A stretch of 64,000 nucleotides of DNA from a virus. This document shows positions 1-64,000 of the stretch, piece after piece. The position numbers and the translations under genes are program-made. Under the pieces are notes generated by a model. It was not told the DNA's origin and searched no databases. It worked only from the letters and a program-made list of their open reading frames with translations. Location of the stretch: positions 1 to 64,000 of IMG/VR virus record IMGVR_UViG_3300030616_000017; one strand, given 5' to 3'. Numbering within the stretch: the stretch's first letter is position 1; each line of letters starts with the position of its first letter.

Positions 1-1730
1 ATTGCAGCCCAGTCTCCTCTTATATCTATTCCCACCCGACCACTAAAATCGTAACCAAAGTATTTCTGAGAAGAATGAGGAGTAGATGAAGTAAGCGTAG
101 CTGCACTATCCCATGTATTATCTGCTGTGTTTTGGAAAAATTGTACAAAACCTTCATCAGTGTCATAAGCTGATATTGCTAAATAGTCTTCCCCATCTAG
201 AAACGCAAGACTCCTCACCTCTACATCGCTATCTGGAGTGATAACATATTCATCTCCCCATGTATTAGCTCCTGAGAGTTTCAAAATATGAATATTGTCA
301 GAATCATGATCCCAATAAGCTAAATAATTATCAGAAATATCAAAATAATAAATAATCTTACTTTCAATGGTAACAATATTTCCCCAAGTCGTAGCTGCTG
401 TTTTTTGATAAACTTTGAGAGCAGTAGTAGTGCTTATGAGCATATGAGTATCAGTAATTGCAATTCTTGAAGAGTAGAGATCGGATAATGAGATAGTGGT
501 GTACGTATCGTTTATAGCTATTCCATTCTCTTTATACGTAATATAAATCTTATCAGTACCACCTGATTGATAGTTTCTCCACACTTGGTGAAGAAGAGAT
601 GCGTCTTGGAAATCTACATCACTGTGATCAGGGAGCTCGTATTTAGAGAACAAAGGCGTCACAAGCTTAGATGTAAATAAATAAAAGTCCTTCAGTTCTA
701 GCAGATTCTTAACTGCATTGGAAAGAATAAATGCTTTAGAAGCTTTTTGAGTAGGTACATTACTATCAGAATTGTCAACAAAATTAACATCTGTACTCAA
801 TTCTGCTCCCGATAAATACTGAGCATTAAGATCAGTGTTTAACACTCCATCATCTATAGGAATATCACCACTATTATGCCCTTGCGCCTTCCCCTCTAAA
901 GTAGAAGCGTTTATGTTGTTAAAGCGAACTGCCTTCATTCCATAATTCTGTATTTGATTTCCTGTAATAACAGAAGCAGAAGCCCCTCTAGTAATAGTGC
1001 ATAATACATACGCCCCCTCGTCCCCACCCAGCGTTGGCGCTGTAGGAGAGGAAGCATCAGTACCTTCTAATACTTGAAATGCTCCAGAGGAATCTATATA
1101 CAGCAAGTCTACTCGGCCAAGGGTGGTAGAGGAAAAAGAAGGGGATTCTTGATCATCCTGAAACACTACTTCTCCTGTAGCTGTAATTATATTTCCACCT
1201 TTAATAGAAACTTTGTTAGAAGCAGGCTCTGTAGCTTGCACATAAAAAGGATCATTGGTTGTAGAGGGAACAGGAGAAGAAGTTTCTTGAACTTCCCCTT
1301 CACTCAACTCTCCTTTTGTTCTCTTTGTATAATCAAAAGTCTCTGAAAGAGTGCTGCCGCTCCAAAGAGCTCTTCCTACTATAAGATCTGTACTAAGCAC
1401 ATCCCCCCACGCTACAGCTAACACATCCATATAGTTATTAGCTACATTAACCCAATTGTAGCGAAGAATAATATAAGGAATAGAAGGAGATACAGTAATG
1501 GAAACAGCTTCTGTCGTCTCCACTCTTGCTCCTATCCCATAAGAAGCGTCTTCAAAGTAAGCGGTTAGAGTGGAGAGAGAAACAGTAGAGTTATCTGTTT
1601 TAGATAACCTACCTCCATTATAAATTCCTGGTTGTATAATCTTATAGAATAGTCGATTAAATGTTTGTGCTCGCAGAGCTTGCTTATAATCAAAAGTAAG
1701 ATTTTGATTCCCTTTATTTTCAGATGCCAT
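1..1730 (-). CDS. Baseplate-associated tail fibre / receptor-binding protein, 3'-truncated by the window edge; C-terminal beta-propeller (FG-GAP-like) repeats
   Basis: Not in the ORF track. ATG at 1730 (MASENKGNQNLTFDYKQALRAQTFNRLF...) downstream of the late-promoter motif at 1761-1772 and a purine-rich RBS. My manual translation stays open to base 1. Repeated xTWG/NTWD blades about 40 aa apart and FGYDFSGRVGIDIRGDWAAI at the edge. Confidence 0.75.
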   Translation of the reverse strand, partial: MASENKGNQNLTFDYKQALRAQTFNRLFYKIIQPGIYNGGRLSKTDNSTVSLSTLTAYFEDASYGIGARVETTEAVSITVSPSIPYIILRYNWVNVANNYMDVLAVAWGDVLSTDLIVGRALWSGSTLSETFDYTKRTKGELSEGEVQETSSPVPSTTNDPFYVQATEPASNKVSIKGGNIITATGEVVFQDDQESPSFSSTTLGRVDLLYIDSSGAFQVLEGTDASSPTAPTLGGDEGAYVLCTITRGASASVITGNQIQNYGMKAVRFNNINASTLEGKAQGHNSGDIPIDDGVLNTDLNAQYLSGAELSTDVNFVDNSDSNVPTQKASKAFILSNAVKNLLELKDFYLFTSKLVTPLFSKYELPDHSDVDFQDASLLHQVWRNYQSGGTDKIYITYKENGIAINDTYTTISLSDLYSSRIAITDTHMLISTTTALKVYQKTAATTWGNIVTIESKIIYYFDISDNYLAYWDHDSDNIHILKLSGANTWGDEYVITPDSDVEVRSLAFLDGEDYLAISAYDTDEGFVQFFQNTADNTWDSAATLTSSTPHSSQKYFGYDFSGRVGIDIRGDWAA

Positions 1731-1760
1731 TAAAATAGTCCTCTTTCTTCTCTTTCTCTA

Positions 1761-1772
1761 TATTATATTAGT
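1761..1772 (-). promoter_or_regulatory. Phage late-promoter motif ACTAATATAATA
   Basis: Exact copy of a 12-mer recurring in intergenic positions upstream of structural genes. Confidence 0.75.
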
Positions 1773-1775
1773 GAG

Positions 1776-4070
1776 TTAAGAATTCTGTACAAAAAACTGA
1801 ATAGCTAAATGGTTGAGAGTGTTTTCAAATTCTGTAGGAGGAAACGTGGCGTAGACTATCATATTATCATCTTCATCATATACTCCTGCCTCTGTAACCT
1901 CTATCAGCTCTGTTGTCTTGTAAGAGGCTTCTATAAGAGTGGAATCAGCTGGGACTGAATTAGCTACATAATCGTAGTATACATAAATATCTTTTCCGGC
2001 ATCGGTGGGGCTAGAAAAGGTAATAGTCACATAGCCGGTGTTGTAGTTGATCTCTCCATCACTTATTCCAGTTCCTGTTATTTCTCCATTTCCATCATCC
2101 TCTACCGTATAGTTAGCGTCTCCTATCCAAAAGTTAATATTAAATGTTCCTGGATATACATTTTGATTAGCCGTGTATGTTTCTATAGTAGTTTTAGATT
2201 CAGCAGTGTACCAACCCTCTTGAACTATACTTTTTAATAAGCTGGTGGTGAAGGAATACTCTCCAGATGCGTAGTTGATAGTGCCACTTGCCGCATCCCC
2301 TTCTAAACTCCCCTCTCCATCATCCGTAATTGTGTAATAAGAAGGAAAAGAAAAATAGCGAATGGAGAAGGTGTTCGGTTTAATGTTAGCAAAATCTGTA
2401 ATTCCAGAAAAAGATGAGGTTACATCATCTCCTACTGCTACCAATTCTTTATTCCTACTGTTGGCAGGATAAATAGAGGTAGCATAAAACCAATCATCTA
2501 TTGTACGGTATTGATTGGTGGAGAGAGTGGAGGTGTAGAGTTCATTAGATAGCATGCGCAGTGTTCCTGGCTTATTGGTGTATAGGTAGTTTCTGTCAGA
2601 AAGAGCAATAAGCTTATTATATACTCTCACACTATCAATCATTCCTCTAAACCATCCAGAACCATTATCAGAACCTATATAAACATCCCCATCACTTTCT
2701 GCTACTGTTTGATAGGCAGCATTAGTCAACTGGTCTTGTAACACATTGTTTACGTAAATAGAAAGGATGGAGGTAGAGTATTCTATGGTAAGCATAATAA
2801 AGAGTAGATGATTATCAAAATCATTAGCCGGCCATGCTACCTCATTAGCTACTCCCCCTACATTAAACTTTAATTCTTCAGTTGTTTTATCATAGGAAAT
2901 ATCAATAGAAGAAGAAGAGTAAATATAGGCTTGATTTTCTATTTGTCCAAATCTATCAGGCTTTATCCACATTGCAAGTGTTTTGTCGTCAGTTGCAACA
3001 TAGGTGAAGTCCTCAATAAGAGCCTCTGTATTAATTCCATTAAAGTGAAGCCCTTGACCACTTACCCCATCTACCAATACAAAAGATCCACTTACTGTGG
3101 CGTCGTTATTGTTAGGAGACTCATCTTGCATTATCTCTGTATTTTGATCTTCAAACTCTAAGTGTAGCAATAGGTCTTGTAATATTTCTTGATTAGTAGA
3201 AGAGAGCAAATCTTTCTGCCCTGTTCCAAACTTAAAATACGTAGGAGTTACCTCTGTTGTATAAACTGGCGTAGTGGCAGCTTTAAGTTTAAGAGTAGGG
3301 ATTGAATATGCGGCTCCAGGATTTTGATTATCATACACCCCTGAATCATCAATTACAATAGAAAGGTTGCAGCCAGGATGAGGAATATCTACAGCTTTTC
3401 TTCCATACTCCATCCCTTTTCTTAAATAGGTGAAATACTCTTCTGTAAGCAAATAGTCGGTTCCATTTTTGGTAATGAGCTCATTTATAAGATACTCTGC
3501 TGCTATGTGTTTAGTGGGGTTTATTACTAGATCTTGGTCTAGTCTCCATGCGACATCACTATCTAGATAAAAAAGAGGCACTGCGTCGAGCTGGACCTCT
3601 TCACTTCTATATTGATCAAAATGCTCTACAGGAAGAAAACCAGTAAAGGGAGCGGTCTTGTCGTGAGAGGCTAAAGAGCTTACAGTGGTGGAGACGTCTG
3701 CAATTCTTAACAGCTTCAAATAATCTTTATAGATAATGTAGATAGCTCCCGCTTTAGGAATAAGCTTAAAGAGGTATCTATAGTAAGCGTATGTGGCTTT
3801 ATTTTTAATCTTAAAAACAATAGACTCTACTTCTTGTTGAACAAACTCTAAATCTTCTTTTAGAGAGAGGTTAGGGGAGTAACCTAAAGAACGAGAAAGA
3901 GCTACCAGATCAGCCACTTCGGTGTAGAGGGAAGGATTAAGATATCTTTGTTTTTCTTCTATTTCTGTTTTTACATTAACGAGCTCTTCAGTAACTGCAT
4001 CTAAAAAGTCACTCCAAAGATCACTTTCCCGTATAATGCGCTGTACTTGTTCTTTTATATCTATAGCCAT
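1776..4070 (-). CDS. Baseplate wedge protein (gp7/P2 I-like position) with LamG/concanavalin domain and two C-terminal DDGxG...INY beta-domains
   Basis: 764 aa, follows the gp6-like gene. LamG motifs (GLHFNG, MWIKP, FRGMIDSVRVYN). C-terminal TEAGVYDEDDNMIVYATFP typical of baseplate/tail-fibre anchor proteins. Confidence 0.65.
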   Translation of the reverse strand: MAIDIKEQVQRIIRESDLWSDFLDAVTEELVNVKTEIEEKQRYLNPSLYTEVADLVALSRSLGYSPNLSLKEDLEFVQQEVESIVFKIKNKATYAYYRYLFKLIPKAGAIYIIYKDYLKLLRIADVSTTVSSLASHDKTAPFTGFLPVEHFDQYRSEEVQLDAVPLFYLDSDVAWRLDQDLVINPTKHIAAEYLINELITKNGTDYLLTEEYFTYLRKGMEYGRKAVDIPHPGCNLSIVIDDSGVYDNQNPGAAYSIPTLKLKAATTPVYTTEVTPTYFKFGTGQKDLLSSTNQEILQDLLLHLEFEDQNTEIMQDESPNNNDATVSGSFVLVDGVSGQGLHFNGINTEALIEDFTYVATDDKTLAMWIKPDRFGQIENQAYIYSSSSIDISYDKTTEELKFNVGGVANEVAWPANDFDNHLLFIMLTIEYSTSILSIYVNNVLQDQLTNAAYQTVAESDGDVYIGSDNGSGWFRGMIDSVRVYNKLIALSDRNYLYTNKPGTLRMLSNELYTSTLSTNQYRTIDDWFYATSIYPANSRNKELVAVGDDVTSSFSGITDFANIKPNTFSIRYFSFPSYYTITDDGEGSLEGDAASGTINYASGEYSFTTSLLKSIVQEGWYTAESKTTIETYTANQNVYPGTFNINFWIGDANYTVEDDGNGEITGTGISDGEINYNTGYVTITFSSPTDAGKDIYVYYDYVANSVPADSTLIEASYKTTELIEVTEAGVYDEDDNMIVYATFPPTEFENTLNHLAIQFFVQNS

Positions 4071-4094
4071 TATTTATGTTCTCTCTCTCTCTTT

Positions 4095-5825
4095 TTAAGA
4101 AGTAGTATAGTTAGCAGTAATATTATCTGTTTCTGCGATCTTAAATATTTGGTTTCTTTCTTTAAGGTCTATATTAAGAGATGATACTTCAAAATATACC
4201 TTAATAGCATAGGAGGAATAATCTTTAGTAAGCCCTGATATAACCGAAAGTACCCCCTCTCCTGTATCGTAGTTAATAGAGCTACCGGTTAAATCGTAAG
4301 GAGATTCAGCAACAAAGCCTCCTAACCCATCATCTGTTCCAACCAATACATACTCTGGAGAGGCGGCAGTAAGATCTTTAATATAAATACTCATTGATTC
4401 TTTTTCTATTGGGTAGGTGGGAGCATCCAAATCACCTATATAAGCTGAATTAAAAGTGGGATAGAAAATAACTTGAATATAAGATGAGTGATACGTAACT
4501 CCTCCTACCGTATTCAAAGCTCCTTTCCACTCCGTGTCGTAAAGAGATTGCTTAAAGTCAATATTTGTTAAGGAATAGTCCGTGGTGAATTTACTAATAA
4601 AATTAGCTTTAACTTCTGAGAGAACGTAAGAGGTGTCTCTTACAAAGATATCAGAGTTAAGAGCTATCTCTACAAATTCAGCATCTACGAACCTCACTAT
4701 ATCTGTAGGAGGCTTATCTTCCTTTAAGTACTCAATGAGTGTTATTTTCTGATCTTCTGTGAGCTGTTCTCCTGCCGGTGTAAAAGCTGATACATACACT
4801 ACGTTTTCTAGAGTCTCTATCCATGTCCAGAGATCAAGGTTGTTATCAAGATTATATTCATATGCGCCCCACACCGTAGCTTTCTGTACATAAGGGTGGG
4901 CTTGAAGTTTTACTTCATAGTCTTTTTGAACAACTGCTTTCTCTCCAGCTTGGAAAGTGTCAATTCCATTTGTACGAATTTCTTCTAACGTCTCTTCATC
5001 ACTCCCCCCGTCAAGAGCAGCAGTGTTAGTACAGAATAAAGTAATAGGATCTCCTCCCTCTGTATAAAAAGAACTCTCCACAGATGTTATAAGAGAGGTA
5101 GCTACTACGTTACCCTCTATTCCAAGAGTTTCAACATAATAGATAATAACTGTATCTCCAGTTTGAAGTTTCTTACCAAACACATCGTTTCCAAACTTTA
5201 CCGTAACTCCATCAAAATTAAGAGTGGTTTCAAACTCATACACTTCATCTGCACTATCTGATGCATTAAGGTCATCTACCTCTGTCCACTCCACTCCATT
5301 CACGGTAACCTTATAATACTCATTCTCTACACTATCATTTGTAATAGATATTTGCTCGTAATTATCCCCTTGAGCCACATGTGTGTAAGACTTTGGCTCT
5401 CCCTGCACAACGGGAATATCAATATAGTTGTCACTAGTGAGTAGGTTTTCATTTTGAATAGCTGTGAATTTAAGATCCCCTCCATCGGAGAAAACTGAGT
5501 ATTGCGGAATAGGTACAATGTCAGAGGGGGGAGAAGCGAAAGAAGAATCTGCAGACACTCTTATATTTCCTCTTGCACCTATCTTACGGTGAGGATCGTA
5601 TCCTCTAAAGCGAGCTTGAGTAACGAGAGCTGATTTCTCCGTAGCTAAATCCCATCTTGTATTACGAGTAAGAAACTCATCATATGAGGCAAGCTGAGCT
5701 ATATTCTCCGCTACAGCATCTATAATTCTACTGTTCGTTGAAAACATAAGAATTTCGGCCCATGATGCCTTACTTCTTAAACTATTTGTTATTCTTGCTT
5801 TTATACTCTCTGTATCAAACTGCAT
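4095..5825 (-). CDS. Baseplate wedge subunit (T4 gp6 / baseplate J-like)
   Basis: FDTESIKARI..., A.FRGYDPHRKIGA, VKFGNDVFGK, GGSDEETLEEIR, KAVVQKDY motifs of gp6-like wedges. Confidence 0.85.
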   Translation of the reverse strand: MQFDTESIKARITNSLRSKASWAEILMFSTNSRIIDAVAENIAQLASYDEFLTRNTRWDLATEKSALVTQARFRGYDPHRKIGARGNIRVSADSSFASPPSDIVPIPQYSVFSDGGDLKFTAIQNENLLTSDNYIDIPVVQGEPKSYTHVAQGDNYEQISITNDSVENEYYKVTVNGVEWTEVDDLNASDSADEVYEFETTLNFDGVTVKFGNDVFGKKLQTGDTVIIYYVETLGIEGNVVATSLITSVESSFYTEGGDPITLFCTNTAALDGGSDEETLEEIRTNGIDTFQAGEKAVVQKDYEVKLQAHPYVQKATVWGAYEYNLDNNLDLWTWIETLENVVYVSAFTPAGEQLTEDQKITLIEYLKEDKPPTDIVRFVDAEFVEIALNSDIFVRDTSYVLSEVKANFISKFTTDYSLTNIDFKQSLYDTEWKGALNTVGGVTYHSSYIQVIFYPTFNSAYIGDLDAPTYPIEKESMSIYIKDLTAASPEYVLVGTDDGLGGFVAESPYDLTGSSINYDTGEGVLSVISGLTKDYSSYAIKVYFEVSSLNIDLKERNQIFKIAETDNITANYTTS

Positions 5826-5828
5826 ACT

Positions 5829-6224
5829 TTATACCTTTGATTTAATTTTTTCGTCTACTGTAGTGGTTAATTTCAGTGCGGGAGCGTACACCTCTATATA
5901 GATCTGCCAGTAGCGTCTCTCATAATTTGGTGTTACGATGAGACGCCTTACCTCTAGAGCTGGCTCAAAATCTTGCTCCAGCCCATCTCTTAATGTCATC
6001 CTAATATCATCTGCTTCAAGCGCTGTCATAGGCTTAGAGAGAAGAGAAGTAAGGTAGCCTCCTCTTTGAGGATCCCTTACTACATCTCCTTTATATGAGG
6101 CAAGCCAGAGTTTAATAGATTGACTAAGAGCACTCTCTCCCCACTGCTCTGTTATCTGCCCGTTAGGATCTATGCTTCCTGAATAGTCTGTGTCGTAGAC
6201 GTATATTTGATTACTGTCACTCAT
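5829..6224 (-). CDS. Baseplate wedge / sheath initiator (T4 gp25-like)
   Basis: 131 aa, ALSQSIKLWL...GD..RDPQRGG...FEP pattern, adjacent to the gp6-like gene. Confidence 0.8.
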   Translation of the reverse strand: MSDSNQIYVYDTDYSGSIDPNGQITEQWGESALSQSIKLWLASYKGDVVRDPQRGGYLTSLLSKPMTALEADDIRMTLRDGLEQDFEPALEVRRLIVTPNYERRYWQIYIEVYAPALKLTTTVDEKIKSKV

Positions 6225-6235
6225 ATTATATTAGT
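6224..6235 (-). promoter_or_regulatory. Late-promoter motif ACTAATATAATA overlapping the start codon
   Basis: The last A of the motif is the A of the ATG at 6224; no SD sequence. Confidence 0.7.
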
Positions 6236-6238
6236 GAG

Positions 6239-6880
6239 TTATAAATACTTCCGGTAATTTAAGTGATCTCGTACACTAAGTTTAGGCCATCGAGGTTTTT
6301 TATTTGTTTTAGCTTTCTTTCCCACATGTCTAAAACCCATTAACCACCAAGGAATACCCACCACTATATCCATACCGTTTTCAAAACGAGTAAGATGATC
6401 CCACCGCTCTCTAATCTTTTTAAGGTTCCAAAACCAAAGAACTCTTGGAGATCCAAACACCACAGTATTAAGCCTATTTCTATACTCAGGATACTTGAAC
6501 CAAATAGCTTCATGAGCTAATGTAGCGATCGCTGCTCCTTGAGAGAATCCTGTAATAGAAATTCTTCCTGGTCTGTATTTGTTAATTATAAAGTATAAAT
6601 CCTTTTCTATACTTTTCCATTTTTTAATAAACCCTCTGTGAGCAAGCCACGTAGGTTTTGCTGTTCTGTAAGCCTTGGCAAAGAAATTAAAATTCTGCTT
6701 CCAGTCTAATTGTAACTCCCCATCTTTGAAAAACTCACTTGATCCTTGAAAACTAATTTCTAAAAGTTCTGGATAGCTTTCCCCACACATTCTATATTTC
6801 CATTCTGTGTCGGTTTCTGCATTCTCATACCAAGGCCCAGTTATCGCCCAATCGTACACCTCTAAGATTGTTTTATGCAT
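6239..6880 (-). CDS. Class 3 lipase (alpha/beta hydrolase)
   Basis: ISFQGS, AHRGF, GFSQG nucleophile elbow, FGSPRV, DIVVGIP, C-terminal DH. Confidence 0.85.
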   Translation of the reverse strand: MHKTILEVYDWAITGPWYENAETDTEWKYRMCGESYPELLEISFQGSSEFFKDGELQLDWKQNFNFFAKAYRTAKPTWLAHRGFIKKWKSIEKDLYFIINKYRPGRISITGFSQGAAIATLAHEAIWFKYPEYRNRLNTVVFGSPRVLWFWNLKKIRERWDHLTRFENGMDIVVGIPWWLMGFRHVGKKAKTNKKPRWPKLSVRDHLNYRKYL

Positions 6881-6924
6881 TGTTATGTTATTCCCCTTGT
6901 TTGTAATTATACTATTATGTCTCT

Positions 6925-7455
6925 CTATAACGTATTAGTATATTGATCTAGTAATTCTTGAAGGGCTTGTTTGGAAGTGGCTTGTTCTATTTGATCTTTT
7001 ACTGCCCACTTATCAGCATACGCCTCTTGTTTGAATTTTAGCATAGAAGCAGCAAAAATATTAAAATCGTCTATATGTGAGATAACAATAAAATCGTTTT
7101 CTCTAGTGCGCCAATGAAGAGGAAATATATCAAGAGCAGCACTCACTGCACTCATGTAACTTGTCATATTATTTTGAGCTTTTTCATCTGCCTGAATAGT
7201 TGAGCCTTCATACATAAAACCTTTTTCCAGCTTATTGATAAACTCCTCTTCTACTTTCTTTTTATATTCATCTTTTAAATCAGCTAAATCTTCTTCTTGA
7301 AGAATAAGAGTCTCTTGATTTAATTCTTCCCAAGTAGGCTTTACCCTTTTATCTTCCCATCTAATCTTTTCATATGCCTCTTGAGTATTAGCAGTTAATG
7401 AGCCTCTATATTTTGCTCCCGGTACAAGTCTATCAAGTGTAAGTGCTACATCCAT
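6925..7455 (-). CDS. Tail fibre assembly chaperone (XkdW-like N-terminus + DUF4376-like C-terminus)
   Basis: Directly downstream of the giant fibre; IRWED...KPTWEEL and WRTRENDFI motifs. Confidence 0.65.
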   Translation of the reverse strand: MDVALTLDRLVPGAKYRGSLTANTQEAYEKIRWEDKRVKPTWEELNQETLILQEEDLADLKDEYKKKVEEEFINKLEKGFMYEGSTIQADEKAQNNMTSYMSAVSAALDIFPLHWRTRENDFIVISHIDDFNIFAASMLKFKQEAYADKWAVKDQIEQATSKQALQELLDQYTNTL

Positions 7456-10400
7456 TATGTTATCTCTCCTATTTTATAAAAGTATGCTCTTGTATATGTT
7501 TCATGAGGTAGTGCTACTGAAAAATGGTCCCCACCTCTTAAACCAAAACCATATGTGGTTTTGGTAGATTCACAAATATGTTGTACCTCTACCTCCACTT
7601 CTGCTAGTACGCTAATTCTACCTTTAATAACTGCTTCATTTGCAGTATAATCCCCCGCCCCCACTGCCATATTAGCACTTCTAAGCAATACAGAAGAATT
7701 GGTGGTATCATATAATCTAGCAACATGGGAATTAACATCATGAGCTGGACATCGTATTTCAACGTCATAGATTCCAGAAGGAAGCGTAATAATTGCTGTT
7801 CCTGTATCGAGGGAGGCTCCCGAGATTTCATTATGAACTGTTGTATTTAAGTCTCTTGTTCTCCAAGCACCTGCTGTGAAAGTTCCTCCATCTGTATTAT
7901 ACGCTTTTCTATCCTCTACTTGAAATAGAGGAGCTGCTTCTACATTTTGATCATAATTAATTGTTCTATTTACCTGGTAGCTTTCTACTTGTTCAATCCA
8001 AAGATCAGCATAGATTTCATGTTCAACAAAGAATATATCTCCTACACTCTCTCCCCAATCATCATCACTTGTTTTGAATTCCCCGATTCGTTCTAATCGA
8101 ATAGTAGTTTCTTCAGTAAGATGAATAACCCCTCTTCCAAACGATTTAGAAGCTACATAATCCCCATTGTTACTCATTTCGGAACTACCAGAAAGAAGCG
8201 TAGCTCCAGTAGTTACATTATATAAACGTGAACTAAAGTGCTCTGTTCTATAACTAGTTAGATACCAATTCATATCATACTTACCAGCAGGAAGCGTTAT
8301 AGTATGGTTCATTGTATCCATGGAGGCAGAGTAGATTTCATTAGTAACAAGAGTATTAAGCTCTGATGTTTCCCATGTAGCTGCAGTATCCATTGTTCCG
8401 GACACTACACCTGTTCCTTCTCTTTGCTGTGCATGAAGAATAGGAGGACGATTTATATTGTTTACATTTTCTATATCATAAGTGCGGGTTATTTCAAGAG
8501 CTTCTTGTTGCCAGACCATTACTCTACCATACAGTTCATAAGCTACAGGCTCATATGTTCCTGTTTCAGCTCCCCAAACGTAACCATCAGATCCACTTGT
8601 TTGGATATAATTATCAACTCTAAGTTCAGAGGTTTCAGTGAGTACCAGCACTCCCGCAATAGTATTGCTTGTATCCGCGTAACCCCCTCCTGATCCAGAA
8701 AAAGAACTATTACCCCAAAGTTCAGTGGTAGATGTAGTAACGTTATATAAACGAAGTCTAGATCTTTCAGTTCTATATGATTTAAAATCAGCTTCTATAA
8801 AATATCTGCCTGCAGGAAGTGTAAAGGTGTAATTTGCAGAATCAAAAGTAGCTCCCGTTATTTCATTTAATACAGAAGTATTAAGTGATCTTGTATTCCA
8901 ATCATCATCAGTGGGAGTAGTGGGGTTTGTCCATCCGCTTGCATGCCTTTCTTCCATATGAAGAAGAGGAGGAGAGTTGAGAGTATTTAATGTTTGAATA
9001 TTATATTCACGAGTTATTTCTAAAGCTTCTACTTGAAGAATTCTTAAACTTGCAAAGGTTTCATTCTGGAGTAGTGAACGGCTGTTATCCATCTGAAGGC
9101 CAGAGGCATAAACTTGCGAATAGTTAACATCTACAGCAAATTGAAGTTCTATGGTAGTTTCGTCTAAAAGATCGATAGTAGTTTGCCCTACTGATTTTCC
9201 AGATCCTCCGTATGTGTTTAGAGCATATGTTCCAATTCCCTCTGCAAGGATTACAGAATTAGTAATGTCATATAAACGAGAAATACTTCTTTGAGTTGCA
9301 TAAAAATCCTGCACCCAAGAAATATCATACTTACCCGCTGGAAGAGTAACTTGATTACTTGATAAACTTGCTCCTATAATTTCATTATCAACAACGGTAT
9401 TAAGGGTGCGAGTTGTCCAAGTATCATCAGCTGCAATTGCTCCCCCCTCATCTCCTGCTCCAGCTCTATGCTCAAGCAACATTTGAGGAGGACGATTAAT
9501 ATTATTATCTCGACTTATAGTAAAGTTCTCAGTTATGTCATACGTATTGACTTTCCAAGCCCTAAGCTGTGCATTAAGAGCGTAGTTAACAGGAACGGTT
9601 ACTAATTCACGGCCCCAAGTTCTATCATCCTCTCCACTTGTATAGCCCCAATGCCGGAGTTCATATACTGTATCTCCTGTTGGCTCTACATATCCTGCTC
9701 CAATCAATTCTCCGTCAATATTATCAACGTTAAAATATTTTCTGGAGCCCATAATAGCTATTTGGCCATGAGTTACATCATAAAGAACATCCACTGCGTG
9801 TTGAGTTTCATAAGCATTTTCCCACCATTCAATCCACCACTTACCAGCAGGGAGAGTGAATTGACTATTACCTACATCAAGAGAGGCTCCTGTGCTATCA
9901 TCATGAGCTACTGTATTAAATTCTCTTGGTAACCATGTTTGATCAGTATTTGTAGAAGTAGGAGTAGAGGCACTATCCCTCTGCTCAATCATAAAAAGAG
10001 GAGGTGTGTTTAAATTGTTATCGGTAGATACCGTGAAAGTTTCTGTTATATCATAGGTGTTAATCGTCCATATTTTTATTTCAGCATTATAAAGCCAAAC
10101 AGGATGTCCACTTGGTCCTATTTCATTAGCAGCTTCTTCACTATCCCATTGTTGTTGTAATTCAATTACAATGCTAGAGGCTGTTTCGACTATTCCTGAT
10201 CCGATTGATTCTGCACTATGCCCAGCATAAACACTTTTACCTTTTAATAGCTCTGCTCCATTTGTAGCATCATATAATCTAGTAACAGTGTGATTAGTAC
10301 TATATTGGTTTCCAGAAAATTCAATATAATATTTTCCAGCAGGAAGAGTAATCTGATGATTAGTAAGGTCTACATTTCCTGTAGGAACACTTCCATCATT

Positions 10401-11540
10401 GTGCACAATGGAGTTTAATTTTCTTTTATTCCAAACATTAGCAGACCCAAAATCTCCTGGTGCGTTCCCGGCATCAAAATATTCAATTACTTGAAGAAGC
10501 GGGGGAGAGTTTAAATTGTGATCTACAGTATAAGTATGAGAAATCTCATACTCATTAAGCTGAAGAACATGAAGATGAGAAGCTACAACGGTTCCAGTTA
10601 TGGTTCCACCATGAATTGCAATGGCTTGTGAATAAGCTGTATCAACCCAATATTGTAATTCTAGAGTACTTTCTTCTGTAAGAGTAAAATACGTTTTGCC
10701 TCCACACGTAGCACTGCTTCCTGAGCTGTTTCCATGATACTGCCCTGTTCCTTGTACAATTGTAGTTCCATGAGTTACGTCCTGCACTCTCGCTGAACTA
10801 TAAAGTGTGTACATAAAGGATTGACCAAAATCTAAGTAATATGTTCCCGCTGGAAGTGTGAGTTGATGATTACTTATATCTACTGTAGCCCCACTAATCT
10901 CATTGTGTCTATTGGTGTTTAGAGGCGTGGTGTTCCATTGATCCGCACCCGCATCAGCAACGCTCACCGCAGTTTCGTGAGTAAAAAGAACACCAGGAGG
11001 AAAATTGATATTGTTTACTTGATCTACTGAATAAGTTTGATTAAGAGCGTTTACTTGCCAAAAATCAATCCAACTATAAACTTCAATATCAATATCTGGA
11101 ATATAATCATTTGCATTTATCCCTAAATCATAATTTTCTGCAGCATCATTCATTACAGCTTGGAGTTCAATTACTGTTTCCCCTAATAATTCAAATTGTC
11201 CTCCTCCTGTACTACTAGTAGTGTGCTGATAGCTGGTGTGGGCATAACCACTCTGACCTGTTAAGAGAGTAATTCCGTTTGTTATATCCCGAAGTCTAGT
11301 TTGAGCCTCCCCAGAATGACGCAAAGGAACACTCCAATTAGTTCTGTATTTCCCCGCTGGAAGAGTTACTTGATAAATATAGCTAACATTATCAACAGCA
11401 AGGGAAGCTCCGCTAATTTCATTAACTTTAACCGTATTAAGAGGAACTTCAAACCAAACATCATTTGTAGTAGTAAAGAGCCCCTCTAATGAGTTGAGCC
11501 CTGCTGTCATATTGTGCTCTACTCTCATATATGGGTAACT
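7455..11540 (-). repeat. Eight tandem ~170-aa jelly-roll (C1q/BclA-CTD-like) domain repeats in the tail fibre C-terminus
   Basis: W.T..LNT...EI.GA.....TLPAG.Y...RLYD.T....L..G recurring near 11355, 10850, 10340, 9850, 9340, 8812, 8290, 7780. Confidence 0.8.
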
Positions 11541-14500
11541 AAAAATTACATCACCCATATTGAGTTTTTTGTAAGTTTGACTTATAGGTTCATATACAAG
11601 AAGATCAAGAGTAAGAGGGTCTTCTGTAGCTGAGCTAAAGTTAGCAAACTCCCCTCCTGATACTCTATACTCTGTTGCCCATTTAATTGTATTTGTATTA
11701 CGTACTTTAATAACATAAATAACAGACATATTGATAGGTCTATTTTCATCAGCTGTGGGAACTACAGTTGAAGCATTAAAATTAACATCTGCATAGTCAG
11801 ACCCACCAGAACCGCCAATATTAGCAGTTACCCCTGATAAGCTAAAAACCCCACTTGCGCTTGACCCTGTATAAAATCTAACATTATCAATAGTACCTGT
11901 AATGTTTCTAATAGCATCACTTTGCAACCAACCAGAACAGCTACTGCCCCTTAAAAATCTTTGAGCTGAATTGGTGTCAGGTAATGTTTTTCCGTTAAAA
12001 GGAGAAGAGCTATCACTAAGAACTTGTCCATTACACTTTTCAAAAGAAGGATGAATAGTGGCAGGAGGATAAATATAATACATATCTCCCGCTGTAGGAA
12101 AGGTATCATAATCAAGTGTAAGCTCTGAACCATTTATTACTGTTACTTTTCCGAATATTTCTTGAGTTGCATTATAAACAATATCCCCTACAGCCACATC
12201 ATAATCTTCAAAATTAACTCTTGCATCAATTAGCTTATTCTCTTCATAAGAAGAGGTGTAATAGTTTGTTCCATCTCCTATGCGAGGAGTATTTGCCATA
12301 GCTTCAAAGCTTTCATGCCAAGCTACGATTGCCCCAAGCGGAACTTCATCTATATTATCTTGAAATCCATTCCAAAGTTTCCAATAATCTTCGTCTGCAT
12401 CAAGAGCAGGATCATTATTAATGTTTGCATCTACAAGAGAAATATATAGATCATTATCAAGTGATACAATATTTCCTTTCATATAAACTTCTGATTCTGC
12501 CCATATAGAAGCTACACCATGGTCTCCTTGAGGACCTTGCTCCCCTTGTTCACCTTGTTCACCTTGTGGCCCTTCTACATTAACATAATTCCCCCAAGTG
12601 CCGTCAGGGTTTTTAAAACGAAGATTAGTTCCTGAGAATTCATGTTCAGGCGCATCCCCTGCTGGTCCTCTTAATTGTGTAGTTTTTAATCCATATACAG
12701 CTCTTAATTGATATGAGCCAGTGTCACCTCCCACAGTAAAGGAAGTGAAAGAAGTATATTGAATATATGCATCATAAAATGCCCCTGAATAAATAATAAG
12801 TCCGGGGTATTTGTCATCCGTATTTGCTAAAAAGAACTCTACAGGAATTAAACTAGAAGTAACATGCCCACTAGCATCATTATCCCCTACAATTAAAATA
12901 AAATCAAAATCATTCCAACTATATCCAGTAGGTAAATCATATGTACCGGATGTAGTAGTACCGTAAAAAAGCTGCACTATTCTATCATCATCTTCTACAT
13001 TTAAGAAATCAGCAATATCTTTTATAGTAGCATTTTTATAAAGATCAGTTGATGCATCCCATACAGCGAATTTATCATTAGAACTTAAAGATCCAATAGA
13101 AGAAAGGTTTTTAAACTCTGACCCATCACTTGTAATTTCATAATAAGTGGCAAGAGCAGTATCTACAGAATTTTTAATCTTAATAAGAGGAATAGCTGAG
13201 ATGTTTATTGGGTACGTATCTACACCTTCATGCTTAAATTGAAGATGTCGCGTTGACCCGCCTGCGTACAGTGTTATATCATCGCTATAAGTTCCATCAT
13301 CTGGTATGGTGATTTCATCATCACCGTCTGCTCCAGGTCGAAGGTTTTTAACTTGATATAAATTGTTAACTGACTCAGCTTGCAATCTACCTGCTGTTTG
13401 CCGTGCCCTGATAAATCTCTCTTCACCTATCATATCAATGAGGGTTTCACCATAAAAAGGGGAATCAACATCCTCTATAACTGAGCCATCTAGTTCCATC
13501 CAGCCAGGCTGAACATCGGGAGCAGTATACACTTTATAAGAAAAAGGTGCGGTAGTATCAAAAGAAGGCTCATAATCAAGCCCAATCTCTGTTTCAGAGG
13601 TAATAACCGTAACAGTAGCTGGGTATTCATAAATGGTGTCAAGAGCTAAATAAGCCACTTCTTCATCAGTTATTTCTCTATCATATAGAGCAACTTCTCT
13701 TATCATTCCCATAAAAGGATCAGTTCCTGGTGTAACTGTGGCTTCTGTGTTATGCCCAAGAACAATAGGACGAGAGGAGCCTGTCATTGCAGCCCCTGTT
13801 CCTGATCCTATCAATACACCATTCACCCAGAATTTATAAGCATCGGTGGCGTTATCTACTGTAAAAGCTACATGATGCCATTGGTTAACAGCAACGTCTA
13901 CTGACTCTTCTAGAGTTGATGCCATATTAAACTCAACAGTTTGATCTGGCCCTTCTCCTTGATGAACTTCAATATCCCAATAATCACTAACATCTCTAGA
14001 AATAATTCTTGCATTTGCATCTCCACTTTGAGTAGTAGATTTAAACCAAAGAGCAGCAGAGAATTTACCTGAACCTGTTCCAAAAGCGTTTCCTGCATCT
14101 GTAGCATCTAATAATTCTATATAAGCTTCATCGCCATCAAAGTAAAATGCTTCAGTACCAGAACCAGTATCACTCCAAGTAACTCCTCCGTTAAGTGTTC
14201 CCCCTATTTCATTATCACTCATATCAAGAGCAGAGCCATTAAGAGGTATCCAAGCTTCAAGATAAGAAGTTACATCCTCTCTATTATACAAAGAAGTAAT
14301 AGTAGTAAAATCATGGGCAAAGGAGAAGATACGAATTTCATTCATCTCACCATCAAAATAATTCTCAAAAGTAGACCCATTATATGGCTCTCCAGCATCA
14401 AACAGACTGGAAGACATATACGTTCTACCGATATAGTTATCTGTATTATCAGCTCCCGCCGTGCCTATAGTTCCAGTAGATGTGGTATTAACAAGTGAGC

Positions 14501-17500
14501 CATCAATATAAAGCTTAATTTCATCAGTAGTCTCACTCCAAGTAGCAACAACATGGTATTCTGTTCCTGCAACTACAGAGCCTCCTTCTACCATTTTCCA
14601 TCCTGCGTTTGTGTAAATACCAAATGAGAATTTTCCGTCATGAATAGCTAATACTCTATCTCTTGCGTCTTCGGTGAAAAATAGAAATGCTTCTTGGGTA
14701 ACACGAGGAGTAACCCAAACAGAAAGTGTTCCTTCATAACGTGTATTATTATAAAAAGCATTTCCAGGCTGTATCCAACCATCAACACCATCAAATACAG
14801 CAGAAAGATCATTCTCATATTCAATATACGTAATATCATTCTCTATGGAGGCATTGTATCCATTACCGCTTGAATCATTAGCATCACCGTCTGCTGTATA
14901 ATAAGCCTCTCTATCCACAGCAACGCTATTAGCATCAATCTTTAACCATACAATATCACCAATTTCTACATTAGTACTTTCAAAGGTAGCAGAAGAATCG
15001 GTTATTTTTGCTGAAGCTGATCCTGTATCTCTTATACCACTTTCTTTAACTACTTTACTTTTAGCTTCAAAGCTCTTATCCCAATATATAATCGATCCAA
15101 GAGGGAGCTCTTCTCCTCTTTCTGATATACTGTATTCAGTCCATTTAGAAGAAACTCCGGGCTCATCCCCTGCTGTAGTAGCTTCTGTAGCTTTATATAA
15201 CACACCATTATGTTCTACAATAGCATCTTCAGAATAAGCAATTAGAGCACTCCATTGAGAAGCAAACCCAATAATACTTTCTCCATCGTCGCCTTGCGGT
15301 CCAGCCGGTCCTTGCGCTCCCGTATCTCCCTTCACACCTCGATATGTTTTGGGGCGAATAACTACATTATACCAATAAGCTTCTGTGGAGAGAGGGGCTA
15401 CATTTGCGCTATCACTCTCTGTTTCAATTCTTCCTATACCATTTGTAGCTGTTCTAATCCTAATAGTATTATTGTCGACATAATATGGTTGCCAACCTAA
15501 GTTTTCAGCATTCGCTCCTTGTCCCTCTGAAGCCTTAAATATAAAATCGTTTCCATCTTTTATGAATACTTGAATATCCAGATCTTCAAGAGCAAGATTA
15601 AGACCATGAGAGACTGAGCTTCCTAGTGAATCCCCCAAATACTGATCCGTCCAATCACTACAAGCCACCCATCCTGTTGTATATTTGTCTTTAAGAGTTC
15701 TAGGGTTAAGATATTCATAAAAGGTATCAATCTCTACTGCTTTATACAATCCTGTACTTTCATCATAGATAACTAATTTATCAGGATCAGAGAGAGATGT
15801 AAGAAGTGAAAGTGTATGAAAAGAAGTACCGTCTATTCTATAGTATTGAGCAAGCTTAGTTTGTGTTCCTAATTTAATTTTGAGAATGGGTATTGCTGAG
15901 ATGTTAATAGGCCGAGTTTCTTCAGCAGTTTGAGGGGCACCGTTTCCAAACTCATCCTCGATAGGAGCAGATCCTGTTTTACCCCAATCAGCTGCATTAG
16001 TACTTGGAGGAAGTCCTCTAAGTATATATGCGTCATCTGTTGTATTATCGTCTTGAGTTACGGGCACATCGTCTTGATCAAAGGTTCCTCCTGCTGTCCC
16101 ACCAACCTTATTAAACAAGCGCCAATCGTGACCTTGAAATGCATGACTCTGCAATCTACCCGCTGTGCTTCTTGCTCGTATAAATCTTTCTTCCCCTATT
16201 ATATCCTCAACAGTAAGTCCATCAAAAGGAGATTCCGAATCATTAATAACAGAACCGTCCATTTCAATCCAACCAGGCTGAACATCAGGTTCTTCATAAA
16301 TTGTATAAGTAAAAAAGAAGCCTACTAATGGTTCATAATCGAGGGTTATTTGAGTTTCACTGTCAACCGATACAACAGTACTAGGAACAGTTAGGGTTTC
16401 CTCCATTGTCCAGGAAGGCCCGGAAGAAGTACCATCGGTTCCTCCTGTAGTAGCTGATATGGTGGTTCCTGTTCCATCATCTATCTTCCAATAATAATCA
16501 AGATCGGTTTCTGTTCCTTCTAACCTTTCAAACATAGAAGAAGGTGTTTGTACTCCATCCCACACTCGAAAGTCACTGATAATACCGTTAAAACTTCTAT
16601 TATCTGCTCCTGTTCCGAAGCCTCCAATAGTTAGATTTCCATACGTAGTTCCAAAATCAATATCAATAGCTGAAGAAATATCCTCTACACCATTAACATA
16701 TACTTTTAATGAACTAGCATTATACGTAACAGAGAGGCGATAAATAGTATCATCAGATAATGTACTGCCTGTTTCATAGTAATGTGTTGATCCATCCCAT
16801 GACATAGTTTTAACTACATTTCCGTGAACACCTACTGAAAAAATAGTAGAGTTTGAAGCTTTAAAAATAGTAAAAATTCTATTATCTATATCCGGGTTTA
16901 CAGAAGTACTGTCAGTAATCTTTATAAGAGCTTCAATAGTAAAGCCACTATCACCATCATATGTCGTAAAAATACTATTAGAAACTCCAGTGTCTATTAA
17001 GTCATCTGTACCATCAAATTCAAGAGTTGGCCATTCTGTAGTCCAAAGAATATCTCCAGCACTTATTCCATCAGTGCTAAATGTTGCATCGGAATCAACT
17101 AGTTTGGTACTTGTTGAGCTATTTGTTCTTCTTCCTGTAGCTTTAACGGTTTTAATTTTTGCTTCAAGTGATTTATCCCAAAAAGCAATAGTACCAAGAG
17201 GAAGTTCTTCTGAGGGTTCAGGAAAAAGATACTCTGTCCAGTATGTAGGAGAGCTATCAGGGGTATTTCCTGTATTGCTATCTACAAGACTTACATAATA
17301 TTTATTATCATACGTTACTACAGCTCTTTCATCATAGGTCACACCAACTTCCCAAGCTATAGCAATACCATCTTCTCCATCAGTTCCATCGGCCCCGTCA
17401 GCTCCATCAGCTCCATCAGCACCTGCTGGCCCCGGATCTCCTTGTGGCCCTGCTGGACCTTGCAGATCAACATAGCTACCCCAACTTCCATTAGGGTTTT

Positions 17501-17996
17501 CAAATCTTAATTGAGTTCCACTCCATTCATGCTCAGGGGGTTCTCCTGGAGCTCCGTCCTCTCCATCTGCTCCGTCGGTGCCAGCCGGACCGCTTATATC
17601 AATCCAAGGTCCCCATGTACCTAAATAACTTTCAAACCTAAAAAGAGAGCCATCAATTTCATAATCAATAACAACAGGTCCGGGAGGCCCCTCCGGTCCT
17701 TCATCTCCTGTATCGCCTTTTTCTCCTTGGGGACCTTGGGGACCTTGAGGACCGGCAGGCCCTGTATCCCCCGTATCCCCTTTTAAATCAACATACGGCC
17801 CCCACGATCCTCCTGTATTTTGAACACTAAGAGATGTTCCATCCCAATCATGAGATAATACAAGCCCACCTCCATATGCAGCAACCCAGTCTTCAATTGG
17901 ATCAGTAACGTTGCGAAGATCGTCTTTATTCCCCGATATTCCTGTATTAGCTATTTGTAGTGCAATTACTTCATCAGCTAGTAAACCTGAAGCCAT
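7455..17996 (-). CDS. Giant modular tail fibre / adhesin, 3513 aa (collagen repeats, 3 CBM5/12-like, 3 split tail-collar, 3 LamG, 8 C-terminal C1q/BclA-like repeats)
   Basis: Gly-X-Y runs; W..G.TY...V.Y....Y CBM motifs; LPLGTIxxW / PGW.E.DG collar motifs; LamG motifs; eight TLP[A/S]GxY repeats about 170 aa apart. Confidence 0.85.
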   Translation of the reverse strand: MASGLLADEVIALQIANTGISGNKDDLRNVTDPIEDWVAAYGGGLVLSHDWDGTSLSVQNTGGSWGPYVDLKGDTGDTGPAGPQGPQGPQGEKGDTGDEGPEGPPGPVVIDYEIDGSLFRFESYLGTWGPWIDISGPAGTDGADGEDGAPGEPPEHEWSGTQLRFENPNGSWGSYVDLQGPAGPQGDPGPAGADGADGADGADGTDGEDGIAIAWEVGVTYDERAVVTYDNKYYVSLVDSNTGNTPDSSPTYWTEYLFPEPSEELPLGTIAFWDKSLEAKIKTVKATGRRTNSSTSTKLVDSDATFSTDGISAGDILWTTEWPTLEFDGTDDLIDTGVSNSIFTTYDGDSGFTIEALIKITDSTSVNPDIDNRIFTIFKASNSTIFSVGVHGNVVKTMSWDGSTHYYETGSTLSDDTIYRLSVTYNASSLKVYVNGVEDISSAIDIDFGTTYGNLTIGGFGTGADNRSFNGIISDFRVWDGVQTPSSMFERLEGTETDLDYYWKIDDGTGTTISATTGGTDGTSSGPSWTMEETLTVPSTVVSVDSETQITLDYEPLVGFFFTYTIYEEPDVQPGWIEMDGSVINDSESPFDGLTVEDIIGEERFIRARSTAGRLQSHAFQGHDWRLFNKVGGTAGGTFDQDDVPVTQDDNTTDDAYILRGLPPSTNAADWGKTGSAPIEDEFGNGAPQTAEETRPINISAIPILKIKLGTQTKLAQYYRIDGTSFHTLSLLTSLSDPDKLVIYDESTGLYKAVEIDTFYEYLNPRTLKDKYTTGWVACSDWTDQYLGDSLGSSVSHGLNLALEDLDIQVFIKDGNDFIFKASEGQGANAENLGWQPYYVDNNTIRIRTATNGIGRIETESDSANVAPLSTEAYWYNVVIRPKTYRGVKGDTGAQGPAGPQGDDGESIIGFASQWSALIAYSEDAIVEHNGVLYKATEATTAGDEPGVSSKWTEYSISERGEELPLGSIIYWDKSFEAKSKVVKESGIRDTGSASAKITDSSATFESTNVEIGDIVWLKIDANSVAVDREAYYTADGDANDSSGNGYNASIENDITYIEYENDLSAVFDGVDGWIQPGNAFYNNTRYEGTLSVWVTPRVTQEAFLFFTEDARDRVLAIHDGKFSFGIYTNAGWKMVEGGSVVAGTEYHVVATWSETTDEIKLYIDGSLVNTTSTGTIGTAGADNTDNYIGRTYMSSSLFDAGEPYNGSTFENYFDGEMNEIRIFSFAHDFTTITSLYNREDVTSYLEAWIPLNGSALDMSDNEIGGTLNGGVTWSDTGSGTEAFYFDGDEAYIELLDATDAGNAFGTGSGKFSAALWFKSTTQSGDANARIISRDVSDYWDIEVHQGEGPDQTVEFNMASTLEESVDVAVNQWHHVAFTVDNATDAYKFWVNGVLIGSGTGAAMTGSSRPIVLGHNTEATVTPGTDPFMGMIREVALYDREITDEEVAYLALDTIYEYPATVTVITSETEIGLDYEPSFDTTAPFSYKVYTAPDVQPGWMELDGSVIEDVDSPFYGETLIDMIGEERFIRARQTAGRLQAESVNNLYQVKNLRPGADGDDEITIPDDGTYSDDITLYAGGSTRHLQFKHEGVDTYPINISAIPLIKIKNSVDTALATYYEITSDGSEFKNLSSIGSLSSNDKFAVWDASTDLYKNATIKDIADFLNVEDDDRIVQLFYGTTTSGTYDLPTGYSWNDFDFILIVGDNDASGHVTSSLIPVEFFLANTDDKYPGLIIYSGAFYDAYIQYTSFTSFTVGGDTGSYQLRAVYGLKTTQLRGPAGDAPEHEFSGTNLRFKNPDGTWGNYVNVEGPQGEQGEQGEQGPQGDHGVASIWAESEVYMKGNIVSLDNDLYISLVDANINNDPALDADEDYWKLWNGFQDNIDEVPLGAIVAWHESFEAMANTPRIGDGTNYYTSSYEENKLIDARVNFEDYDVAVGDIVYNATQEIFGKVTVINGSELTLDYDTFPTAGDMYYIYPPATIHPSFEKCNGQVLSDSSSPFNGKTLPDTNSAQRFLRGSSCSGWLQSDAIRNITGTIDNVRFYTGSSASGVFSLSGVTANIGGSGGSDYADVNFNASTVVPTADENRPINMSVIYVIKVRNTNTIKWATEYRVSGGEFANFSSATEDPLTLDLLVYEPISQTYKKLNMGDVIFSYPYMRVEHNMTAGLNSLEGLFTTTNDVWFEVPLNTVKVNEISGASLAVDNVSYIYQVTLPAGKYRTNWSVPLRHSGEAQTRLRDITNGITLLTGQSGYAHTSYQHTTSSTGGGQFELLGETVIELQAVMNDAAENYDLGINANDYIPDIDIEVYSWIDFWQVNALNQTYSVDQVNNINFPPGVLFTHETAVSVADAGADQWNTTPLNTNRHNEISGATVDISNHQLTLPAGTYYLDFGQSFMYTLYSSARVQDVTHGTTIVQGTGQYHGNSSGSSATCGGKTYFTLTEESTLELQYWVDTAYSQAIAIHGGTITGTVVASHLHVLQLNEYEISHTYTVDHNLNSPPLLQVIEYFDAGNAPGDFGSANVWNKRKLNSIVHNDGSVPTGNVDLTNHQITLPAGKYYIEFSGNQYSTNHTVTRLYDATNGAELLKGKSVYAGHSAESIGSGIVETASSIVIELQQQWDSEEAANEIGPSGHPVWLYNAEIKIWTINTYDITETFTVSTDNNLNTPPLFMIEQRDSASTPTSTNTDQTWLPREFNTVAHDDSTGASLDVGNSQFTLPAGKWWIEWWENAYETQHAVDVLYDVTHGQIAIMGSRKYFNVDNIDGELIGAGYVEPTGDTVYELRHWGYTSGEDDRTWGRELVTVPVNYALNAQLRAWKVNTYDITENFTISRDNNINRPPQMLLEHRAGAGDEGGAIAADDTWTTRTLNTVVDNEIIGASLSSNQVTLPAGKYDISWVQDFYATQRSISRLYDITNSVILAEGIGTYALNTYGGSGKSVGQTTIDLLDETTIELQFAVDVNYSQVYASGLQMDNSRSLLQNETFASLRILQVEALEITREYNIQTLNTLNSPPLLHMEERHASGWTNPTTPTDDDWNTRSLNTSVLNEITGATFDSANYTFTLPAGRYFIEADFKSYRTERSRLRLYNVTTSTTELWGNSSFSGSGGGYADTSNTIAGVLVLTETSELRVDNYIQTSGSDGYVWGAETGTYEPVAYELYGRVMVWQQEALEITRTYDIENVNNINRPPILHAQQREGTGVVSGTMDTAATWETSELNTLVTNEIYSASMDTMNHTITLPAGKYDMNWYLTSYRTEHFSSRLYNVTTGATLLSGSSEMSNNGDYVASKSFGRGVIHLTEETTIRLERIGEFKTSDDDWGESVGDIFFVEHEIYADLWIEQVESYQVNRTINYDQNVEAAPLFQVEDRKAYNTDGGTFTAGAWRTRDLNTTVHNEISGASLDTGTAIITLPSGIYDVEIRCPAHDVNSHVARLYDTTNSSVLLRSANMAVGAGDYTANEAVIKGRISVLAEVEVEVQHICESTKTTYGFGLRGGDHFSVALPHETYTRAYFYKIGEIT

Positions 17997-18002
17997 ATAT
18001 TA

Positions 18003-18710
18003 TTATCCTCCAATTTTGACCTTTGTTGATTTTGCTCCGCTTATATCAAGCGTAATAGCAGAAGCAGGGGGTCCTGTTGAACCTGATAAAGGATCAGTAT
18101 GCGTATGTGTAGAAAGAGTAGTTATTAGTTGTTGTAATGAGGTGTTAAGCTGTGTCCAAAGCACTGCATTATCGCTCTCCCCCGCTAACGTTATTGCATC
18201 TGATTCTAAGTTCACTGCTCCGTCTACTATACTTAGTACTGTTCCATTTACGTTAAGATATATTTCTCCAGCATCGTTAACCACTAAATAGGTTCCTGTA
18301 CTTTGAATAATACCTACATCACCATTTACTGCATTGTGAAAAAATACCGTACCATCACTCAACAGCTTAAAGTTAATGTCAGGGTATGAGGAAGAAGATA
18401 ATTCAGCAACAGAACTTAATGAACTCTCTATTCCTTCATAATCGAACAATTCATCTAAATAAGCCCCTCCAATATAGTAAAAATACTTGAAGAGCTTATC
18501 TACTAGTACTTTAACTGTCTGCCCCTCCTCTGGAAGATGCATAGACACGTTAGTGCTATCGGAGCCCACCACGTACGGATCAGCCCACGGAAGAAGAGAT
18601 TCTTTAACATCTTTAAGCTCAGGAAGAATACGCACTTGTATTCTTCCTTTCTCATCTGGGTCGCTCTTATCTATTACTGTCGCATATCTTAGCAATAAGT
18701 CATTCATCAT
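18003..18710 (-). CDS. Baseplate central spike (gp5/gpV-like, OB-fold + beta-helix with HxH apex)
   Basis: DPDEKGRIQVRI...LPWA...PEEG OB-fold; C-terminal THTH...GSTGPP. Confidence 0.9.
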   Translation of the reverse strand: MMNDLLLRYATVIDKSDPDEKGRIQVRILPELKDVKESLLPWADPYVVGSDSTNVSMHLPEEGQTVKVLVDKLFKYFYYIGGAYLDELFDYEGIESSLSSVAELSSSSYPDINFKLLSDGTVFFHNAVNGDVGIIQSTGTYLVVNDAGEIYLNVNGTVLSIVDGAVNLESDAITLAGESDNAVLWTQLNTSLQQLITTLSTHTHTDPLSGSTGPPASAITLDISGAKSTKVKIGG

Positions 18711-19900
18711 AGTAGTGTTGCCTTTAGGTTATATGTGTTAGGAATTTGTACATACTTTCTTCCTACTATTATTTTAGTATAACCTTGATTCTCTTCGCCA
18801 TTCCAAACATGATCACAATTTTCTATAATATACTTTCCTGAATATCTTTTTGATAATTGCGTTTGATTTCCACTTCCAATAAATATATTCAGCTGAATAG
18901 CCTTACCTGATTGAAGCTTAGGGTGAAAAGGTAGTAAGCATATAAACCTATCTGTAAACATGCTCTTCTTCCCTTCATTGATCTGCCACCCTTTTAAGTT
19001 CTCTTTTGTTCCCGGATCTTCTTTTTCTTTTCCTACATAAAGAAAGCCTGTTTGAGTGGATGCATCCCCCGCTATAGGAAGAGAGAGGTTAGAGGCAGGT
19101 GGATGAGAGGTAATAAGATCTTCTACTGCTATTAACGACCCATCGCTTCTGCTTATAGAATAAATCTCCCTGTTTTTATACTTCCAAATATCTTTTAAGC
19201 TTGTTGTGTAGCGTTTTATTTCTTGCGTCTTCTTATATGTGTCACTCTGTTTTCTTTCTTTCTTTGTCCCCATCTCCACCTTATAATCTATAGTGGAAGC
19301 AATCGATTGGTTAAGAAGGCTCTTATAGTGCTTAAAATGGAATATATTGTCAGTGGTAACAAAAGAATAAAAAGGAGTATTGTCACTATTGACAGCGTAA
19401 GCATAAGGAAGAAGAATGTCATTAAGAAACTTAGCATCTGTAATAAGCGGTTGATACCAATAGTCATTGTTTCCCGTATCATCTATATCTACCCCTGAAA
19501 AATTAAATCTTGATACTAATTTTTTCACTACATTAGCTATCTTATCTTTGTAAGCGGTACTGCGTACTTGCTGAGCACTAAACCAAGCGTGAAGCAAACT
19601 CACCTCCACCGGCCCATTCAATAGACCAGGATGTGTAATCTCCTCCACCCTATCACTTATTAATGTATAAGGAGCTTTAATGTTTGTATTCTCAGCTCCA
19701 AACTCTATTCCTAATTCTTGTCCGGGAGTGGTGGTAAGATACTCTTGTAAAAACCCCGTCTCGTCTTGAAGAGTAAAAAAACCAGATGCATAGAGTGAGT
19801 AAATGCTATCGGAAATAGCAAAGGAGTAGAGAGAAGGATTGAGATCCACCTTCTGCCCATTGAATTGAATGTTTGTTGTATAGTACTCTATGCTTGCCAC
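18707..19900 (-). CDS. Baseplate hub protein (gp27/VgrG-like)
   Basis: 397 aa upstream of the spike; C-terminal SGKYIIENCDHVW; GTG start abutting the upstream stop. Confidence 0.7.
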   Translation of the reverse strand: MASIEYYTTNIQFNGQKVDLNPSLYSFAISDSIYSLYASGFFTLQDETGFLQEYLTTTPGQELGIEFGAENTNIKAPYTLISDRVEEITHPGLLNGPVEVSLLHAWFSAQQVRSTAYKDKIANVVKKLVSRFNFSGVDIDDTGNNDYWYQPLITDAKFLNDILLPYAYAVNSDNTPFYSFVTTDNIFHFKHYKSLLNQSIASTIDYKVEMGTKKERKQSDTYKKTQEIKRYTTSLKDIWKYKNREIYSISRSDGSLIAVEDLITSHPPASNLSLPIAGDASTQTGFLYVGKEKEDPGTKENLKGWQINEGKKSMFTDRFICLLPFHPKLQSGKAIQLNIFIGSGNQTQLSKRYSGKYIIENCDHVWNGEENQGYTKIIVGRKYVQIPNTYNLKATLL

Positions 19901-20212
19901 TTAAACTCTCTTATCGTAATAGAACTTTTCTAGATTTGCAAGAGAAGGAAGTACAATCTGTTTTCCAGGCTCTTCATCATAAATAAACCCTATGTTATTG
20001 AACCAAAATACAATATCATCTAGCTCTGCTATTCTATATTTCTCTAACATCATAATGTCAGGTCTTTTTATGTTATCAGCGGAGAGTTGATACTCTTCTC
20101 CTGGTTCTGTTGCAATAAAGTCTTGAGTAGGAATAGTAAAAATATCTTTATAATATGTACCGTCTTCTCCCTTTACTGAAGCTTCTTGTGCTAAATCGTA
20201 TCTACTTCTCAT
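19901..20212 (-). CDS. Baseplate LysM-like protein (gp53/gpX-like)
   Basis: RPDIMM.KY.....DIVFWFNNI...EPGKQIVLP pattern. Confidence 0.7.
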   Translation of the reverse strand: MRSRYDLAQEASVKGEDGTYYKDIFTIPTQDFIATEPGEEYQLSADNIKRPDIMMLEKYRIAELDDIVFWFNNIGFIYDEEPGKQIVLPSLANLEKFYYDKRV

Positions 20213-20225
20213 TGTCTAATCCTTT

Positions 20226-20861
20226 TTATACTGATCCGTCGAATCCAGCAAATCTACCAGGATCCACTAAGTTCTTTGTTGCTGTGAATACTGATTGAAT
20301 ATCTAGGGCTATCTTACCCCATATCGGATATCCAAAATTATCTGTTTCAGTAGATAGCGTGGGTTCTGCTTTCTTTATAATAATTTGATCAATTCTTAGC
20401 ATAGACCCTATCTCTAAAGAATAAATATCATTTTGAGATTTATCAATAAGATCAACTTCTGTAGGTCCAGGAGGTACCAGAATACCGCTTGCAAGAGCGT
20501 CTGGGAGAGGAATTTGCGCGAGAGTCATAATAGGTTTATACACTTGATTGAAAGCATCCGCTCTTTCCTTATTCACATAGAAACCTACGGTGGCTTGGAA
20601 GGAGAGAGGGTCAGTGCTTCTCCACACCTGCAGGCCGAACTGTTTGAACTTTGTAGAAAAGCCTACTCCAAAAGCTCCTTTAGATATCCTCCCCGATGTC
20701 TCTAAAATACGTAGTATCTTGTTATCGCCACCTCCAAAGAGAGGGCTGAATTCCGAAGAAAGAGATAACGTAATATCTTCCTCTAATATCATAGGAACTC
20801 CAGGTACCACTGGAGATCCATTTTTGTTTATTCTAAGTTTTTTTCCTGATGGTATTCTCAT
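20226..20861 (-). CDS. Tail tube initiator / baseplate-tube junction (gp48/gp54-like)
   Basis: Position between tape measure and LysM gene; VW..TDPLSF and GYPIWG.I.LDI motifs. Confidence 0.55.
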   Translation of the reverse strand: MRIPSGKKLRINKNGSPVVPGVPMILEEDITLSLSSEFSPLFGGGDNKILRILETSGRISKGAFGVGFSTKFKQFGLQVWRSTDPLSFQATVGFYVNKERADAFNQVYKPIMTLAQIPLPDALASGILVPPGPTEVDLIDKSQNDIYSLEIGSMLRIDQIIIKKAEPTLSTETDNFGYPIWGKIALDIQSVFTATKNLVDPGRFAGFDGSV

Positions 20862-20870
20862 AACTCTCTT

Positions 20871-22565
20871 TTATTCAACCCCCATTACGAGTGCATCCAT
20901 TATGTTTGCTGGAGTATATTTGCTGGTAAAGTTTTGATTAACAATATTATTCTCCACTCTTCCTTCTCCACTTAATTTCTCTACAGCTTGCTGGAGCAAT
21001 GTTACCATAGTAGCTGTTTTGTCCGCTCTCAATGCATCCTGCTCCGCTCTCTGCATAACCCCATCTACCTCACTATCGTTAATCGCTCTTACTGGAGAGC
21101 GTGTAGCTACAATAGTATCTCCAGGAGCTGTTCTAAACATTTTTCCATTAGGCTGAATAACCATATCGTTGCCCGATGTGTATTCATTCATCCCTGCTAC
21201 GTAAAGTCCCTCAGCTCGAAGAGCCTTAATCTGATCAGCTGGACTCATTCTTGCAAAGTCTCTTCCAAGAGCCTTCACCCCTTCAGCTTGTACGTTCTGT
21301 TCTATTTCAGATTGTCTATAAGCAGCAAGCCCTCCGCCTCCACTTAACGCTAATGTTTTGAAAGCTTCTATAGGATGGTTTTTCCAATCAAGACTTCCTA
21401 AGAATCCAAAAAATGATCCTATGTTAAAAAAGAAATCTTTCATGGGGTTAATCAAGTTACTCTGTAACCATCCCCATACAGCATCTGCTCCTCTCTTAAT
21501 TCCAGAGCCTACATTATCAAAGAAACGAAACACCCCGTTAATAAGGTTTTCTTGTATCCATCCTGTAGCCGCTTCTTTTCTCTCTCCTATAAAAGAACCA
21601 ATAAATCCAAAGAAGTCTCCAATAGCTCCTGTAATGCCTTTCCACTTATCCGCAGCCCATGCTCCAGGATCAGATGAAAAAGAAGTTATTTCTCTATCAA
21701 GAAAACCGAGAACAGATTGTATACCTTTTACTAAGTTAGCGGGAAGATCTTTCATGAAGTTTCTTACTCCTCCCATAAACTCTGATTGCCATATATCTGC
21801 AAACCACTTCCCTAACTTATCAAAAGATTGAGCTATTTTCTTTCCTCCAAATAAACCCAATATACCGCCAAATGCAGCTCCAACCAATCCGCCAGCAATA
21901 GTTCCTATTCCCGGGACAATAGATCCTACTCCCGCTCCTATAAGAGCCCATTTACCCATATTCTTAAAAGCATCTTTGAGACCTCCTTCGCCCGGTCCAG
22001 CAAAGAAACCTCCCAACGCTCCCGCTACCTTGCTTACTCCCCAATTCTCAGCTTCAAAATATCCTTTAATTCCATCTACAGCCCCCCAAACGAGCCCCCC
22101 AGCAATTGCTGCCATAGGCCCTAGTTTTGACATCATACCGCCTATTCCTGCAGTGAGACCTGAGCCAGAGAAGAGCTTAGAGAGGAATCCTTTTTCTTTC
22201 TCCTCTTCCACATCATCTAGCTTGCCCGTTATGGAGTCAGCTATATACACTGACTCTGGGCTGTGATTGAGCATGACATTACGTTTAGGAGATAGCTTTT
22301 GAGGTCTTAGAAAACTAAGCATTTGAGAGAACTTATCATCTAAAGAATACATTCTTCCTACGTCTTCTGCCTGTGCTTTCTTTGCAGCAGGAAGAGCTTT
22401 AGCGGGAGCTGCCTCTTTTTGAAGATCTTTTATCTCTGAGAGCTCTTTGTAGATTTTACTTCCCACATCTTTAAGAAAGTATAGAGGTTTATTGACATCG
22501 GTTAGGAGAGCATTAATCTCATCTACTCTCTCATTAGCTCTCGTTAGAATAGGTATATCTGACAT
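20871..22565 (-). CDS. Tape measure protein
   Basis: 564 aa, Gly/Ala-rich hydrophobic core and F/W-periodic amphipathic repeats; downstream of the chaperone. Confidence 0.7.
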   Translation of the reverse strand: MSDIPILTRANERVDEINALLTDVNKPLYFLKDVGSKIYKELSEIKDLQKEAAPAKALPAAKKAQAEDVGRMYSLDDKFSQMLSFLRPQKLSPKRNVMLNHSPESVYIADSITGKLDDVEEEKEKGFLSKLFSGSGLTAGIGGMMSKLGPMAAIAGGLVWGAVDGIKGYFEAENWGVSKVAGALGGFFAGPGEGGLKDAFKNMGKWALIGAGVGSIVPGIGTIAGGLVGAAFGGILGLFGGKKIAQSFDKLGKWFADIWQSEFMGGVRNFMKDLPANLVKGIQSVLGFLDREITSFSSDPGAWAADKWKGITGAIGDFFGFIGSFIGERKEAATGWIQENLINGVFRFFDNVGSGIKRGADAVWGWLQSNLINPMKDFFFNIGSFFGFLGSLDWKNHPIEAFKTLALSGGGGLAAYRQSEIEQNVQAEGVKALGRDFARMSPADQIKALRAEGLYVAGMNEYTSGNDMVIQPNGKMFRTAPGDTIVATRSPVRAINDSEVDGVMQRAEQDALRADKTATMVTLLQQAVEKLSGEGRVENNIVNQNFTSKYTPANIMDALVMGVE

Positions 22566-22601
22566 AGTATTACTTTTCCATTACCTTTTTTGTTTCTATT
22601 A

Positions 22602-22613
22602 TATTATATTAGT
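22602..22613 (-). promoter_or_regulatory. Late-promoter motif ACTAATATAATA
   Basis: Exact copy upstream of the tape measure gene. Confidence 0.75.
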
Positions 22614-22619
22614 AATTTT

Positions 22620-22829
22620 TTACAGGCCCGGAAAAATCTCATTATTTTTCTTTTTGTAATACTGTTCTAGATATTTCGTTCTGTCGAGTATGAGATGAGC
22701 TGGCATGCGCATGTAGTCTTCATGGGTTTCTGAGAAGTTACTGTTACCCAAAAACAACAGAATATTCTGTAGTATCCTCCTCGTCCACGGCCGGTATAAA
22801 GTCCAAGAGTCGAAATTGGAACCTCCTTG
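22620..22829 (-). CDS. Overlapping +1-frame extension of the tail assembly chaperone (gp51 / G-T-like)
   Basis: Open +1 frame of 69 codons (...LYRPWTRRILQNILLFLGNSNFSETHEDYMRMPAHLILDRTKYLEQYYKKKNNEIFPGL*) filling the gap to the next promoter; candidate shift site TTT CGA at 22815-22810. Confidence 0.55.
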   Translation of the reverse strand, partial: QGGSNFDSWTLYRPWTRRILQNILLFLGNSNFSETHEDYMRMPAHLILDRTKYLEQYYKKKNNEIFPGL

Positions 22830-23733
22830 TTACTTTTTTTCCGGTGAGAGGAGAGGTGACTTCTATATCATTCTCAAGACCAAAAGCTCCATGCTTCTTT
22901 ACTATTTCATTGAAGCGTTTCCAAAAAAGCAGATCTAACGTATCGTATACGTCAAGCTTATCTTGTAAGCTATCTAAAGTTTTTCCATTGTAGCTTATGA
23001 GGGTGCTTGCTTGTCGTCTTCTTTCAAACTGCACACCTCTGTTCTTTAGATAACTAATGTAAGCTTTATAGGTGGAGGGGGTAATTGGTTGTTGTTTATC
23101 TTCTGGGAGAGAAGCGTTTTGTTGAAGAACTTTTTCAAAAGAACTAAATTGCATCGCTTCTGTTTCATACATTTCCGCTACAGCGTTCTTTGCATCCAAC
23201 ACATCTTGTAATCGGGGTAGGCGAAAAGCAACCTTCTCCCCTTTAATTGTTATAGTGATTGGTTCTTTGAACTCTTCTGCTAAATCAACAGTTTGTAAGA
23301 GAGAATGAGGTATGTCGATAGAAGGCCTATATTCGTTTCTCTGTATTCTTTCTTTTTTGTTCTCCTCCACCTCCTCTAACTCTTCTTGTGTGTAAGGGTA
23401 AGGAAAGTCTAAGATAGTTGAGCTCCAGAAGTTGATATAGATATTCATTAAGATTTCTTCTAATTCTTTTTCGTGTAGGTGAGCCACATCTATATCTTCC
23501 CACACCATCCCCCCTAACACTTGAAGAATAGTATCAAGAATATCTTCTTCAGATGCGAGAGCGAGTTGCATAGCATCAGCTCCTGTATAGTTACGCACGT
23601 GAAGTGTGGAAGGGGTATTAAGTTTTCCTTTACTACTAAGTTTGACTTTTAAATAAGAGGCAGGAGCTTTTTTACTCTGTTTCTTTTCTACAACTTCTTC
23701 ATTAGATTCGTCTTCTACAAAAATATCACTCAT
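22744..23733 (-). CDS. Tail assembly chaperone / baseplate hub assembly protein (T4 gp26-like)
   Basis: VKLSSKG..., two-repeat architecture, FRLPRLQD, VTSPLTG..LLDF; immediately upstream of the tape measure. Confidence 0.7.
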   Translation of the reverse strand: MSDIFVEDESNEEVVEKKQSKKAPASYLKVKLSSKGKLNTPSTLHVRNYTGADAMQLALASEEDILDTILQVLGGMVWEDIDVAHLHEKELEEILMNIYINFWSSTILDFPYPYTQEELEEVEENKKERIQRNEYRPSIDIPHSLLQTVDLAEEFKEPITITIKGEKVAFRLPRLQDVLDAKNAVAEMYETEAMQFSSFEKVLQQNASLPEDKQQPITPSTYKAYISYLKNRGVQFERRRQASTLISYNGKTLDSLQDKLDVYDTLDLLFWKRFNEIVKKHGAFGLENDIEVTSPLTGKKVTRRFQFRLLDFIPAVDEEDTTEYSVVFG

Positions 23734-23763
23734 TACATCTCATCCTTTATATTTTTCGTTTCT

Positions 23764-23775
23764 TTATATGTTAGT
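23764..23775 (-). promoter_or_regulatory. Late-promoter motif variant ACTAACATATAA
   Basis: Variant in the intergenic gap upstream of the chaperone. Confidence 0.5.
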
Positions 23776-23783
23776 ATATATTT

Positions 23784-24380
23784 TTATGCAGGTAAAGAGA
23801 ATTTTTCTATTACTTCATCTACAGAAAAATTAGCTGTTATTTGTTTATTGCCTGTTCCTTGGTAGTCCCATGCTAAATCTTCTATACCTAATAATAGTAT
23901 GTTCTTGAATTCAAAAGTCTTTATAGTTCTGTATTTAAGATCGGAAGCAAAAAAGCTGTTCACAGCCCCTGAAGGTAAAGCGCCCGTAGCTCTTAGATCA
24001 GAGAGAAGTGAATATTTCTGAATATTAAAAATAGCGTTCTTTGTGTGCTTTGCCCCATGCTTAAACGTTTTGAACGTTTCATCGTATATAGTGTCTTTCC
24101 ATTGTTTAAGAAAGGTATAAACCTCTAAATCTTCTGTTTCATTAAATGTGATAGAAAACTCATCTACAAACTCTACTGATGTAATATGTTTAGTTCCTGT
24201 TTTACGCATCTCCTTGCCAAACTTCTCAAAAGGAAGAGTGGTGCTGGAAACAAGAAACTTAATAGATAGCTCATTGCTGAGAAGAGGGATGTTCACAGGT
24301 AGTGATACATCTGTAAATATAATTTCCCATAAATTGGGGTTTAGATACTCTCTCTGTGTAGGGTCTAAAGTAATTGACAT
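23784..24380 (-). CDS. Tail tube-like protein (gp19/gp54 family)
   Basis: NPNLWEI.F, STTLP, FSITFNE....VY.F..QW, F.FKN.....I..L.WDY tube-fold motifs. Confidence 0.7.
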   Translation of the reverse strand: MSITLDPTQREYLNPNLWEIIFTDVSLPVNIPLLSNELSIKFLVSSTTLPFEKFGKEMRKTGTKHITSVEFVDEFSITFNETEDLEVYTFLKQWKDTIYDETFKTFKHGAKHTKNAIFNIQKYSLLSDLRATGALPSGAVNSFFASDLKYRTIKTFEFKNILLLGIEDLAWDYQGTGNKQITANFSVDEVIEKFSLPA

Positions 24381-24396
24381 GCTTTTCTTTCCTCTC

Positions 24397-24408
24397 TATT
24401 ATATTAGT
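24397..24408 (-). promoter_or_regulatory. Late-promoter motif ACTAATATAATA
   Basis: Exact copy just downstream of a terminator. Confidence 0.75.
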
Positions 24409-24410
24409 GA

Positions 24411-24438
24411 AAATAAAAAACCCCTCAATAAAGAGGGG
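24411..24438 (-). terminator. Rho-independent terminator after the tail tube gene
   Basis: CCCCTC-TTTATT-GAGGGG followed by TTTTTTATTTT on the minus strand. Confidence 0.8.
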
Positions 24439-24485
24439 TAGAAGGAAAGGAGGGATATATAAAATCAATCACAAGGATTGATCAT

Positions 24486-24574
24486 TTACATTACTAGTTC
24501 AATTCTCTTGCTTCTAGGATATGATCTCCAATTTGTACATCTTCTCGAATCTCAATAATTTCGTCTTGTTTTAT
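24486..24574 (-). pseudogene. Decayed copy of the repeated IIEI.E..RIG..ILE.GD.I module
   Basis: ATA (former ATG?) then KQDEIIEIREDVQIGDHILEA, a frameshift, then RIELVM* in another frame. Confidence 0.7.
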
Positions 24575-24588
24575 TGCTTTCTCTTTTT

Positions 24589-25107
24589 TTATAATCCTGA
24601 ATCATCCAAAGTAAGATAACTCATTGTAATAGTAACCACTATAGGATCGCCACTACTGTAATCAAATCCAATATCGCCTACATTCTGAACAAAACAACCC
24701 TTGAATCTCCAAGCCCCAAAATCGGGGATAGCATCATCATTAGGAGTTACAGCCCACACAGTAATGTTTGCTCTGTTGTTGTTAGCGGGACCATCAGGTC
24801 CAATTACACCGCTTGCAGAATCACCTACGGCATTCTTCCAAGCCACCAACCCTTTATAGATCCACCAGTTTCTATCTACTCTAAGATCAAAACTGAACTC
24901 TTTCGGTACATCGACTTTACCACCCGGCTTAACAATAGACACACCTTTATACGGTACTTCATATGTCTCTACGCCTGTAGCAGGAATAGTAACGCTTTGC
25001 ACTCTCACAAGGGTTGGTTCTATATCGATGTATGGAATAGGGTCGATAGACATGTTAAATAAATTGCTAAGCGCATCGTCGCCTGCATTATAGATTTTAT
25101 CAATCAT
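24589..25107 (-). CDS. Tail tube protein (T4 gp19-like)
   Basis: Follows the sheath; VQSVTIPA...VPYKG...PG, WRFKGCFVQNVGDIGFDY. Confidence 0.85.
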   Translation of the reverse strand: MIDKIYNAGDDALSNLFNMSIDPIPYIDIEPTLVRVQSVTIPATGVETYEVPYKGVSIVKPGGKVDVPKEFSFDLRVDRNWWIYKGLVAWKNAVGDSASGVIGPDGPANNNRANITVWAVTPNDDAIPDFGAWRFKGCFVQNVGDIGFDYSSGDPIVVTITMSYLTLDDSGL

Positions 25108-25123
25108 TGTTCTTTAGTCTCCT

Positions 25124-25135
25124 TATTATATTAGT
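25124..25135 (-). promoter_or_regulatory. Late-promoter motif ACTAATATAATA
   Basis: Exact copy upstream of the tube gene RBS. Confidence 0.75.
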
Positions 25136-25137
25136 AA

Positions 25138-26709
25138 TTAGCCTATTACTTCACTTACCGATACTGTTTGACCCACATTCACAAATTCTAATTGTACTGT
25201 CTCGGAGAAAGGAGTTACCTTAACACCAAGTGTTAGAATGAATTTCCGCTGCGCAAGAGTATTGGCATCGTTGTTGTTCGTGTCGCATTGTGCTATATAT
25301 TCTGCAAGTAAGTTCTCTGCTAAAATCGGGTCCATAATAATAGAAGTTTTAGATACAGCAAGTCTTCTGTGTAACTCATCATTCAGCTTAACAATCTGAT
25401 ACACAAGAACTTGGTTCATAACGTTTGAAATAATATAATCAAATAGTCTTCTATGAGCAATCCAAGAACTATCAGAAAGGTTATTCGGGCTCTGTGCTGT
25501 ACGTTGAGACACTATCATTGTGCCGTAAGATGGGTATTGAACAATAGGGTTAATTCCAGCAGTATCAAGAGCTTCAAGCTCTGTTTCTGTAGGATCATAC
25601 TCCATCTCAATAATTCCTGAACCTAACTGACCACCATGATTGTTTTCATCCTGCCATGCAGGAGCTCCCCCATTGTAAATGTCACTCATCTGAGCAAGCT
25701 TCACACCTACACGACCTATTAAAGAAGTCCAGAAACTTGAATTGTTATATGTATCTCTTACTTTACCCTGATTCCAATAAAAAGCTAATCCAGCATTATT
25801 CACTCCGTAGCCTTCTTTAGTTGCAATTGCTGTAGTAGAATTTTCACCCGATGGCATAGCCATAATATAGAATGAATATTTTTGGTATGAACTTCTAAGA
25901 GAATCAAAGGCTGTCACAACAGAAGGATCAGCGGTTGGATCCATAAAAATGTCTGCTGCATATTTTCTAATTTGTTTGAAATAATCCCAAGAAGCAACAA
26001 GATCACTTGATTCAGGTTCTTCTCTTGCTCCTCCTGCAAAAGCTACATAAGTAGAATCATCAACAAACCCATTACCTATATCGTAAGTAGAGTTTCTTAC
26101 TACTTGTAGGTAATCATTGTCTTCAAAGATTTCTTCGATATAAATGTTCTTACCAAATCCATCCTTTTGGTTCTCTACAAGAGATACTGTATAAGAATCT
26201 ACTAAACTATAAGTAACTCCTGAATCCTCTGTTTTGTAAAGAGCAATAGTGAAGAAGGTGGTGTCTGTATTATACGTAACCTTAACAGCTAAATCATCTG
26301 TATAAGGGCTTTTTGCTAAAAGAGCAAAATATTCATTATCACTATTAAAAGAATAACTTGATACGAGGTCGGGATCAACTCCATCTGCTAAAGCTTCTGT
26401 TCCTGCATCCGTAACAAGAACCCCACCTAATTCTGAACCTGAATTTTCATCATAAGGGGCTGCTATCCAAAGAGCATCTTGTTTACAATATTCAATTGCT
26501 TCCCAGATATCAGGATATGTTGAGCTTGGCTTACCAAAAATATCAGTAATTCTTTTCTCTTCACCTTTATTAATTTTTATAGGAACTTTAGGTCCTTTAG
26601 GAGCTCTAATAACCATTGCTCCAATTGAACCAGCTTCCCCTATAACGGTAGACGATCTATCTATTTCTTTAACAGATAATCTCCATGAATTTGATGCGCT
26701 TGCTGGCAT
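25138..26709 (-). CDS. Contractile tail sheath protein (gp18-like)
   Basis: VKEIDRS, KGP, FGKP, AGINPI...G....QRT, RRLF, QCD.NNN sheath motifs. Confidence 0.92.
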   Translation of the reverse strand: MPASASNSWRLSVKEIDRSSTVIGEAGSIGAMVIRAPKGPKVPIKINKGEEKRITDIFGKPSSTYPDIWEAIEYCKQDALWIAAPYDENSGSELGGVLVTDAGTEALADGVDPDLVSSYSFNSDNEYFALLAKSPYTDDLAVKVTYNTDTTFFTIALYKTEDSGVTYSLVDSYTVSLVENQKDGFGKNIYIEEIFEDNDYLQVVRNSTYDIGNGFVDDSTYVAFAGGAREEPESSDLVASWDYFKQIRKYAADIFMDPTADPSVVTAFDSLRSSYQKYSFYIMAMPSGENSTTAIATKEGYGVNNAGLAFYWNQGKVRDTYNNSSFWTSLIGRVGVKLAQMSDIYNGGAPAWQDENNHGGQLGSGIIEMEYDPTETELEALDTAGINPIVQYPSYGTMIVSQRTAQSPNNLSDSSWIAHRRLFDYIISNVMNQVLVYQIVKLNDELHRRLAVSKTSIIMDPILAENLLAEYIAQCDTNNNDANTLAQRKFILTLGVKVTPFSETVQLEFVNVGQTVSVSEVIG

Positions 26710-26748
26710 TATACTCTCTCCTTTTCTTTCTTTTTAAAACTTTCTATA

Positions 26749-26760
26749 TATTATATTAGT
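26749..26760 (-). promoter_or_regulatory. Late-promoter motif ACTAATATAATA
   Basis: Exact copy upstream of the sheath gene. Confidence 0.75.
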
Positions 26761-26772
26761 ACTGAGTTCTAA

Positions 26773-27459
26773 TTAATTCAACGTTTCTACTAAAACCTCA
26801 TAAATCTCGTCTATATCCTCTGTAGGAAGATTTTGATCAGCTGCGAACTTCAATAAAGCTGTTTCTGTAACCACTACGTTGGAGTTACTTTTGAGTGCAA
26901 GAGTTTCAAAATCAAAATCGATAGAGGCTGAATGAATCTTATTCCTTTCCAACCAATCTTGTTCATTATATGTGGGATTGATATCAAGACCACTATAAGA
27001 AAGGTGGGCTGGAAAAGCTATATCTTCTCCTTTTATACTTACAGAAGGTTTAAGGATAGTTTTATTATCCGTATCCCATACAAACTCACTGAATGCGTAC
27101 TTCACATCATAATCTGTATGACACCAATAGCTTGCTTCATAACTTAGAGTAATAGGCGCGAATTGCACCTTCTCTCCTATTTCATCTATAAACATACCTG
27201 AAGAGTACGCTCCAACATGCCACCTTTCTCTTATTCCAGGATCGTACCCGTTAAGATAAAAGTTAATGAAAGGAAGCTCAAGATTACCCTCATTCTGATC
27301 AGCTCTCTTTCTAAAAGCATAAGCGTTAGAGGCGTAAATAACTCGAGAAGCATCTCCGTTAAAGAACAGTTCTGCAAAGTGATCTATTGCCTGCAAGTCT
27401 ACTGCATAAATGTTATTGAGGAAGTTTACTGATGTATAATACTTACTTGTTACACTCAT
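26773..27459 (-). CDS. Tail terminator / sheath stabiliser (gp15-like)
   Basis: Upstream of the sheath; LPFINF, PITLSYEA.YW pattern. Confidence 0.6.
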   Translation of the reverse strand: MSVTSKYYTSVNFLNNIYAVDLQAIDHFAELFFNGDASRVIYASNAYAFRKRADQNEGNLELPFINFYLNGYDPGIRERWHVGAYSSGMFIDEIGEKVQFAPITLSYEASYWCHTDYDVKYAFSEFVWDTDNKTILKPSVSIKGEDIAFPAHLSYSGLDINPTYNEQDWLERNKIHSASIDFDFETLALKSNSNVVVTETALLKFAADQNLPTEDIDEIYEVLVETLN

Positions 27460-27461
27460 TA

Positions 27462-27473
27462 TATTATATTAGT
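27462..27473 (-). promoter_or_regulatory. Late-promoter motif ACTAATATAATA, 2 nt before the ATG
   Basis: Occupies nearly the whole 14-nt intergenic gap; no SD. Confidence 0.7.
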
Positions 27474-27743
27474 TTACACCCTTGGTTCTTCAAGATCTAA
27501 GGAAGTTCTTACTTGAGATATGTTTCGGGGTTCTCTTCCGTAACGATCTTCATAGCGAGCATAGAGCATAGCGAGATAGGCTTTTCTAAGTTTTCTATCT
27601 CTCAACTCACTCTCATACCCATTGAGCAACTCTGTATTCGATAGCTCTAAAAGATCGTAACCGTATTCATCCCAAATTCTTTCTCCCACTTCTTGAGATC
27701 TTTTGCCGTTAAGTTGTTTTCCAAATTCTTTTAGTTTTATCAT
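27474..27743 (-). CDS. Hypothetical protein, putative capsid-internal (MIKLKE leader)
   Basis: 89 aa ORF with RBS. Confidence 0.6.
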   Translation of the reverse strand: MIKLKEFGKQLNGKRSQEVGERIWDEYGYDLLELSNTELLNGYESELRDRKLRKAYLAMLYARYEDRYGREPRNISQVRTSLDLEEPRV

Positions 27744-27760
27744 CTTTTTCCTCTTTTTTA

Positions 27761-28426
27761 TTAATACCTTTCAATGAAGGTTACTTGAAGTTTCTTTTCA
27801 TTCTTAAAAGCTATTGCAAAAAAGTCCTTTTCTTCATACATAGAAATAATGTCTCTTGTTGGAAGCTGCACATGTGATTTATTGTTACTAAATATGATTT
27901 CACTTCCTGTAATTTCCATTGTTGGTTGTCCCATGGTTATCGTAGGTTTTAGATCTTCCGAAATATATAAAGCAACTACATCAATCTTTTTACGTTCATA
28001 TTTTTTTAATTTTGCTATTTCATCTGATTCTTCTAAATTAGAAAGAACTTCAATCTTGTCACCTTTTTCTAAAACCACATTCCCGATTCTTATTTCTTCT
28101 ATAATTTCAATAACTTCTTTTTCCATTGTTTTCTCCTGAATGTTGTATAATTCTTCTATAATTCTTCTTAAATGTTTTTCGCAAGCGTTTAATATAACAT
28201 CTTTTGGAACTATTTCAACAGCTGTCAGCTCTTTAGCTTCACCATACGAATCAACTCTTTTGTCCTCTGCATAATAAGGTTTATAATTTTCAGGCACAAC
28301 TAAATTATTCCATTTTATAGCTACATCAGATCCCCAATTTCTTCCGTAATCCTCTACCCACCAATCCTTTCCTCTATTGTTGAAAACTTTCTTAGCTTTT
28401 TCATTATACAAACAAACTTTTCCCAT
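27761..28426 (-). CDS. Hypothetical two-part protein carrying the repeated module; internal RBS + ATG at 28126; PH-like C-terminal domain
   Basis: ...AGGAGAAAACA ATG EKEVIEIIEEIRIGNVVLEKGDKIEVL inside the ORF. Confidence 0.65.
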   Translation of the reverse strand: MGKVCLYNEKAKKVFNNRGKDWWVEDYGRNWGSDVAIKWNNLVVPENYKPYYAEDKRVDSYGEAKELTAVEIVPKDVILNACEKHLRRIIEELYNIQEKTMEKEVIEIIEEIRIGNVVLEKGDKIEVLSNLEESDEIAKLKKYERKKIDVVALYISEDLKPTITMGQPTMEITGSEIIFSNNKSHVQLPTRDIISMYEEKDFFAIAFKNEKKLQVTFIERY

Positions 28427-28438
28427 TCCTTTATCCTT

Positions 28439-28975
28439 TTAATACGAAAATAATCTATACCCAACAGATATAGCATATTTATCTATTGGAAGATAATATA
28501 ACGATGTATAAAACCTATTTATAATTTCTACATTAACACCTATACCTATTTGAGGTTCTGTTTGAACTGCGTTATTTACTAAAATAACAGACCCTGCAAT
28601 TGATATATAATGTTTTTTATTCATCCAATATTCTAATTCATTTACTAGTTCACTCATATCGTCTATAAGTAAATCTTGCCCCACCATTAGCTCTTCTGTA
28701 TTCTTAATTGCTTCTTCAGTGTTGGCTTGTGATTTATCAAGAAGAATATTTAGCTGTTTGTTTGCTTCTAATAGTGTATCATTATTTTCAAGAGCTTTAG
28801 TAAGAGCATCATTGGTTTTCAAATACGCTTCAGCCATATCAATGTAGGCTTGTCGCAGCTCGGCATAGCTCGGAGGAATGATTAACATTTCTCCTTGTAT
28901 GTATGTTACGTCTTCTTCAGCAAATATAAGGAAAGGAGTTATTAAAAATAATAGAATTACTAATAGTTTTTTCAT
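28439..28975 (-). CDS. Secreted coiled-coil protein with C-terminal amphipathic beta-strands (outer-membrane / spanin-like candidate)
   Basis: Sec signal peptide MKKLLVILLFLITPFLIFA, heptad coiled coil, four beta-strands ending GYRLFSY. Confidence 0.55.
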   Translation of the reverse strand: MKKLLVILLFLITPFLIFAEEDVTYIQGEMLIIPPSYAELRQAYIDMAEAYLKTNDALTKALENNDTLLEANKQLNILLDKSQANTEEAIKNTEELMVGQDLLIDDMSELVNELEYWMNKKHYISIAGSVILVNNAVQTEPQIGIGVNVEIINRFYTSLYYLPIDKYAISVGYRLFSY

Positions 28976-29028
28976 TATCTATTGTTAATTATATCTTCTA
29001 TTGTATCGGAGGTAAAGTTTGTCTTTCA

Positions 29029-29610
29029 TTATTTTTCAACTCCTTCTAAATAAATATCAATGCCATTAATCTCCGCATTAGGAAATAGAGAAAAAAATCG
29101 ATCTTCTAATTGATCCCAAGCTGATCCCATAGCTACAATTTTAGCCCGAACAGTAACGTCATATTGGGTATGGGATATGTCCTCATAAGGAAAATTAGCA
29201 GTATCTAACACCTTTTTAACTTGATTAGCTACCGAGGCAGATTTCCCCTCTATAATCTTTATTCTATCTCCTTTCTCCAGAATCACATCTCCAATCCGAG
29301 TTTCTTCTTGAATTTCAATTATTTTGTCTTTTTTCATAATATCCCCTTGTATTGATTCCCCCATAGCTAGCAAAACGCGATCAACTTCCCACTCCTTAAA
29401 AGGAACAGTAATAGTTGTAAATCCACTTTTAATAGCCCCTTGTACTGCTTGCATTAAATAGTCGAATTTAACGCGTAGTTTTTTAGCTATATGAGCGACG
29501 TCACCAACACGAAACTGAGAAGATTGAGCACTTAGCGTATTTAAATAAAACTCTCCAGCTACGCCATTCACTCCGACAGCAGTCACCTGTTTTTCTTGGA
29601 TGTGTCTCAT
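29029..29610 (-). CDS. Hypothetical two-part protein carrying the repeated module; internal RBS + ATG at 29337
   Basis: MRHIQE leader; internal AAGGGGATATT ATG KKDKIIEIQEETRIGDVILEKGDRIKII. Confidence 0.65.
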   Translation of the reverse strand: MRHIQEKQVTAVGVNGVAGEFYLNTLSAQSSQFRVGDVAHIAKKLRVKFDYLMQAVQGAIKSGFTTITVPFKEWEVDRVLLAMGESIQGDIMKKDKIIEIQEETRIGDVILEKGDRIKIIEGKSASVANQVKKVLDTANFPYEDISHTQYDVTVRAKIVAMGSAWDQLEDRFFSLFPNAEINGIDIYLEGVEK

Positions 29611-29615
29611 CTTCG

Positions 29616-29912
29616 TTATCTTACTCTTTGTATTTTTCTTTCTAAATCCATTAATCTTTTTGCAAACTTTTTGATGTCATCATCATAAAGAGTGTACTCT
29701 GGCCCCATACCTACTAAAGAATCATCAAACTCATTGAGCCAGTTTTCTCGTATGTCTGTCATCAAATCGTCCAATTTTTCTTCTACAAAAGCTTCAAATT
29801 CGTTTTCGACATCCATCATATCTTCTTGGATAATTTTAATCTTATCTCCTTTTTCAAGGATTACGTTTCCAAGGTTTATTTCTTCAGTAATTTCAATAAT
29901 TTCTTTTTTCAT
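29616..29912 (-). CDS. Module-tagged acidic hypothetical protein
   Basis: N-terminal MKKEIIEITEEINLGNVILEKGDKIKIIQE. Confidence 0.7.
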   Translation of the reverse strand: MKKEIIEITEEINLGNVILEKGDKIKIIQEDMMDVENEFEAFVEEKLDDLMTDIRENWLNEFDDSLVGMGPEYTLYDDDIKKFAKRLMDLERKIQRVR

Positions 29913-29916
29913 TCCT

Positions 29917-30270
29917 CTACTCCTTAAAATACTTGCTTACTTTATACTGCGTCTCTTTTTGCGCTTGTTTGATTTCTTGGTTTTCCTTCTCCACATCGGT
30001 AACAGCACTATTTATTTCCTCTTGTTCTTTTTCAATCTTTTGATTAGAGGCTTTCAGCTCTTCATTCTTCTTTTTAATTTCTTCTTGTTTCTTTTTGATA
30101 GCTTTGACATCTTTTTGAGCTTTATCTATTTTCTTTTTTGTTTCTTTTTTCTTTTCATTATCATCTTGAGATAAAGCTTTAAGAACCATCATAGCAATAG
30201 TAAAAACAGAGCCTATGATGGTGAGCCACTTAACAATAGTTTGAATAATTAACTTAAACCAATCTTTCAT
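29917..30270 (-). CDS. Membrane-anchored coiled-coil protein (i-spanin-like)
   Basis: N-terminal TM helix then a long K/E coiled coil. Confidence 0.55.
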   Translation of the reverse strand: MKDWFKLIIQTIVKWLTIIGSVFTIAMMVLKALSQDDNEKKKETKKKIDKAQKDVKAIKKKQEEIKKKNEELKASNQKIEKEQEEINSAVTDVEKENQEIKQAQKETQYKVSKYFKE

Positions 30271-30902
30271 ATACTTCCTGCAATGGGCAATAGTTCTTTT
30301 TCTGCGAACTCATCGGGAATCTTCAAGCTGTAGCGCGCGTAATCAAACCCCTCAGTGTCTACATAAAAGAAACCTTTTCTATCAACATTCACCACGTATT
30401 CCATACCAAAACTTTTATCAAAAATAGGTTCAGAAGCTGCTAGGTTTTTATCAAGCCATAGAATACTTTTTTCACGTACGATATTCTTGAGAGCTTCCTT
30501 CTGTGCGGAAGTAAGTATAGCATCTGAAAGTTCATCCCAATCTGCTTTTCTACGAGCAGCAGGATTTCTTAACATCATATCTCTTGTATCTCGAGCTGCT
30601 TCTTTTAGAATTTCGATTGTATCTCCTGCTTCTAAAATGCAATTACCTACTTTAATGTTCTTCTCAAGCACTACTGTGATAGGACTCTTTTTCTCTGCTG
30701 ATTCTTCTTTAAGCATTTCTTTAGAAATACGTGTAGTCTCCTTATCTAGTGCTTTCATGAATTCATTAGAAAGGGGATCATCTGAAGTCGCTAGTCCTTT
30801 TAGGAGCTGTACGCTCTTCATTTGTTCCTCGTTACTACCTGCAAAATTGCCTTGAAGATCTTTAATAATCTTCTTAATGTCTGCTTCTTGAATTTTTCTC
30901 AT
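30267..30902 (-). CDS. Hypothetical protein with an internal copy of the repeated module
   Basis: MRKIQEA leader; ITVVLEKNIKVGNCILEAGDTIEILKE; C-terminal YVDTEGFDYARY. Confidence 0.7.
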   Translation of the reverse strand: MRKIQEADIKKIIKDLQGNFAGSNEEQMKSVQLLKGLATSDDPLSNEFMKALDKETTRISKEMLKEESAEKKSPITVVLEKNIKVGNCILEAGDTIEILKEAARDTRDMMLRNPAARRKADWDELSDAILTSAQKEALKNIVREKSILWLDKNLAASEPIFDKSFGMEYVVNVDRKGFFYVDTEGFDYARYSLKIPDEFAEKELLPIAGSI

Positions 30903-30920
30903 TATTCCCTCCTGTTCTTG

Positions 30921-31229
30921 CTACAGTATGGCCGCTTCTCTAGCGCCTTCGTAAAAGCCGTCTTTATCACTATCTATATTATATTCATCACATGCTCCAG
31001 CGATAGCTGCTGCAACTAGCTCAGCTCCAAATTCGTATAAATCTACACCACTGTCAAAGTCATCATCTTTTGGCAATTCGTTATATACAGCCCGCGCGAG
31101 CTCTTTAGATCGCTGTTCCACTGTAACGGAGAGACGCTCATTCATTATCCGAATCTTGTCCCCCTCTTCAAGCACCACGTTTCCAATTTTTACTTCTTCT
31201 TTGATTTTAATAATTTTGTCTTTTTTCAT
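30921..31229 (-). CDS. Module-tagged hypothetical protein
   Basis: MKKDKIIKIKEEVKIGNVVLEEGDKIRIMNE; cargo paralogous to the C-terminus of the upstream neighbour. Confidence 0.7.
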   Translation of the reverse strand: MKKDKIIKIKEEVKIGNVVLEEGDKIRIMNERLSVTVEQRSKELARAVYNELPKDDDFDSGVDLYEFGAELVAAAIAGACDEYNIDSDKDGFYEGAREAAIL

Positions 31230-31264
31230 TGTCTTTCTTCCTCTTTATTACTTTTTTTAGAAAA

Positions 31265-32026
31265 TTACCTGTAATAGGCTCCGCCTTCTAATCCTTCTAT
31301 AAACTCCCTGATTTCAATATCTCCAAACAATGCAGCAAACTTTTGAACAAGGGCCTGAGCACAAACCCCCCCTATTTCAGCAGCTTCAACTCCTCCATAA
31401 GGATCTTCATCGGGAAAGGTATTATAAACAGCTTCTATTAAATCTTTAGCAGCCTTAACCACGTCTGGATGGAGTCTTTCTTTTAGAATACGGATTTTGT
31501 CTCCTTTCCCGAGAATAATTTCGCCAATCCTAATATCCTCTTTGATTTCTATAATCTTATCTTTCATAATATTATTCCTTTTTCTCTTTTCAAATATATA
31601 TTTAAACTTATTATTCCGCCGATACTGCGCGGCAATCCTTTCGTCAGCTAGCTCAATTTCAGAAGAAGACACTGTTACAACTTCCGCTTCTGAATCTAAA
31701 TACCGCACTGTACACTCACCTCTTCGGGGGATACTTTTAACAACACCATAAGAGGCTGTATCCCAAGATCTGTCACCATAATTGTCATAGCCTAGAACGC
31801 TAACAACATCTCCAATCTGAATGTTCTCGGCTATCTCTTTGATACTTTTTTTCAATGTATTCTCCTTCTTACTTTTTACAATACTCTTTGCTATAGACAT
31901 AACTTGAGCCCATTCTTCAGGTCCCCAATTATCTTCTTTCTTTTTGGTTTGATCTTTGAATATGTCTTTAGCTCTCTTCCAAGCTTTTTCTTTTTTTGGG
32001 TCGTCTTTAACCCAATTAACTGGCAT
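31265..32026 (-). CDS. Multidomain hypothetical protein: ChaB-like helix pair, SH3/KOW-like domain, repeated module (internal ATG 31567) and cargo
   Basis: EKAWKRAK...WAQVMSIAK; IQIGDVV...GVV....TVRY; MKDKIIEIKEDIRIGEIILGKGDKIRILKE. Confidence 0.65.
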   Translation of the reverse strand: MPVNWVKDDPKKEKAWKRAKDIFKDQTKKKEDNWGPEEWAQVMSIAKSIVKSKKENTLKKSIKEIAENIQIGDVVSVLGYDNYGDRSWDTASYGVVKSIPRRGECTVRYLDSEAEVVTVSSSEIELADERIAAQYRRNNKFKYIFEKRKRNNIMKDKIIEIKEDIRIGEIILGKGDKIRILKERLHPDVVKAAKDLIEAVYNTFPDEDPYGGVEAAEIGGVCAQALVQKFAALFGDIEIREFIEGLEGGAYYR

Positions 32027-32041
32027 CTCTACTTTCTCCTC

Positions 32042-32082
32042 AAAAAAATCTTGTTACTATGTTATATTAGTAACAAGATTTT
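32042..32082 (-). terminator. 15-bp perfect hairpin with U-tract that embeds a late-promoter variant (ACTAATATAACA, 32060-32071)
   Basis: AAAATCTTGTTACTA / TAGTAACAAGATTTT inverted repeat with an 8-nt loop. Confidence 0.6.
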
Positions 32083-32090
32083 AAAAGTTT

Positions 32091-32417
32091 CTATTCTAAG
32101 GAAAAATAAATCGTTTCAGGGGGCTGTTCGAAGTACTGATACAACACAGGGCAAAGCCATCCTTCTCTTCCTGTTTCCTCTGAATGGTACAGCGACCATT
32201 GATCTCCGCATGCTTCCTGAAGCTCAATTTTATGCTCCAGTTCCACTACATCAGAAAACATAAGCGTACGAGGCTCTTTTCCTAGCTGTTCTTTTACAGC
32301 TTCAATAATTTCTGAACTTCCCATAACAAATGCTTCATTTTTGATACCTTTGCCTCGATCATCAAAAACCCAATTATTTCCTTGTCTATGTATCCACACA
32401 ATGTATGTGTTTTCCAT
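32091..32417 (-). CDS. DUF6717-like protein (start revised to ATG 32417)
   Basis: WVFDD....EAFV.G...II...L.FS...GWLCP.L..YF..PP..IY; GAGGAGGAG RBS before 32417. Confidence 0.7.
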   Translation of the reverse strand: MENTYIVWIHRQGNNWVFDDRGKGIKNEAFVMGSSEIIEAVKEQLGKEPRTLMFSDVVELEHKIELQEACGDQWSLYHSEETGREGWLCPVLYQYFEQPPETIYFSLE

Positions 32418-32465
32418 CTTCTCCTCCTCGCGAGTCTTGTATATGCAGTTTTGTTGTATATATAT

Positions 32466-32494
32466 AATATAACAAAAAAAGCAGGAAAAGTCAA
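32466..32494 (-). promoter_or_regulatory. Sigma-70-type (early) promoter TTGACT-N17-TATATT with extended TG
   Basis: Consensus-like -35/-10 with 17-nt spacer upstream of the DUF6717 gene. Confidence 0.7.
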
Positions 32495-32535
32495 GTAACT
32501 CTTCCCGCTTTTTGAATATTTTTTCAAAAATGAAA

Positions 32536-34086
32536 CTAAGCAGTATACTTACCTTCTTTAAGTTCAATGAGAGCCCATCTCTGCCATTTTTTACTCTCTA
32601 ATGATTCTCCTGACATGAGAAATATGTGAAGCACTTTGGTGAAAAGTCTAAAGCTGAGAGGCTGATTAGCTTTATGAATAAATCTCTTTATCCAGTCCAA
32701 GATACTCTGCTTCGTGTTAATATCTACATCTGTAGGGTCTATACCTGATAGTGCTTGTTGAATAATATCGGCTACCTGCTCATCTGTAAAGAGAAAACTG
32801 ATAGCGTATACGCGGTCTTGAATCGGTTGAGGAATTTTAGGAAAGTTGGTAATCATAATAACTTTAGAATTAAAGGCAAAGTTATACATACTCTCTCCTG
32901 CCTCCACATCCATAAGACCTGCATCGGAAGTAAAATCTATAACATCGCTCGTACTAACTTCGGGGGCTGCTTCTCCAGTATCCCCTCTTTTTTGTTTCTT
33001 TTCCACCTTTACAATTCTAGGCGTATCAGGATCAAGAATACTTTTAAGAATGTTCTGAATGGTGTTATTTTTCATATCATCATTGGTGAGGATATCATCC
33101 AAGATAATAATCTCTCCTTCTCTATGCTTGTAAAGCAGCGTAAGGAGACCTTCATATCCCTTAACCTTTCCTTTAGTATAATATGTTTGAGGCAGATTAC
33201 CCAAGATTTCTTTAGCATAGTATGATTTTCCAATACCGCCTCTTCCGTAGAGATACACGCCCTGAGCAGGGAGTTTATCTTGCATCATTTGACGGAAATA
33301 GAATTTCATAAGATCATACTTCTCTAAATGTTCGTTCTGCATAATCTCTTGCTCGAACTCATCCTCTGCACTCGAATTAGTGGTAATAGGCTGTTCCGGC
33401 TGGCCTCTTCTAATATTTACGTGAGGAATTGCGTCAGCGGCTCTATCATCCCCCATTTCGCTGAAAGCTCTTCGACAATACATCTGAAAAGTCCCTACGT
33501 TTGGAATACTTTCTCTGATGCCTCTTGAGCTGAGCCAATTTAAATACATGTCTTGGATAACAGCCCAATCCCTGCTTCTCCCTCTTGCCATTTCGGCAGC
33601 AGCGCCCGGATCTGATTGCATCCACTCTAATACACCACTCCTATGAGAAAACCTTTCTTGGAGATTTGCTTGAGCCTTGTAGCTTTCTTCTACAACATCG
33701 AAATACTCTCCAGTCAATACCATAGCAATATGATCTAGCACCTGTACAATATTAAACTGAGGAGGAATTTCAATTGTATAAGTGGGTGTCCTAGATACCT
33801 TCTCAAACACATCTACCGACACAATGCTATCAGAACTACCTGTTAAAGCAAAGTTAAGTCTAATAGCCTCAAATGTACCATAGAAAGACATATAACCAGC
33901 AAACTTTCCTTCTGCGTTTTGATATTCAATAGGGAATGAAGCTGGTTCTTTCATCCCACTAAAATCAATTCCTGTTTTTCTGTTCAACACTCTCAGCATC
34001 TTGGGAACCATTTCAGCAGCCTTTCCTGCACGAAACGCTTCTTGAGTGCTTTTCTTTTTGTCTTCAAAGCTCTTTACTAATCTCAT
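32536..34086 (-). CDS. AAA+ ATPase with an uncharacterised N-terminal region
   Basis: Walker A GRGGIGKS, Walker B IIILDD, sensor ITN, arginine finger DR. Confidence 0.8.
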   Translation of the reverse strand: MRLVKSFEDKKKSTQEAFRAGKAAEMVPKMLRVLNRKTGIDFSGMKEPASFPIEYQNAEGKFAGYMSFYGTFEAIRLNFALTGSSDSIVSVDVFEKVSRTPTYTIEIPPQFNIVQVLDHIAMVLTGEYFDVVEESYKAQANLQERFSHRSGVLEWMQSDPGAAAEMARGRSRDWAVIQDMYLNWLSSRGIRESIPNVGTFQMYCRRAFSEMGDDRAADAIPHVNIRRGQPEQPITTNSSAEDEFEQEIMQNEHLEKYDLMKFYFRQMMQDKLPAQGVYLYGRGGIGKSYYAKEILGNLPQTYYTKGKVKGYEGLLTLLYKHREGEIIILDDILTNDDMKNNTIQNILKSILDPDTPRIVKVEKKQKRGDTGEAAPEVSTSDVIDFTSDAGLMDVEAGESMYNFAFNSKVIMITNFPKIPQPIQDRVYAISFLFTDEQVADIIQQALSGIDPTDVDINTKQSILDWIKRFIHKANQPLSFRLFTKVLHIFLMSGESLESKKWQRWALIELKEGKYTA

Positions 34087-34095
34087 TATTCTCTC

Positions 34096-34695
34096 TTACT
34101 CCTTTCCTAATCTTTTAAGTAATGCGTTAAATATATTTTTGTTTAATAAATACCAATGTCTATCTCTTTTTCCCGTCTCTTTATTAGCATAGATAAGATT
34201 GCCTTGCTTTTCTGCTTCTCTCGATAGAATTTCATAAACAGGAACCAAATCCCCGTAAGCAGGCGTAAAAGATATGCATTGAAAATCAGCAGGGTCTTGA
34301 TAATGGTCTTGAAATGCGGTAAGAATTTTAGCAATAGTTGAAAAGACTAACGTACCTAAATTGGATTTAAGATTGCTCATACCTGAAAGAGAATTACTAA
34401 AAGCTAGCGTATGAATAAAAACTTTTATTTGTGTTTCCAGCCCTTCTCTATTCACCTTTATTATACGCCCTGTTGAAGTTAGACGTGTAAGCGTTACCTT
34501 ATACGTAATCGATGTAGCGCCAGGATACATAATTGCAAGATCTACCCACTCTCCGTTGGTATCTTGTAGCTTTACATCTTCTCCTTTGATCTTGAACTCT
34601 GCTTCAAACTCTTTGACTGTATCTTTTTTAATGCTAAAAGGGAGGTATTTGGTAAACCCAATTTCCTCTATCTTATCTTTCTTTACGTATCTCAT
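34096..34695 (-). CDS. Hypothetical protein, divergent paralog of 36775-37338 and 37332-37916
   Basis: Shared VFSTI..I....ISFT....VYEILSR motif; MRYVKKDKIEE leader. Confidence 0.65.
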   Translation of the reverse strand: MRYVKKDKIEEIGFTKYLPFSIKKDTVKEFEAEFKIKGEDVKLQDTNGEWVDLAIMYPGATSITYKVTLTRLTSTGRIIKVNREGLETQIKVFIHTLAFSNSLSGMSNLKSNLGTLVFSTIAKILTAFQDHYQDPADFQCISFTPAYGDLVPVYEILSREAEKQGNLIYANKETGKRDRHWYLLNKNIFNALLKRLGKE

Positions 34696-34723
34696 TGTTT
34701 GTTTTCCTTAAATAATTTCAATA

Positions 34724-34735
34724 TATTATATTAGT
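34724..34735 (-). promoter_or_regulatory. Late-promoter motif ACTAATATAATA overlapping the upstream stop codon
   Basis: Exact copy formed by codons GTA CTA ATA TAA. Confidence 0.65.
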
Positions 34736-35664
34736 ACGCCAACTTCTTCTAATTCATTATCCCACTCTTTCGTGCTAAGATTAGAAAGTTTTTGCAGAGC
34801 AGCATAGTCTACACCCCACATATCTTCATAATATTCCATCATACTACCTGTTTGATGATTGGTGTTTTTAGCAATATTCAAAATCATAAATTGTTCTTCT
34901 ACAGGATATCTCGCAATGCTTTTAAGTTGAGATGTAATTTTCTTAATATTAGCATGAGTCTTATCTAGCCCCTTCGCTTTCCAAAACTTATACCATGCTG
35001 GAAAAAGAATTTTTTCATATGCTGTCATCATCATTTCGTGAGTATCAACAAGAGGAATCTTTTTGCGAGCCTCATCTTCGAAAACACCCATTCTTTCAAG
35101 CTCATCATACAATTGTTCAGGAGTAAGGTAGTTCATTGAAGTTTGTTTTTCTACTTCCGCTTTTAGATCTGTAAACAACTCTTCCTTTTCAACTGCAATA
35201 GCACAAAAGAGATCCTTTCTCGTTCTTACAGAAGGATTATACCCTTCTATTTCGCGAGCGATTATATCCATTGTATACAGAAGACCTTCTTCTTCCAACA
35301 TCGACTTGCCTTTCTCGTCATGAAACCGCAAGTACGCCCATTTTCGTGGTTCTTGTATTCCATGTTGAGTAAGCCACTCCTCAAACACCGTTAAAAAAGT
35401 AGGGGAAAGTAGATGAATTAACTTCTCCCCCAATTCTTTCAAAATATTTACTATGTTCTCTTTTCTATCTAAGGAGCCAGAAAATCTATAAGAAACAAGT
35501 TTATTGTATTTGTATTCCACCTCGTAAAGATAGGTAAAATAAGGAAGAAGATCGTCTCCCTTTTTTGCTTCTCTAGGAATTCTTACTCTTACGCTATTAA
35601 GCTCGGCAAGAGAGGACTCATGAAGAGGTATATTGGATTTACTAATTTGTTTTATCCGAATCAT
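34726..35664 (-). CDS. Hypothetical helical protein
   Basis: 312 aa ORF; leader ending LHES. Confidence 0.65.
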   Translation of the reverse strand: MIRIKQISKSNIPLHESSLAELNSVRVRIPREAKKGDDLLPYFTYLYEVEYKYNKLVSYRFSGSLDRKENIVNILKELGEKLIHLLSPTFLTVFEEWLTQHGIQEPRKWAYLRFHDEKGKSMLEEEGLLYTMDIIAREIEGYNPSVRTRKDLFCAIAVEKEELFTDLKAEVEKQTSMNYLTPEQLYDELERMGVFEDEARKKIPLVDTHEMMMTAYEKILFPAWYKFWKAKGLDKTHANIKKITSQLKSIARYPVEEQFMILNIAKNTNHQTGSMMEYYEDMWGVDYAALQKLSNLSTKEWDNELEEVGVLI

Positions 35665-35707
35665 CTTATTTCTGCCCTTTTACAATAAACTTTTGTTTAT
35701 TCATTGT

Positions 35708-36130
35708 TTATCTATTAAAATACTCGGCTGGGTCTATGAGGCTATAAACATAATCCTTTTTCCAGGCCCAATCGGCTTCGAAATTACCTTTTCTATCTGG
35801 GTCATAAATCCAACCAAGCTCCCATCTGCCTCGTTTCCAGACCCCATCGTGCCACCAGCCTTTTTCCCAAGTTCCGTCTTCCCAAATTCCATCTGCCCAA
35901 TAACCGTCTTTCCAAGTTCCTCGTTTCCAAGTCCCCCTTGACCAAGTACCATTATACCAGATGCCATCTTTCCAAGTTCCGCCTTTCCAAACACCATCTC
36001 TCCAACGGCCGTTTTCCCAAACGCCATCTTCCCAAATGCCATCTTTCCAAGTTCCACCTTTCCAAGTTCCCCCTTCCCAATTCTGAAAAGACGAACTTTC
36101 GTTTACTCCAAATCTTTTAAGTTGTATCAT
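35708..36130 (-). CDS. Tryptophan pentapeptide-repeat (WxxGx)18 beta-solenoid protein
   Basis: 18 consecutive WxxGx repeats; 15-nt DNA repeat units. Confidence 0.75.
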   Translation of the reverse strand: MIQLKRFGVNESSSFQNWEGGTWKGGTWKDGIWEDGVWENGRWRDGVWKGGTWKDGIWYNGTWSRGTWKRGTWKDGYWADGIWEDGTWEKGWWHDGVWKRGRWELGWIYDPDRKGNFEADWAWKKDYVYSLIDPAEYFNR

Positions 36131-36164
36131 TAATCTTCTCCTAAAAATTATTTAATGTTGCTGT

Positions 36165-36398
36165 TTATAAATCCTCTATTTTAATTTTCTCTTTTTTCTT
36201 TTTATGACTTAATTCAATTAACTGAATTAATAAGCTCTTCTTTTCTCTAAGCCTATCAAACATAAAACCCTCTTTACTAATTTTCATCTTCCTATTAGCA
36301 AGCTCATTAATAACGAAAATAAAACCTACTAATAAAATTGATAAAAATACCATTACAAACCATTCCGGCAATGCAAAAAACCCTTTCCAAAATTCCAT
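36165..36398 (-). CDS. Small single-TM membrane protein (holin-like?)
   Basis: One hydrophobic helix and a basic C-terminus. Confidence 0.45.
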   Translation of the reverse strand: MEFWKGFFALPEWFVMVFLSILLVGFIFVINELANRKMKISKEGFMFDRLREKKSLLIQLIELSHKKKKEKIKIEDL

Positions 36399-36754
36399 TA
36401 CTTTTTACTCCACACCTTTATTTTTTGCCCAGGATGTAGAGTTATCTCATTTATTGTTACTTCAGTTTCAATATCAATAACTTCTTCATACCCCGCTTCT
36501 TGAGATTCTACTTCTTCTGAATCAACACGATCAAGAACGGCATGAAATTCCCCAATATGTACTTTTTCTTCTTTTGCAATATCCAATAATACTTTTTTAA
36601 GTAAAGAGTGCTTGGACGCACGCGCAAGAATATTATATAGATTTATTGCACTTTGTTCCGCTGAAATTGCTATTCTTAGAATTTCTTGATCTGTAGCATC
36701 CTCTAAGTTTAATTCTGTTATAGCCTGTAAAACTGATTCTTTTATTCTTTTCAT
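36398..36754 (-). CDS. Ferritin-like protein of the encapsulin-cargo (EncFtn/Flp) / rubrerythrin type with a C-terminal degenerate module copy
   Basis: LRIAISAEQSAINLY...LLDIAKEEKVHIGEF...D.E......G.EEV di-iron motif; tail VIDIETEVTINEITLHPGQKIKV. Confidence 0.75.
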   Translation of the reverse strand: MKRIKESVLQAITELNLEDATDQEILRIAISAEQSAINLYNILARASKHSLLKKVLLDIAKEEKVHIGEFHAVLDRVDSEEVESQEAGYEEVIDIETEVTINEITLHPGQKIKVWSKK

Positions 36755-36774
36755 TCTGATTTCTTCCTAAAAGT

Positions 36775-37338
36775 TTATATATAAGAGGTGTCTATATATT
36801 TCCTTATAAACTCCTCTATGTTCATAAATATGTAGACTCTTGATCCGTATTGATCAAACGATCCTAAATATGTCAGTTCGGGAATAGCACGAGCAAACTT
36901 TCTAGATAGCAGCTCATATACTTTTACTCTTGATTGTTCTTCTTGTTTTGCTGTGAAACAAAAAGCACAAGTATAACTCATCAAATCTGGTATAAGATCA
37001 TGAATAGCAATATCCACTACTGTAGAGAGTACTGTGAATTGATTTCCTGTATCGGTTAAGTCATACTGAATATTATCCCCATCACCTAACAGAGCAAACT
37101 CTATAGAAATAGCAAGGGTTCTTTCTACACCTTCACGAATTTCATAAGGATCAATTATGGGTACTATACCCTCTATTTGCTTAACTAAAGGGTCTAGCAT
37201 ATCCTCTGCTATATCTTCCAGGCTGAAATGCTTAGTGTGCACCTCATACTCATTCTCCCCCACCGTAAAAGTGTACTGTCTCTTATTGTGCTTTTTATAG
37301 GGAACTGGTTGATCTAAGATTTCTTTTATTCTTACCAT
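36775..37338 (-). CDS. Hypothetical protein, paralog of the adjacent gene (start revised to ATG 37338)
   Basis: MVRIKEILDQPVPY; TDTGNQFTVLSTVV; FTAK..SR..VY; ATGGTAA overlap with the upstream stop. Confidence 0.7.
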   Translation of the reverse strand: MVRIKEILDQPVPYKKHNKRQYTFTVGENEYEVHTKHFSLEDIAEDMLDPLVKQIEGIVPIIDPYEIREGVERTLAISIEFALLGDGDNIQYDLTDTGNQFTVLSTVVDIAIHDLIPDLMSYTCAFCFTAKQEEQSRVKVYELLSRKFARAIPELTYLGSFDQYGSRVYIFMNIEEFIRKYIDTSYI

Positions 37339-37916
37339 ATCGGCAACCTCGCCATACCACTCTTCAGCCACTCTAACATCTCTTTTTCTCTCATAAAATA
37401 GAATACCATCTCTTTATCGACCCCTTCAAACTCGCCTAAAAACATAATATCGGGAAACTGTTTAATAAACCTTTCAACAAGAGTCCTGTATACTCTTTCT
37501 CTGGATTTCTCCTTAGCACTAAAAGAGATTAAGGGCACTTTGAATTGAGAAAGAATTTCTTTTGTTATGATTTCTACAACAGTAGAAAGAATAGTAAACT
37601 GTTCCCCTGTATCTGTTACTTTGAAATGTGTCCCTTCTGTATCCTCTCTATAAAACACAATATCGGGACAAGAATCAATACTCATAAGTTTTCGGAGCAT
37701 ATCTGGAGGGAGAGCTCCTTGAAACTTTTCCATGAAATGGGTAATAAGAACTTCTTTTGCCTTTGTTGCTACCCAGCTGCTAAGCACATCTACCACATAC
37801 TCTGCGTGGTTACTATCTCTTTCATTCCCCAGCTCAAATCGCCACCTATCACTAGCAATTTGTTCGTAAGGAAGCGGTTTGTCTAAAATCTCATTAAACT
37901 TTTTAATTTTAACCAT
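37332..37916 (-). CDS. Hypothetical protein, paralog of the adjacent gene
   Basis: MVKIKKFNEILDKPLPY; TDTGEQFTILSTVV; FSAKEKSRERVY. Confidence 0.7.
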   Translation of the reverse strand: MVKIKKFNEILDKPLPYEQIASDRWRFELGNERDSNHAEYVVDVLSSWVATKAKEVLITHFMEKFQGALPPDMLRKLMSIDSCPDIVFYREDTEGTHFKVTDTGEQFTILSTVVEIITKEILSQFKVPLISFSAKEKSRERVYRTLVERFIKQFPDIMFLGEFEGVDKEMVFYFMREKEMLEWLKSGMARLPIW

Positions 37917-37921
37917 AGAGT

Positions 37922-38071
37922 TTATCCTTTTTTCTTAATGATAAAGGGAAGAGAAATATCCCATCTCCAGCTCGTGTATTGAACATAATCTAAGCTGTCT
38001 CTGTTCTCCCAAGGCAAAATTGTGCCAACATCCGGGTGAACTTCTTTTAAGTTTTTTCTCGTCTCAATCAT
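37922..38071 (-). CDS. 49-aa small ORF or truncated gene (MIETRKNLKEVHPDVGTILPW...)
   Basis: ATGA overlap with the upstream stop and fills the intergenic gap; not in the ORF track. Confidence 0.4.
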   Translation of the reverse strand: MIETRKNLKEVHPDVGTILPWENRDSLDYVQYTSWRWDISLPFIIKKKG

Positions 38072-39105
38072 TGAATTAAACCTCTACTTTTTAATTTTTT
38101 AGACAGCATAGCTGCCATCTGATTTATAAAGAACTTGATTTGTCTCATTAAGCCGTATAAATGTTTATCTAAGAATGCTTCTCCATCTCCGTGAAATGCA
38201 TCCCACCGTTGAGGACGTCTACTTTCTGGATACATAGAAGCATCCAGCTGTGTAAGCCAATAATTGAAGCCTTGGAACTGAAACGAAGGACTAGTACTGA
38301 ATACCTGCACGTCGCTCACTTCCAAGATTTCTTTCATCTCCTTCTGCCCTATACTCTCTCCTTCAAACGCTTCTATCCACTCTAAAGCTCCTAGTATCTT
38401 GACTTGAATCTCATACACTTTAGCGCGATTGCGATTAAGAGAGAGAGAAGAAGGGTCTACTTCCATCTTATCAGTGCTATAAAATCTGTAAGAGCTTCCT
38501 ATGTTATCGTTAGGAGCTTTAGCCCCAAGCTCTGTAGCACTAGTTAAGAATTGAAATGTAACACTCCCTTCTGCTTCATTTATTACACAATCAACAAGCT
38601 TTGCTGTAATGTTTTCTGCACCCATTACTCTATTTCTATCTTTGCGCCATGTCTGTGTAAAGTCGCTTGCATTACCTGCGTCAGCTAAGTCATACAGAGA
38701 AATCTCTTTAAGTGTTCCTTTAGGATAATGAATAAGAGGACGATTGATTGTCTTCTTTTCTACCCTCTCAAACTTCTTTGTATATTCTTTGTCATTTATA
38801 AAACGATCACCTGCTAAGTCTACAGGAATCACTAACGCACCTTTCACATTGCCGTCATAATCCTCTATATCCATAGGAGGAGTCATGGTGGTATAATGTT
38901 TATCCCCATGCAAAAGATCAGTACCACTAAAAATAGTAGCGACTCTTGGAAACTTTGATATTCTATGTTTAGTCACCAAGAAGTCTCTATAGGAGTCAAA
39001 AAACACTCCTAACACTTTGTAAGAGGAAATAACAAATCTCACTATTCTTACTTCATCTAAATTATCTAGCCCTAATTGGGTCTTTAGAAGCTTTCCTGTT
39101 GTCAT
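38068..39105 (-). CDS. Hypothetical protein with a degenerate (Cys-less) SWIM-like C-terminus
   Basis: VQVFSTSPSF.FQGF.Y......P......FLDKHL. Confidence 0.6.
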   Translation of the reverse strand: MTTGKLLKTQLGLDNLDEVRIVRFVISSYKVLGVFFDSYRDFLVTKHRISKFPRVATIFSGTDLLHGDKHYTTMTPPMDIEDYDGNVKGALVIPVDLAGDRFINDKEYTKKFERVEKKTINRPLIHYPKGTLKEISLYDLADAGNASDFTQTWRKDRNRVMGAENITAKLVDCVINEAEGSVTFQFLTSATELGAKAPNDNIGSSYRFYSTDKMEVDPSSLSLNRNRAKVYEIQVKILGALEWIEAFEGESIGQKEMKEILEVSDVQVFSTSPSFQFQGFNYWLTQLDASMYPESRRPQRWDAFHGDGEAFLDKHLYGLMRQIKFFINQMAAMLSKKLKSRGLIQ

Positions 39106-39611
39106 TAGATTTCATCCCCATAGCTCTCTACAATAGACTGCACCTCTTCTGGAAGAGGCATATTATGAGGAGAGCAATTAAACTTTCTTCCTGTAATGTA
39201 ACCTGCTTGCACTGTTCCTAGCAGCTCCGACACTCTTAATACTAAATACAAATCTTTTGCACTCCTTCCATCATGAATTATATGAATAAGAATATCTCCT
39301 TTTTCCACATTATCCTCATGAGCGGCAAATCCTTCTATAGGAAGTACATCGTAAAAGTAAAGAGCTTCTGGCTGAGCGACTGCGCTTGTAACATCCTCTC
39401 TTAGTCTTGTGTAGGGTAGGTCATCAGGAAAAATTAAATTAACGGTGATTTTATCACTATCAATAATTTCTACTGTTTCGTCTCCATATATGTTTTCTTC
39501 TACTTTAAGACGAACAACAACAGACTCTATTCCTATTTGACTTATTTTATAGTCTCGGAGTTTGAGTCTGGCTTGTATTTGGCTTTTAGCGATTTTATCT
39601 TGTAGGCTCAA
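39105..39611 (-). CDS. Head completion / neck protein (gp14-like)
   Basis: TTG start after RBS and late promoter; NIYGD and beta-rich stopper-like fold. Confidence 0.45.
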   Translation of the reverse strand: MSLQDKIAKSQIQARLKLRDYKISQIGIESVVVRLKVEENIYGDETVEIIDSDKITVNLIFPDDLPYTRLREDVTSAVAQPEALYFYDVLPIEGFAAHEDNVEKGDILIHIIHDGRSAKDLYLVLRVSELLGTVQAGYITGRKFNCSPHNMPLPEEVQSIVESYGDEI

Positions 39612-39635
39612 CCTTTCTTTCCTTTTTGAGTATTA

Positions 39636-39647
39636 TATTATATTAGT
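39636..39647 (-). promoter_or_regulatory. Late-promoter motif ACTAATATAATA
   Basis: Exact copy inside a short TGAGTA...TACTCA inverted repeat. Confidence 0.7.
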
Positions 39648-39664
39648 ACTCATATAGAAAAGAT

Positions 39665-40216
39665 TTAAGAAACTGGTCGCCGAGCAGAAGGAACTCTTGT
39701 TTGAGCTCTCTCTTCTCCTTTTACAGAGTTGGCTCTATCCTCTATAGAAAGAGAGCGAAGTTCACTTCGCATATTAAGCGAAAGGTTGATGAGTAGATTA
39801 TCTATTTTTTTCCACCCCTCCACAAGTTGGCGGTATAGGGATAGTTCCCTTTCAAGACGATCTAAAGAAGACCTCTTCTCCCTAAACTCTTCTTTATTTC
39901 TTACTCTTGTTTCAGATTCAAGCTCTTGTTTAGAGAGCCACTTAGTTCCCGCGATATCGTTCGTGTTGATCTCTCTTCTTGTAGCTACGAATCTCTCATC
40001 CCACCACATATCGAACTCTCTCTGTGCGGAAATCAATTCTGCTTTCTTTCTTTGATACTCCGATGTAAGAGTAAAAAGAATAGGCCCATAATTAGCAAGA
40101 GCTCCGTTGAGTCTATCTGGTGTAATAATTTCATTATCGGTTAGGGTAGCATATCGTCTGTACTTTTGTACGACAGCACTTACCATATCGATGTATTCTC
40201 TTGTATTTTCATCCAC
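39665..40216 (-). CDS. UvsY-like helical recombination mediator (tentative)
   Basis: All-helical 183 aa with UvsY-like layout; preceded by an early-type promoter. Confidence 0.45.
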   Translation of the reverse strand: MDENTREYIDMVSAVVQKYRRYATLTDNEIITPDRLNGALANYGPILFTLTSEYQRKKAELISAQREFDMWWDERFVATRREINTNDIAGTKWLSKQELESETRVRNKEEFREKRSSLDRLERELSLYRQLVEGWKKIDNLLINLSLNMRSELRSLSIEDRANSVKGEERAQTRVPSARRPVS

Positions 40217-40262
40217 GAAAATACCCTCCTCGTTGTGTTGTAATTTCCTTACTATATGTTAT

Positions 40263-40291
40263 AATATAACAAAAAATATCACTTTTTTAAA
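40263..40291 (-). promoter_or_regulatory. Early-type promoter, extended -10 TGtTATATT with weak -35 TTTAAA
   Basis: Same TTTTTTGTTATATTATA context as the promoter at 32466. Confidence 0.5.
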
Positions 40292-40310
40292 TGATAGAGG
40301 AGGGTATTGT

Positions 40311-40895
40311 TTATAACAATTCGTGTTCTTTCAACTCTTCTTTATACTCATCAGTCATTTTTTCTTCTGCATTTTCATCTACTTTCTTCAACTCCTCTTC
40401 TAAAGCTACGTCATCTGGAATAACCTTGCCAGAAAAAATTCTCTCATCTGCTTCACTCAAGCCGGTTCCATCTGCTTTTCCTTTTCCAGGCCCAGCGCCT
40501 TGACCATGAGGCCCGGTTCCATCTCTTTTATACAACCTATCTTCTTCTGTTTCTTCCTCATCTTCATCTTCCTCTTCCTCTTCATCTTTATACGGCTCTT
40601 CTTTATGAGTCATCACTGAATCAATTCCAAAAGAAGTAGAGCTTTGTACTGCTTCTTCTATAAAGTCTTTAGCGGATTTTTCAGATTTAATAAACTCTGC
40701 TACACTAAATCTTTCATCTACTCCCAGATGAGAGAGTACAATACGCTTTGCATATTCGAAATGCTTGCTCTCAAAAACCTCTTCCTTTACTCCGTAAGCT
40801 TCAGAGGTGCTTGCTTTAGCTTTTTCCCACAACTTTTTAATATCGTTTTCTGACTGTCCTGTTTCTTTAACCAATGCTTTCACATAAGGGCTCAT
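40311..40895 (-). CDS. Acidic hypothetical protein with ChaB-like N-terminus (putative prohead core / internal protein)
   Basis: IKKLWEKAK...FEYAKRIV; poly-Glu tract; RDGTGPHGQG.G motif; many [ILV]xE sites. Confidence 0.6.
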   Translation of the reverse strand: MSPYVKALVKETGQSENDIKKLWEKAKASTSEAYGVKEEVFESKHFEYAKRIVLSHLGVDERFSVAEFIKSEKSAKDFIEEAVQSSTSFGIDSVMTHKEEPYKDEEEEEDEDEEETEEDRLYKRDGTGPHGQGAGPGKGKADGTGLSEADERIFSGKVIPDDVALEEELKKVDENAEEKMTDEYKEELKEHELL

Positions 40896-40910
40896 CTTTC
40901 TTTACCTCTC

Positions 40911-41240
40911 TTATATACTTTGGATGGTGTTTCTAGCAGCCCACTTATTGGACCAAATCCAAATATATGGATCAGTTCCGTTTTTGGCTGTTTGAATCAT
41001 CTGCTTATATGTTCTGTTCTTTGTTGAGGGAGGATCGGTTTCATGATCCTTTGCTTTCAATCGTCTAAGTAACAAAGCGAATTCATCTTCAGATCCTCTA
41101 AAGCGAAACTCCCCTTTGTTAACCCCATCCCCTTGCCTGTTTTCGACAGGGCGTAGGCGATATTGATTTTCTCCCTCTACATAAATCTTAATTTTAAGTA
41201 GTCTATTTCTTTCTTCTTTTACTTTTTTAAGTATAACCAT
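40911..41240 (-). CDS. Hypothetical protein (MVILKKVKEE leader)
   Basis: 109 aa ORF with RBS. Confidence 0.6.
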   Translation of the reverse strand: MVILKKVKEERNRLLKIKIYVEGENQYRLRPVENRQGDGVNKGEFRFRGSEDEFALLLRRLKAKDHETDPPSTKNRTYKQMIQTAKNGTDPYIWIWSNKWAARNTIQSI

Positions 41241-41253
41241 CTATCCTTGCTCC

Positions 41254-41643
41254 TTAACTTGAGGATGATTCTCCCTCTTCATCACTGTCTGGTGTATAAC
41301 CGTACACTCTTACTTTTATTGTATTCTCTTCCCCCGATGTATCTGCAAACCCAATAGAAACTAATCCTGCAGAAAACAATTCAGAAGGAGAAAAAGCAAA
41401 AAAATCTTTTATACCGAATTGAACTACTTCTGCTCCTGTAAGTGTAATAGTCGCTTCTCCTGTCGCCTCAATCACCACTAAGCGAATATCTTCTATAGTG
41501 TTTACAGGAAGGGTAAGAGCTCCCAGAGCGAGAAGATTTACATCGTATTCTACTTTCTCTTGTAATGTCCAAGTTATCTCTTTGTAAAAATTATTTGTAT
41601 TTCTTGTGAGATTTTCATCGTATACTTTGCTTATGAATTTCAT
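41254..41643 (-). CDS. Hypothetical beta-rich (structural?) protein
   Basis: 129 aa directly after a late promoter. Confidence 0.6.
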   Translation of the reverse strand: MKFISKVYDENLTRNTNNFYKEITWTLQEKVEYDVNLLALGALTLPVNTIEDIRLVVIEATGEATITLTGAEVVQFGIKDFFAFSPSELFSAGLVSIGFADTSGEENTIKVRVYGYTPDSDEEGESSSS

Positions 41644-41654
41644 TCTTTTCCTCT

Positions 41655-41666
41655 TATTATATTAGT
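41655..41666 (-). promoter_or_regulatory. Late-promoter motif ACTAATATAATA
   Basis: Exact copy followed by AGAGGA RBS and ATG. Confidence 0.75.
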
Positions 41667-41893
41667 TATATTTCCCCATAAAGATACTTAACAATGTAAT
41701 CGTATAAGTAACTATAAAATACATTATCACTTGGTGTTGGTACTTCTGAAATATTCACTCTATCAAAACTTATAGGAATAAGAGTATTGTTAATGAAGAT
41801 TTCAGTATGCTTTCTCTTTTCCTTCAAAGAAATATAAAATCCGGGCAAGTCTTCTTCTAAACGTTGTTGTATCCTTCTAAGCTCTGCGTCCAT
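41666..41893 (-). CDS. Hypothetical protein
   Basis: 75 aa in operon context. Confidence 0.5.
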   Translation of the reverse strand: MDAELRRIQQRLEEDLPGFYISLKEKRKHTEIFINNTLIPISFDRVNISEVPTPSDNVFYSYLYDYIVKYLYGEI

Positions 41894-42138
41894 GGTGCGT
41901 CTTTATAGTTTTCAGCAAGTTTTTCTAATTTTTTTACAATTTCTTCCGTTATTGTAAAATCTAAAACTTGCTGAGGAACACCTTCTTTTATGGCTTGGAA
42001 GTCGAGGTCTTGTTCTACCTCATCTTCCTCTTCCATGTATTCGGCGTACCACCTATCCTCCTCTATATTTAATATAACAGTAAAATGATCAAAATTAAAG
42101 GATATCTCATGGAAAGTTTCTATTAGAGGATCACTCAT
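41857..42138 (-). CDS. Hypothetical acidic protein
   Basis: 93 aa, start overlaps the upstream stop. Confidence 0.55.
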   Translation of the reverse strand: MSDPLIETFHEISFNFDHFTVILNIEEDRWYAEYMEEEDEVEQDLDFQAIKEGVPQQVLDFTITEEIVKKLEKLAENYKDAPWTQSLEGYNNV

Positions 42139-42823
42139 CTTTTAAGATACCTCTTTTCATAAGATGTTCTATAAGAGCTAAGCCGTGCTTTGGAAAAAAA
42201 GGAATATTACTTGGATTTCTTTCCGGGGCTGATCTAAGAGGATGCATCTGCCCATACAAGTGTCCGTGGTAGCGAAGAGCCCATGCATCTCTAAAAATAA
42301 AATCACCATTTATTCCTAGCATTTGGGCGTTATAGTCGCCAACATCTAAATACTTAGCACTGCGCTTGTGTCGTTGAACTAAACGCCTATACTCAGCTTG
42401 AGCTTCTTGTTGGGTGCGTGCTCTTCTTTGAGCTTTTTCTCTAAAACGTCTTCTTGTTTCGGGATACAGAGATTGAATATGCTTTTGAGGAGGCTTCTTT
42501 ACCCACTTCTTATAACTACCTAATCTATATTTCCATATTTTATTATTGAGGGTGAGTTCTTTTAAGGTAAGAATGCTTTCGTATTGATGACGTATTCTTC
42601 GCTGATTCCTTCCTCTGCTCCCCCTAACGTAAGCTCCGTATTGAGGATAGGAAAAGGTTTCTATTTTAAAATACTTCTGGGGTCGCTCAGGGTGATTAAC
42701 ATTTATATCATATCTTTCTTTGATAACTACACGCCTCAATACATCTCTTTCTCTGTAGTTGAAGCGTGTGGGGAAGTGTCTGCGGGTAAGTAGCATGACT
42801 TGTTTTATGGTAAAATTACCCAT
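42131..42823 (-). CDS. Basic hypothetical protein with a degenerate SWIM-like C-terminus
   Basis: Arg/Lys-rich; GDFIFRDAW...G.LYG.....P.RNP.N.P.FPKH. Confidence 0.6.
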   Translation of the reverse strand: MGNFTIKQVMLLTRRHFPTRFNYRERDVLRRVVIKERYDINVNHPERPQKYFKIETFSYPQYGAYVRGSRGRNQRRIRHQYESILTLKELTLNNKIWKYRLGSYKKWVKKPPQKHIQSLYPETRRRFREKAQRRARTQQEAQAEYRRLVQRHKRSAKYLDVGDYNAQMLGINGDFIFRDAWALRYHGHLYGQMHPLRSAPERNPSNIPFFPKHGLALIEHLMKRGILKDE

Positions 42824-42829
42824 AAACTG

Positions 42830-43570
42830 TTACCCCCGTAGCAGCACAACTTTAGGATAGTTTTTCCACTTCTCTGTTACTTCTTCGTATAACTCTTCTG
42901 CTCTAGAAATAAGCTCTCCTCCATCTAAATCATCAGGAGAGGAGGTAGAGATTTGATTGCGTAAAGAACCAAAATAATGAAGAACATAGCTCTGGGCTAA
43001 TTTAATAACATCTTCTTCAAATCTAAAATCAACAGATGCCCAGTCTAAAGAGTATTTAGCCCATATAATAGACAATTGGCCTGTAATGTTGCTGTAGCCT
43101 GTGACTTTTCTGTTAGCATAATCAATTGTTTTCTTAAAGCCTTTATATGTATCTGTGATACTTTGTCTACGAGCTTTCTCTGCATAGTACACTTCACTAT
43201 ATCCATAGTCGTTTCCTGTATTCCACATATTAGCATACCCTCTGCTTTCCGCTTGTCTGATGTTGAGGTCGTTAATAAGAGGGTTACCTGTTTTTATCGT
43301 AGAATAATAAGGGCGGGTGTTAAGACGAAGATCTAGTACGCCCCATGTCTGCTCATCAGGAAAATCCACTGAAAATGTAGAATTGACTTGATAAGAGGCT
43401 TCCTCTTTCACGGGAAACCATTTGAAGTAAATGTTCTTTAGAGCGGGCAAAATGAGTAGATCTTCCACTTGATCTCTTGTTACTTCTAAATCGGTTTCCG
43501 ATACAATGGGATAACCCATGCAAGTCATTATTCTTTGATATATGTCATCGGGAAGTGTAAGTTGAGACAT
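42830..43570 (-). CDS. Neck / head-tail adaptor protein (gp13-like)
   Basis: MGYPIV...EVTRDQVED; C-terminal LDGGELISRAEE. Confidence 0.75.
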   Translation of the reverse strand: MSQLTLPDDIYQRIMTCMGYPIVSETDLEVTRDQVEDLLILPALKNIYFKWFPVKEEASYQVNSTFSVDFPDEQTWGVLDLRLNTRPYYSTIKTGNPLINDLNIRQAESRGYANMWNTGNDYGYSEVYYAEKARRQSITDTYKGFKKTIDYANRKVTGYSNITGQLSIIWAKYSLDWASVDFRFEEDVIKLAQSYVLHYFGSLRNQISTSSPDDLDGGELISRAEELYEEVTEKWKNYPKVVLLRG

Positions 43571-43580
43571 CTCTTCTCCC

Positions 43581-43865
43581 TTAGAATTGTTTAGATGCTG
43601 TAAAGCTTAAATTCCTAAAAAGCTGGGAAACTTCGTAATCTACATCTGCCCAATCTTCAGACATGTACATAAAAAGATTAGCTAAATCTGTTGCTAAGTA
43701 TCTAGAACCTTTATCACTGTAAACTTCTGTTGTAAGACTGGAAAAGTCAGGTCCAAGAAATCTTTTAAAATGATCCTCTTTTAGAATACGAATCTTATCA
43801 CCTTTTTCAAGAATAATATTCCCAATACGAGTATCTTCTTTTATTTCCACAATACCTTTTTTCAT
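43581..43865 (-). CDS. Module-tagged hypothetical protein
   Basis: MKKGIVEIKEDTRIGNIILEKGDKIRILKE. Confidence 0.7.
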   Translation of the reverse strand: MKKGIVEIKEDTRIGNIILEKGDKIRILKEDHFKRFLGPDFSSLTTEVYSDKGSRYLATDLANLFMYMSEDWADVDYEVSQLFRNLSFTASKQF

Positions 43866-43898
43866 TCTTGTTTACTCCTTCTTAAATAAACCACTTAG

Positions 43899-43948
43899 AA
43901 AAGCCTTTTACCTCAATCTGTAGTAGGAAGAGGAGGAGGTAAAAGGCT
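43899..43948 (-). terminator. Hairpin / terminator
   Basis: 13-bp inverted repeat AGCCTTTTACCTC / GAGGTAAAAGGCT, 21-nt loop, short U-tract. Confidence 0.55.
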
Positions 43949-43964
43949 GATGTAAAGAGTTCAC

Positions 43965-44222
43965 TTATTTCTTTTTCTTTTTAGATTCTTCTTTTTCTTC
44001 TTCGTCATCTTTTTCTTCTTCGTCTTCACCTTCTTCATCTTCTTTTTCGTCTTCGTCGCCCATTTCTTCTTCTTCATCTTTCTTTTTAGCTTCCTCTACC
44101 TTAGAGTAAACTATAATTTCATCACCTTTTTCAAGGATGATGTCGGTGCCAGCAATTCTAACATCCTCTTCTATAGTAAGCTTTACACCTTTTTCTTTTT
44201 TCTTCTTTTCTGCGTATCTCAT
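43965..44222 (-). CDS. Small protein consisting of the repeated module plus a D/E tail (start revised to ATG 44222)
   Basis: AAGGAGA RBS; MRYAEK...VKLTIEEDVRIAGTDIILEKGDEIIV..KVEEA then an acidic tract; own promoter and terminator. Confidence 0.7.
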   Translation of the reverse strand: MRYAEKKKKEKGVKLTIEEDVRIAGTDIILEKGDEIIVYSKVEEAKKKDEEEEMGDEDEKEDEEGEDEEEKDDEEEKEESKKKKK

Positions 44223-44262
44223 GCTTTTGTTCTCCTTTTCTAAATAAAGCAATCCGTGTTAA

Positions 44263-44274
44263 TATTATATTAGT
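44263..44274 (-). promoter_or_regulatory. Late-promoter motif ACTAATATAATA
   Basis: Exact copy. Confidence 0.75.
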
Positions 44275-44335
44275 ATGCCTTTTATAAAAAAATACAAGAA
44301 TATAATAAAAAAACCCTTACTATAACAAACTTATA

Positions 44336-46264
44336 TCATTTTTTGTGACGAGACGTACCTACTACTTGATTTTTCCATTTTGCAGTTTGAGAAAAATGTT
44401 CAACCCCATACTTACTTAAATTATTCTTCTTACGTGTTTCTTTAACTTCTTTGTTTTGCATTACCCATTCTGTTCCGTATTTTTTAAGATTAGTTTGTTT
44501 TCTTTTTTCTAACACACTTCTCCACTCTTCTTTTGTATACTTAGCATGATGTTTTTTTATTTTTTCACTACTGAGTTTATTTTTACACTTTTTATCTCCG
44601 CAAGTGTCCCAATAGAACATACCTGAACCTGAAAATGCTTTTTCCTTTCCACAATAAGGGCATATAGTAGACTCATTTTGAGACTTCAAGTATTTATTGT
44701 AGTAATCTTTGCGATCAATCTCGGGGTGAGCTATTGACAAGTGTTTTTTAAGACCTTTGAGAGACTTCATATTACGTTTACAAATTTCGCAATATTCGTA
44801 CCCTTCTTTACGGGGTTCTTCATGGTGTTCTGGCTTATGAAAATAATCTATTTGCTTTTCATTATTTTTTATATTCTCTTCTACTACTCCCCATCCAAAC
44901 ACCATATTACCGCAATCCCATATACGATCAAATCCATTATTTTTCATATTTTCCCATTCAGATAATTCAGAATTAAAATCATTAATCAGTTTATGTAATT
45001 TATGTTTTTGATATTTAATTCTACTCTCTAGATTCATATAATCTTTTGTGTAAAAATAGTTTGGGGAACTGGTATTTATATATGTAAACCCATTAGTTCT
45101 ATACACTTTTCCTGTGCTGTATCTCTTATCAGCATAAGATAATATATTTTTAGGATGATAATTTTTAACAAAATGATTTAATAATTTACTAAATCCCCCC
45201 ACTATTTGTACACTATGCAAAGAAGCAAAACGATGTATCTCATATTCATAAGTATTGTACCTTGAATGACCTAGAGCAAGCACCTGAACCAATCTACTGT
45301 TTTGATCTCGCAGACCATAAAAAATAGTGCTTCCTAAATAGGATTGTTGTAAATGATTTTGTTTGAGAAAATCTTGCGCTTCCTTTTTGTTTACTTTCTC
45401 ACAAATAGTTTTACGGGCATATATTCTTTCATTAAAAATACCTAACTTGCTTAATACAAGACTTTTCACTATATCCCAATATTTTACCATCTCTACATCT
45501 AATATATGTATAACATCAATATTAAAGTAGTCCTTAAAAAAATTATTTTTTTGTATATGATAACTTCTAGGGGTATTTCCCCTTATCTCTGAGTGCCAAT
45601 ATACCCCATCTATTTCTATACCAATGTTTTTATCAGGTATGTATACATCAAGCTCTTTATTTTTACCTCCATCTATATAAAACCTCTTGTTTTTTTCATA
45701 TTTTATAGAATATTCATCAAGAAGATCGGTTATATAAAGTTCTATACCGGAAATACCTTTATACTCTTTAGGAAAACACTTAGGGCATAACGGTACCCTT
45801 CTTCCTACAGAATTACCAGTAAAAATAGTTCCGCAGTGTTTACATTTCCATTGATATTCATATCTAACTCCCTTCCACTCTGTATCTATATTAAATAGTG
45901 GTTCAGAGTGCTTATCTTGCTTCATCTCAGTTTTAATACGAGAAATACTTCTATAATAATTTTTACAAGAGGCGGAGCATAATGTAGGAAACTTTTTAGA
46001 GGTTTTATTCCATGTTACTTTTTTACCGCAATATACGCAAGTAGGATGTTTATGGAGTTCATTTTCTATGCAATATATGCGAGCATTGAAATCTATGTCT
46101 TCAGGAAGAAAATTAGTGGCTTGCTCTACTTCTCTTTTAATTTGATTAAAGAAAGGATATTTAACAGGGTCTCGATCCTCATTTAATTTATTTAAGGTTT
46201 GGGTATTTCCTTCTTTAAATAAATGTTGATACATTCTACTCTTTAAATCTTTAGTATAAACCAC
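44336..46264 (-). mobile_element. Free-standing Hef-like / Vsr-type homing endonuclease gene
   Basis: Zn-ribbons (CxxC), ELDVYIP..IGIEIDG.YWH nuclease core, ARK...HLQ...RFAS...YADKRYS.G..Y...IWDCG domain, KYG.E repeats; visibly AT-richer; next to the capsid gene. Confidence 0.75.
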
Positions 46265-46302
46265 TAATCAACCTCTTTTTATACAATCTAATTATAATAT
46301 AA

Positions 46303-46314
46303 CATTATATTAGT
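46303..46314 (-). promoter_or_regulatory. Late-promoter motif variant ACTAATATAATG
   Basis: Upstream of the endonuclease gene. Confidence 0.65.
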
Positions 46315-46357
46315 AATAGTTCAAGAGTAGAGGTTATTTTAATGTAAAATAAGCAGT

Positions 46358-46385
46358 AAAAAACCCTCCTACTAAGAGGAGGGTT
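46358..46385 (-). terminator. Rho-independent terminator after the major capsid gene
   Basis: AACCCTCCT-N6-AGGAGGGTT with flanking T-runs on both strands. Confidence 0.85.
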
Positions 46386-46416
46386 GTTTTTTAGTTTATC
46401 TTATAAAGTCAATCTC

Positions 46417-47826
46417 TTACAGATTGTTAAGCTTCATCCGAACAATATAATTAGAATTGAGAACCTTATTATCACCAAAGTGATAAAGTCCAGTCTCTTT
46501 GTAAGCTTCTTTATATTCCAAAGTTTGAGTTTGATACAGCGGAATCAGCGAACCGAATACAATCGCCATATCGTTGCTTTCACTTGGGTTTCTCCAAACA
46601 CCAATTGCTTCGTCAGCAGGAACAATATTAGCAGGAGCAACATACACCGGCTTGCCAAGAAGCGTACCAGCTCTGTAAATACCTACTTGGGGCTGAGCAC
46701 CGTCCATGGTGAATTTGTCGTGAAGAGTAAGATAAGAGTACACATCAGAACCAACAACGAGATTGTTAATTCCACCTCTTTGAAGAGCTTTGTAGATTAC
46801 CTGACCAGCTTCAGTAAGCTTTCTTGTAAAACTCTGAGCATGGGCAACTTCACTATCAGCACCAGCAGCAGCAAAATCAGCGTTGAACTCGGTAAGGGTG
46901 TTACCCTTTGAATAACGATAAGCCATTCTAACAGCTTGGAAATCAAGAGATTTCTTCAGCTCGTCGCCGGCTCCAGAAAGAAGAGCTTCTTCAGCGTCGA
47001 TGTCAAGAGTAGTACCAAGCAGAAGCTCAGTCATCTTACTCCAAGACACATACAGCGGCCAAGGTTTGGCTCTCAGCTGGTAGTCACGAAGTTGTAACTC
47101 AACAGCTTCAATTTCATCAGTGGTTTCTTCAGAGTCGAAGAAGTACTGAACAACAACAGCAGTAGGAGTAAGTGAATCAAAATTCACAGTTACGCCACCA
47201 CTTGCAGTGTATTCAACGGTATTAGTCCCGCTTGAAAGAGCATCACCAACAAGATTACCACTACCGTCATCAACAGCAACGGGGGTATTGTCAGCAAGAA
47301 TCTTGACTGAGAAGGGGCGAAGAGGCCCATTAGCTACAGTAAGGGTCCAAGGACCGGTACCAGAACCAGAAGCTGATTCTTCTTCCATTTCAGAAGCATA
47401 ACGATAAGCTGAACTTTCGTGAGTTACATTACCATCGGTAGCTCCTCTATTGGTGGCAGCATAAACAGGGCTGAGGTAGTAAATACTATCTCTTGCAGTT
47501 ACCATCGGATAGTCGTGGAAGATTTCTCCTCTTACACTATTCGGATAACCAAGTCTGACAACGCGAAGAACGTTTTCAGGGGTTGTTGAGAACGCACTAG
47601 AGATCTGAGTCTCAGTGAGTCTTGATAGGTGGCGTTCTTGGTTTTCTAACATAATAGCAAGGCCACGAGCCTTTTGCTCATCTTTTTCCATGAGCTTATC
47701 CATGTTAGTTCCTACGCCGGGATCTTTCGACCATTTTTCAAAAAGCTGATTACCAATCTGCTTGTATTCAGAGAGGTTCTGCTTTTCTTGTTCTTTAAGA
47801 ACTTTTTCTTGCATAGCTTTACGCAT
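46417..47826 (-). CDS. Major capsid protein (T4 gp23-like HK97 fold)
   Basis: LAIMLENQ...LTE cleavage region, VVRLGYPN...HDYPM....IYYL, WS......L.....IDAEEAL, GIYRAGTL, LIPLY; strong RBS and terminator. Confidence 0.92.
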   Translation of the reverse strand: MRKAMQEKVLKEQEKQNLSEYKQIGNQLFEKWSKDPGVGTNMDKLMEKDEQKARGLAIMLENQERHLSRLTETQISSAFSTTPENVLRVVRLGYPNSVRGEIFHDYPMVTARDSIYYLSPVYAATNRGATDGNVTHESSAYRYASEMEEESASGSGTGPWTLTVANGPLRPFSVKILADNTPVAVDDGSGNLVGDALSSGTNTVEYTASGGVTVNFDSLTPTAVVVQYFFDSEETTDEIEAVELQLRDYQLRAKPWPLYVSWSKMTELLLGTTLDIDAEEALLSGAGDELKKSLDFQAVRMAYRYSKGNTLTEFNADFAAAGADSEVAHAQSFTRKLTEAGQVIYKALQRGGINNLVVGSDVYSYLTLHDKFTMDGAQPQVGIYRAGTLLGKPVYVAPANIVPADEAIGVWRNPSESNDMAIVFGSLIPLYQTQTLEYKEAYKETGLYHFGDNKVLNSNYIVRMKLNNL

Positions 47827-47970
47827 GACTGTTTTTTTCTCCTATAAGGTTTTTAAAAGTTATACTTTCGAAGGCAGGACCTCTTATATTAAAAGAAGGC
47901 ACTCAACTTCACTTTTTTTCGGCTCTTATTTGAAAGAAACCTCTAATACTTTTATACTATCATTTCTTTA

Positions 47971-47982
47971 TATTATGTTAGT
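47971..47982 (-). promoter_or_regulatory. Late-promoter motif variant ACTAACATAATA (capsid gene promoter)
   Basis: One mismatch; between the hsp20 terminator and the capsid gene. Confidence 0.65.
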
Positions 47983-48006
47983 AGTATTTTTTCAGAAAAG
48001 TTACAT

Positions 48007-48033
48007 AAAAAAAGGAGGCTTAGTAGCCTCCTT
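48007..48033 (-). terminator. Rho-independent terminator after hsp20
   Basis: AAGGAGGCT-N4-AGCCTCCTT then TTTTT on the minus strand. Confidence 0.85.
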
Positions 48034-48036
48034 AAT

Positions 48037-48447
48037 TTAAGTTAGTTTCAATCGTTTTGGTTTTAGGTCTTCTTTAGCTGGAATAAAAATAGTTAGAATT
48101 CCATTGCTTAGTGAAGCACTTGCTTTATCCACATTGTACTTGGACTGTGGAATAGCATACTTAGTTACAGAAGAAGAAGTTTTAATCCCTTTGTGTAGTA
48201 CTTTCAACTTCCCTTCCATTTCCGTTTTTACAGAAGGTAGAGTTAGTTTTAGAGCATCATTCTCAAACTCAATCTCCACTTCTTCTTTGTCATACCCCGC
48301 TACAGCAAAACGAAAAGTAATATCTTTCGTTTCTTCATCAATAATGACATCGTAAGGGGGAAATGTTGGGTAAGGAAAATCCTCTACCTCAAAACCTTTG
48401 AACACTTGATCAAATAGATCAAACACGTTGTAAATAGAACGATTCAT
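48037..48447 (-). CDS. hsp20: Small heat-shock protein (Hsp20/IbpA-like)
   Basis: FPPYDV, AVAGY.KEE..I, LHKGI, ASLSNGILTI.IP alpha-crystallin motifs. Confidence 0.92.
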   Translation of the reverse strand: MNRSIYNVFDLFDQVFKGFEVEDFPYPTFPPYDVIIDEETKDITFRFAVAGYDKEEVEIEFENDALKLTLPSVKTEMEGKLKVLHKGIKTSSSVTKYAIPQSKYNVDKASASLSNGILTIFIPAKEDLKPKRLKLT

Positions 48448-48449
48448 AG

Positions 48450-48508
48450 TATAAACCTCCTTGAAGCGTTTATATAAATATATTTAAGACCTTCATACGA
48501 AGCGTCTC
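48450..48508 (-). promoter_or_regulatory. Twin bulged-G hairpins in the hsp20 5'UTR, the second occluding the SD (ROSE-like RNA thermometer candidate)
   Basis: AGAC-G-CUUC GUAU GAAG-GUCU and UAUAAAC-G-CUU CAAG GAG-GUUUAUA immediately before the AUG. Confidence 0.6.
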
Positions 48509-48540
48509 TTTGTTCTATATTTGTATATGTAATAATATCA

Positions 48541-48564
48541 AACCTCTCTCTAAAAAGAGAGAGG
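48541..48564 (-). terminator. Hairpin / terminator after the head-gene operon
   Basis: CCTCTCTC-N6-GAGAGAGG followed by TTT. Confidence 0.55.
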
Positions 48565-48598
48565 AAAAATATTACAACATTTTTTATGATGTTAAATC

Positions 48599-48907
48599 TT
48601 AGGTGTCTGCTTCGCTGTCTGAATTACCATCTCTCTGAGCAATCACAACAATTTGCTGATCTTCAGTGAGAGAGTATGACCCGCCGTTTTCAATCTTAAC
48701 TTGACCTTCATCAGGGTAAGTAATCACTGCGCCCGTCATAGCTACGACAGCGCCTGATGAACTAAGGGTCATCACAGTAGAAGCTAAAAGATAATCGTCT
48801 ACTTGAAAGTCAATTAGAAGTTCTCCATCGCTGGCATCTCCCGCTGTAACTGTATGTCGATATCCAAAGCTAACACCGTTGGTTGGTCTGGCTAGTACTG
48901 TACTCAT
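48599..48907 (-). CDS. Putative head decoration / small beta-rich virion protein
   Basis: 102 aa, beta-rich, between protease-scaffold and capsid genes. Confidence 0.45.
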   Translation of the reverse strand: MSTVLARPTNGVSFGYRHTVTAGDASDGELLIDFQVDDYLLASTVMTLSSSGAVVAMTGAVITYPDEGQVKIENGGSYSLTEDQQIVVIAQRDGNSDSEADT

Positions 48908-48939
48908 TCTTTTTCTCCTTTATAATTGTCTTTAATATT

Positions 48940-49242
48940 TTAGTGGTTAATTTCTTCTTGTATAGAAACTGACCCAACCCAGTTAACACTTCTCAAAGCC
49001 TGTAGTTCTGAATTATCTACTTCAACCCAGAATACCATATTCTTAGGATCCATTACAGGCTCTTCGAAAGCAATACCGAGATTATCTAACACTTTCTTCA
49101 CCTGACTCTGAGCTCTCTTGTCTCTAGGGTCAGTCATAATCATGATATCATTTGAAGCTCGTTCTCTCAATTCGAGATCTTTTTGAAACTTTTCAAAAGC
49201 AAGACCTTCTTCTATAGATGAAAAATCTCGGATTTTCCTCAT
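48940..49242 (-). CDS. Hypothetical protein (MRKIRDFSSIEE leader)
   Basis: Shares QVKKVLD...F.E with the cargo domain of 29029-29337. Confidence 0.6.
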   Translation of the reverse strand: MRKIRDFSSIEEGLAFEKFQKDLELRERASNDIMIMTDPRDKRAQSQVKKVLDNLGIAFEEPVMDPKNMVFWVEVDNSELQALRSVNWVGSVSIQEEINH

Positions 49243-49246
49243 GATC

Positions 49247-50788
49247 TTACAGCCATCCTTCTCTGATTTTCATACCTGAACTAAGATAAGCTTTTTCTCT
49301 TTCTGTTCCTTTGTCATCTTCCTTGATAAGAGGAATTTTATGATAAGGAGAAGGAGAATCTTCAATTAAGTCTTTCAGAGAAAGGTACGTTCTTTGAGCT
49401 TCCATAAGAGTTCTGCACTTGAGAATTTGCTCTTTGATCTTTTTCATATTAGGATAGCGATCAACCATTCTTTCATAGTAATCTCTTACGGATGCAGTTG
49501 CGCTTTCTAAAAGATCATCGTTCTGTTCTTCCTCTTCTTCAACCTGCTCTTCAACTACCTCATCCTCTACCTTTTCTTCTACCTCTTCTTCTTTTTTCTT
49601 CTTTATTTTCTTTGTAGGTTTGTCTACCTTTTGAGATTCTTCAACTTGCTTTTTAAGCTCTCTGATTTTTTCTTTGAGCTCTTCAATCTCTTCCTCTTTT
49701 TCTTCTGTATAATGATACAGCTCATTGTACTCGGAGGCTTTTACCATACCGTTTTTCTCTGCAAGAGCGGTATCATACATTTCCTTAAACTTTTCTTCTC
49801 TAAGTTTAAGATCATCCAGCATCTGCGCGGCCTTCTCGTACTTGACTTTAACCGCTTCATATTTTTGAGTTACTTCTTCAATTTGTTCAGTAAGAGTTGT
49901 TTTCTCTTTTTCCACAGACTCTACAGATTCTTTTAACTTATCTGTCTCTTTACCTTTTATAGCTAACTCGTAAAGGGTATCATTAATTTCTTTGATTTTA
50001 GCGTTTGCTTCTTCAAGATACTCTTGTACAAAAGAACTTTCAGCGTCTTCGCAATACTCTACGATTTCTTGGTAAACAGAAAGCTTGTCTTTTAGATCTT
50101 CTGTAGCATCTGCACTTTCGAAAAGATGCTTTAGCCCAAGCTTTAAATTCTTCTCTGCAAGAGTAAGCTTCTTCTCTTTTGTGGGATTCTCAGCCATTGC
50201 TTTCTCCTTTTTTTCTTCGACTTTTTCTTCTACTTTTTTCTCAGCAGACTCTTTATCCTCTTCTTTCTCTTCTTTTTTTGATTCTTTAGATGCAAACACT
50301 TGGTAAGACGGTTGGTCTACCCAATCTGCATATCTCTCAATTTCAAATCCTTCTTCTAAAACGGTGCCATTATCATCAACATCACCATAAGCTGAACTTG
50401 ATAATCCTATTTGGCCGCCCGCTTCTAAAATCTCATTAGCAAGTTCGCCATTCTTCCCTACTAGATAAGCATCTACATACATAATCCCCTCTCGCACATG
50501 AGGATTTTTCTCCACTGCGAAAGTGTTAAGTACGTCTGCTTCGTCTTTAGGATGATTGGCTAGCCCTAATGTTACCGCACTTTCCTTCATCAGTTTTTCA
50601 GCTAATTTAGATGAATAAATTCTTTCATTCAGGTTTTTCTGATCTAGTCTCCAAACCGGAATTTCATACGCCCCTCTACACTTGTAAGTGGTGCCATCTT
50701 GTTCAAGTAAAGCCTCACTTTCTGTTAGAGGAAGTTTCTTTATATCATCTTTTTTGACTGTAAATCTTTCTTGAAGTTTTTGTCTCAT
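49247..50788 (-). CDS. Prohead protease (gp21-like) fused to coiled-coil scaffold (gp22-like); start revised to ATG 50788
   Basis: NLNERIY, GLANHP (His), GLSSSAYG (Ser), DWVDQPS, then about 330 aa of E/K coiled coil; AAGGAGA RBS before MRQKLQE. Confidence 0.88.
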   Translation of the reverse strand: MRQKLQERFTVKKDDIKKLPLTESEALLEQDGTTYKCRGAYEIPVWRLDQKNLNERIYSSKLAEKLMKESAVTLGLANHPKDEADVLNTFAVEKNPHVREGIMYVDAYLVGKNGELANEILEAGGQIGLSSSAYGDVDDNGTVLEEGFEIERYADWVDQPSYQVFASKESKKEEKEEDKESAEKKVEEKVEEKKEKAMAENPTKEKKLTLAEKNLKLGLKHLFESADATEDLKDKLSVYQEIVEYCEDAESSFVQEYLEEANAKIKEINDTLYELAIKGKETDKLKESVESVEKEKTTLTEQIEEVTQKYEAVKVKYEKAAQMLDDLKLREEKFKEMYDTALAEKNGMVKASEYNELYHYTEEKEEEIEELKEKIRELKKQVEESQKVDKPTKKIKKKKEEEVEEKVEDEVVEEQVEEEEEQNDDLLESATASVRDYYERMVDRYPNMKKIKEQILKCRTLMEAQRTYLSLKDLIEDSPSPYHKIPLIKEDDKGTEREKAYLSSGMKIREGWL

Positions 50789-50833
50789 AATAATTGACTT
50801 CTCCTTAATCGCTTTCCAATACAAAACTTTATA

Positions 50834-50845
50834 TATTATTTTAGT
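50834..50845 (-). promoter_or_regulatory. Late-promoter motif variant ACTAAAATAATA
   Basis: One mismatch; upstream of the protease. Confidence 0.6.
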
Positions 50846-50863
50846 AGCGATTTCTCAAAAATA

Positions 50864-52663
50864 TTAACCTTTTAGAGCTTTTACCCTATCTTTGCTGATA
50901 ACTTGTAACAGTTCTCTCTGTTGCCTGCTCATGTTGGACGAACAATAGAAATGATTATTAGCTAATACCCCTTCTTTAAGAGATTTTTTAGCTTGAAAAA
51001 GAGCTTCTGTGATTAAATCATGGAACTCTTCCTCGTTATAACTTTCTAAAATCTTATTAGTTTTATTTTTCTTAGTTTGTGCCCACAAACTTCCACTTGT
51101 CTCTTCCTCTTCTTCTCCGCCGCTCTCTCTTGCTTTAATAACTGCACCTACCCATTCGTCGATATCTTCGGAATTTAAGAATGAGAGTTTACTAAAGATT
51201 TTTTTGACTACATCTGGGGGAAGCGCTTCTCCTCTATCAAGCCCTAGAGCTTGACCTAAATTATCGATGGTGTCTTTAGCTAATCTTAAAGTATCGTTCT
51301 TAGTCTGTGTTCTATCTCTACTTTCTTCCACCATTGGATAATTCATAGAGAGTTCAAAATCTTCATCATAATCGAAAGCGCCTGTCATTGCAAATTGATT
51401 TCTAACAAGCTGTGTGAGCTCCTCAAGAATTGCAGATTGAAGTCGATAGACAGCTCTTGCAAAAGGCTTATGTTGTCGTAAAAGTGACTGCCCGCTAGTA
51501 CCAAAACTGGACCTATCTACTACCAGATAACCTTTAGGCACTCTTGTACCCATAATAAGATCATCTCGCAATAGCTCTATATCTGCTATATCGTCTAAGT
51601 TCATACGGCTTTCTATTTGGTCAACAGATATAAGTCCTGAGGGGGTCCAAATAGAGGAATTAGCCGCAAATTCTTCTTTGCCTGAAGGATCATTTCCTAA
51701 ATTATTAAATTCTTCTATCGCCTCTTGCACTTTTTCCCATTGAGATACTGCATCTACTTCATCTCCTGTCTCTACCTCGTAGTGACGAATAGGGAAGCTA
51801 GTGGCTCTTGCTAATGCCATGAGATTTTTCGCAGCTTGAAGTTGGCGGAACGGTGCTAAAGAATTAATAAGTAAGGGTCTACCAAAAGGCCAAAATTCAC
51901 TCTGTGTAGTAAAGGAGCGGAAATGTAGGAGGTTCCATGGCGGTAAATAAAGTTTAGCCCCTAAATCGAATCCAAAAAGATAAGACTTGAATGCTTGAGC
52001 TGTCATCTCTACATCTTCACTTTGCAGAATTTTAGAAAGAGCTACAAGACGGGAATCGCTCTGTAAAAATGTGCTGAATTTCTTCTTTTTATTCTGTTTA
52101 CTCATTTGAGAGGCTTTGAATTCAAACCTCTCTTTTACATCGTATACGTCAATAGGCACCAACTCTGTATAGCCTTCTTCTCTGTTGGAAGGGGCTACAA
52201 TAAAATCATCGCCATAAAGGGCTAACCCCCAAGCAATGTTACGAAGAATAGAAGAGTTAAGCCCTATTTTTTCAAAAAATTCTACAATATATTTTCTTAC
52301 TTTTCTGTCTTTAGCGTCTACTTTGATGATTTCTTTTTGGGAATCGTCTTGCACCACTTCGTCAGCGTACAATTCTACTGTCATGGAAATAATGCTATTA
52401 TTGTAATAAGCGTATTCTAAAGCCGCATACCTCTCCAATCTATTTTTTAGCGTTTCGGAATTTTCATACGTATCCGCTAAATACATAGTATAAAGCTTCT
52501 GCAGTTCATCAGGAAGCTTTATTGCAAGAGGTGATTTTTCTTTTCTATCTGGCTTCTTTTCGCCGGGTACTGGAATAGTTACGTCGCTATTTTTGTATGT
52601 TTGCGACGCTATTCCAAAAATATTTCTTAGACTATTTAAAAAACCCTTTTGTGATTTGGCCAT
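50864..52663 (-). CDS. Portal protein (T4 gp20-like)
   Basis: ELYADE, YGDDF, LHFR.....PFGRP, RQL, DIADIE.L.......VPKGYL, FARAVYRLQ. Confidence 0.92.
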   Translation of the reverse strand: MAKSQKGFLNSLRNIFGIASQTYKNSDVTIPVPGEKKPDRKEKSPLAIKLPDELQKLYTMYLADTYENSETLKNRLERYAALEYAYYNNSIISMTVELYADEVVQDDSQKEIIKVDAKDRKVRKYIVEFFEKIGLNSSILRNIAWGLALYGDDFIVAPSNREEGYTELVPIDVYDVKERFEFKASQMSKQNKKKKFSTFLQSDSRLVALSKILQSEDVEMTAQAFKSYLFGFDLGAKLYLPPWNLLHFRSFTTQSEFWPFGRPLLINSLAPFRQLQAAKNLMALARATSFPIRHYEVETGDEVDAVSQWEKVQEAIEEFNNLGNDPSGKEEFAANSSIWTPSGLISVDQIESRMNLDDIADIELLRDDLIMGTRVPKGYLVVDRSSFGTSGQSLLRQHKPFARAVYRLQSAILEELTQLVRNQFAMTGAFDYDEDFELSMNYPMVEESRDRTQTKNDTLRLAKDTIDNLGQALGLDRGEALPPDVVKKIFSKLSFLNSEDIDEWVGAVIKARESGGEEEEETSGSLWAQTKKNKTNKILESYNEEEFHDLITEALFQAKKSLKEGVLANNHFYCSSNMSRQQRELLQVISKDRVKALKG

Positions 52664-52690
52664 ACTATCTCTCTACCTTAAATAAGTGTA

Positions 52691-52702
52691 TATTATATTA
52701 GT
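52691..52702 (-). promoter_or_regulatory. Late-promoter motif ACTAATATAATA
   Basis: Exact copy upstream of the portal. Confidence 0.75.
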
Positions 52703-52715
52703 AGAAAGAAAGCAA

Positions 52716-52922
52716 TTAGTAAAATCTTTTATTTTGCTTTTTATGTGTTTTTATCCTTGTCTGGTTCCAGCTGTATGGAATTTGAATAGAAGTGGTAAAC
52801 ATTCTATACGCAGTTTCTGTGTTGCAAATAGGGCATAGAACTACTTTAGGATGTTCATCTTGCATAGGAAACTCTTTCTCTACAACTTCTCCGCAGGCTT
52901 CACACTTGTAAGAATACTTCAA
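52716..52922 (-). CDS. FmdB-family zinc-ribbon protein
   Basis: YSYKCEACG...E......CPIC. Confidence 0.8.
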   Translation of the reverse strand: MKYSYKCEACGEVVEKEFPMQDEHPKVVLCPICNTETAYRMFTTSIQIPYSWNQTRIKTHKKQNKRFY

Positions 52923-53902
52923 AGTATCAACTCCTTAATTTTATCTTGTATGGTTGGATTATTGATTTTCTTTACAGTAAAGAACTTTTCAAGATAGCTC
53001 GCTAAGTCTTCTTTCTCCCCTACCACTACTCCTACCTCTTTATCCTCCGTTTCTTCATTAGGCTTGAACCACTGATTTATATAAATCTCTCCGTATTTGT
53101 GCTTAATAGAAGGAAGGTCGGGAGCATTGTACACATTATAAATAGGATAAGGACAATCCTGTCTATCGAGAGGTTTCACATTACCTGTCGTAGCCTTATT
53201 ATAATCAACCTCATAAAAATCAATAAACTTCGGGATTTCTTGTACTTCTTCTTCTCCTGTTTCAGTATCAATGAGGTTAAGTGTACAAGTAATTCCCTTT
53301 TCATCACTTCTTGTAATGGTATTTACTCCTACATAACCTTCACTTAAATTAGGAATATGGTAATGCCCCATACGTCGAATACCTGATAAAGCATCAATAT
53401 CTACTTTATCTCCAAACATCTCTTTATGAAAGAAGTGTCCGAAAATATAATTAAACTCTATCTCTTTGTGCCCCTCTACCCATTCTTCGTAATACTCCTG
53501 CTGGGATTTTCCTCCGTAAAAACCAGGAGGAATAGCAGGAAGAAGAGCTATTTTTATTTTGTCAATATCTGCCATTTGAGGAGTACGGACAATTTCTACA
53601 TTGGAATGCTCTTCAAGAGGATCAACTGCATACGTTTCTTTAACTCTATTTATCTCATGCACTCCATTACCGGCAAGCACATAAATTCTTTTAAAGTTCA
53701 AAGAATTAAAAAAGCGATGGGCGAGCTGGTATTCCTTAGGGCTGGGACTTCTTCTATGAAAAAAATCTCCTACATGAACAGCATAATTTTCTTCATTATT
53801 CCATTCCTGTTTCGCAACCCAGTCAAAATAGTCTTTCTTTGCAGAAAAGTACGGTTCTTCGAAACGAACGTGGTCATCTCCAAATACAATAAGTTTACTC
53901 AT
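52919..53902 (-). CDS. Metallophosphoesterase nuclease (Mre11/SbcD/gp47-like)
   Basis: GDDH, GDFFH, GNG.H, GHFFH, GHYH motifs. Confidence 0.8.
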   Translation of the reverse strand: MSKLIVFGDDHVRFEEPYFSAKKDYFDWVAKQEWNNEENYAVHVGDFFHRRSPSPKEYQLAHRFFNSLNFKRIYVLAGNGVHEINRVKETYAVDPLEEHSNVEIVRTPQMADIDKIKIALLPAIPPGFYGGKSQQEYYEEWVEGHKEIEFNYIFGHFFHKEMFGDKVDIDALSGIRRMGHYHIPNLSEGYVGVNTITRSDEKGITCTLNLIDTETGEEEVQEIPKFIDFYEVDYNKATTGNVKPLDRQDCPYPIYNVYNAPDLPSIKHKYGEIYINQWFKPNEETEDKEVGVVVGEKEDLASYLEKFFTVKKINNPTIQDKIKELIL

Positions 53903-53929
53903 TTACACTCCTTTTAAAATATTTTTATC

Positions 53930-54208
53930 TTACAGGGGGGCATCCATTTGGGGACCACCTGTAAATCGGGTTTCTTTAATAGGGGTTATTTGCTCTTCCT
54001 TCTTAACTGTTTTCAACTGTTGCTCATCAAAATATTCTCCAATTGGCAACTCCATCTTTGTATCTTTTTTAAAAATAATTTTCGGTTTAACACAATACTG
54101 AATACATTCATTAAAATATTGCACTCTGGCAGTTACAGTTCCCTTAAACCCAGTAACAATATCCTCTACCTGTTCTCCAAGATCAAACTTAAAATAAACT
54201 TCACTCAT
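53930..54208 (-). CDS. Hypothetical protein (SH3-like)
   Basis: LG..V.D.VTGF.G.V.AR..YFN.C..Y.V.P...FDE..L, a pattern common in phages. Confidence 0.65.
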   Translation of the reverse strand: MSEVYFKFDLGEQVEDIVTGFKGTVTARVQYFNECIQYCVKPKIIFKKDTKMELPIGEYFDEQQLKTVKKEEQITPIKETRFTGGPQMDAPL

Positions 54209-54221
54209 ACTATTTATCTCC

Positions 54222-54635
54222 TTATAATAGTTTTAAATTACCAGTAATTTTATTAATTTCTTCAGACTTTGCAGGGCCTATAGCAATACAAGTAGGTGTT
54301 TTTACACCATGAAATTCAGTTAAGCCGCTATCTACAATATAAGAACAAGGTAAATTTCTTTTTTCAGCTTCCCTGTATAATTCATTTAACTCTTCCTCTG
54401 AATTACAGCTTACTACTACTTTAGTAAAAAGACCCTCCATCCAATCTCTCATATCTTCTGTTATATTCTGAATAACGCAATAATACTGATTCTCAACCCC
54501 AGCATCGATATCCATTACAGTAATATTGTCAAAAAATACTTTCATAGAAGCATGTGCTGATTGAGCTGCAATTTTTCCTTTACGCATTTTAAGGTCTTTT
54601 CTTACTACTATAACTTGTTTAATTTCTTCACTCAT
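54222..54635 (-). CDS. pth2: Peptidyl-tRNA hydrolase Pth2
   Basis: KQVIVVRKDLKMRKGKIAAQSAHA, KVVV, DSGLTEF, TCIAIGP. Confidence 0.92.
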   Translation of the reverse strand: MSEEIKQVIVVRKDLKMRKGKIAAQSAHASMKVFFDNITVMDIDAGVENQYYCVIQNITEDMRDWMEGLFTKVVVSCNSEEELNELYREAEKRNLPCSYIVDSGLTEFHGVKTPTCIAIGPAKSEEINKITGNLKLL

Positions 54636-54644
54636 ATTTTTTCC

Positions 54645-55070
54645 TTATATATAACATACTCGAATTTCTATGTTTGTATTTCTAAAAACTTCCTTTATGT
54701 CTTCCTCTGTAATCTCCCAGGGAAGCTGATCTAAACCTGAACCAATTTTAGGCATTACAATATGTTTAATTCCAGTATTCATTGCTATATATTTCATATC
54801 ATGTAAAGCATAAAAAAGATCCTGTTGTTTAGGCTTCCCAGATGATCTGGCCTTTGTAATAAGATTAAAAACTCCATGATGAAGAATACACGTAGGGTAT
54901 TTCCTTTCCTGTTCAGAGTATATGTCTTTCATCTCATAAAGATTAAACTTTTTTTTAATTGGTACAGCAATACCAGCCCCCATTCTACAATCAGATGCAA
55001 TACAATGAGCAACATGGTACTTATTAAAATCAACTGTAAAAATATCTCGCTTTTCTATGCTGTATATCAT
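54645..55070 (-). CDS. Macrodomain ADP-ribose hydrolase (TARG1/DarG/Poa1p-like)
   Basis: DIF, AHCIASDCRMGAGIA, NLITK, MPKIGSGLDQLPW. Confidence 0.88.
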   Translation of the reverse strand: MIYSIEKRDIFTVDFNKYHVAHCIASDCRMGAGIAVPIKKKFNLYEMKDIYSEQERKYPTCILHHGVFNLITKARSSGKPKQQDLFYALHDMKYIAMNTGIKHIVMPKIGSGLDQLPWEITEEDIKEVFRNTNIEIRVCYI

Positions 55071-55091
55071 TTTTTTTCTCCTTATTTATAT

Positions 55092-55120
55092 AATATAACC
55101 AAAAAATCATATATTTTCAA
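55092..55120 (-). promoter_or_regulatory. Sigma-70-type promoter TTGAAA-N17-TATATT
   Basis: Upstream of the macro-pth2-nuclease operon. Confidence 0.65.
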
Positions 55121-55700
55121 GTGATATATCTAAATGGTTTTTGCCTTCTAAGTAGTGTTTAGCATATAAATCTTCCGGTAAATTACTAAGGATGTAGGGT
55201 TTATGATCTTTTCCAATAAATTCTACTCGATCTAAGCCAAAGTGATTAGCAATTTTTCTCCAATTTTTTATCCATTTGGATTTATCCTTTCTTTCATGAT
55301 GCTGCACATATAAATCCATTCCTCCCAAATCAAACCCTAACACTTTAACTTCCTTATATCCCTCATACAGAGCTGCTGCTACCAATGTAGATCCAGATTC
55401 TGCATAAAAATGTTTCGGTAAAGTTAATTGTTGAACACCAGGTAATTCCCAAGATCTTTTATTCTTTCCATATATTGCCATTTTTAATCGGTATTTTCTT
55501 TTGTATTTTACTGCGATTTTTAACGCTACATAATCTCCTATCAATCTATCCAAGCGGGGTAATGAGCCATTTGCAAGCTCTAAAAAAGCAGAATTACAAG
55601 CCCATATTTCACCTTCCCATTCTTGAATAAACTTAACATAATTTTTTCGGGATACGCCGTTTCCTAAAATAAGTACTTTTTCATGATTGATTTGTTGCAT
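55107..55700 (-). CDS. Maf/DUF115-like (sialyltransferase-fold) glycosyltransferase candidate
   Basis: ILGNGVSR, IWACN, SGSTL, LGFDL; paralog of 57118-57738. Confidence 0.55.
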   Translation of the reverse strand: MQQINHEKVLILGNGVSRKNYVKFIQEWEGEIWACNSAFLELANGSLPRLDRLIGDYVALKIAVKYKRKYRLKMAIYGKNKRSWELPGVQQLTLPKHFYAESGSTLVAAALYEGYKEVKVLGFDLGGMDLYVQHHERKDKSKWIKNWRKIANHFGLDRVEFIGKDHKPYILSNLPEDLYAKHYLEGKNHLDISLENI

Positions 55701-56400
55701 AACCTTTTTCCTGTAATAATGTTTCTAGTATGTTCCAATCCTCTTTTTCATCTATTTCATAAGAAGTATACGGTGGTGTAATATATAAAGAAACAGGGGG
55801 AGTTAAGCGACATTTATTGTCTATATAATTTTGAATAGAGTTTATGTATATACCTCCATTTTCTACAAATAAGCCATTATGAAAGTTCTGTCTTCTTTCT
55901 CTTTTTATAGGATCATAATTAACTGGAACTCCAACTTGTTCTATTCTAGATTTATATGTCCAGAAAAACCTTTCACTTTGACTTACACTTAACAAGGATT
56001 TACAATCAGTTTCTTCTACATATTGTGAAATAGCTCCATCAACAAAAAAAGAATTTACCCACGGAGAAGTGGCCTGAACAAGAACTATGTGATCTTCTGG
56101 CTCTCTTTTAAACACACCTTTATGTATCCAGTCCATTACCGCCGATTCAGTAGTAGCTTCGTCTGTAGCTGTCTCAATAGAACGCCAATGTATTCTACCT
56201 TTTGAAAAATAAAAAGAAACAAAAGCATCTGCATAGTTCATACTATCTAAAAGTACGTGAAACTCTTCTATATAATGTGATTTTTGAAGAGCATTACATA
56301 CCCACCAAAATAAAGGCTTTCCAAGAAAATCTTTAATGTTTTTATTCGGTATTCCCTTGGATCCGCTTCTTAGAGGAACAATCCCTATATATCTACTCAT
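55681..56400 (-). CDS. neuA: Acylneuraminate cytidylyltransferase (CMP-nonulosonate synthetase); start revised to ATG 56400
   Basis: IVPLRSGSKGIPNKN, QATSP, RRQ, ENGGIY, EIDE..DW. Confidence 0.9.
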   Translation of the reverse strand: MSRYIGIVPLRSGSKGIPNKNIKDFLGKPLFWWVCNALQKSHYIEEFHVLLDSMNYADAFVSFYFSKGRIHWRSIETATDEATTESAVMDWIHKGVFKREPEDHIVLVQATSPWVNSFFVDGAISQYVEETDCKSLLSVSQSERFFWTYKSRIEQVGVPVNYDPIKRERRQNFHNGLFVENGGIYINSIQNYIDNKCRLTPPVSLYITPPYTSYEIDEKEDWNILETLLQEKGYATNQS

Positions 56401-57118
56401 AGCTTTTTTCTCCATTTTTCGTAAATACAAAAGTTGCGTAATGAATTTTTTCTCTAATGTTAGAAATATATAAAGGTTGTAAAGAAACAGAAAGTAGGGC
56501 TTTCCAAAATTCATCTAGCATAAACGAAGTAGCACGCATATGCTTAACTTTATATTCATCTATATTCTCAATAGGCTTATAAGCTTCTTCCCCATTATCG
56601 TAGCGTATTTGAATCACTCCTACTCCGTTTACTTTCAAAGCTTGAGCTATTATTTGTAACACTTCCATAGCGTATTCTTTCGAGGGAAAATGCTGAAAAA
56701 CAGCAGTAGAAAGAAAAAGGTCAACAGGATCGTGAATCGATTCTAGAACAAATTGCGGGTTCTCTTCTATTAAAATAGGAGTAAATGTAATGTTGTTTTC
56801 TTCCGCAACCGCTTGTGACGCTTCTAAACTACGGAGAGAAATATCAATACCGATATATTTTTTTATGTAAGGAATTAAAGCATTGATATTAGAACCGCCA
56901 CCAACTCCCCACTCAGCAATTATCATTGGCCCCATTTTTCGATCTAAAAATGAGAAACCCTGTTTTATTTGCGGTAAATTCCTTTTTCCTAGACTTTCCC
57001 ACTTAGCAAGGTCTTTATAAATTCCTTTTCCTCGAATATGAGAAATGGCGTCTTGATGATCTAAATCAGAACTGTTTACCCACACATCTTTTACTTTATT
57101 AAAATCTTTTTGGTCCAT
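56393..57118 (-). CDS. Class I SAM-dependent methyltransferase; start revised to ATG 57118
   Basis: EWGVGGGSN, GIDIS, STAVFQHFP. Confidence 0.8.
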   Translation of the reverse strand: MDQKDFNKVKDVWVNSSDLDHQDAISHIRGKGIYKDLAKWESLGKRNLPQIKQGFSFLDRKMGPMIIAEWGVGGGSNINALIPYIKKYIGIDISLRSLEASQAVAEENNITFTPILIEENPQFVLESIHDPVDLFLSTAVFQHFPSKEYAMEVLQIIAQALKVNGVGVIQIRYDNGEEAYKPIENIDEYKVKHMRATSFMLDEFWKALLSVSLQPLYISNIREKIHYATFVFTKNGEKSYE

Positions 57119-57738
57119 TATACAACCTCCAAGTGATTTATACCCTGCGAATACAATTGCCAATATTTATTATCTGGCTCATCACTCAATAAATATTTTT
57201 TATGATCTTTTCCTATGAATTCAATCCTATCAAGCCCATAACTTTTGGCTATCTTGCGCCAATGCTGAATCCAATTAGTTTTATTCTGAGTATGAAGATC
57301 ATCCACGTAAATATCATAACCCCCCAAATCAAACCCAGCTAAATAAATCTTTTCATACCCCTCTACTAATGCTTTAACGGTAAGCGTGCTTCCTGAATCT
57401 CTAACATACATTGCAGGAATATTATCTAATTTTTCAACATGAGGTAAAGCTATATTTTGAGGTCGTTTAGAAAAAATTCTATAGGCAAACTTGTATTTAT
57501 CAATAGCAGCAGAAGCTTCTTTTAATGCATCGTGATCACCTGTTAGTACATTAAGCCTTGGAATGTCCTTAGTAATAAGTTCTTTGAACACGTTATTGCA
57601 GCCCCATATCTCTCCCGGCCAATGCTGTACAAATGGTTTATGCCGCAGTCTTGATACCCCGTTTCCAAGAATCAATACAGATTTTATATTTGGATTTTTC
57701 CTATAGGTGTCTAGGATTCGTTTACATTGTTCTGTCAT
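57118..57738 (-). CDS. Maf/DUF115-like glycosyltransferase candidate
   Basis: ILGNGVSR, IWGCN, DSGSTL, AGFDLGG; paralog of 55107-55700. Confidence 0.55.
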   Translation of the reverse strand: MTEQCKRILDTYRKNPNIKSVLILGNGVSRLRHKPFVQHWPGEIWGCNNVFKELITKDIPRLNVLTGDHDALKEASAAIDKYKFAYRIFSKRPQNIALPHVEKLDNIPAMYVRDSGSTLTVKALVEGYEKIYLAGFDLGGYDIYVDDLHTQNKTNWIQHWRKIAKSYGLDRIEFIGKDHKKYLLSDEPDNKYWQLYSQGINHLEVV

Positions 57739-57740
57739 AA

Positions 57741-58331
57741 CTAGTTGTACCCTTTCTTTTTAAATACTAGCATTTTTAAAAAACTACTTTCTATAAACCC
57801 CCACTGATCATCCTCAATTCTACTAAACCACCAATCTCTATTTCGAATAGTTTGATGTAAGTTTCCTATATCCTTAAACTCAGATTCTTTTTTTAGAAGA
57901 TTCGTCCAAGTCATGTTTATTTCTTTTCCATATGCAATTTTAAGAAATAAATATTTTTTACTAACCCTTTTGATTTCTTTGATAGCTTGTTCCGCGTCTT
58001 CAGGAATTAGATGTTCTAATACATCACACGAAAAGACAGCGTCGAATTTATTATCCTCAAAAGGTAATTCTACAGCAGTTGCAACTTGACAAGTTGAAAG
58101 CCCTATGGTTTTAGATTCCTGAATAGCCGTAGTAGAAACATCAACACCATATCCCTCTATTCCTTTTTCAATGAATTTTTTAACCGCCATGCCTTGTGAA
58201 CAGCCAATTTCTAATAGAGAAGAAAACTTATAGTTATCGGTTATATAGTCCACATATTTTATACCGTGATTTTTTAAATCTTTATGATAGCCTTTCCTGT
58301 ATAAAAAATCATACACTTTATAATAATCCAT
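57741..58331 (-). CDS. Class I SAM-dependent methyltransferase (Methyltransf_11-like)
   Basis: LEIGCSQG, GVDVS, LPFED..FD, DVLEHL. Confidence 0.85.
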   Translation of the reverse strand: MDYYKVYDFLYRKGYHKDLKNHGIKYVDYITDNYKFSSLLEIGCSQGMAVKKFIEKGIEGYGVDVSTTAIQESKTIGLSTCQVATAVELPFEDNKFDAVFSCDVLEHLIPEDAEQAIKEIKRVSKKYLFLKIAYGKEINMTWTNLLKKESEFKDIGNLHQTIRNRDWWFSRIEDDQWGFIESSFLKMLVFKKKGYN

Positions 58332-58994
58332 TCAATTCTCCTTTAAATGCCCAAGTCTTTGTTCTAAACTATTGATTGTTTCAGAAGATGCTTTCACTTT
58401 TCCTGAAGATATTAACTCATAAATATACCGATGATTATTATCAGAATCATGAACTGTCTGAGGTGTTTTTCTGTTTCTTTGCATTTCCGCAGCTTCCTCA
58501 ATTATAGATTCTGGCAAATACCCCGGATAATATTTTTGTTTATTATTAGAATAAAAATCCACGCCTGTAATGTGAAACTCTTTTGGCGAAGCAGAAACAA
58601 TCATATCTAAAATAATAGCACCCATTAAAGCCCCTCTAATTTCCAATACTCGGGGACTTTGAACTATTACTTCAACAGGAACACCATTATCTATAATTGA
58701 ATCATATAAAGGAGAGTTAAAACTTTTACAATATATATGCTTTAACCCCCGGGCTTTAAGTTTGTCCATATCTATTTCTTGAATATGCCTTTGAAATTGA
58801 GAATTAAAAAATAGAACTGAGTACTTACTTCCATAATCTCTATTAAAATCGGGATCATCTAAGAAAAAAACTGAACCGTTAGTTCTTACAACTATGTCAA
58901 AAGAATCAATCCATTCCCCTAACCCCTTATTTCTAATGCAAGGAGAGGGACCTACAAATATAACTTTTTTATTGGTCATATATTCTATATTCAC
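58332..58994 (-). CDS. GT29-like sialyltransferase
   Basis: VIFVGPS......G..IDSFD.VVRTN (sialylmotif L-like), ITGVDFY, H..D. Confidence 0.7.
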   Translation of the reverse strand: MNIEYMTNKKVIFVGPSPCIRNKGLGEWIDSFDIVVRTNGSVFFLDDPDFNRDYGSKYSVLFFNSQFQRHIQEIDMDKLKARGLKHIYCKSFNSPLYDSIIDNGVPVEVIVQSPRVLEIRGALMGAIILDMIVSASPKEFHITGVDFYSNNKQKYYPGYLPESIIEEAAEMQRNRKTPQTVHDSDNNHRYIYELISSGKVKASSETINSLEQRLGHLKEN

Positions 58995-59012
58995 TTAAAC
59001 CTCTTTTTTAGT

Positions 59013-60110
59013 TTAATTGCTTTCACAATATCTATTAAACTCATCAAAATTATTTTTGATAATATGAAATAAGTTTTCTTTAGCTTCTTCAATTTCCTTT
59101 TGAATTTTTCTCTTGTGCTGTAACATATATAAAGCTTTTTCTACTAGAGTTTCTTGTATTTTATCTTCATCATCCAGATCAATCATCCAGTCAAGTTTAT
59201 TTATATCTTCCAGAAAAAACTTAATTTTATTATGCACATGCAAAGACAGAACAGGAATTCCTAATCCAAAAGGAATCATCTGAGAGTGACCTCTACCTGC
59301 AATTACTAAATCGAAAGATTTATAGAAGTTAAAAGAATCTTCTACTGAGTAACGTCTTATATCAATAATAGTATGTGGAATATTTAATTCAACTAAATAA
59401 TCTAGAATTTCAACATCAAAATTGGGAGCATGAAGAACAACAGTAATTGAATACCCTTTATCTACTAATTCCTCAATCCCTTTAGCAATAGGTAAAACTT
59501 TTTGGCGAGGTGTTTCTCCGTATCTCAAAACTTTTCGATCAAAAGGAATATTTATTGCAATCTTTTTTGTTTTTCCGGGGTTTGTAGGAACATTCCACAG
59601 ATGATTAATAATTGTGGTAGTACAAGGTACAAAAGAAATATCAGTGTCTAAATCTGAAGGAAAATGAGGTAATAGTTTCTCAATATCCCCTTTATGTCTA
59701 AGACTGAAGTGAATAGTTTTTTGAGATAATAATTCTACAGAAGATAGAAATAGTTCACTTGGTTCTTGCCCCCAAAAATAATTAAACCCTACAGTAAAAA
59801 CAATAATAGGAATTTGAATACTTTCTAAGACCTCATTGCTTACTTTCCAATGCCAACCAGAAACTTCATTAGAGGATAATCCATGCGCCATAAACAGACC
59901 TCCTCCCCCCACCAGAATTACATCAACATCTTCTAAAATAGTTTTAGCATTTTCATCTGCCCATTCTCTTATATTCATAGGTTTCCATGAAATAGAGTGC
60001 TTACAAAACTTTTCAAACGTTTTTCTAACAGCATGTGTTAAGACATAGTCTCCGTAATTGCCTCTTTTTTCTGAGTAACTTAGATGTAGAATTCTTACAG
60101 GCTCACTCAT
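59013..60110 (-). CDS. Polysaccharide pyruvyltransferase family protein
   Basis: GNYGD, VGGGGLF, SLR, GRGHSQMIPFGLG.P. Confidence 0.85.
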   Translation of the reverse strand: MSEPVRILHLSYSEKRGNYGDYVLTHAVRKTFEKFCKHSISWKPMNIREWADENAKTILEDVDVILVGGGGLFMAHGLSSNEVSGWHWKVSNEVLESIQIPIIVFTVGFNYFWGQEPSELFLSSVELLSQKTIHFSLRHKGDIEKLLPHFPSDLDTDISFVPCTTTIINHLWNVPTNPGKTKKIAINIPFDRKVLRYGETPRQKVLPIAKGIEELVDKGYSITVVLHAPNFDVEILDYLVELNIPHTIIDIRRYSVEDSFNFYKSFDLVIAGRGHSQMIPFGLGIPVLSLHVHNKIKFFLEDINKLDWMIDLDDEDKIQETLVEKALYMLQHKRKIQKEIEEAKENLFHIIKNNFDEFNRYCESN

Positions 60111-60768
60111 ACGCTTCCTTATGTGATATTATCATATCTAGTTTTTCTAAAAAACGAGCATCACAACTTATATAATGTGTTTCAATTATTTCTTTTAAGA
60201 CTACAGCATTCCAATACCTCGAATGGGCTAAGTGGCCGTCTTTATGTGATTCATCTTCAAACGCTTTCATAGTTGGATGAATATACCCTTCCACATATCC
60301 ACTCCAATCTTTATTGTACACATTAGCCCGATTTATGTACATATCCATTCCAGTAAGAAAGAGGTGCTTAGGCTTTAATTTTGTTAAATAGTGGACAACA
60401 GCAACTCCTGAATACGTAAACCCTCTTTTCATTTTACTTTCCACTTCTTTGAAAGCTCGAGGAATAGCTGTATGAGGAATATCTGTATATTGCGGGTAAT
60501 TTCTTTTGAAAAGAAAATGTTTTACAAAAGGGTATTTTTTAAGGTCTGGTTTTAATTCTCTTACAAATGGATTAGTTAAAAAATGAAGTGTGTCTTTTTT
60601 TCCGTAATCTTTTTGATATTCTTTATCTTTTTGTATAAAGAGAGAGCCATTAAACTTCACCACAACATCATGTGAATCAATAAACTCTCCGAGGCGTTTC
60701 CCTTTAATAATATCACTGCTGCCAACAACAATAATTGATTTTCCTTCTACAATTTCCTTGCAATCCAT
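60103..60768 (-). CDS. GT29-like sialyltransferase
   Basis: IIVVGSS......G.FIDSHDVVVKFN...DYG.K, SG, LTGMDMY, H. Confidence 0.72.
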   Translation of the reverse strand: MDCKEIVEGKSIIVVGSSDIIKGKRLGEFIDSHDVVVKFNGSLFIQKDKEYQKDYGKKDTLHFLTNPFVRELKPDLKKYPFVKHFLFKRNYPQYTDIPHTAIPRAFKEVESKMKRGFTYSGVAVVHYLTKLKPKHLFLTGMDMYINRANVYNKDWSGYVEGYIHPTMKAFEDESHKDGHLAHSRYWNAVVLKEIIETHYISCDARFLEKLDMIISHKEAYE

Positions 60769-62039
60769 GATGTATCCTTAAAGGTTGCTTCAACCTTAAT
60801 GTTTCTATCTACAGCTTTTCGAACTCCGGGATGATGTTTACTTAAATAATCATGACCCCCTATAAAGCCGCCTCTCTTGACTTTCGGTAGCCACATTTTA
60901 ATATCCTGCTCTACGAATTCTTCTGCGTGATTACCATCAATATATACAAAGTCTAAACTCCCCTCTTTGAAATCTTTTACAGCTTCTTGAGATTTTGTTT
61001 TTATTTTAGTCACGTTAGGATATTGTGAAAGTACAAAGATATCAAATTGTTTTTCCACCTCAACCATATTATATTTAGACGGATCGGAGGCCCCGTCGTA
61101 ATTACTATAATTAGATTGCCAAGGGTCAACACAAGTTAAATGTTTAACTCTTTTAGCAAAAACTTCGGATGAATTTCCGGCAAAAGAACCAATTTCCACC
61201 ATAGTTACTTTTTCGATAGGTTTTACTCGGCTGATGTAATCACATAAATCTTCTAACCCCGAAATAGCATTTTTTGCTTTTCTTATACTAATTCTGTTCA
61301 TAATGTTCCACCATTTTTCTTCTAACTTAGCAAAATCTACCTTATCGCGGTAGTCTCTTCTTGTAATAGGATCTTGCCAAGGTTTAATAGCTACGTAATG
61401 TAGAATCTTAGCTTTATCAACTGTTTTCTTAAACTTATCACTTTTATACATTCTTTTTTCTACATTATACTCTTTAGGTAGAATTTGTGTTTTTTCTCTG
61501 AAATACTTATTTAAGCATTCTTGATCAGGCAACTTATATCCCTGTTTAATATCTTCGACTAATGCGTGATACGTTTTCTCATTTAACCATTGTTTGCCTA
61601 TAACAAATACTCCGCTATTGAAAGTACTAACAAGTCTATCACAAGCCTCTCTGTAGCTTCTCACAGCTAAAAACTCAGTATGATCTCTAAACAATAAACT
61701 TATTCTATCAAGCACTATCACATCTAAATCAATAAAAATAGCTTGTTGATACCCAAGCTTATACAAAGAAAAAATATCTAGCTTGTAATACGTATTGCGA
61801 AGATGAGGTACGGTTATTTCAAAATTAGTACCTTCATACATCTTATAATTCGGTTGAATAAATGTAAGCTTTGGATAGTATTGACGACAAAACTCTCTAT
61901 CTTTCTCTGTCATTCCTATTTCAAGAAGAACAAAATCAAGAGAAAAATCGGGATGCACTTGAAGCAGAGATTTAACAAATCCTACATAACCAGGAATAAA
62001 ATTCGGCGTAATTAGGGAGCATAAACACTTTTTTAACAT
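60747..62039 (-). CDS. GT8 glycosyltransferase fused to a Methyltransf_24-type methyltransferase
   Basis: YYKL, DLD, FNSGVF, DQ..LN, HY..KPW; then EIGSFAGNS, VDPW, YIDGNH, GGHDY. Confidence 0.85.
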   Translation of the reverse strand: MLKKCLCSLITPNFIPGYVGFVKSLLQVHPDFSLDFVLLEIGMTEKDREFCRQYYPKLTFIQPNYKMYEGTNFEITVPHLRNTYYKLDIFSLYKLGYQQAIFIDLDVIVLDRISLLFRDHTEFLAVRSYREACDRLVSTFNSGVFVIGKQWLNEKTYHALVEDIKQGYKLPDQECLNKYFREKTQILPKEYNVEKRMYKSDKFKKTVDKAKILHYVAIKPWQDPITRRDYRDKVDFAKLEEKWWNIMNRISIRKAKNAISGLEDLCDYISRVKPIEKVTMVEIGSFAGNSSEVFAKRVKHLTCVDPWQSNYSNYDGASDPSKYNMVEVEKQFDIFVLSQYPNVTKIKTKSQEAVKDFKEGSLDFVYIDGNHAEEFVEQDIKMWLPKVKRGGFIGGHDYLSKHHPGVRKAVDRNIKVEATFKDTSWIARKL

Positions 62040-62875
62040 CCACGTAAATCCTCTCTCTTTTTAAGTTCGCTGGGAAACACTTCTCTGGGCTCATACCCTG
62101 TATATGCGGTACTTAAATCTCTGATGCCTTTGACTAACTTAAAAAATCCCGAAGGCTCTATTGAGGATTTTTGATCACTCCCCCACATAGCGTGGTCCAT
62201 TGTAATGTGTGCTTCTACCCATTTAGCTCCTAGGTAAATAGAAGCAATGGTTGGTATAATTCCATAATAGTGATTGCTGTAGCCTGCACAAATATGAGGC
62301 CACTTATCCTTTATCCACTCAATATAGCGCAAGTTTAATTCTTCTACGGGAGTAGGATAGGCAGAGTTGGTGTGCATAAGCACGTGAGGTTGTAGCAAAC
62401 TGACTGCTTCTGCAACTTCTTGTTCATTACTCATACCAGAGGACATAATCCTAAATCTGAAATTCTCTTTACAAAACTGTAAAAGTTCTTTGTTGGTAAT
62501 ATGAGCGGAAGGAATTTTGACAATTTGTGTCAGTTCGGTCATAAATTGAGCGCTCTCTATGTCCCAAACAGAAGCAAAAAAGCCAATGTTGTTCTCTTTT
62601 GCTTTTTTACTGAGATACAAGTACTCATCTCTATCAAACTCAATGTCTTTTTTGTATTGAAGGTATGTGGTGGGATCTTTTCGCCAAGGAACAATTTTCT
62701 CTTGGTTTTTCTTCTCAGGAGGAACTGCTTTATCTGGGTCTCTTTTTTGGAACTTTACATAGTCCGCGCCAGATAAAGCAGCTACTTGAATTAACTTTAC
62801 AGCTGTATCGACATCTTTTCCTTTTTCCTCTGTTACCGCATTGATACCTATTTCTGCAATAATATTTACTTTCAT
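62033..62875 (-). CDS. neuB: N-acetylneuraminate / nonulosonate synthase (short form lacking the C-terminal SAF domain)
   Basis: IIAEIGIN, VKFQKR, ASVWD, KIPSA, H.NSAYP, GYSNH, E.HIT.D..MWGSDQ. Confidence 0.9.
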   Translation of the reverse strand: MKVNIIAEIGINAVTEEKGKDVDTAVKLIQVAALSGADYVKFQKRDPDKAVPPEKKNQEKIVPWRKDPTTYLQYKKDIEFDRDEYLYLSKKAKENNIGFFASVWDIESAQFMTELTQIVKIPSAHITNKELLQFCKENFRFRIMSSGMSNEQEVAEAVSLLQPHVLMHTNSAYPTPVEELNLRYIEWIKDKWPHICAGYSNHYYGIIPTIASIYLGAKWVEAHITMDHAMWGSDQKSSIEPSGFFKLVKGIRDLSTAYTGYEPREVFPSELKKREDLRGC

Positions 62876-62918
62876 CTTTGCTATATCCTTTTCTATATAG
62901 TTTTTACTTGGAACGTTA

Positions 62919-62930
62919 CATTATATTAGT
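62919..62930 (-). promoter_or_regulatory. Late-promoter motif variant ACTAATATAATG at the head of the glycosylation operon
   Basis: 11/12 match, about 45 nt upstream of neuB. Confidence 0.65.
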
Positions 62931-62959
62931 AAAAGGGGTGAAAGTAAAAGCAAAGATAA

Positions 62960-63607
62960 TCAAGGAGATAAATATCGCCTGAGATCCTGCTGAATATCTT
63001 TAAGACGAATTTGTATCCATTGAGTAGTATATCCCATTTTTTTCCCAATAGCGTTATAAGTATAACCGCCCAGCCTCATCTCTAGCATAGAGCTATCTTC
63101 TACAGAAAGACTCTTCTTGAAAGAATCAATAGTAATCTTTAAATCTATATCACCCCCGAAACTTTCGTAGTTCTTAGAAGCGCAAATAGAATTATCTATT
63201 CTTTGATCTATTCCTGCTAAAGAGTCGTTAAAGGAATGAGTTACAAGAGCTGCTTCAGGGAGAGGGGTATGTCGGGGTCTTTTTTTTCTTCCGTCCACTT
63301 CAAAAACGGAAAATCTTTCTTTCGTGGCATATCTTTTTATTTGATTGCGAAGAATGTAGTTAAAAATTGCCCAAATCTTCCAAGTAGAAGAATTAGTGAT
63401 TTTATTAAGTTGCACGTTATTTACTGCTTTTTGCATAGAAAAATAGGCATCTGATACAAAATCCTGTTTATCTTCCCTGGTAAACCCATATATTTTGCCT
63501 ATTTTAAAGGCAGTATGGGTTATAAAAGGTTTGTATTTTTCATACAAAGCATATAACATGTCATTATTTCCATTTTTTGCAGCTACTACCATTTGGTAAT
63601 CGTTCAT
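62960..63607 (-). CDS. Phage-encoded sigma-70-family RNA polymerase sigma factor
   Basis: Region 2 (A.NG....LYEKY.PFI...A...EDKQDF) and region 4 HTH (GYTYNAIGKKMGYTTQWI). Confidence 0.8.
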   Translation of the reverse strand: MNDYQMVVAAKNGNNDMLYALYEKYKPFITHTAFKIGKIYGFTREDKQDFVSDAYFSMQKAVNNVQLNKITNSSTWKIWAIFNYILRNQIKRYATKERFSVFEVDGRKKRPRHTPLPEAALVTHSFNDSLAGIDQRIDNSICASKNYESFGGDIDLKITIDSFKKSLSVEDSSMLEMRLGGYTYNAIGKKMGYTTQWIQIRLKDIQQDLRRYLSP

Positions 63608-63620
63608 AGAGCCTCCTGTT

Positions 63621-63632
63621 ACATATATTAGT
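63621..63632 (-). promoter_or_regulatory. Late-promoter motif variant ACTAATATATGT upstream of the sigma gene
   Basis: Core ACTAATATA conserved; between terminator and AGGAGG RBS. Confidence 0.5.
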
Positions 63633-63638
63633 GCATAT

Positions 63639-63668
63639 AAAATAGCAGGACCCGTTACGGATCCTGCT
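63639..63668 (-). terminator. Rho-independent terminator
   Basis: AGCAGGA.CCGT / ACGG.TCCTGCT stem with flanking T-runs. Confidence 0.75.
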
Positions 63669-63683
63669 TTTGAAAAAAGGGGG

Positions 63684-63944
63684 TTAAATAAGGTTATAGG
63701 ATTTCGCCTTTGTAATCAGGTCATCCACTACTTCATCTATCGTGGTTCTTTCTTGAAGAACATCGTCGATGAAATTCGACATCGTAGAAATGTCGGTTCC
63801 CTCTCTTGTATTGACAGCTCTCAGAACAGAAGGAAGAGAGTATCCTGCAGGACTTCCTGTCATACCCTGCGTTTTTGCCTCAAAAACCTTCTGAAGATCC
63901 TGTCCCGTCTTTTCAATCTCGGTCAGTTCAATTCTCTTATTCAT
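63684..63944 (-). CDS. Hypothetical protein (start revised to ATG 63944)
   Basis: CAGGAGG RBS before MNKRIEL. Confidence 0.6.
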   Translation of the reverse strand: MNKRIELTEIEKTGQDLQKVFEAKTQGMTGSPAGYSLPSVLRAVNTREGTDISTMSNFIDDVLQERTTIDEVVDDLITKAKSYNLI

Positions 63945-64000
63945 AAATGCCTCCTGGTTATTGTTTCTATTAATATTATACCTTATTTTCAAACAAAAAG

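Follow-up and report, generated by a model that had tools for sequence, protein, structure and literature searches.

What is the function of a short peptide module that was described at ten sites, mostly on unrelated proteins, in a single phage locus? We addressed this question in a window of 64,000 nucleotides, which is part of the 147,158-bp genome of an uncultured phage (147 kb). A sequence-only reading of the window had interpreted the module as a tag that loads cargo into the capsid, an interpretation that is partly supported by the analysis reported here.

Copies of the module and their predicted fold

With an HMM built from seven window copies, we searched all six reading frames of the 147,158-bp genome. 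The HMM regained all 7 seeds and, beyond them, found the acid-tail protein 43965-44222 and, behind the tube gene, a remnant (E 8e-7); the other 83 kb, translated in six frames, gave no additional copy. A second HMM, built from 166 foreign metagenomic copies only and no window copies, matched eight intact copies in the window with E values from 1e-13 to 5e-7, and the remnant with 1.4e-5. The described feature was present at all ten sites for which it had been claimed, and the statistics firmly support eight intact copies and a single truncated remnant.

N-terminal modules, on the minus strand like every other copy, were located at 43776..43865 in the 94-aa protein 43581-43865 (ending in L-K-E; foreign-only HMM E 1e-13, AlphaFold), at 31137..31229 in the 102-aa protein 30921-31229 and at 29823..29912 in the 98-aa protein 29616-29912 (both HMMs for the latter two). 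Internal modules were located by both HMMs at 30600..30683 in the 211-aa protein 30267-30902, behind an N-domain that was found again ahead of tags in metagenomic proteins, and by the HMMs at 31478..31567 in the 253-aa protein 31265-32026 (beginning at Met154), at 29245..29334 in the 193-aa protein 29029-29610 (beginning at Met93) and at 28025..28123 in the 221-aa protein 27761-28426 (beginning at Met102). A Shine-Dalgarno sequence is kept ahead of the ATG in all three internal window copies starting with Met, as AGGAG in the 221-aa protein and as a Shine-Dalgarno-like sequence in the other two. The HMM also picked up an additional half copy, unlisted in the sequence-only reading, in residues 58-84 of the 253-aa protein (31775..31855); it appeared as a second HMM stretch (iE 0.019), is degenerate and contains the first two strands only.

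The acid-tail protein carries its module at 44091..44189 (E 2e-3 seed-independent; 9e-12 with the foreign-only HMM). Its true start is the ATG at 44222, which is accompanied by a Shine-Dalgarno sequence, and its length is 85 aa. The module had been said to make up nearly the whole of this protein; however, it accounts for about 33 of the 85 residues, in a longer A-G-T-D loop form, and the remainder is acidic and of low complexity, with a 40-aa acidic tail after the module. In the G001 phage, the orthologous gene lies between sheath and tube. The degenerate copy at the C-terminus of the ferritin-like protein 36398-36754 (36410..36481) has a marginal HMM score (E 0.1 to 0.6), but the ferritin part of its G001 orthologue, which is 49% identical, is followed by a clearer partial module. 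The pseudogene proposed at 24486-24574 was recovered by both HMMs, at the E values given above, as a truncated remnant (24509..24568) that comprises the first three strands, has no start codon and ends ahead of the G-D box. It directly follows the tube gene, and an intact 83-aa tagged gene occupies the same place in the L017 phage.

AlphaFold modelling of the 43581-43865 protein placed four short strands in residues 1-30 (pLDDT 83-93), and a disordered linker after the module in residues 33-47 (pLDDT below 50). In this model the module forms a small domain of about 30 residues that folds on its own, with four beta strands and an L-E-x-G-D turn.

Spread of the module and its closing motif

The module profile matches 1,024 metagenomic protein clusters. 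It has no match in Pfam, PHROGs, NCBIfam, PDB sequences, cultured phages or 185,579 species genomes. One candidate, TrkA-C (PF02080), was tried and rejected: a single protein of 150 matches it, with 26.4 bits against a cut-off of 27 and over profile positions 37-59 of 71 only, and no structural or profile match was found in support of TrkA-C homology.

Position statistics were obtained from 171 module instances in the best 150 proteins of the 1,024 clusters. The module is N-terminal in 119 of these (70%) and internal or C-terminal in 30%, and the initiator Met is kept in 24 of 46 internal copies, compared with 28% expected. Together with the Shine-Dalgarno sequences of the window, this retention is as expected if N-terminal tags had been fused to upstream ORFs; internal copies with Met would also fit the long propeptides of giant phages. 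Identity among copies is 39% at third codon positions and 80% at second positions, and the copies, with third positions near saturation, are old. Inside one genome, unrelated passengers have a loop form in common.

In BLAST comparisons the passenger domains were mostly unrelated, as had been claimed, except that the C-parts of 30921-31229 and 31265-32026 proved to be related (E 2e-5). Passengers are small, acidic, fast-evolving and mutually unrelated; in the best 150 proteins their median length is 66 aa and their median pI 4.8, most being acidic. The profile spread, the BLAST comparison of passengers and the AlphaFold model all support the claim of a portable unit, predicted to be folded, on unrelated proteins.

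Conservation of the module stops exactly at a hydrophobic-x-Glu motif, with the hydrophobic residue at +6 and Glu at +8 when counted after the G-D box. The sequence-only reading had noticed such a motif after the module, and we confirmed it in the window and in relatives. It occupies the fixed position in 97 of 166 instances. Where it does not, hydrophobic-x-Glu is found no more than 15 residues further on in 48 of 64 cases, compared with 29% of control windows, and these displaced motifs were aligned across insertions by MAFFT. Alternatively, hydrophobic-x-Glu may just form the final strand of the folded domain.

Gene context, cargo and the prohead protease

A structural-gene promoter motif matches the window 15 times, where 0.19 matches would be expected, always on the minus strand, and stands ahead of portal, sheath, tube and tagged genes. 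Motif searches placed one minus-strand match (32061..32071) at the head of the six-tag operon 32026 to 27474 and another (44264..44274) before the acid-tail tag gene. The suggestion that the latter gene has its own promoter and terminator is supported by this match and by a terminator-like 13-bp hairpin with a U-rich tail downstream of it (43902..43948, minus strand; fold -25.7 kcal/mol, z -2.3), although a simple terminator scan misses the hairpin. Tagged genes adjoin the capsid gene in L002, L003, L004, L005, L006 and L020, mostly between protease-scaffold and capsid, and G002 has one tagged gene between portal and protease. Contrary to an earlier expectation, the copies are not confined to head-gene regions: tagged genes lie beside sheath and tube in the window, G001, L016 and L017, and some are among tail genes or 40 kb away from the capsid gene. 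The window tag operon also includes a tag-free signal-peptide protein and a tag-free membrane coiled-coil protein. The 30% of internal or C-terminal copies, the acidic passengers, the tail-gene neighbours and these tag-free operon members count against reading the module as a protease-removable capsid-targeting tag.

The proposed tag-removing enzyme is encoded at 49247..50824 (minus strand), where a prohead protease of the phrog_207 family (N-terminal ~175 aa) is fused to a coiled-coil scaffold. The protein matches the phrog_207 head maturation protease with 1.8e-7. The clade profile of the protein has T4 gp21 (5JBL) as its best PDB match, with a marginal E of 0.034 and with its invariant His and Ser falling on the catalytic residues; PF03420 (Peptidase S77) has no direct match in the window phage genome and a marginal one (0.018) in one relative. 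The aligned catalytic residues, with E-values that are marginal (0.018-0.034), support assignment as a putative T4 gp21-like protease. Both gp21 and the proteases of phiKZ and SPN3US cut after Glu and take off N-terminal targeting propeptides (PMC5694885; PMC3012670). The major capsid protein (46417..47826, minus strand; phrog_138) has a charged N-terminal extension of ~70 aa, and comparison of the N-termini of seven relatives revealed conserved hydrophobic-x-Glu motifs in it.

Among the passengers are ferritins, both EncB-like and classical, as well as an acetyltransferase, an AAA-type ATPase and numerous small acidic proteins. Ferritin-like tagged proteins occur in three phages and come from two different ferritin families. 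The 36398-36754 protein is ferritin-like by its match to PF02915 Rubrerythrin (9.1e-10, 39.5 bits against a cut-off of 22.8). It also matches NCBIfam EncB_fam (5.7e-15, 55 bits, under the cut-off of 90) and TIGR04535 (7e-12, 45 bits, under the cut-off of 125), and its G001 orthologue reached 2.7e-10 in the encapsulin cargo-family comparison. By these profiles, the window ferritin appears closest to the EncB cargo of HK97-fold encapsulins.

Small, acidic and fast-evolving passengers resemble many anti-defence proteins, and one passenger domain corresponds to an accessory protein common among phages, which is tag-free in the cultured ones. As the tag can also sit at any position of a protein, and as tandem-tag proteins exist, it might serve generally for oligomerisation or partner binding in late accessory proteins, which would never be packaged and would act in the cell, for example in host takeover or anti-defence, the Glu motif being part of the fold. 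We regard this as unlikely. Every copy in the genome lies in virion-gene operons with the structural promoter, and the other 83 kb have 0; tagged genes recur between protease-scaffold and capsid; the displaced motif is re-created downstream; and an encapsulin-type ferritin is among the cargo.

Could the tag instead anchor accessory proteins to the virion with no proteolysis, as decoration of the capsid exterior or as tail parts? Tagged genes beside sheath and tube in the four phages named above would suit such an anchor, C-terminal tags are not removable as N-terminal propeptides, and acidic passengers are easier to place outside the DNA. However, the tag boundary has a conserved Glu motif, and tags are mostly N-terminal and followed by a disordered linker. 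EncB-type ferritins, moreover, are cargo inside HK97-fold shells, in agreement with the proposed head location, and an anchoring role is quite unlikely on balance.

An Hsp20 gene is conserved beside head and tag genes in the window (48037-48447), L002, G002 and L020. I-x-I/V motifs bind the alpha-crystallin groove, and I-x-I is nearly invariant in the first strand of the module. On these grounds the tag might dock onto the small heat-shock protein that the phage itself encodes, with strand 1 bound in the groove and tagged proteins as clients. This is a pure motif resemblance that gives no account of the Glu motif at the tag end, of multi-tag acidic proteins or of gene positions; Hsp20 genes are also found in many large phages that are not known to have this tag. 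We consider it highly improbable.

We give about an even chance to the reading that we prefer, in which the module directs proteins to the capsid and is taken off by a protease, by analogy with the T4 capsid-targeting sequence (CTS). Such a tag would most likely load interchangeable cargo, encapsulin-type ferritins included, into the phage head. What we show are the module and its predicted fold, how widely it is spread, where it sits on proteins, its closing motif, the family of the protease and the contexts of the genes; we infer a course of docking, cleavage, packaging and ejection in a clade of uncultured 130-200-kb myoviruses, for which the module would be a portable address label. Late in infection, the tag would dock its passenger on the assembling prohead core, either on the protease-scaffold protein or on other tag-bearing core proteins. 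Multi-tag acidic-linker proteins and the acid-tail tag protein of the window may be multivalent core components; the multi-tag acidic proteins that occur in relatives would fit the earlier idea of a hub. The gp21-like prohead protease would then cut after the Glu of the hydrophobic-x-Glu motif closing the tag, and the passenger, freed in the head, would remain beside the DNA and may accompany it into the host cell. A bolder version, which we hold only tentatively and think rather doubtful, is true modular cargo loading: folded tags and multivalent acidic hubs would condense arbitrary passengers into the prohead core for release by the gp21-like protease. Such a system would bridge phage internal-protein packaging and encapsulin loading as a living intermediate, and would offer a natural tag for HK97-fold shells.

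Implications and comparison with known systems

If the tag reading is true, an uncatalogued domain family of >1,000 clusters marks the packaged, and probably injected, protein arsenal of an uncultured large-phage clade, and its passengers are candidate anti-defence or host-takeover factors. Targeting by a removable N-terminal label, as in T4 and the phiKZ group, would then be achievable by a domain that is folded and shufflable. The tagged EncB-like ferritin opens a proposed link between phage capsids and encapsulins to experiment, and a natural tag that is compact and brings its own release site might be used in filling capsid-like particles with proteins.

Among G-D-box beta hairpins, the last hairpin of TrkA-C / RCK_C (PF02080) locally resembles the second half of the module; the match covers a third of the Pfam model, in one protein of 150, and is sub-threshold. 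The head and ejection proteins of phiKZ, 201phi2-1 and SPN3US have propeptides of >100 residues cut after Glu by a gp21-like protease, and their paralogues have conserved N-termini, in agreement with the proteins here that place an N-domain before tag and passenger (PMC5694885). These phages form a separate lineage for which no shared portable domain is described, and P3 of their motif is a small residue (S/A/G), whereas that of the module is hydrophobic (PMC5694885).

Like the CTS of T4 IPI-III and Alt, which is removed by gp21, the module is a conserved, mainly N-terminal label on diverse fast-evolving small proteins; it likewise ends in hydrophobic-x-Glu, with Glu at P1 and the hydrophobic residue at P3, and likewise goes with late genes and a putative gp21-like prohead protease in the genome (PMC3012670, PMC5694885). 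The T4 CTS has 10-20 residues (PMC5694885), whereas the module has about 30 in four predicted strands and no sequence similarity to the CTS; it matches none of the PHROGs of cultured phages. Unlike the CTS, the module also occurs internally, C-terminally and in tandem, and its packaging and cleavage are putative. The T4 CTS is not known to form a folded domain, and T4 internal proteins are basic, in contrast to the mostly acidic passengers of the module.

Encapsulin loading peptides are short linear motifs, and EncB-type cargo carries its loading peptide at the C-terminal end, which is where the EncB-nearest ferritin-like protein of the window has the phage module. As in encapsulin cargo loading (NF058679, TIGR04535), an HK97-fold shell is combined with a terminal address label on cargo; unlike in that system, where the peptide binds inside a DNA-free shell, the label is predicted to be folded, and the shell is the capsid of a DNA-packaging 147-kb tailed phage.

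Copies of the module in the phage genome

The source record is a single contig of 147,158 bp, complete by CheckV, of which the window is the first 64 kb, and every gene of the region lies on the minus strand. PHROGs matches assigned the portal (50864-52663), the major head (capsid) protein (46417-47826), a homing endonuclease (44336-46264), the tail sheath (25138-26709) and the tail tube (24589-25107), all on the minus strand. In no cultured phage does identity to this capsid protein exceed 26%. Relatives in IMG/VR (49-80% identity) include contigs of 133, 147, 147 and 201 kb. Because a phmmer search of the capsid protein against the PDB did not recover T4 gp23, no gp23-like label was given to it. 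The homing endonuclease gene is inserted directly 3' of the capsid gene. A similar insertion is found at the same place in relative L002, and another between sheath and tube in relative L017. The tail region at 7455-17996 is one ORF of 3,513 residues.

A sequence-only reading had placed the module at ten sites in the window, and it is present at each of them. A profile built from seven window copies was searched against all six frames of the genome. It additionally recovered the truncated remnant after the tube gene (24486-24574; E 8e-7) and the acid-tail protein (43965-44222; E 2e-3), and no copy in the other 83 kb. When the profile was built from foreign copies alone, E values were 1e-13 to 5e-7 for the eight intact window copies and 1.4e-5 for the remnant. 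The copy claimed at the C-terminus of the ferritin was weak by score (E 0.1-0.6), although a clearer partial module comes after the orthologue of this ferritin in relative G001 (49% identity). Calling the remnant a pseudogene was fair, since it has no start codon and is broken before the G-D box, whereas L017 carries an intact 83-aa tagged gene at the same position after the tube gene. BLAST agreed that the attached parts are unrelated, with the exception of one pair. Identity among the copies is 80% at second and 39% at third codon positions, so they are not recent duplicates; with synonymous sites near saturation, recent duplication or gene conversion was ruled out as the source of their similarity.

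Predicted fold, Glu motif and placement of the tag

The best 150 tagged proteins contain 171 instances of the module (119 N-terminal, 42 internal and 10 C-terminal), with 2 or 3 copies in 20 proteins. Median values for their passengers are 66 residues in length and 4.8 in pI, and almost no passenger possesses a Pfam domain. As passengers are folded domains of 60-500 residues, the idea of a RiPP-like leader was dropped. For a 94-aa window protein with a 95-sequence alignment, AlphaFold predicted four short strands with pLDDT 83-93 over residues 1-30, then a linker with pLDDT below 50; a single-sequence model was poor (pLDDT only 48).

The hydrophobic-x-Glu motif forms a sharp end of conservation, eight residues past the G-D box. 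That it follows most copies was borne out: 97 of 166 instances have it at the fixed position, and a displaced motif lies within 15 residues downstream in 48 of the 64 remaining ones, compared with 29% of control windows. The MAFFT alignment bridges insertions to match these displaced motifs. Lineages differ in the loop that joins strands 2 and 3, whereas unrelated passengers of one lineage have it in common. It is short in the window and in the relatives closest to it, long and Q/D-rich in G001, and of P-G-T-D type in G003-G005; the P-G-T-D type is also kept by acid-tail and multi-tag proteins in every genome.

About half of the internal copies (24 of 46) keep an initiator Met, against 28% expected. 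In 27761-28426, 29029-29610 and 31265-32026, an in-frame internal Shine-Dalgarno sequence and ATG are found where the internal tags begin. Because Met and Shine-Dalgarno are retained, internal copies look as expected for N-terminally tagged genes fused to upstream ORFs. The in-frame start signals also mean that each internal-tag gene may give a long and a short product.

The prohead protease and gene context

The ORF at 49247-50824 matches the phrog_207 head maturation protease (1.8e-7). Its protease part is fused to a long coiled-coil scaffold, the C-terminal end of which is conserved. Pfam S77 and S78 gave no direct match in the genome, and S77 gave a marginal match (0.018) in one relative. 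The best PDB match of a four-member clade profile was T4 gp21 (5JBL; E 0.034). In the alignment, the clade's invariant His and Ser coincide with the catalytic His and Ser positions of gp21, both of which read Ala in the 5JBL chain. The gp21-like assignment is weak statistically but coherent. About 70 residues at the N-terminus of the capsid protein form a charged extension whose hydrophobic-x-Glu motifs are conserved across seven relatives, compatible with a putative propeptide. In gp21 and its giant-phage counterparts, cleavage is always after Glu and N-terminal targeting propeptides are removed, their size ranging from 10-20 residues in T4 to more than 100 residues in SPN3US (PMC5694885; PMC3012670).

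We propose that the tag would act as a docking domain for the prohead core and that the gp21-like protease would cut it off, a reading to which we give an even chance. This single mechanism would account for most features, as N-terminal placement and a folded unit with a linker fit it. An uncleaved virion anchor is a rather unlikely alternative, and the separately maintained Glu motif together with the Glu specificity of the protease family argues for docking with cleavage.

Gene contexts were drawn from IMG/VR loci and whole-record searches. The 11-base motif ACTAATATAAY occurs at 15 sites in the window (1762-62930), all on the minus (coding) strand, against 0.19 expected; examples from the motif scan are 52692-52702, 26750-26760 and 25125-25135 (minus). 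Sites precede portal, sheath, tube, the six-tag operon (32061) and the acid-tail gene (44264), the last agreeing with the claim that this gene has its own promoter. The motif is probably the late promoter of the phage. Within the tag operon, 28439-28975 and 29917-30270 are both untagged. One is a signal-peptide protein, which in L016 and L018 is likewise conserved beside tagged genes; the other is a coiled-coil protein anchored in the membrane, with weak spanin-like matches.

In L002 and L020, the portal gene comes first, then protease-scaffold, and three to four tagged genes separate the latter from capsid. Tagged genes adjoin the capsid gene in L003, L004, L005 and L006, and G002 has a 464-aa tagged protein between portal and protease. 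Further tagged genes adjoin sheath and tube, and G001 has an eight-copy cluster 40 kb away from its capsid gene, after homologues of window genes 52919 and 40311. The expected confinement to head-gene regions is therefore not borne out: tags are members of the late virion block and not strictly head genes. Their late virion operons and position beside scaffold and capsid genes favor docking and cleavage. An Hsp20 gene (48037-48447; PF00011, 1e-10) lies between the protease-scaffold and capsid genes and is also conserved in L002, G002 and L020, close to head genes. That the tag is a docking motif for this conserved phage Hsp20 seems highly improbable to us.

Passengers and spread of the tag

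The ferritin-like protein of the window is a Rubrerythrin-type half-ferritin. Its nearest curated family is EncB, an encapsulin ferritin-like cargo (5.7e-15, below cut-off), and the G001 orthologue is likewise nearest to EncB. In L002, the tag stands upstream of a classical ferritin (PF00210, 4e-26); hence, in three phages, ferritins of two different families have acquired the tag. Directly upstream of the tag operon, the virion block encodes a conserved 516-aa P-loop/AAA-like protein (32536-34086; weakly DUF5906-like), the G003 homologue of which has an N-terminal tag. Among metagenomic proteins, a GNAT acetyltransferase is tagged at its C-terminus, and one further passenger is a common accessory protein of many cultured phages, untagged there.

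In L016 and L018, genes for triple-tag proteins with acidic linkers are flanked by conserved structural genes, and the acid-tail orthologue of G001 lies between sheath and tube. A glycine-rich motif beside an acidic run, D-G-T-G-P...G-K-G-K-A-D-G, is shared by the triple-tag acidic proteins (L016 2775-3323; L018 7186-7812) and the untagged conserved 40311-40895; in the metagenomic protein P0037, the N-domain of 40311 is followed by a tag. Docking and cleavage would also fit the encapsulin-type cargo and the multivalent acidic tag proteins. The main points against it are that passengers are acidic, that some copies are internal or C-terminal and that some tagged genes lie on the tail side. We consider a domain acting in the cell, by oligomerisation or partner binding, unlikely, though the foremost of the alternatives to docking and cleavage.

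The module had not been recognised as a named domain, and our searches concur: Pfam, PHROGs and NCBIfam hold no family for it (window proteins and 95-150 foreign tagged proteins), and PDB sequences gave only local hairpin look-alikes at E > 0.3 (e.g. P450 BM3, YybH). The nearest named match, TrkA-C, was one sub-threshold partial match to the last hairpin only. Foldseek against the PDB returned nothing at E <= 0.001, ESM Atlas matches were viral hypothetical clusters only, and in the VIA wide search the helical C-part dominated the matches so that the module itself was barely probed. A tblastn search of 50,697 phage records with tagged proteins as queries did not find the tag, and cultured phages and 185,579 species genomes contained no confirmed relative at the sensitivity used. 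Matches in an Erwinia phage over the tag region of the tagged protein P0022 proved to be a non-coding extension and not the tag. Among 1.84 billion cluster representatives, by contrast, the profile matched 1,024 proteins at E <= 1e-3, of which 89 reached <= 1e-10; the ten looked up were metagenomic, some on contigs of about 140 kb. Multiple copies per genome, as anticipated, were present in every large relative (5-11 each).

The device is new, a folded, shufflable 30-residue domain with more than 1,000 carrier families that is uncatalogued; the principle is already known from the T4 CTS, giant-phage propeptides and encapsulin loading peptides.

Follow-up and report, generated by a model that had tools for sequence, protein, structure and literature searches.

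Organization of the locus

The analyzed window, i.e., the whole stretch of 64,000 nucleotides, derives from an uncultured contractile-tailed phage of 147 kb, for which CheckV estimates a completeness of 100%. It contains an operon of ten co-directional minus-strand ORFs that run from position 62875 to 55107 and overlap or almost abut one another (Table 1), one gene more than the nine counted in an earlier sequence-only reading. The junctions from g1 to g10 measure, in order, -7, -22, -8, +18, 0, +2, -1, -8, and -20 nt, the extremes being an overlap of 22 nt and a gap of 18 nt; these figures assume internal ATG starts for g8 (57118, sharing 1 nt with the g7 stop codon) and g9 (56400), which are the likely starts of both genes. 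The spacing predicts, in silico, translational coupling of all ten genes, including g5, which starts with GTG after a GAGG ribosome-binding site. A crude Kyte-Doolittle scan detected no typical membrane-spanning hydrophobic 19-mer in the ten proteins, which appear soluble, in agreement with the earlier claim that they lack signal peptides and transmembrane segments. No terminator was found between g10 and the macrodomain-Pth2 genes that lie downstream of it.

Table 1. Features of the operon and its upstream region (positions in the window)
Feature	Position	Strand	Basis or remark
Sigma-factor-like gene, directly upstream, outside the operon	62960..63607	-	phrog_351, 1.4e-11
Virion-regulon (late-type) promoter 11-mer ACTAATATAAT	62920..62930	-	55 nt upstream of neuB ATG
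g1, NeuB-family PEP-aldose condensing synthase, 280 aa	62033..62875	-	PF03102
g2, GT8 retaining hexosyltransferase + Methyltransf_24 SAM methyltransferase fusion	60747..62039	-	PF01501, PF13578
g3, minimal soluble GT29-like sialyltransferase-fold protein, 221 aa	60103..60768	-	PF00777 and model
g4, polysaccharide pyruvyl transferase, CsaB-like	59013..60110	-	PF04230
g5, second GT29-like protein, g3 paralog	58332..58994	-	PF00777, BLASTP
g6, class I SAM methyltransferase	57741..58331	-	PF08241
g7, small transferase-like protein of a rare family, Maf/GT42/MptE-like fold	57118..57738	-	model
g8, SAM methyltransferase	56393..57118	-	PF08242, PF08241, PF13649
g9, CMP-ulosonic-acid synthetase (cytidylyltransferase)	55681..56400	-	PF02348
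g10, g7 paralog	55107..55700	-	BLASTP, common motifs

Predicted functions of the encoded proteins

The enzyme families, folds, and conserved catalytic residues were established in silico, and the enzyme content read earlier (synthase, transferases, methyltransferases, pyruvyltransferase, and CMP-synthetase) was borne out by Pfam matches, with a Maf/GT42/MptE-like fold in the model of g7, the paralog of g10. The synthase g1 matches PF03102 over profile positions 1-236 of 241 (E = 2e-58; 197.9 bits versus a cut-off of 22.1), ends at 280 residues without the C-terminal SAF domain, and has as its best PDB match 6ncs, which likewise lacks this domain. It keeps the equivalents of E25, K53, Q55, K129, S132, H215, E234, H236, and D247 of Neisseria meningitidis NeuB, and across 81 viral NeuB sequences the metal-binding His pair and the PEP/catalytic residues vary little or not at all. 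The position equivalent to E134 (N. meningitidis numbering) is occupied by His in g1 and by Leu in 70 of the 81 clade members, and since the SAF-domain Arg314 of the N. meningitidis enzyme is also absent from g1, its substrate pocket is non-canonical. Assignment as an N-acetylneuraminate synthase proper was rejected on the basis of the TIGR03569 equivalog score (176 bits versus a cut-off of 399.65) and the absence of the SAF domain, Arg314, and Glu134, and assignment as a pseudaminic acid synthase on the basis of the TIGR03586 (PseI equivalog) score of 119 bits, below its cut-off of 340.25. The CMP-synthetase g9 matches PF02348 (CTP_transf_3; 6e-18; 65.9 bits versus 22.6), with PseF as its best NCBIfam match (77 bits versus 205.7) followed by KdsB subfamilies; like g1, it scores well below every NCBIfam equivalog cut-off.

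The fusion protein g2 combines a GT8 domain (PF01501, residues 6-223; 2e-20; 73.8 bits versus 24.3) that contains a DxD motif (DLD in FIDLDVIVLD) with a methyltransferase domain (PF13578, residues 281-398; 6e-19), and these domains are separate genes in two related viral loci, L002 and L005. The g4 protein matches PF04230 (PS_pyruv_trans) over profile positions 1-276 of 280 (1.5e-15; 58.3 bits versus 25.3), besides a weak match to CsaB. Both remaining methyltransferases were recognized by Pfam, g6 through PF08241 (1e-17) and g8 through PF08242, PF08241, and PF13649; the best NCBIfam match of g6 is a Pse-associated methylase, at 47 bits under the cut-off of 112.

Both g3 and g5 match Glyco_transf_29 (PF00777; 36.2 and 26.3 bits, respectively, versus a cut-off of 23) in the sialyl-motif-L region only, and g5 is 27% identical to g3 (BLASTP 5e-21). 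The g3 model (pLDDT 96.4) has the GT-A variant 2 sialyltransferase fold; all 42 Foldseek PDB matches at E ≤ 1e-3 belong to the GT29 or GT42 sialyltransferases, and superposition on ST3Gal-I (2wnf) gives a Z-score of 12.9 and an rmsd of 2.9 Å over 166 residues. In the alignment of the g3 family (A3), His182 is invariant, Gly occupies the motif-S position, and a GxDFY block is present; many relatives show a clear motif III, HY[FWY][ED], which is degenerate in g3 and g5. Both g3 and its paralog g5 are predicted to be transferases with a sialyltransferase-like fold.

Neither g7 nor g10 has a Pfam match at E ≤ 0.01, including the MptE-like family PF01973, which was matched, below cut-off, by more distant neighbors in other loci only, and g7 has no PHROG match. 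The g7 model (pLDDT 93.8) ties between Maf (5mu5; Z 10.6), MptE pyrophosphokinase (Z 10.1), and Cst-I/CstII (Z 10.0-10.1), and hhalign relates g7 to the g3 family with 84% probability (E 7e-6). With only 206 residues, g7 lacks the flanking domains by which Maf binds flagellin. The g7 family is rare, with matches in 234 representative clusters among 1.84 billion, and most relatives are tandem two-domain proteins. The g10 protein is 48% identical to g7 (BLASTP 1.6e-62) and shares with the g7 family the invariant motifs VLILGNGxSR, WxCN, DSG, GFDLGG, and DHK. The structure search on the transferases, run on g3 and g7, placed g3 with GT29/GT42 and g7 equally near Maf, MptE, and Cst-I/CstII. The sequence-only reading had called these proteins GT29-like and Maf/DUF115-like and had regarded four candidate CMP-sugar transferases in one phage locus as unusual. 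This rarity holds only in a relative sense: among 80 related viral loci, sialyltransferase-type ORFs number at least one in 46, at least two in 17, and three at maximum.

Promoter motif and regulation

The 11-mer upstream of neuB, ACTAATATAAT, occurs in 14 exact copies in the window versus 0.10 expected, all on the minus (gene) strand at 11-55 nt upstream of start codons, and all preceding either virion genes, including those for the tail sheath, baseplate wedge, tape-measure-like protein, and portal, or the NeuB operon. A promoter common to capsid and tail genes had been proposed earlier; the exact motif was found at tail genes and at the portal gene, and the major capsid gene is preceded by a copy with one mismatch, 156 nt upstream. 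In L002 and L005, neuB is preceded by the identical 11-mer despite divergence of both the flanks and the proteins, NeuB being only ~53% identical to that of the window. The promoter is thus, in silico, both shared and conserved, and it is this sharing only that suggests late timing of the operon. The 11-mer may be read by the product of the sigma-factor-like gene, which has a weak Sigma70_r2 match (4.8e-4) and lies behind a strong terminator-like hairpin at 63668-63644.

Missing precursor and export genes

In silico screening of the whole genome (CheckV 100% complete) yielded no Epimerase_2/NeuC gene, nor any dehydratase, DegT, HAD phosphatase, or GT2 gene. The sole multi-span membrane protein encoded is a nucleobase permease, and therefore there is no flippase or polymerase candidate, which upholds the earlier statement that these functions and NeuC are lacking. 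The small transferases of about 200-220 residues, devoid of acceptor-binding domains, and the resemblance of several transferases plus capping enzymes to a repeat-unit assembly line could point to an anionic oligosaccharide or polymer, free or linked to lipid (a matrix resembling capsule or EPS, or a small-molecule conjugate), that alters the infected cell or the lysate rather than a defined protein; however, they come without a priming phosphoglycosyl transferase, and polymerase, flippase, and exporter are likewise absent, the permease being the only multi-span protein, and such a product is considered improbable. Packaged DNA, earlier named as an alternative target, is a far weaker candidate. 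Phage glycosyltransferases do hypermodify DNA (bioRxiv 10.1101/2023.12.21.572611), and the methyltransferase domain of g2 matches a PHROG labelled 'DNA methyltransferase', but that preprint does not mention sialic or CMP-sugar chemistry, the genome has no hydroxymethylase-type thymidylate-synthase homolog and encodes QueC of the 7-deazaguanine pathway instead, and the operon promoter is of the virion-gene rather than the replication-gene type. Glycan hypermodification of the phage DNA is therefore very improbable.

Relatives and distribution

The clade of the window NeuB is almost entirely viral: it has members on 437 IMG/VR contigs and, out of 185,000 species genomes, in about a dozen MAGs, and in no cultured phage. 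In the NeuB tree, the loci of the window's subclade all lack precursor genes and keep the GT8, MT24, and GT29-like genes; as dehydratase, aminotransferase, and 2-epimerase are absent throughout, the host must supply the sugar precursor. In L002, a close relative, gene exchange has brought in a sulfotransferase, a UDP-Glc dehydrogenase, a GT2, and a further MptE-like gene, so the anionic decorations would differ from one relative to the next, which is what one would expect if the structure is exposed. The cassette adjoins baseplate or tape-measure genes in viral lineages that are unrelated. With its recurrence in hundreds of viral contigs established in silico, the locus is one member of a widespread viral module and no single-phage oddity. 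No paper describing such viral modules was found in the literature, and the module is apparently undescribed so far.

Proposed pathway and acceptor

In the proposed pathway, g1 would condense PEP with a host-supplied hexose to an ulosonic acid, the most economical guess for the precursor being a non-amino mannose or Man-6-P (Kdn) type sugar, or ManNAc, after which g9 would activate the product with CTP. The GT29-like proteins g3 and g5 and the Maf/GT42-like proteins g7 and g10 may differ in the acceptor to which, or the linkage in which, they transfer it, the GT8 domain of g2 would add a hexose from a host UDP-sugar, and the three methyltransferase domains together with the pyruvyltransferase would cap the glycan. 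The operon would be read from the phage-specific promoter of the sheath, baseplate, and portal genes, probably via the upstream sigma-like factor, and, as the promoter is common to these genes, the glycan would be made during virion assembly. There is good support for an anionic glycan being assembled late and in the cytoplasm; we infer the identity of the sugar, the timing, and above all the acceptor.

For the acceptor, one or more virion proteins are tentatively favored, the locus then acting as a self-contained, late, cytoplasmic glycan-building line. Virion decoration, as the best guess, would provide the particle with an anionic, variable sugar coat. A candidate acceptor is a 3513-residue protein that combines collagen repeats and ConA-like lectin domains with a Ser/Thr-rich stretch; save for this stretch, the virion proteins contain no Ser/Thr-rich tail such as is glycosylated in mycobacteriophages. 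Mycobacteriophage virion glycosylation is a precedent (Freeman 2023, cited in PMC12691614), and the glycosyltransferase-methyltransferase fusion A064R of a chlorovirus acts on capsid glycans (PMC9614988).

Soluble transferases without a flippase fit modification of host LOS, capsule, or flagellin equally well. Known sialyltransferases of LOS and capsule, e.g., CstII, are also soluble or peripheral cytoplasmic proteins, which leave the export of their products to machinery of the host. The phage enzymes might accordingly act at the cytoplasmic face on glycoconjugates of the host envelope (LOS/LPS core, capsule, S-layer, pilin, or flagellin) that the host then exports. Late in infection this would mask the phage receptor, so that superinfection is prevented or progeny are not lost on cell debris. 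The characterized bacterial fold relatives (CstII, Cst-I, Pasteurella sialyltransferase, and Maf) all modify the host surface, GT8 enzymes and pyruvyltransferases are typical of LPS or cell-wall-polymer synthesis, the operon proteins are soluble like LOS transferases, and the need for host-made precursors would fit a host that already owns such a pathway. However, the operon carries a virion promoter that is conserved in relatives, the timing this implies would allow scant surface turnover within a lytic cycle, the annotated part of the window showed no integrase-type context of lysogenic conversion, and the cassette lies next to structural modules in several lineages. Modification of the host envelope is thus a serious but less probable explanation than virion decoration.

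Comparison with known systems

Bacterial nonulosonic-acid islands, which encode NeuB/LegI/PseI, a CMP-synthetase, and either LOS sialyltransferases of the CstII type (GT42) or Maf flagellin glycosyltransferases, share with the phage locus the synthase and cytidylyltransferase, transferases of the sialyltransferase superfamily, SAM methyltransferases, and cytoplasmic action. In contrast to these islands, the locus belongs to a virus and has a virion-gene promoter, its NeuB has neither a SAF domain nor an equivalent of Glu134, all equivalog cut-offs are missed, NeuC, dehydratase, and aminotransferase genes are absent, and the transferases are pared down to ~200-220 residues without acceptor-binding domains.

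The match in the motif L region is common to g3 and g5, the prokaryotic GT29-like homologs of Petit et al. 2018 (PMC5811610), in which phages are not mentioned, and eukaryotic and viral GT29 enzymes (ST3Gal-I, ST6Gal1, and pox- and herpesvirus sialyltransferases). The fold match to ST3Gal-I (Z 12.9) and the invariant His of the g3 family at the place of motif VS extend this likeness, as does a motif III-like HY[FWY][ED] in many members of that family, degenerate in g3/g5. Unlike GT29 enzymes, the phage proteins have neither membrane anchor nor stem and are ~50 residues shorter.

Virus-encoded soluble glycosyltransferases expressed alongside structural proteins also characterize virion glycosylation in mycobacteriophages, whose O-glycans sit on capsid and tail tube (PMC12691614), and in chlorovirus PBCV-1 (PMC9614988). 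The g2 fusion in particular resembles PBCV-1 A064R, which joins two glycosyltransferase domains to a methyltransferase and methylates a sugar that it helps install (PMC9614988). Neither system, however, employs a nonulosonic acid or CMP-sugar, and for the present locus we infer the attachment to the virion; a 2022 review of giant-virus glycans mentions no sialic, nonulosonic, or NeuB chemistry.

Finally, the CMP-Kdn pathway of Bacteroides thetaiotaomicron and Prymnesium parvum (PMC6200933) likewise combines a NeuB-type synthase with a cytidylyltransferase, dispenses with NeuC, and draws on a common mannose-type metabolite. The phage differs in lacking an HAD-type Kdn-9-P phosphatase, but a Kdn-like use of a common mannose-type metabolite would explain why precursor genes are missing from its genome.

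Phage genome and operon layout

The viral record is a single contig of 147,158 bp with a CheckV completeness estimate of 100%; the window covers its opening 64 kb. Among the genes of the window are those for a T4-type portal, the gp23-like capsid protein (46417-47826), the tail sheath (25138-26709), baseplate proteins, and a protein resembling a tape measure, and the phage is therefore contractile-tailed. Its kinship to cultured phages is distant (capsid identity ≤27%), and a blastn search with the operon DNA against 50,697 phage records returned no match. A QueC homolog just beyond the window confirms the presence of a 7-deazaguanine-pathway gene.

The operon comprises ten head-to-tail minus-strand ORFs, running from 62875 to 55107 and designated g1 to g10 in transcription order. 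An initial, sequence-only reading had described nine tightly coupled genes; the coupling stands, as neighbors overlap by at most 22 nt and are never more than 18 nt apart when internal ATG starts are used for g8 and g9, but the count is ten. Pfam detects a NeuB domain (g1), a GT8-Methyltransf_24 fusion (g2), a pyruvyltransferase (g4), two SAM methyltransferases (g6 and g8), a cytidylyltransferase (g9), and two proteins (g3 and g5) whose sialyl-motif-L region scores above the GT29 threshold, in agreement with the enzyme content named in that reading. PHROGs provided no match for 7 of the 10 proteins. The lack of transmembrane segments, flippase, and polymerase noted earlier is likewise borne out: by a crude hydropathy scan, all ten proteins are free of membrane spans, and the phage genome holds no flippase or polymerase candidate, a nucleobase permease being its only multi-span protein.

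On the 3' side of g10, neither a terminator nor a stable hairpin was found before the macrodomain and Pth2 genes, and a sigma-70-like site at 55120-55092 may be a separate promoter for these two genes. The gene 3' of g10, labeled 'phosphatase' in PHROGs, was rejected as a HAD Kdn/Neu5Ac-9-P phosphatase; it encodes a macrodomain.

Coordinates of features located outside the operon (L125 and L126 are pieces of the same phage genome beyond the window)
Feature	Position	Strand	Remarks
Giant protein, 3513 aa	window 7455-17996	-	collagen triple-helix repeats, several ConA-like Laminin_G_3, CBM5/12
HNH/homing-endonuclease-like gene, 642 aa	window 44336-46264	-	phrog_3339, 5e-97
Macrodomain protein and Pth2 peptidyl-tRNA hydrolase	window 54222-55070	-	36-nt gap after g10
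Sigma-factor-like gene	window 62960-63607	-	immediately upstream of operon
Strong terminator-like hairpin	window 63644-63668		11 bp stem; precedes sigma-factor-like gene
QueC homolog	genome 66899-67522 (L125)	-	1e-65
Xanthine/uracil-family nucleobase permease	genome 90616-91827 (L126:2617-3828)	+	PF00860, 2e-75; 11 hydrophobic segments

The operon promoter is shared with virion genes

The operon is headed by the 11-mer motif ACTAATATAAT. The window has 14 copies of it where 0.10 would be expected, always on the gene strand and 11-55 nt ahead of a start codon, and they precede, among others, the sheath gene, the baseplate wedge operon, and the tape-measure-like, portal, and neuB genes. The earlier proposal that the motif is common to the operon, capsid, and tail genes applies exactly to the tail genes, but the capsid copy carries one mismatch. 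An identical 11-mer lies ~40-50 nt upstream of neuB in the viral relatives L002 and L005, which encode NeuB proteins 52-53% identical to that of the window and have different flanking DNA. Because the motif is shared with virion genes and kept before neuB in both relatives, the operon is probably a member of the virion regulon, for which the promoter provides the best available evidence; its expression would be late. The sigma-factor-like protein encoded next to the operon may be the reader of these promoters. The HNH/homing-endonuclease-like gene, directly downstream of the major capsid gene, has its own late 11-mer at 46314.

Four candidate transferases of the sialyltransferase superfamily

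Two pairs of paralogs, g3 and g5 (27% identity) and g7 and g10 (48% identity), are the candidate transferases, the second pair having neither a Pfam nor a PHROG match. For the g3 model (pLDDT 96.4), significant Foldseek matches were sialyltransferases only (ST3Gal-I, Z 12.9; CstII, Z 12.4). The g7 model (pLDDT 93.8) fits Maf, MptE, and sialyltransferase structures equally well, with Z-scores of 10.6 for the Maf glycosyltransferase, 10.1 for the MptE pyrophosphokinase, and ~10 for Campylobacter Cst-I/CstII and Pasteurella sialyltransferases. Profile-profile comparison linked the g3/g5 family to the g7/g10 family (probability 84%, E 7e-6), and an iterated g7 HMM also recovered g5 and g3. In combination, these structure and profile matches argue that all four proteins belong to one sialyltransferase superfamily, with a predicted fold cut down to ~200-220 residues.

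The g7/g10 family is rare (234 representative clusters in 1.84 billion), has a tandem two-domain architecture in most members, and its closest neighbors in the ESM Atlas are viral clusters without exception. With tblastn, g3 matched LR756508.1 only, and g7 and g9 gave no match. The 'GT29' label is already carried by some uncultured-phage proteins through UniProt auto-annotation; Petit et al. (2018) described GT29 homologs in bacteria, leaving phages unmentioned, and a prokaryotic origin has been proposed for the eukaryotic sialyltransferases (PMC5811610).

A viral NeuB clade and its cassette

Metagenomes contain thousands of NeuB relatives of 271-290 aa that lack the SAF domain. A profile scan of IMG/VR with the NeuB family alignment detected them on 437 contigs, including giant-virus bins, while a single NeuB protein as query gave no match. 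Only ~13 close matches were found among 185,579 species genomes, all of them MAGs, some adjoining the same viral genes, and tblastn with NeuB retrieved just two uncultured viral records and one bacterial contig, and no cultured phage record. In an HMM census of 80 fetched viral loci, 55 carried the cytidylyltransferase, 40 GT29-like proteins, 29 MT24, 22 GT8, and 19 the g7/g10 family. The cassette adjoins baseplate or tape-measure genes in several unrelated lineages. The NeuB cassette is a viral module and not a one-off.

A 2.3-Mb 'Thermoplasmatales archaeon' MAG chromosome (CP070724.1) and a viral contig of 42.7 kb both carry this cassette next to the same tape-measure-like and other viral genes, which suggests a provirus or a mis-binned virus.

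Predicted sugar

The window NeuB keeps the metal and PEP ligands of Neisseria meningitidis NeuB (residue roles from PMC8208679); the Glu134 equivalent is His in this protein and Leu in most of the viral clade, and the SAF-domain Arg314 is absent. Both NeuB and the CMP-synthetase score far under every NCBIfam equivalog cut-off. In other subclades of the viral NeuB tree, the neighboring genes include dehydratase, DegT aminotransferase, and NeuC-like ones, pointing to a legionaminic or pseudaminic type, whereas the subclade of the window is never found beside such genes. The whole phage genome lacks NeuC, as had been stated for this epimerase, and also SDR dehydratase, DegT, HAD phosphatase, and GT2 genes. 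With precursor genes missing from subclade loci and genome alike, the sugar precursor would have to come from host metabolism; the simplest options are host ManNAc and, for a Kdn-type route, mannose or Man-6-P.

Virion or host envelope as acceptor

Virion proteins are the favored acceptor on genomic grounds, because the promoter is shared with virion genes, the cassette adjoins structural genes in other lineages, and anionic decorations are swapped between relatives: the window encodes a pyruvyltransferase, and L002 encodes a sulfotransferase, a UDP-glucose dehydrogenase, a GT2, and another MptE-like protein. Modification of the host envelope instead is a serious rival, as the characterized relatives of these enzymes all act there and are likewise soluble. 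Virion glycosylation has precedents in mycobacteriophages (Freeman 2023, cited in PMC12691614) and chloroviruses (PMC9614988). When Ser/Thr-rich acceptor tails were sought on virion proteins, one stretch only was found, Ser/Thr/Gly-rich and near residue 506 of the 3513-aa protein, which is likely a giant fiber or adhesin and a possible glycan acceptor. Packaged DNA, the alternative target offered by the sequence-only reading, is an unlikely acceptor of the glycan, given QueC in the genome.

In the 140-kb relative L002, the UDP-glucose dehydrogenase of the cassette (14930-16057) appears to be split by an intein-like segment that follows the central domain (weak Intein_splicing match, 2.7e-4), the C-terminal domain being encoded in the next ORF.

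Discussion

On animal cells and some bacteria, sialic-acid-like sugars camouflage the surface and serve as recognition signals; to our knowledge, they are not known as bacteriophage products. Our joint reading, which we regard as quite possible though somewhat short of probable, is that the particles of many uncultured tailed phages, and of some giant viruses, bear a coat of sialic-acid-like anionic glycan that the virus itself makes, using a virus-specific SAF-less NeuB clade and minimal soluble relatives of animal sialyltransferases. The phage described here would be a clear case, with the whole pathway in the virion-gene promoter regulon and the sugar derived from a common host metabolite. 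If phage particles bear such sugars, the contacts of phage surfaces with hosts, particles, grazers, and mucus would be seen differently, the 'auxiliary' sugar genes that are widespread as a block across viromes would gain a new explanation, and glycoengineering would have a further source of compact (~200-aa) soluble enzymes with a sialyltransferase fold. Both the GT29-like proteins and the viral NeuB clade are moreover relevant to the proposal that eukaryotic sialyltransferases are of prokaryotic origin (PMC5811610). The literature searched, including a 2022 review of giant-virus glycans, contained no account of virus-encoded nonulosonate synthesis or phage-encoded NeuB/NeuA. The kinds of enzymes involved are known; what varies is that the viral NeuB clade lacks SAF, the transferases are minimal and soluble, the operon is wired to the virion promoter, and the architecture is precursor-free.
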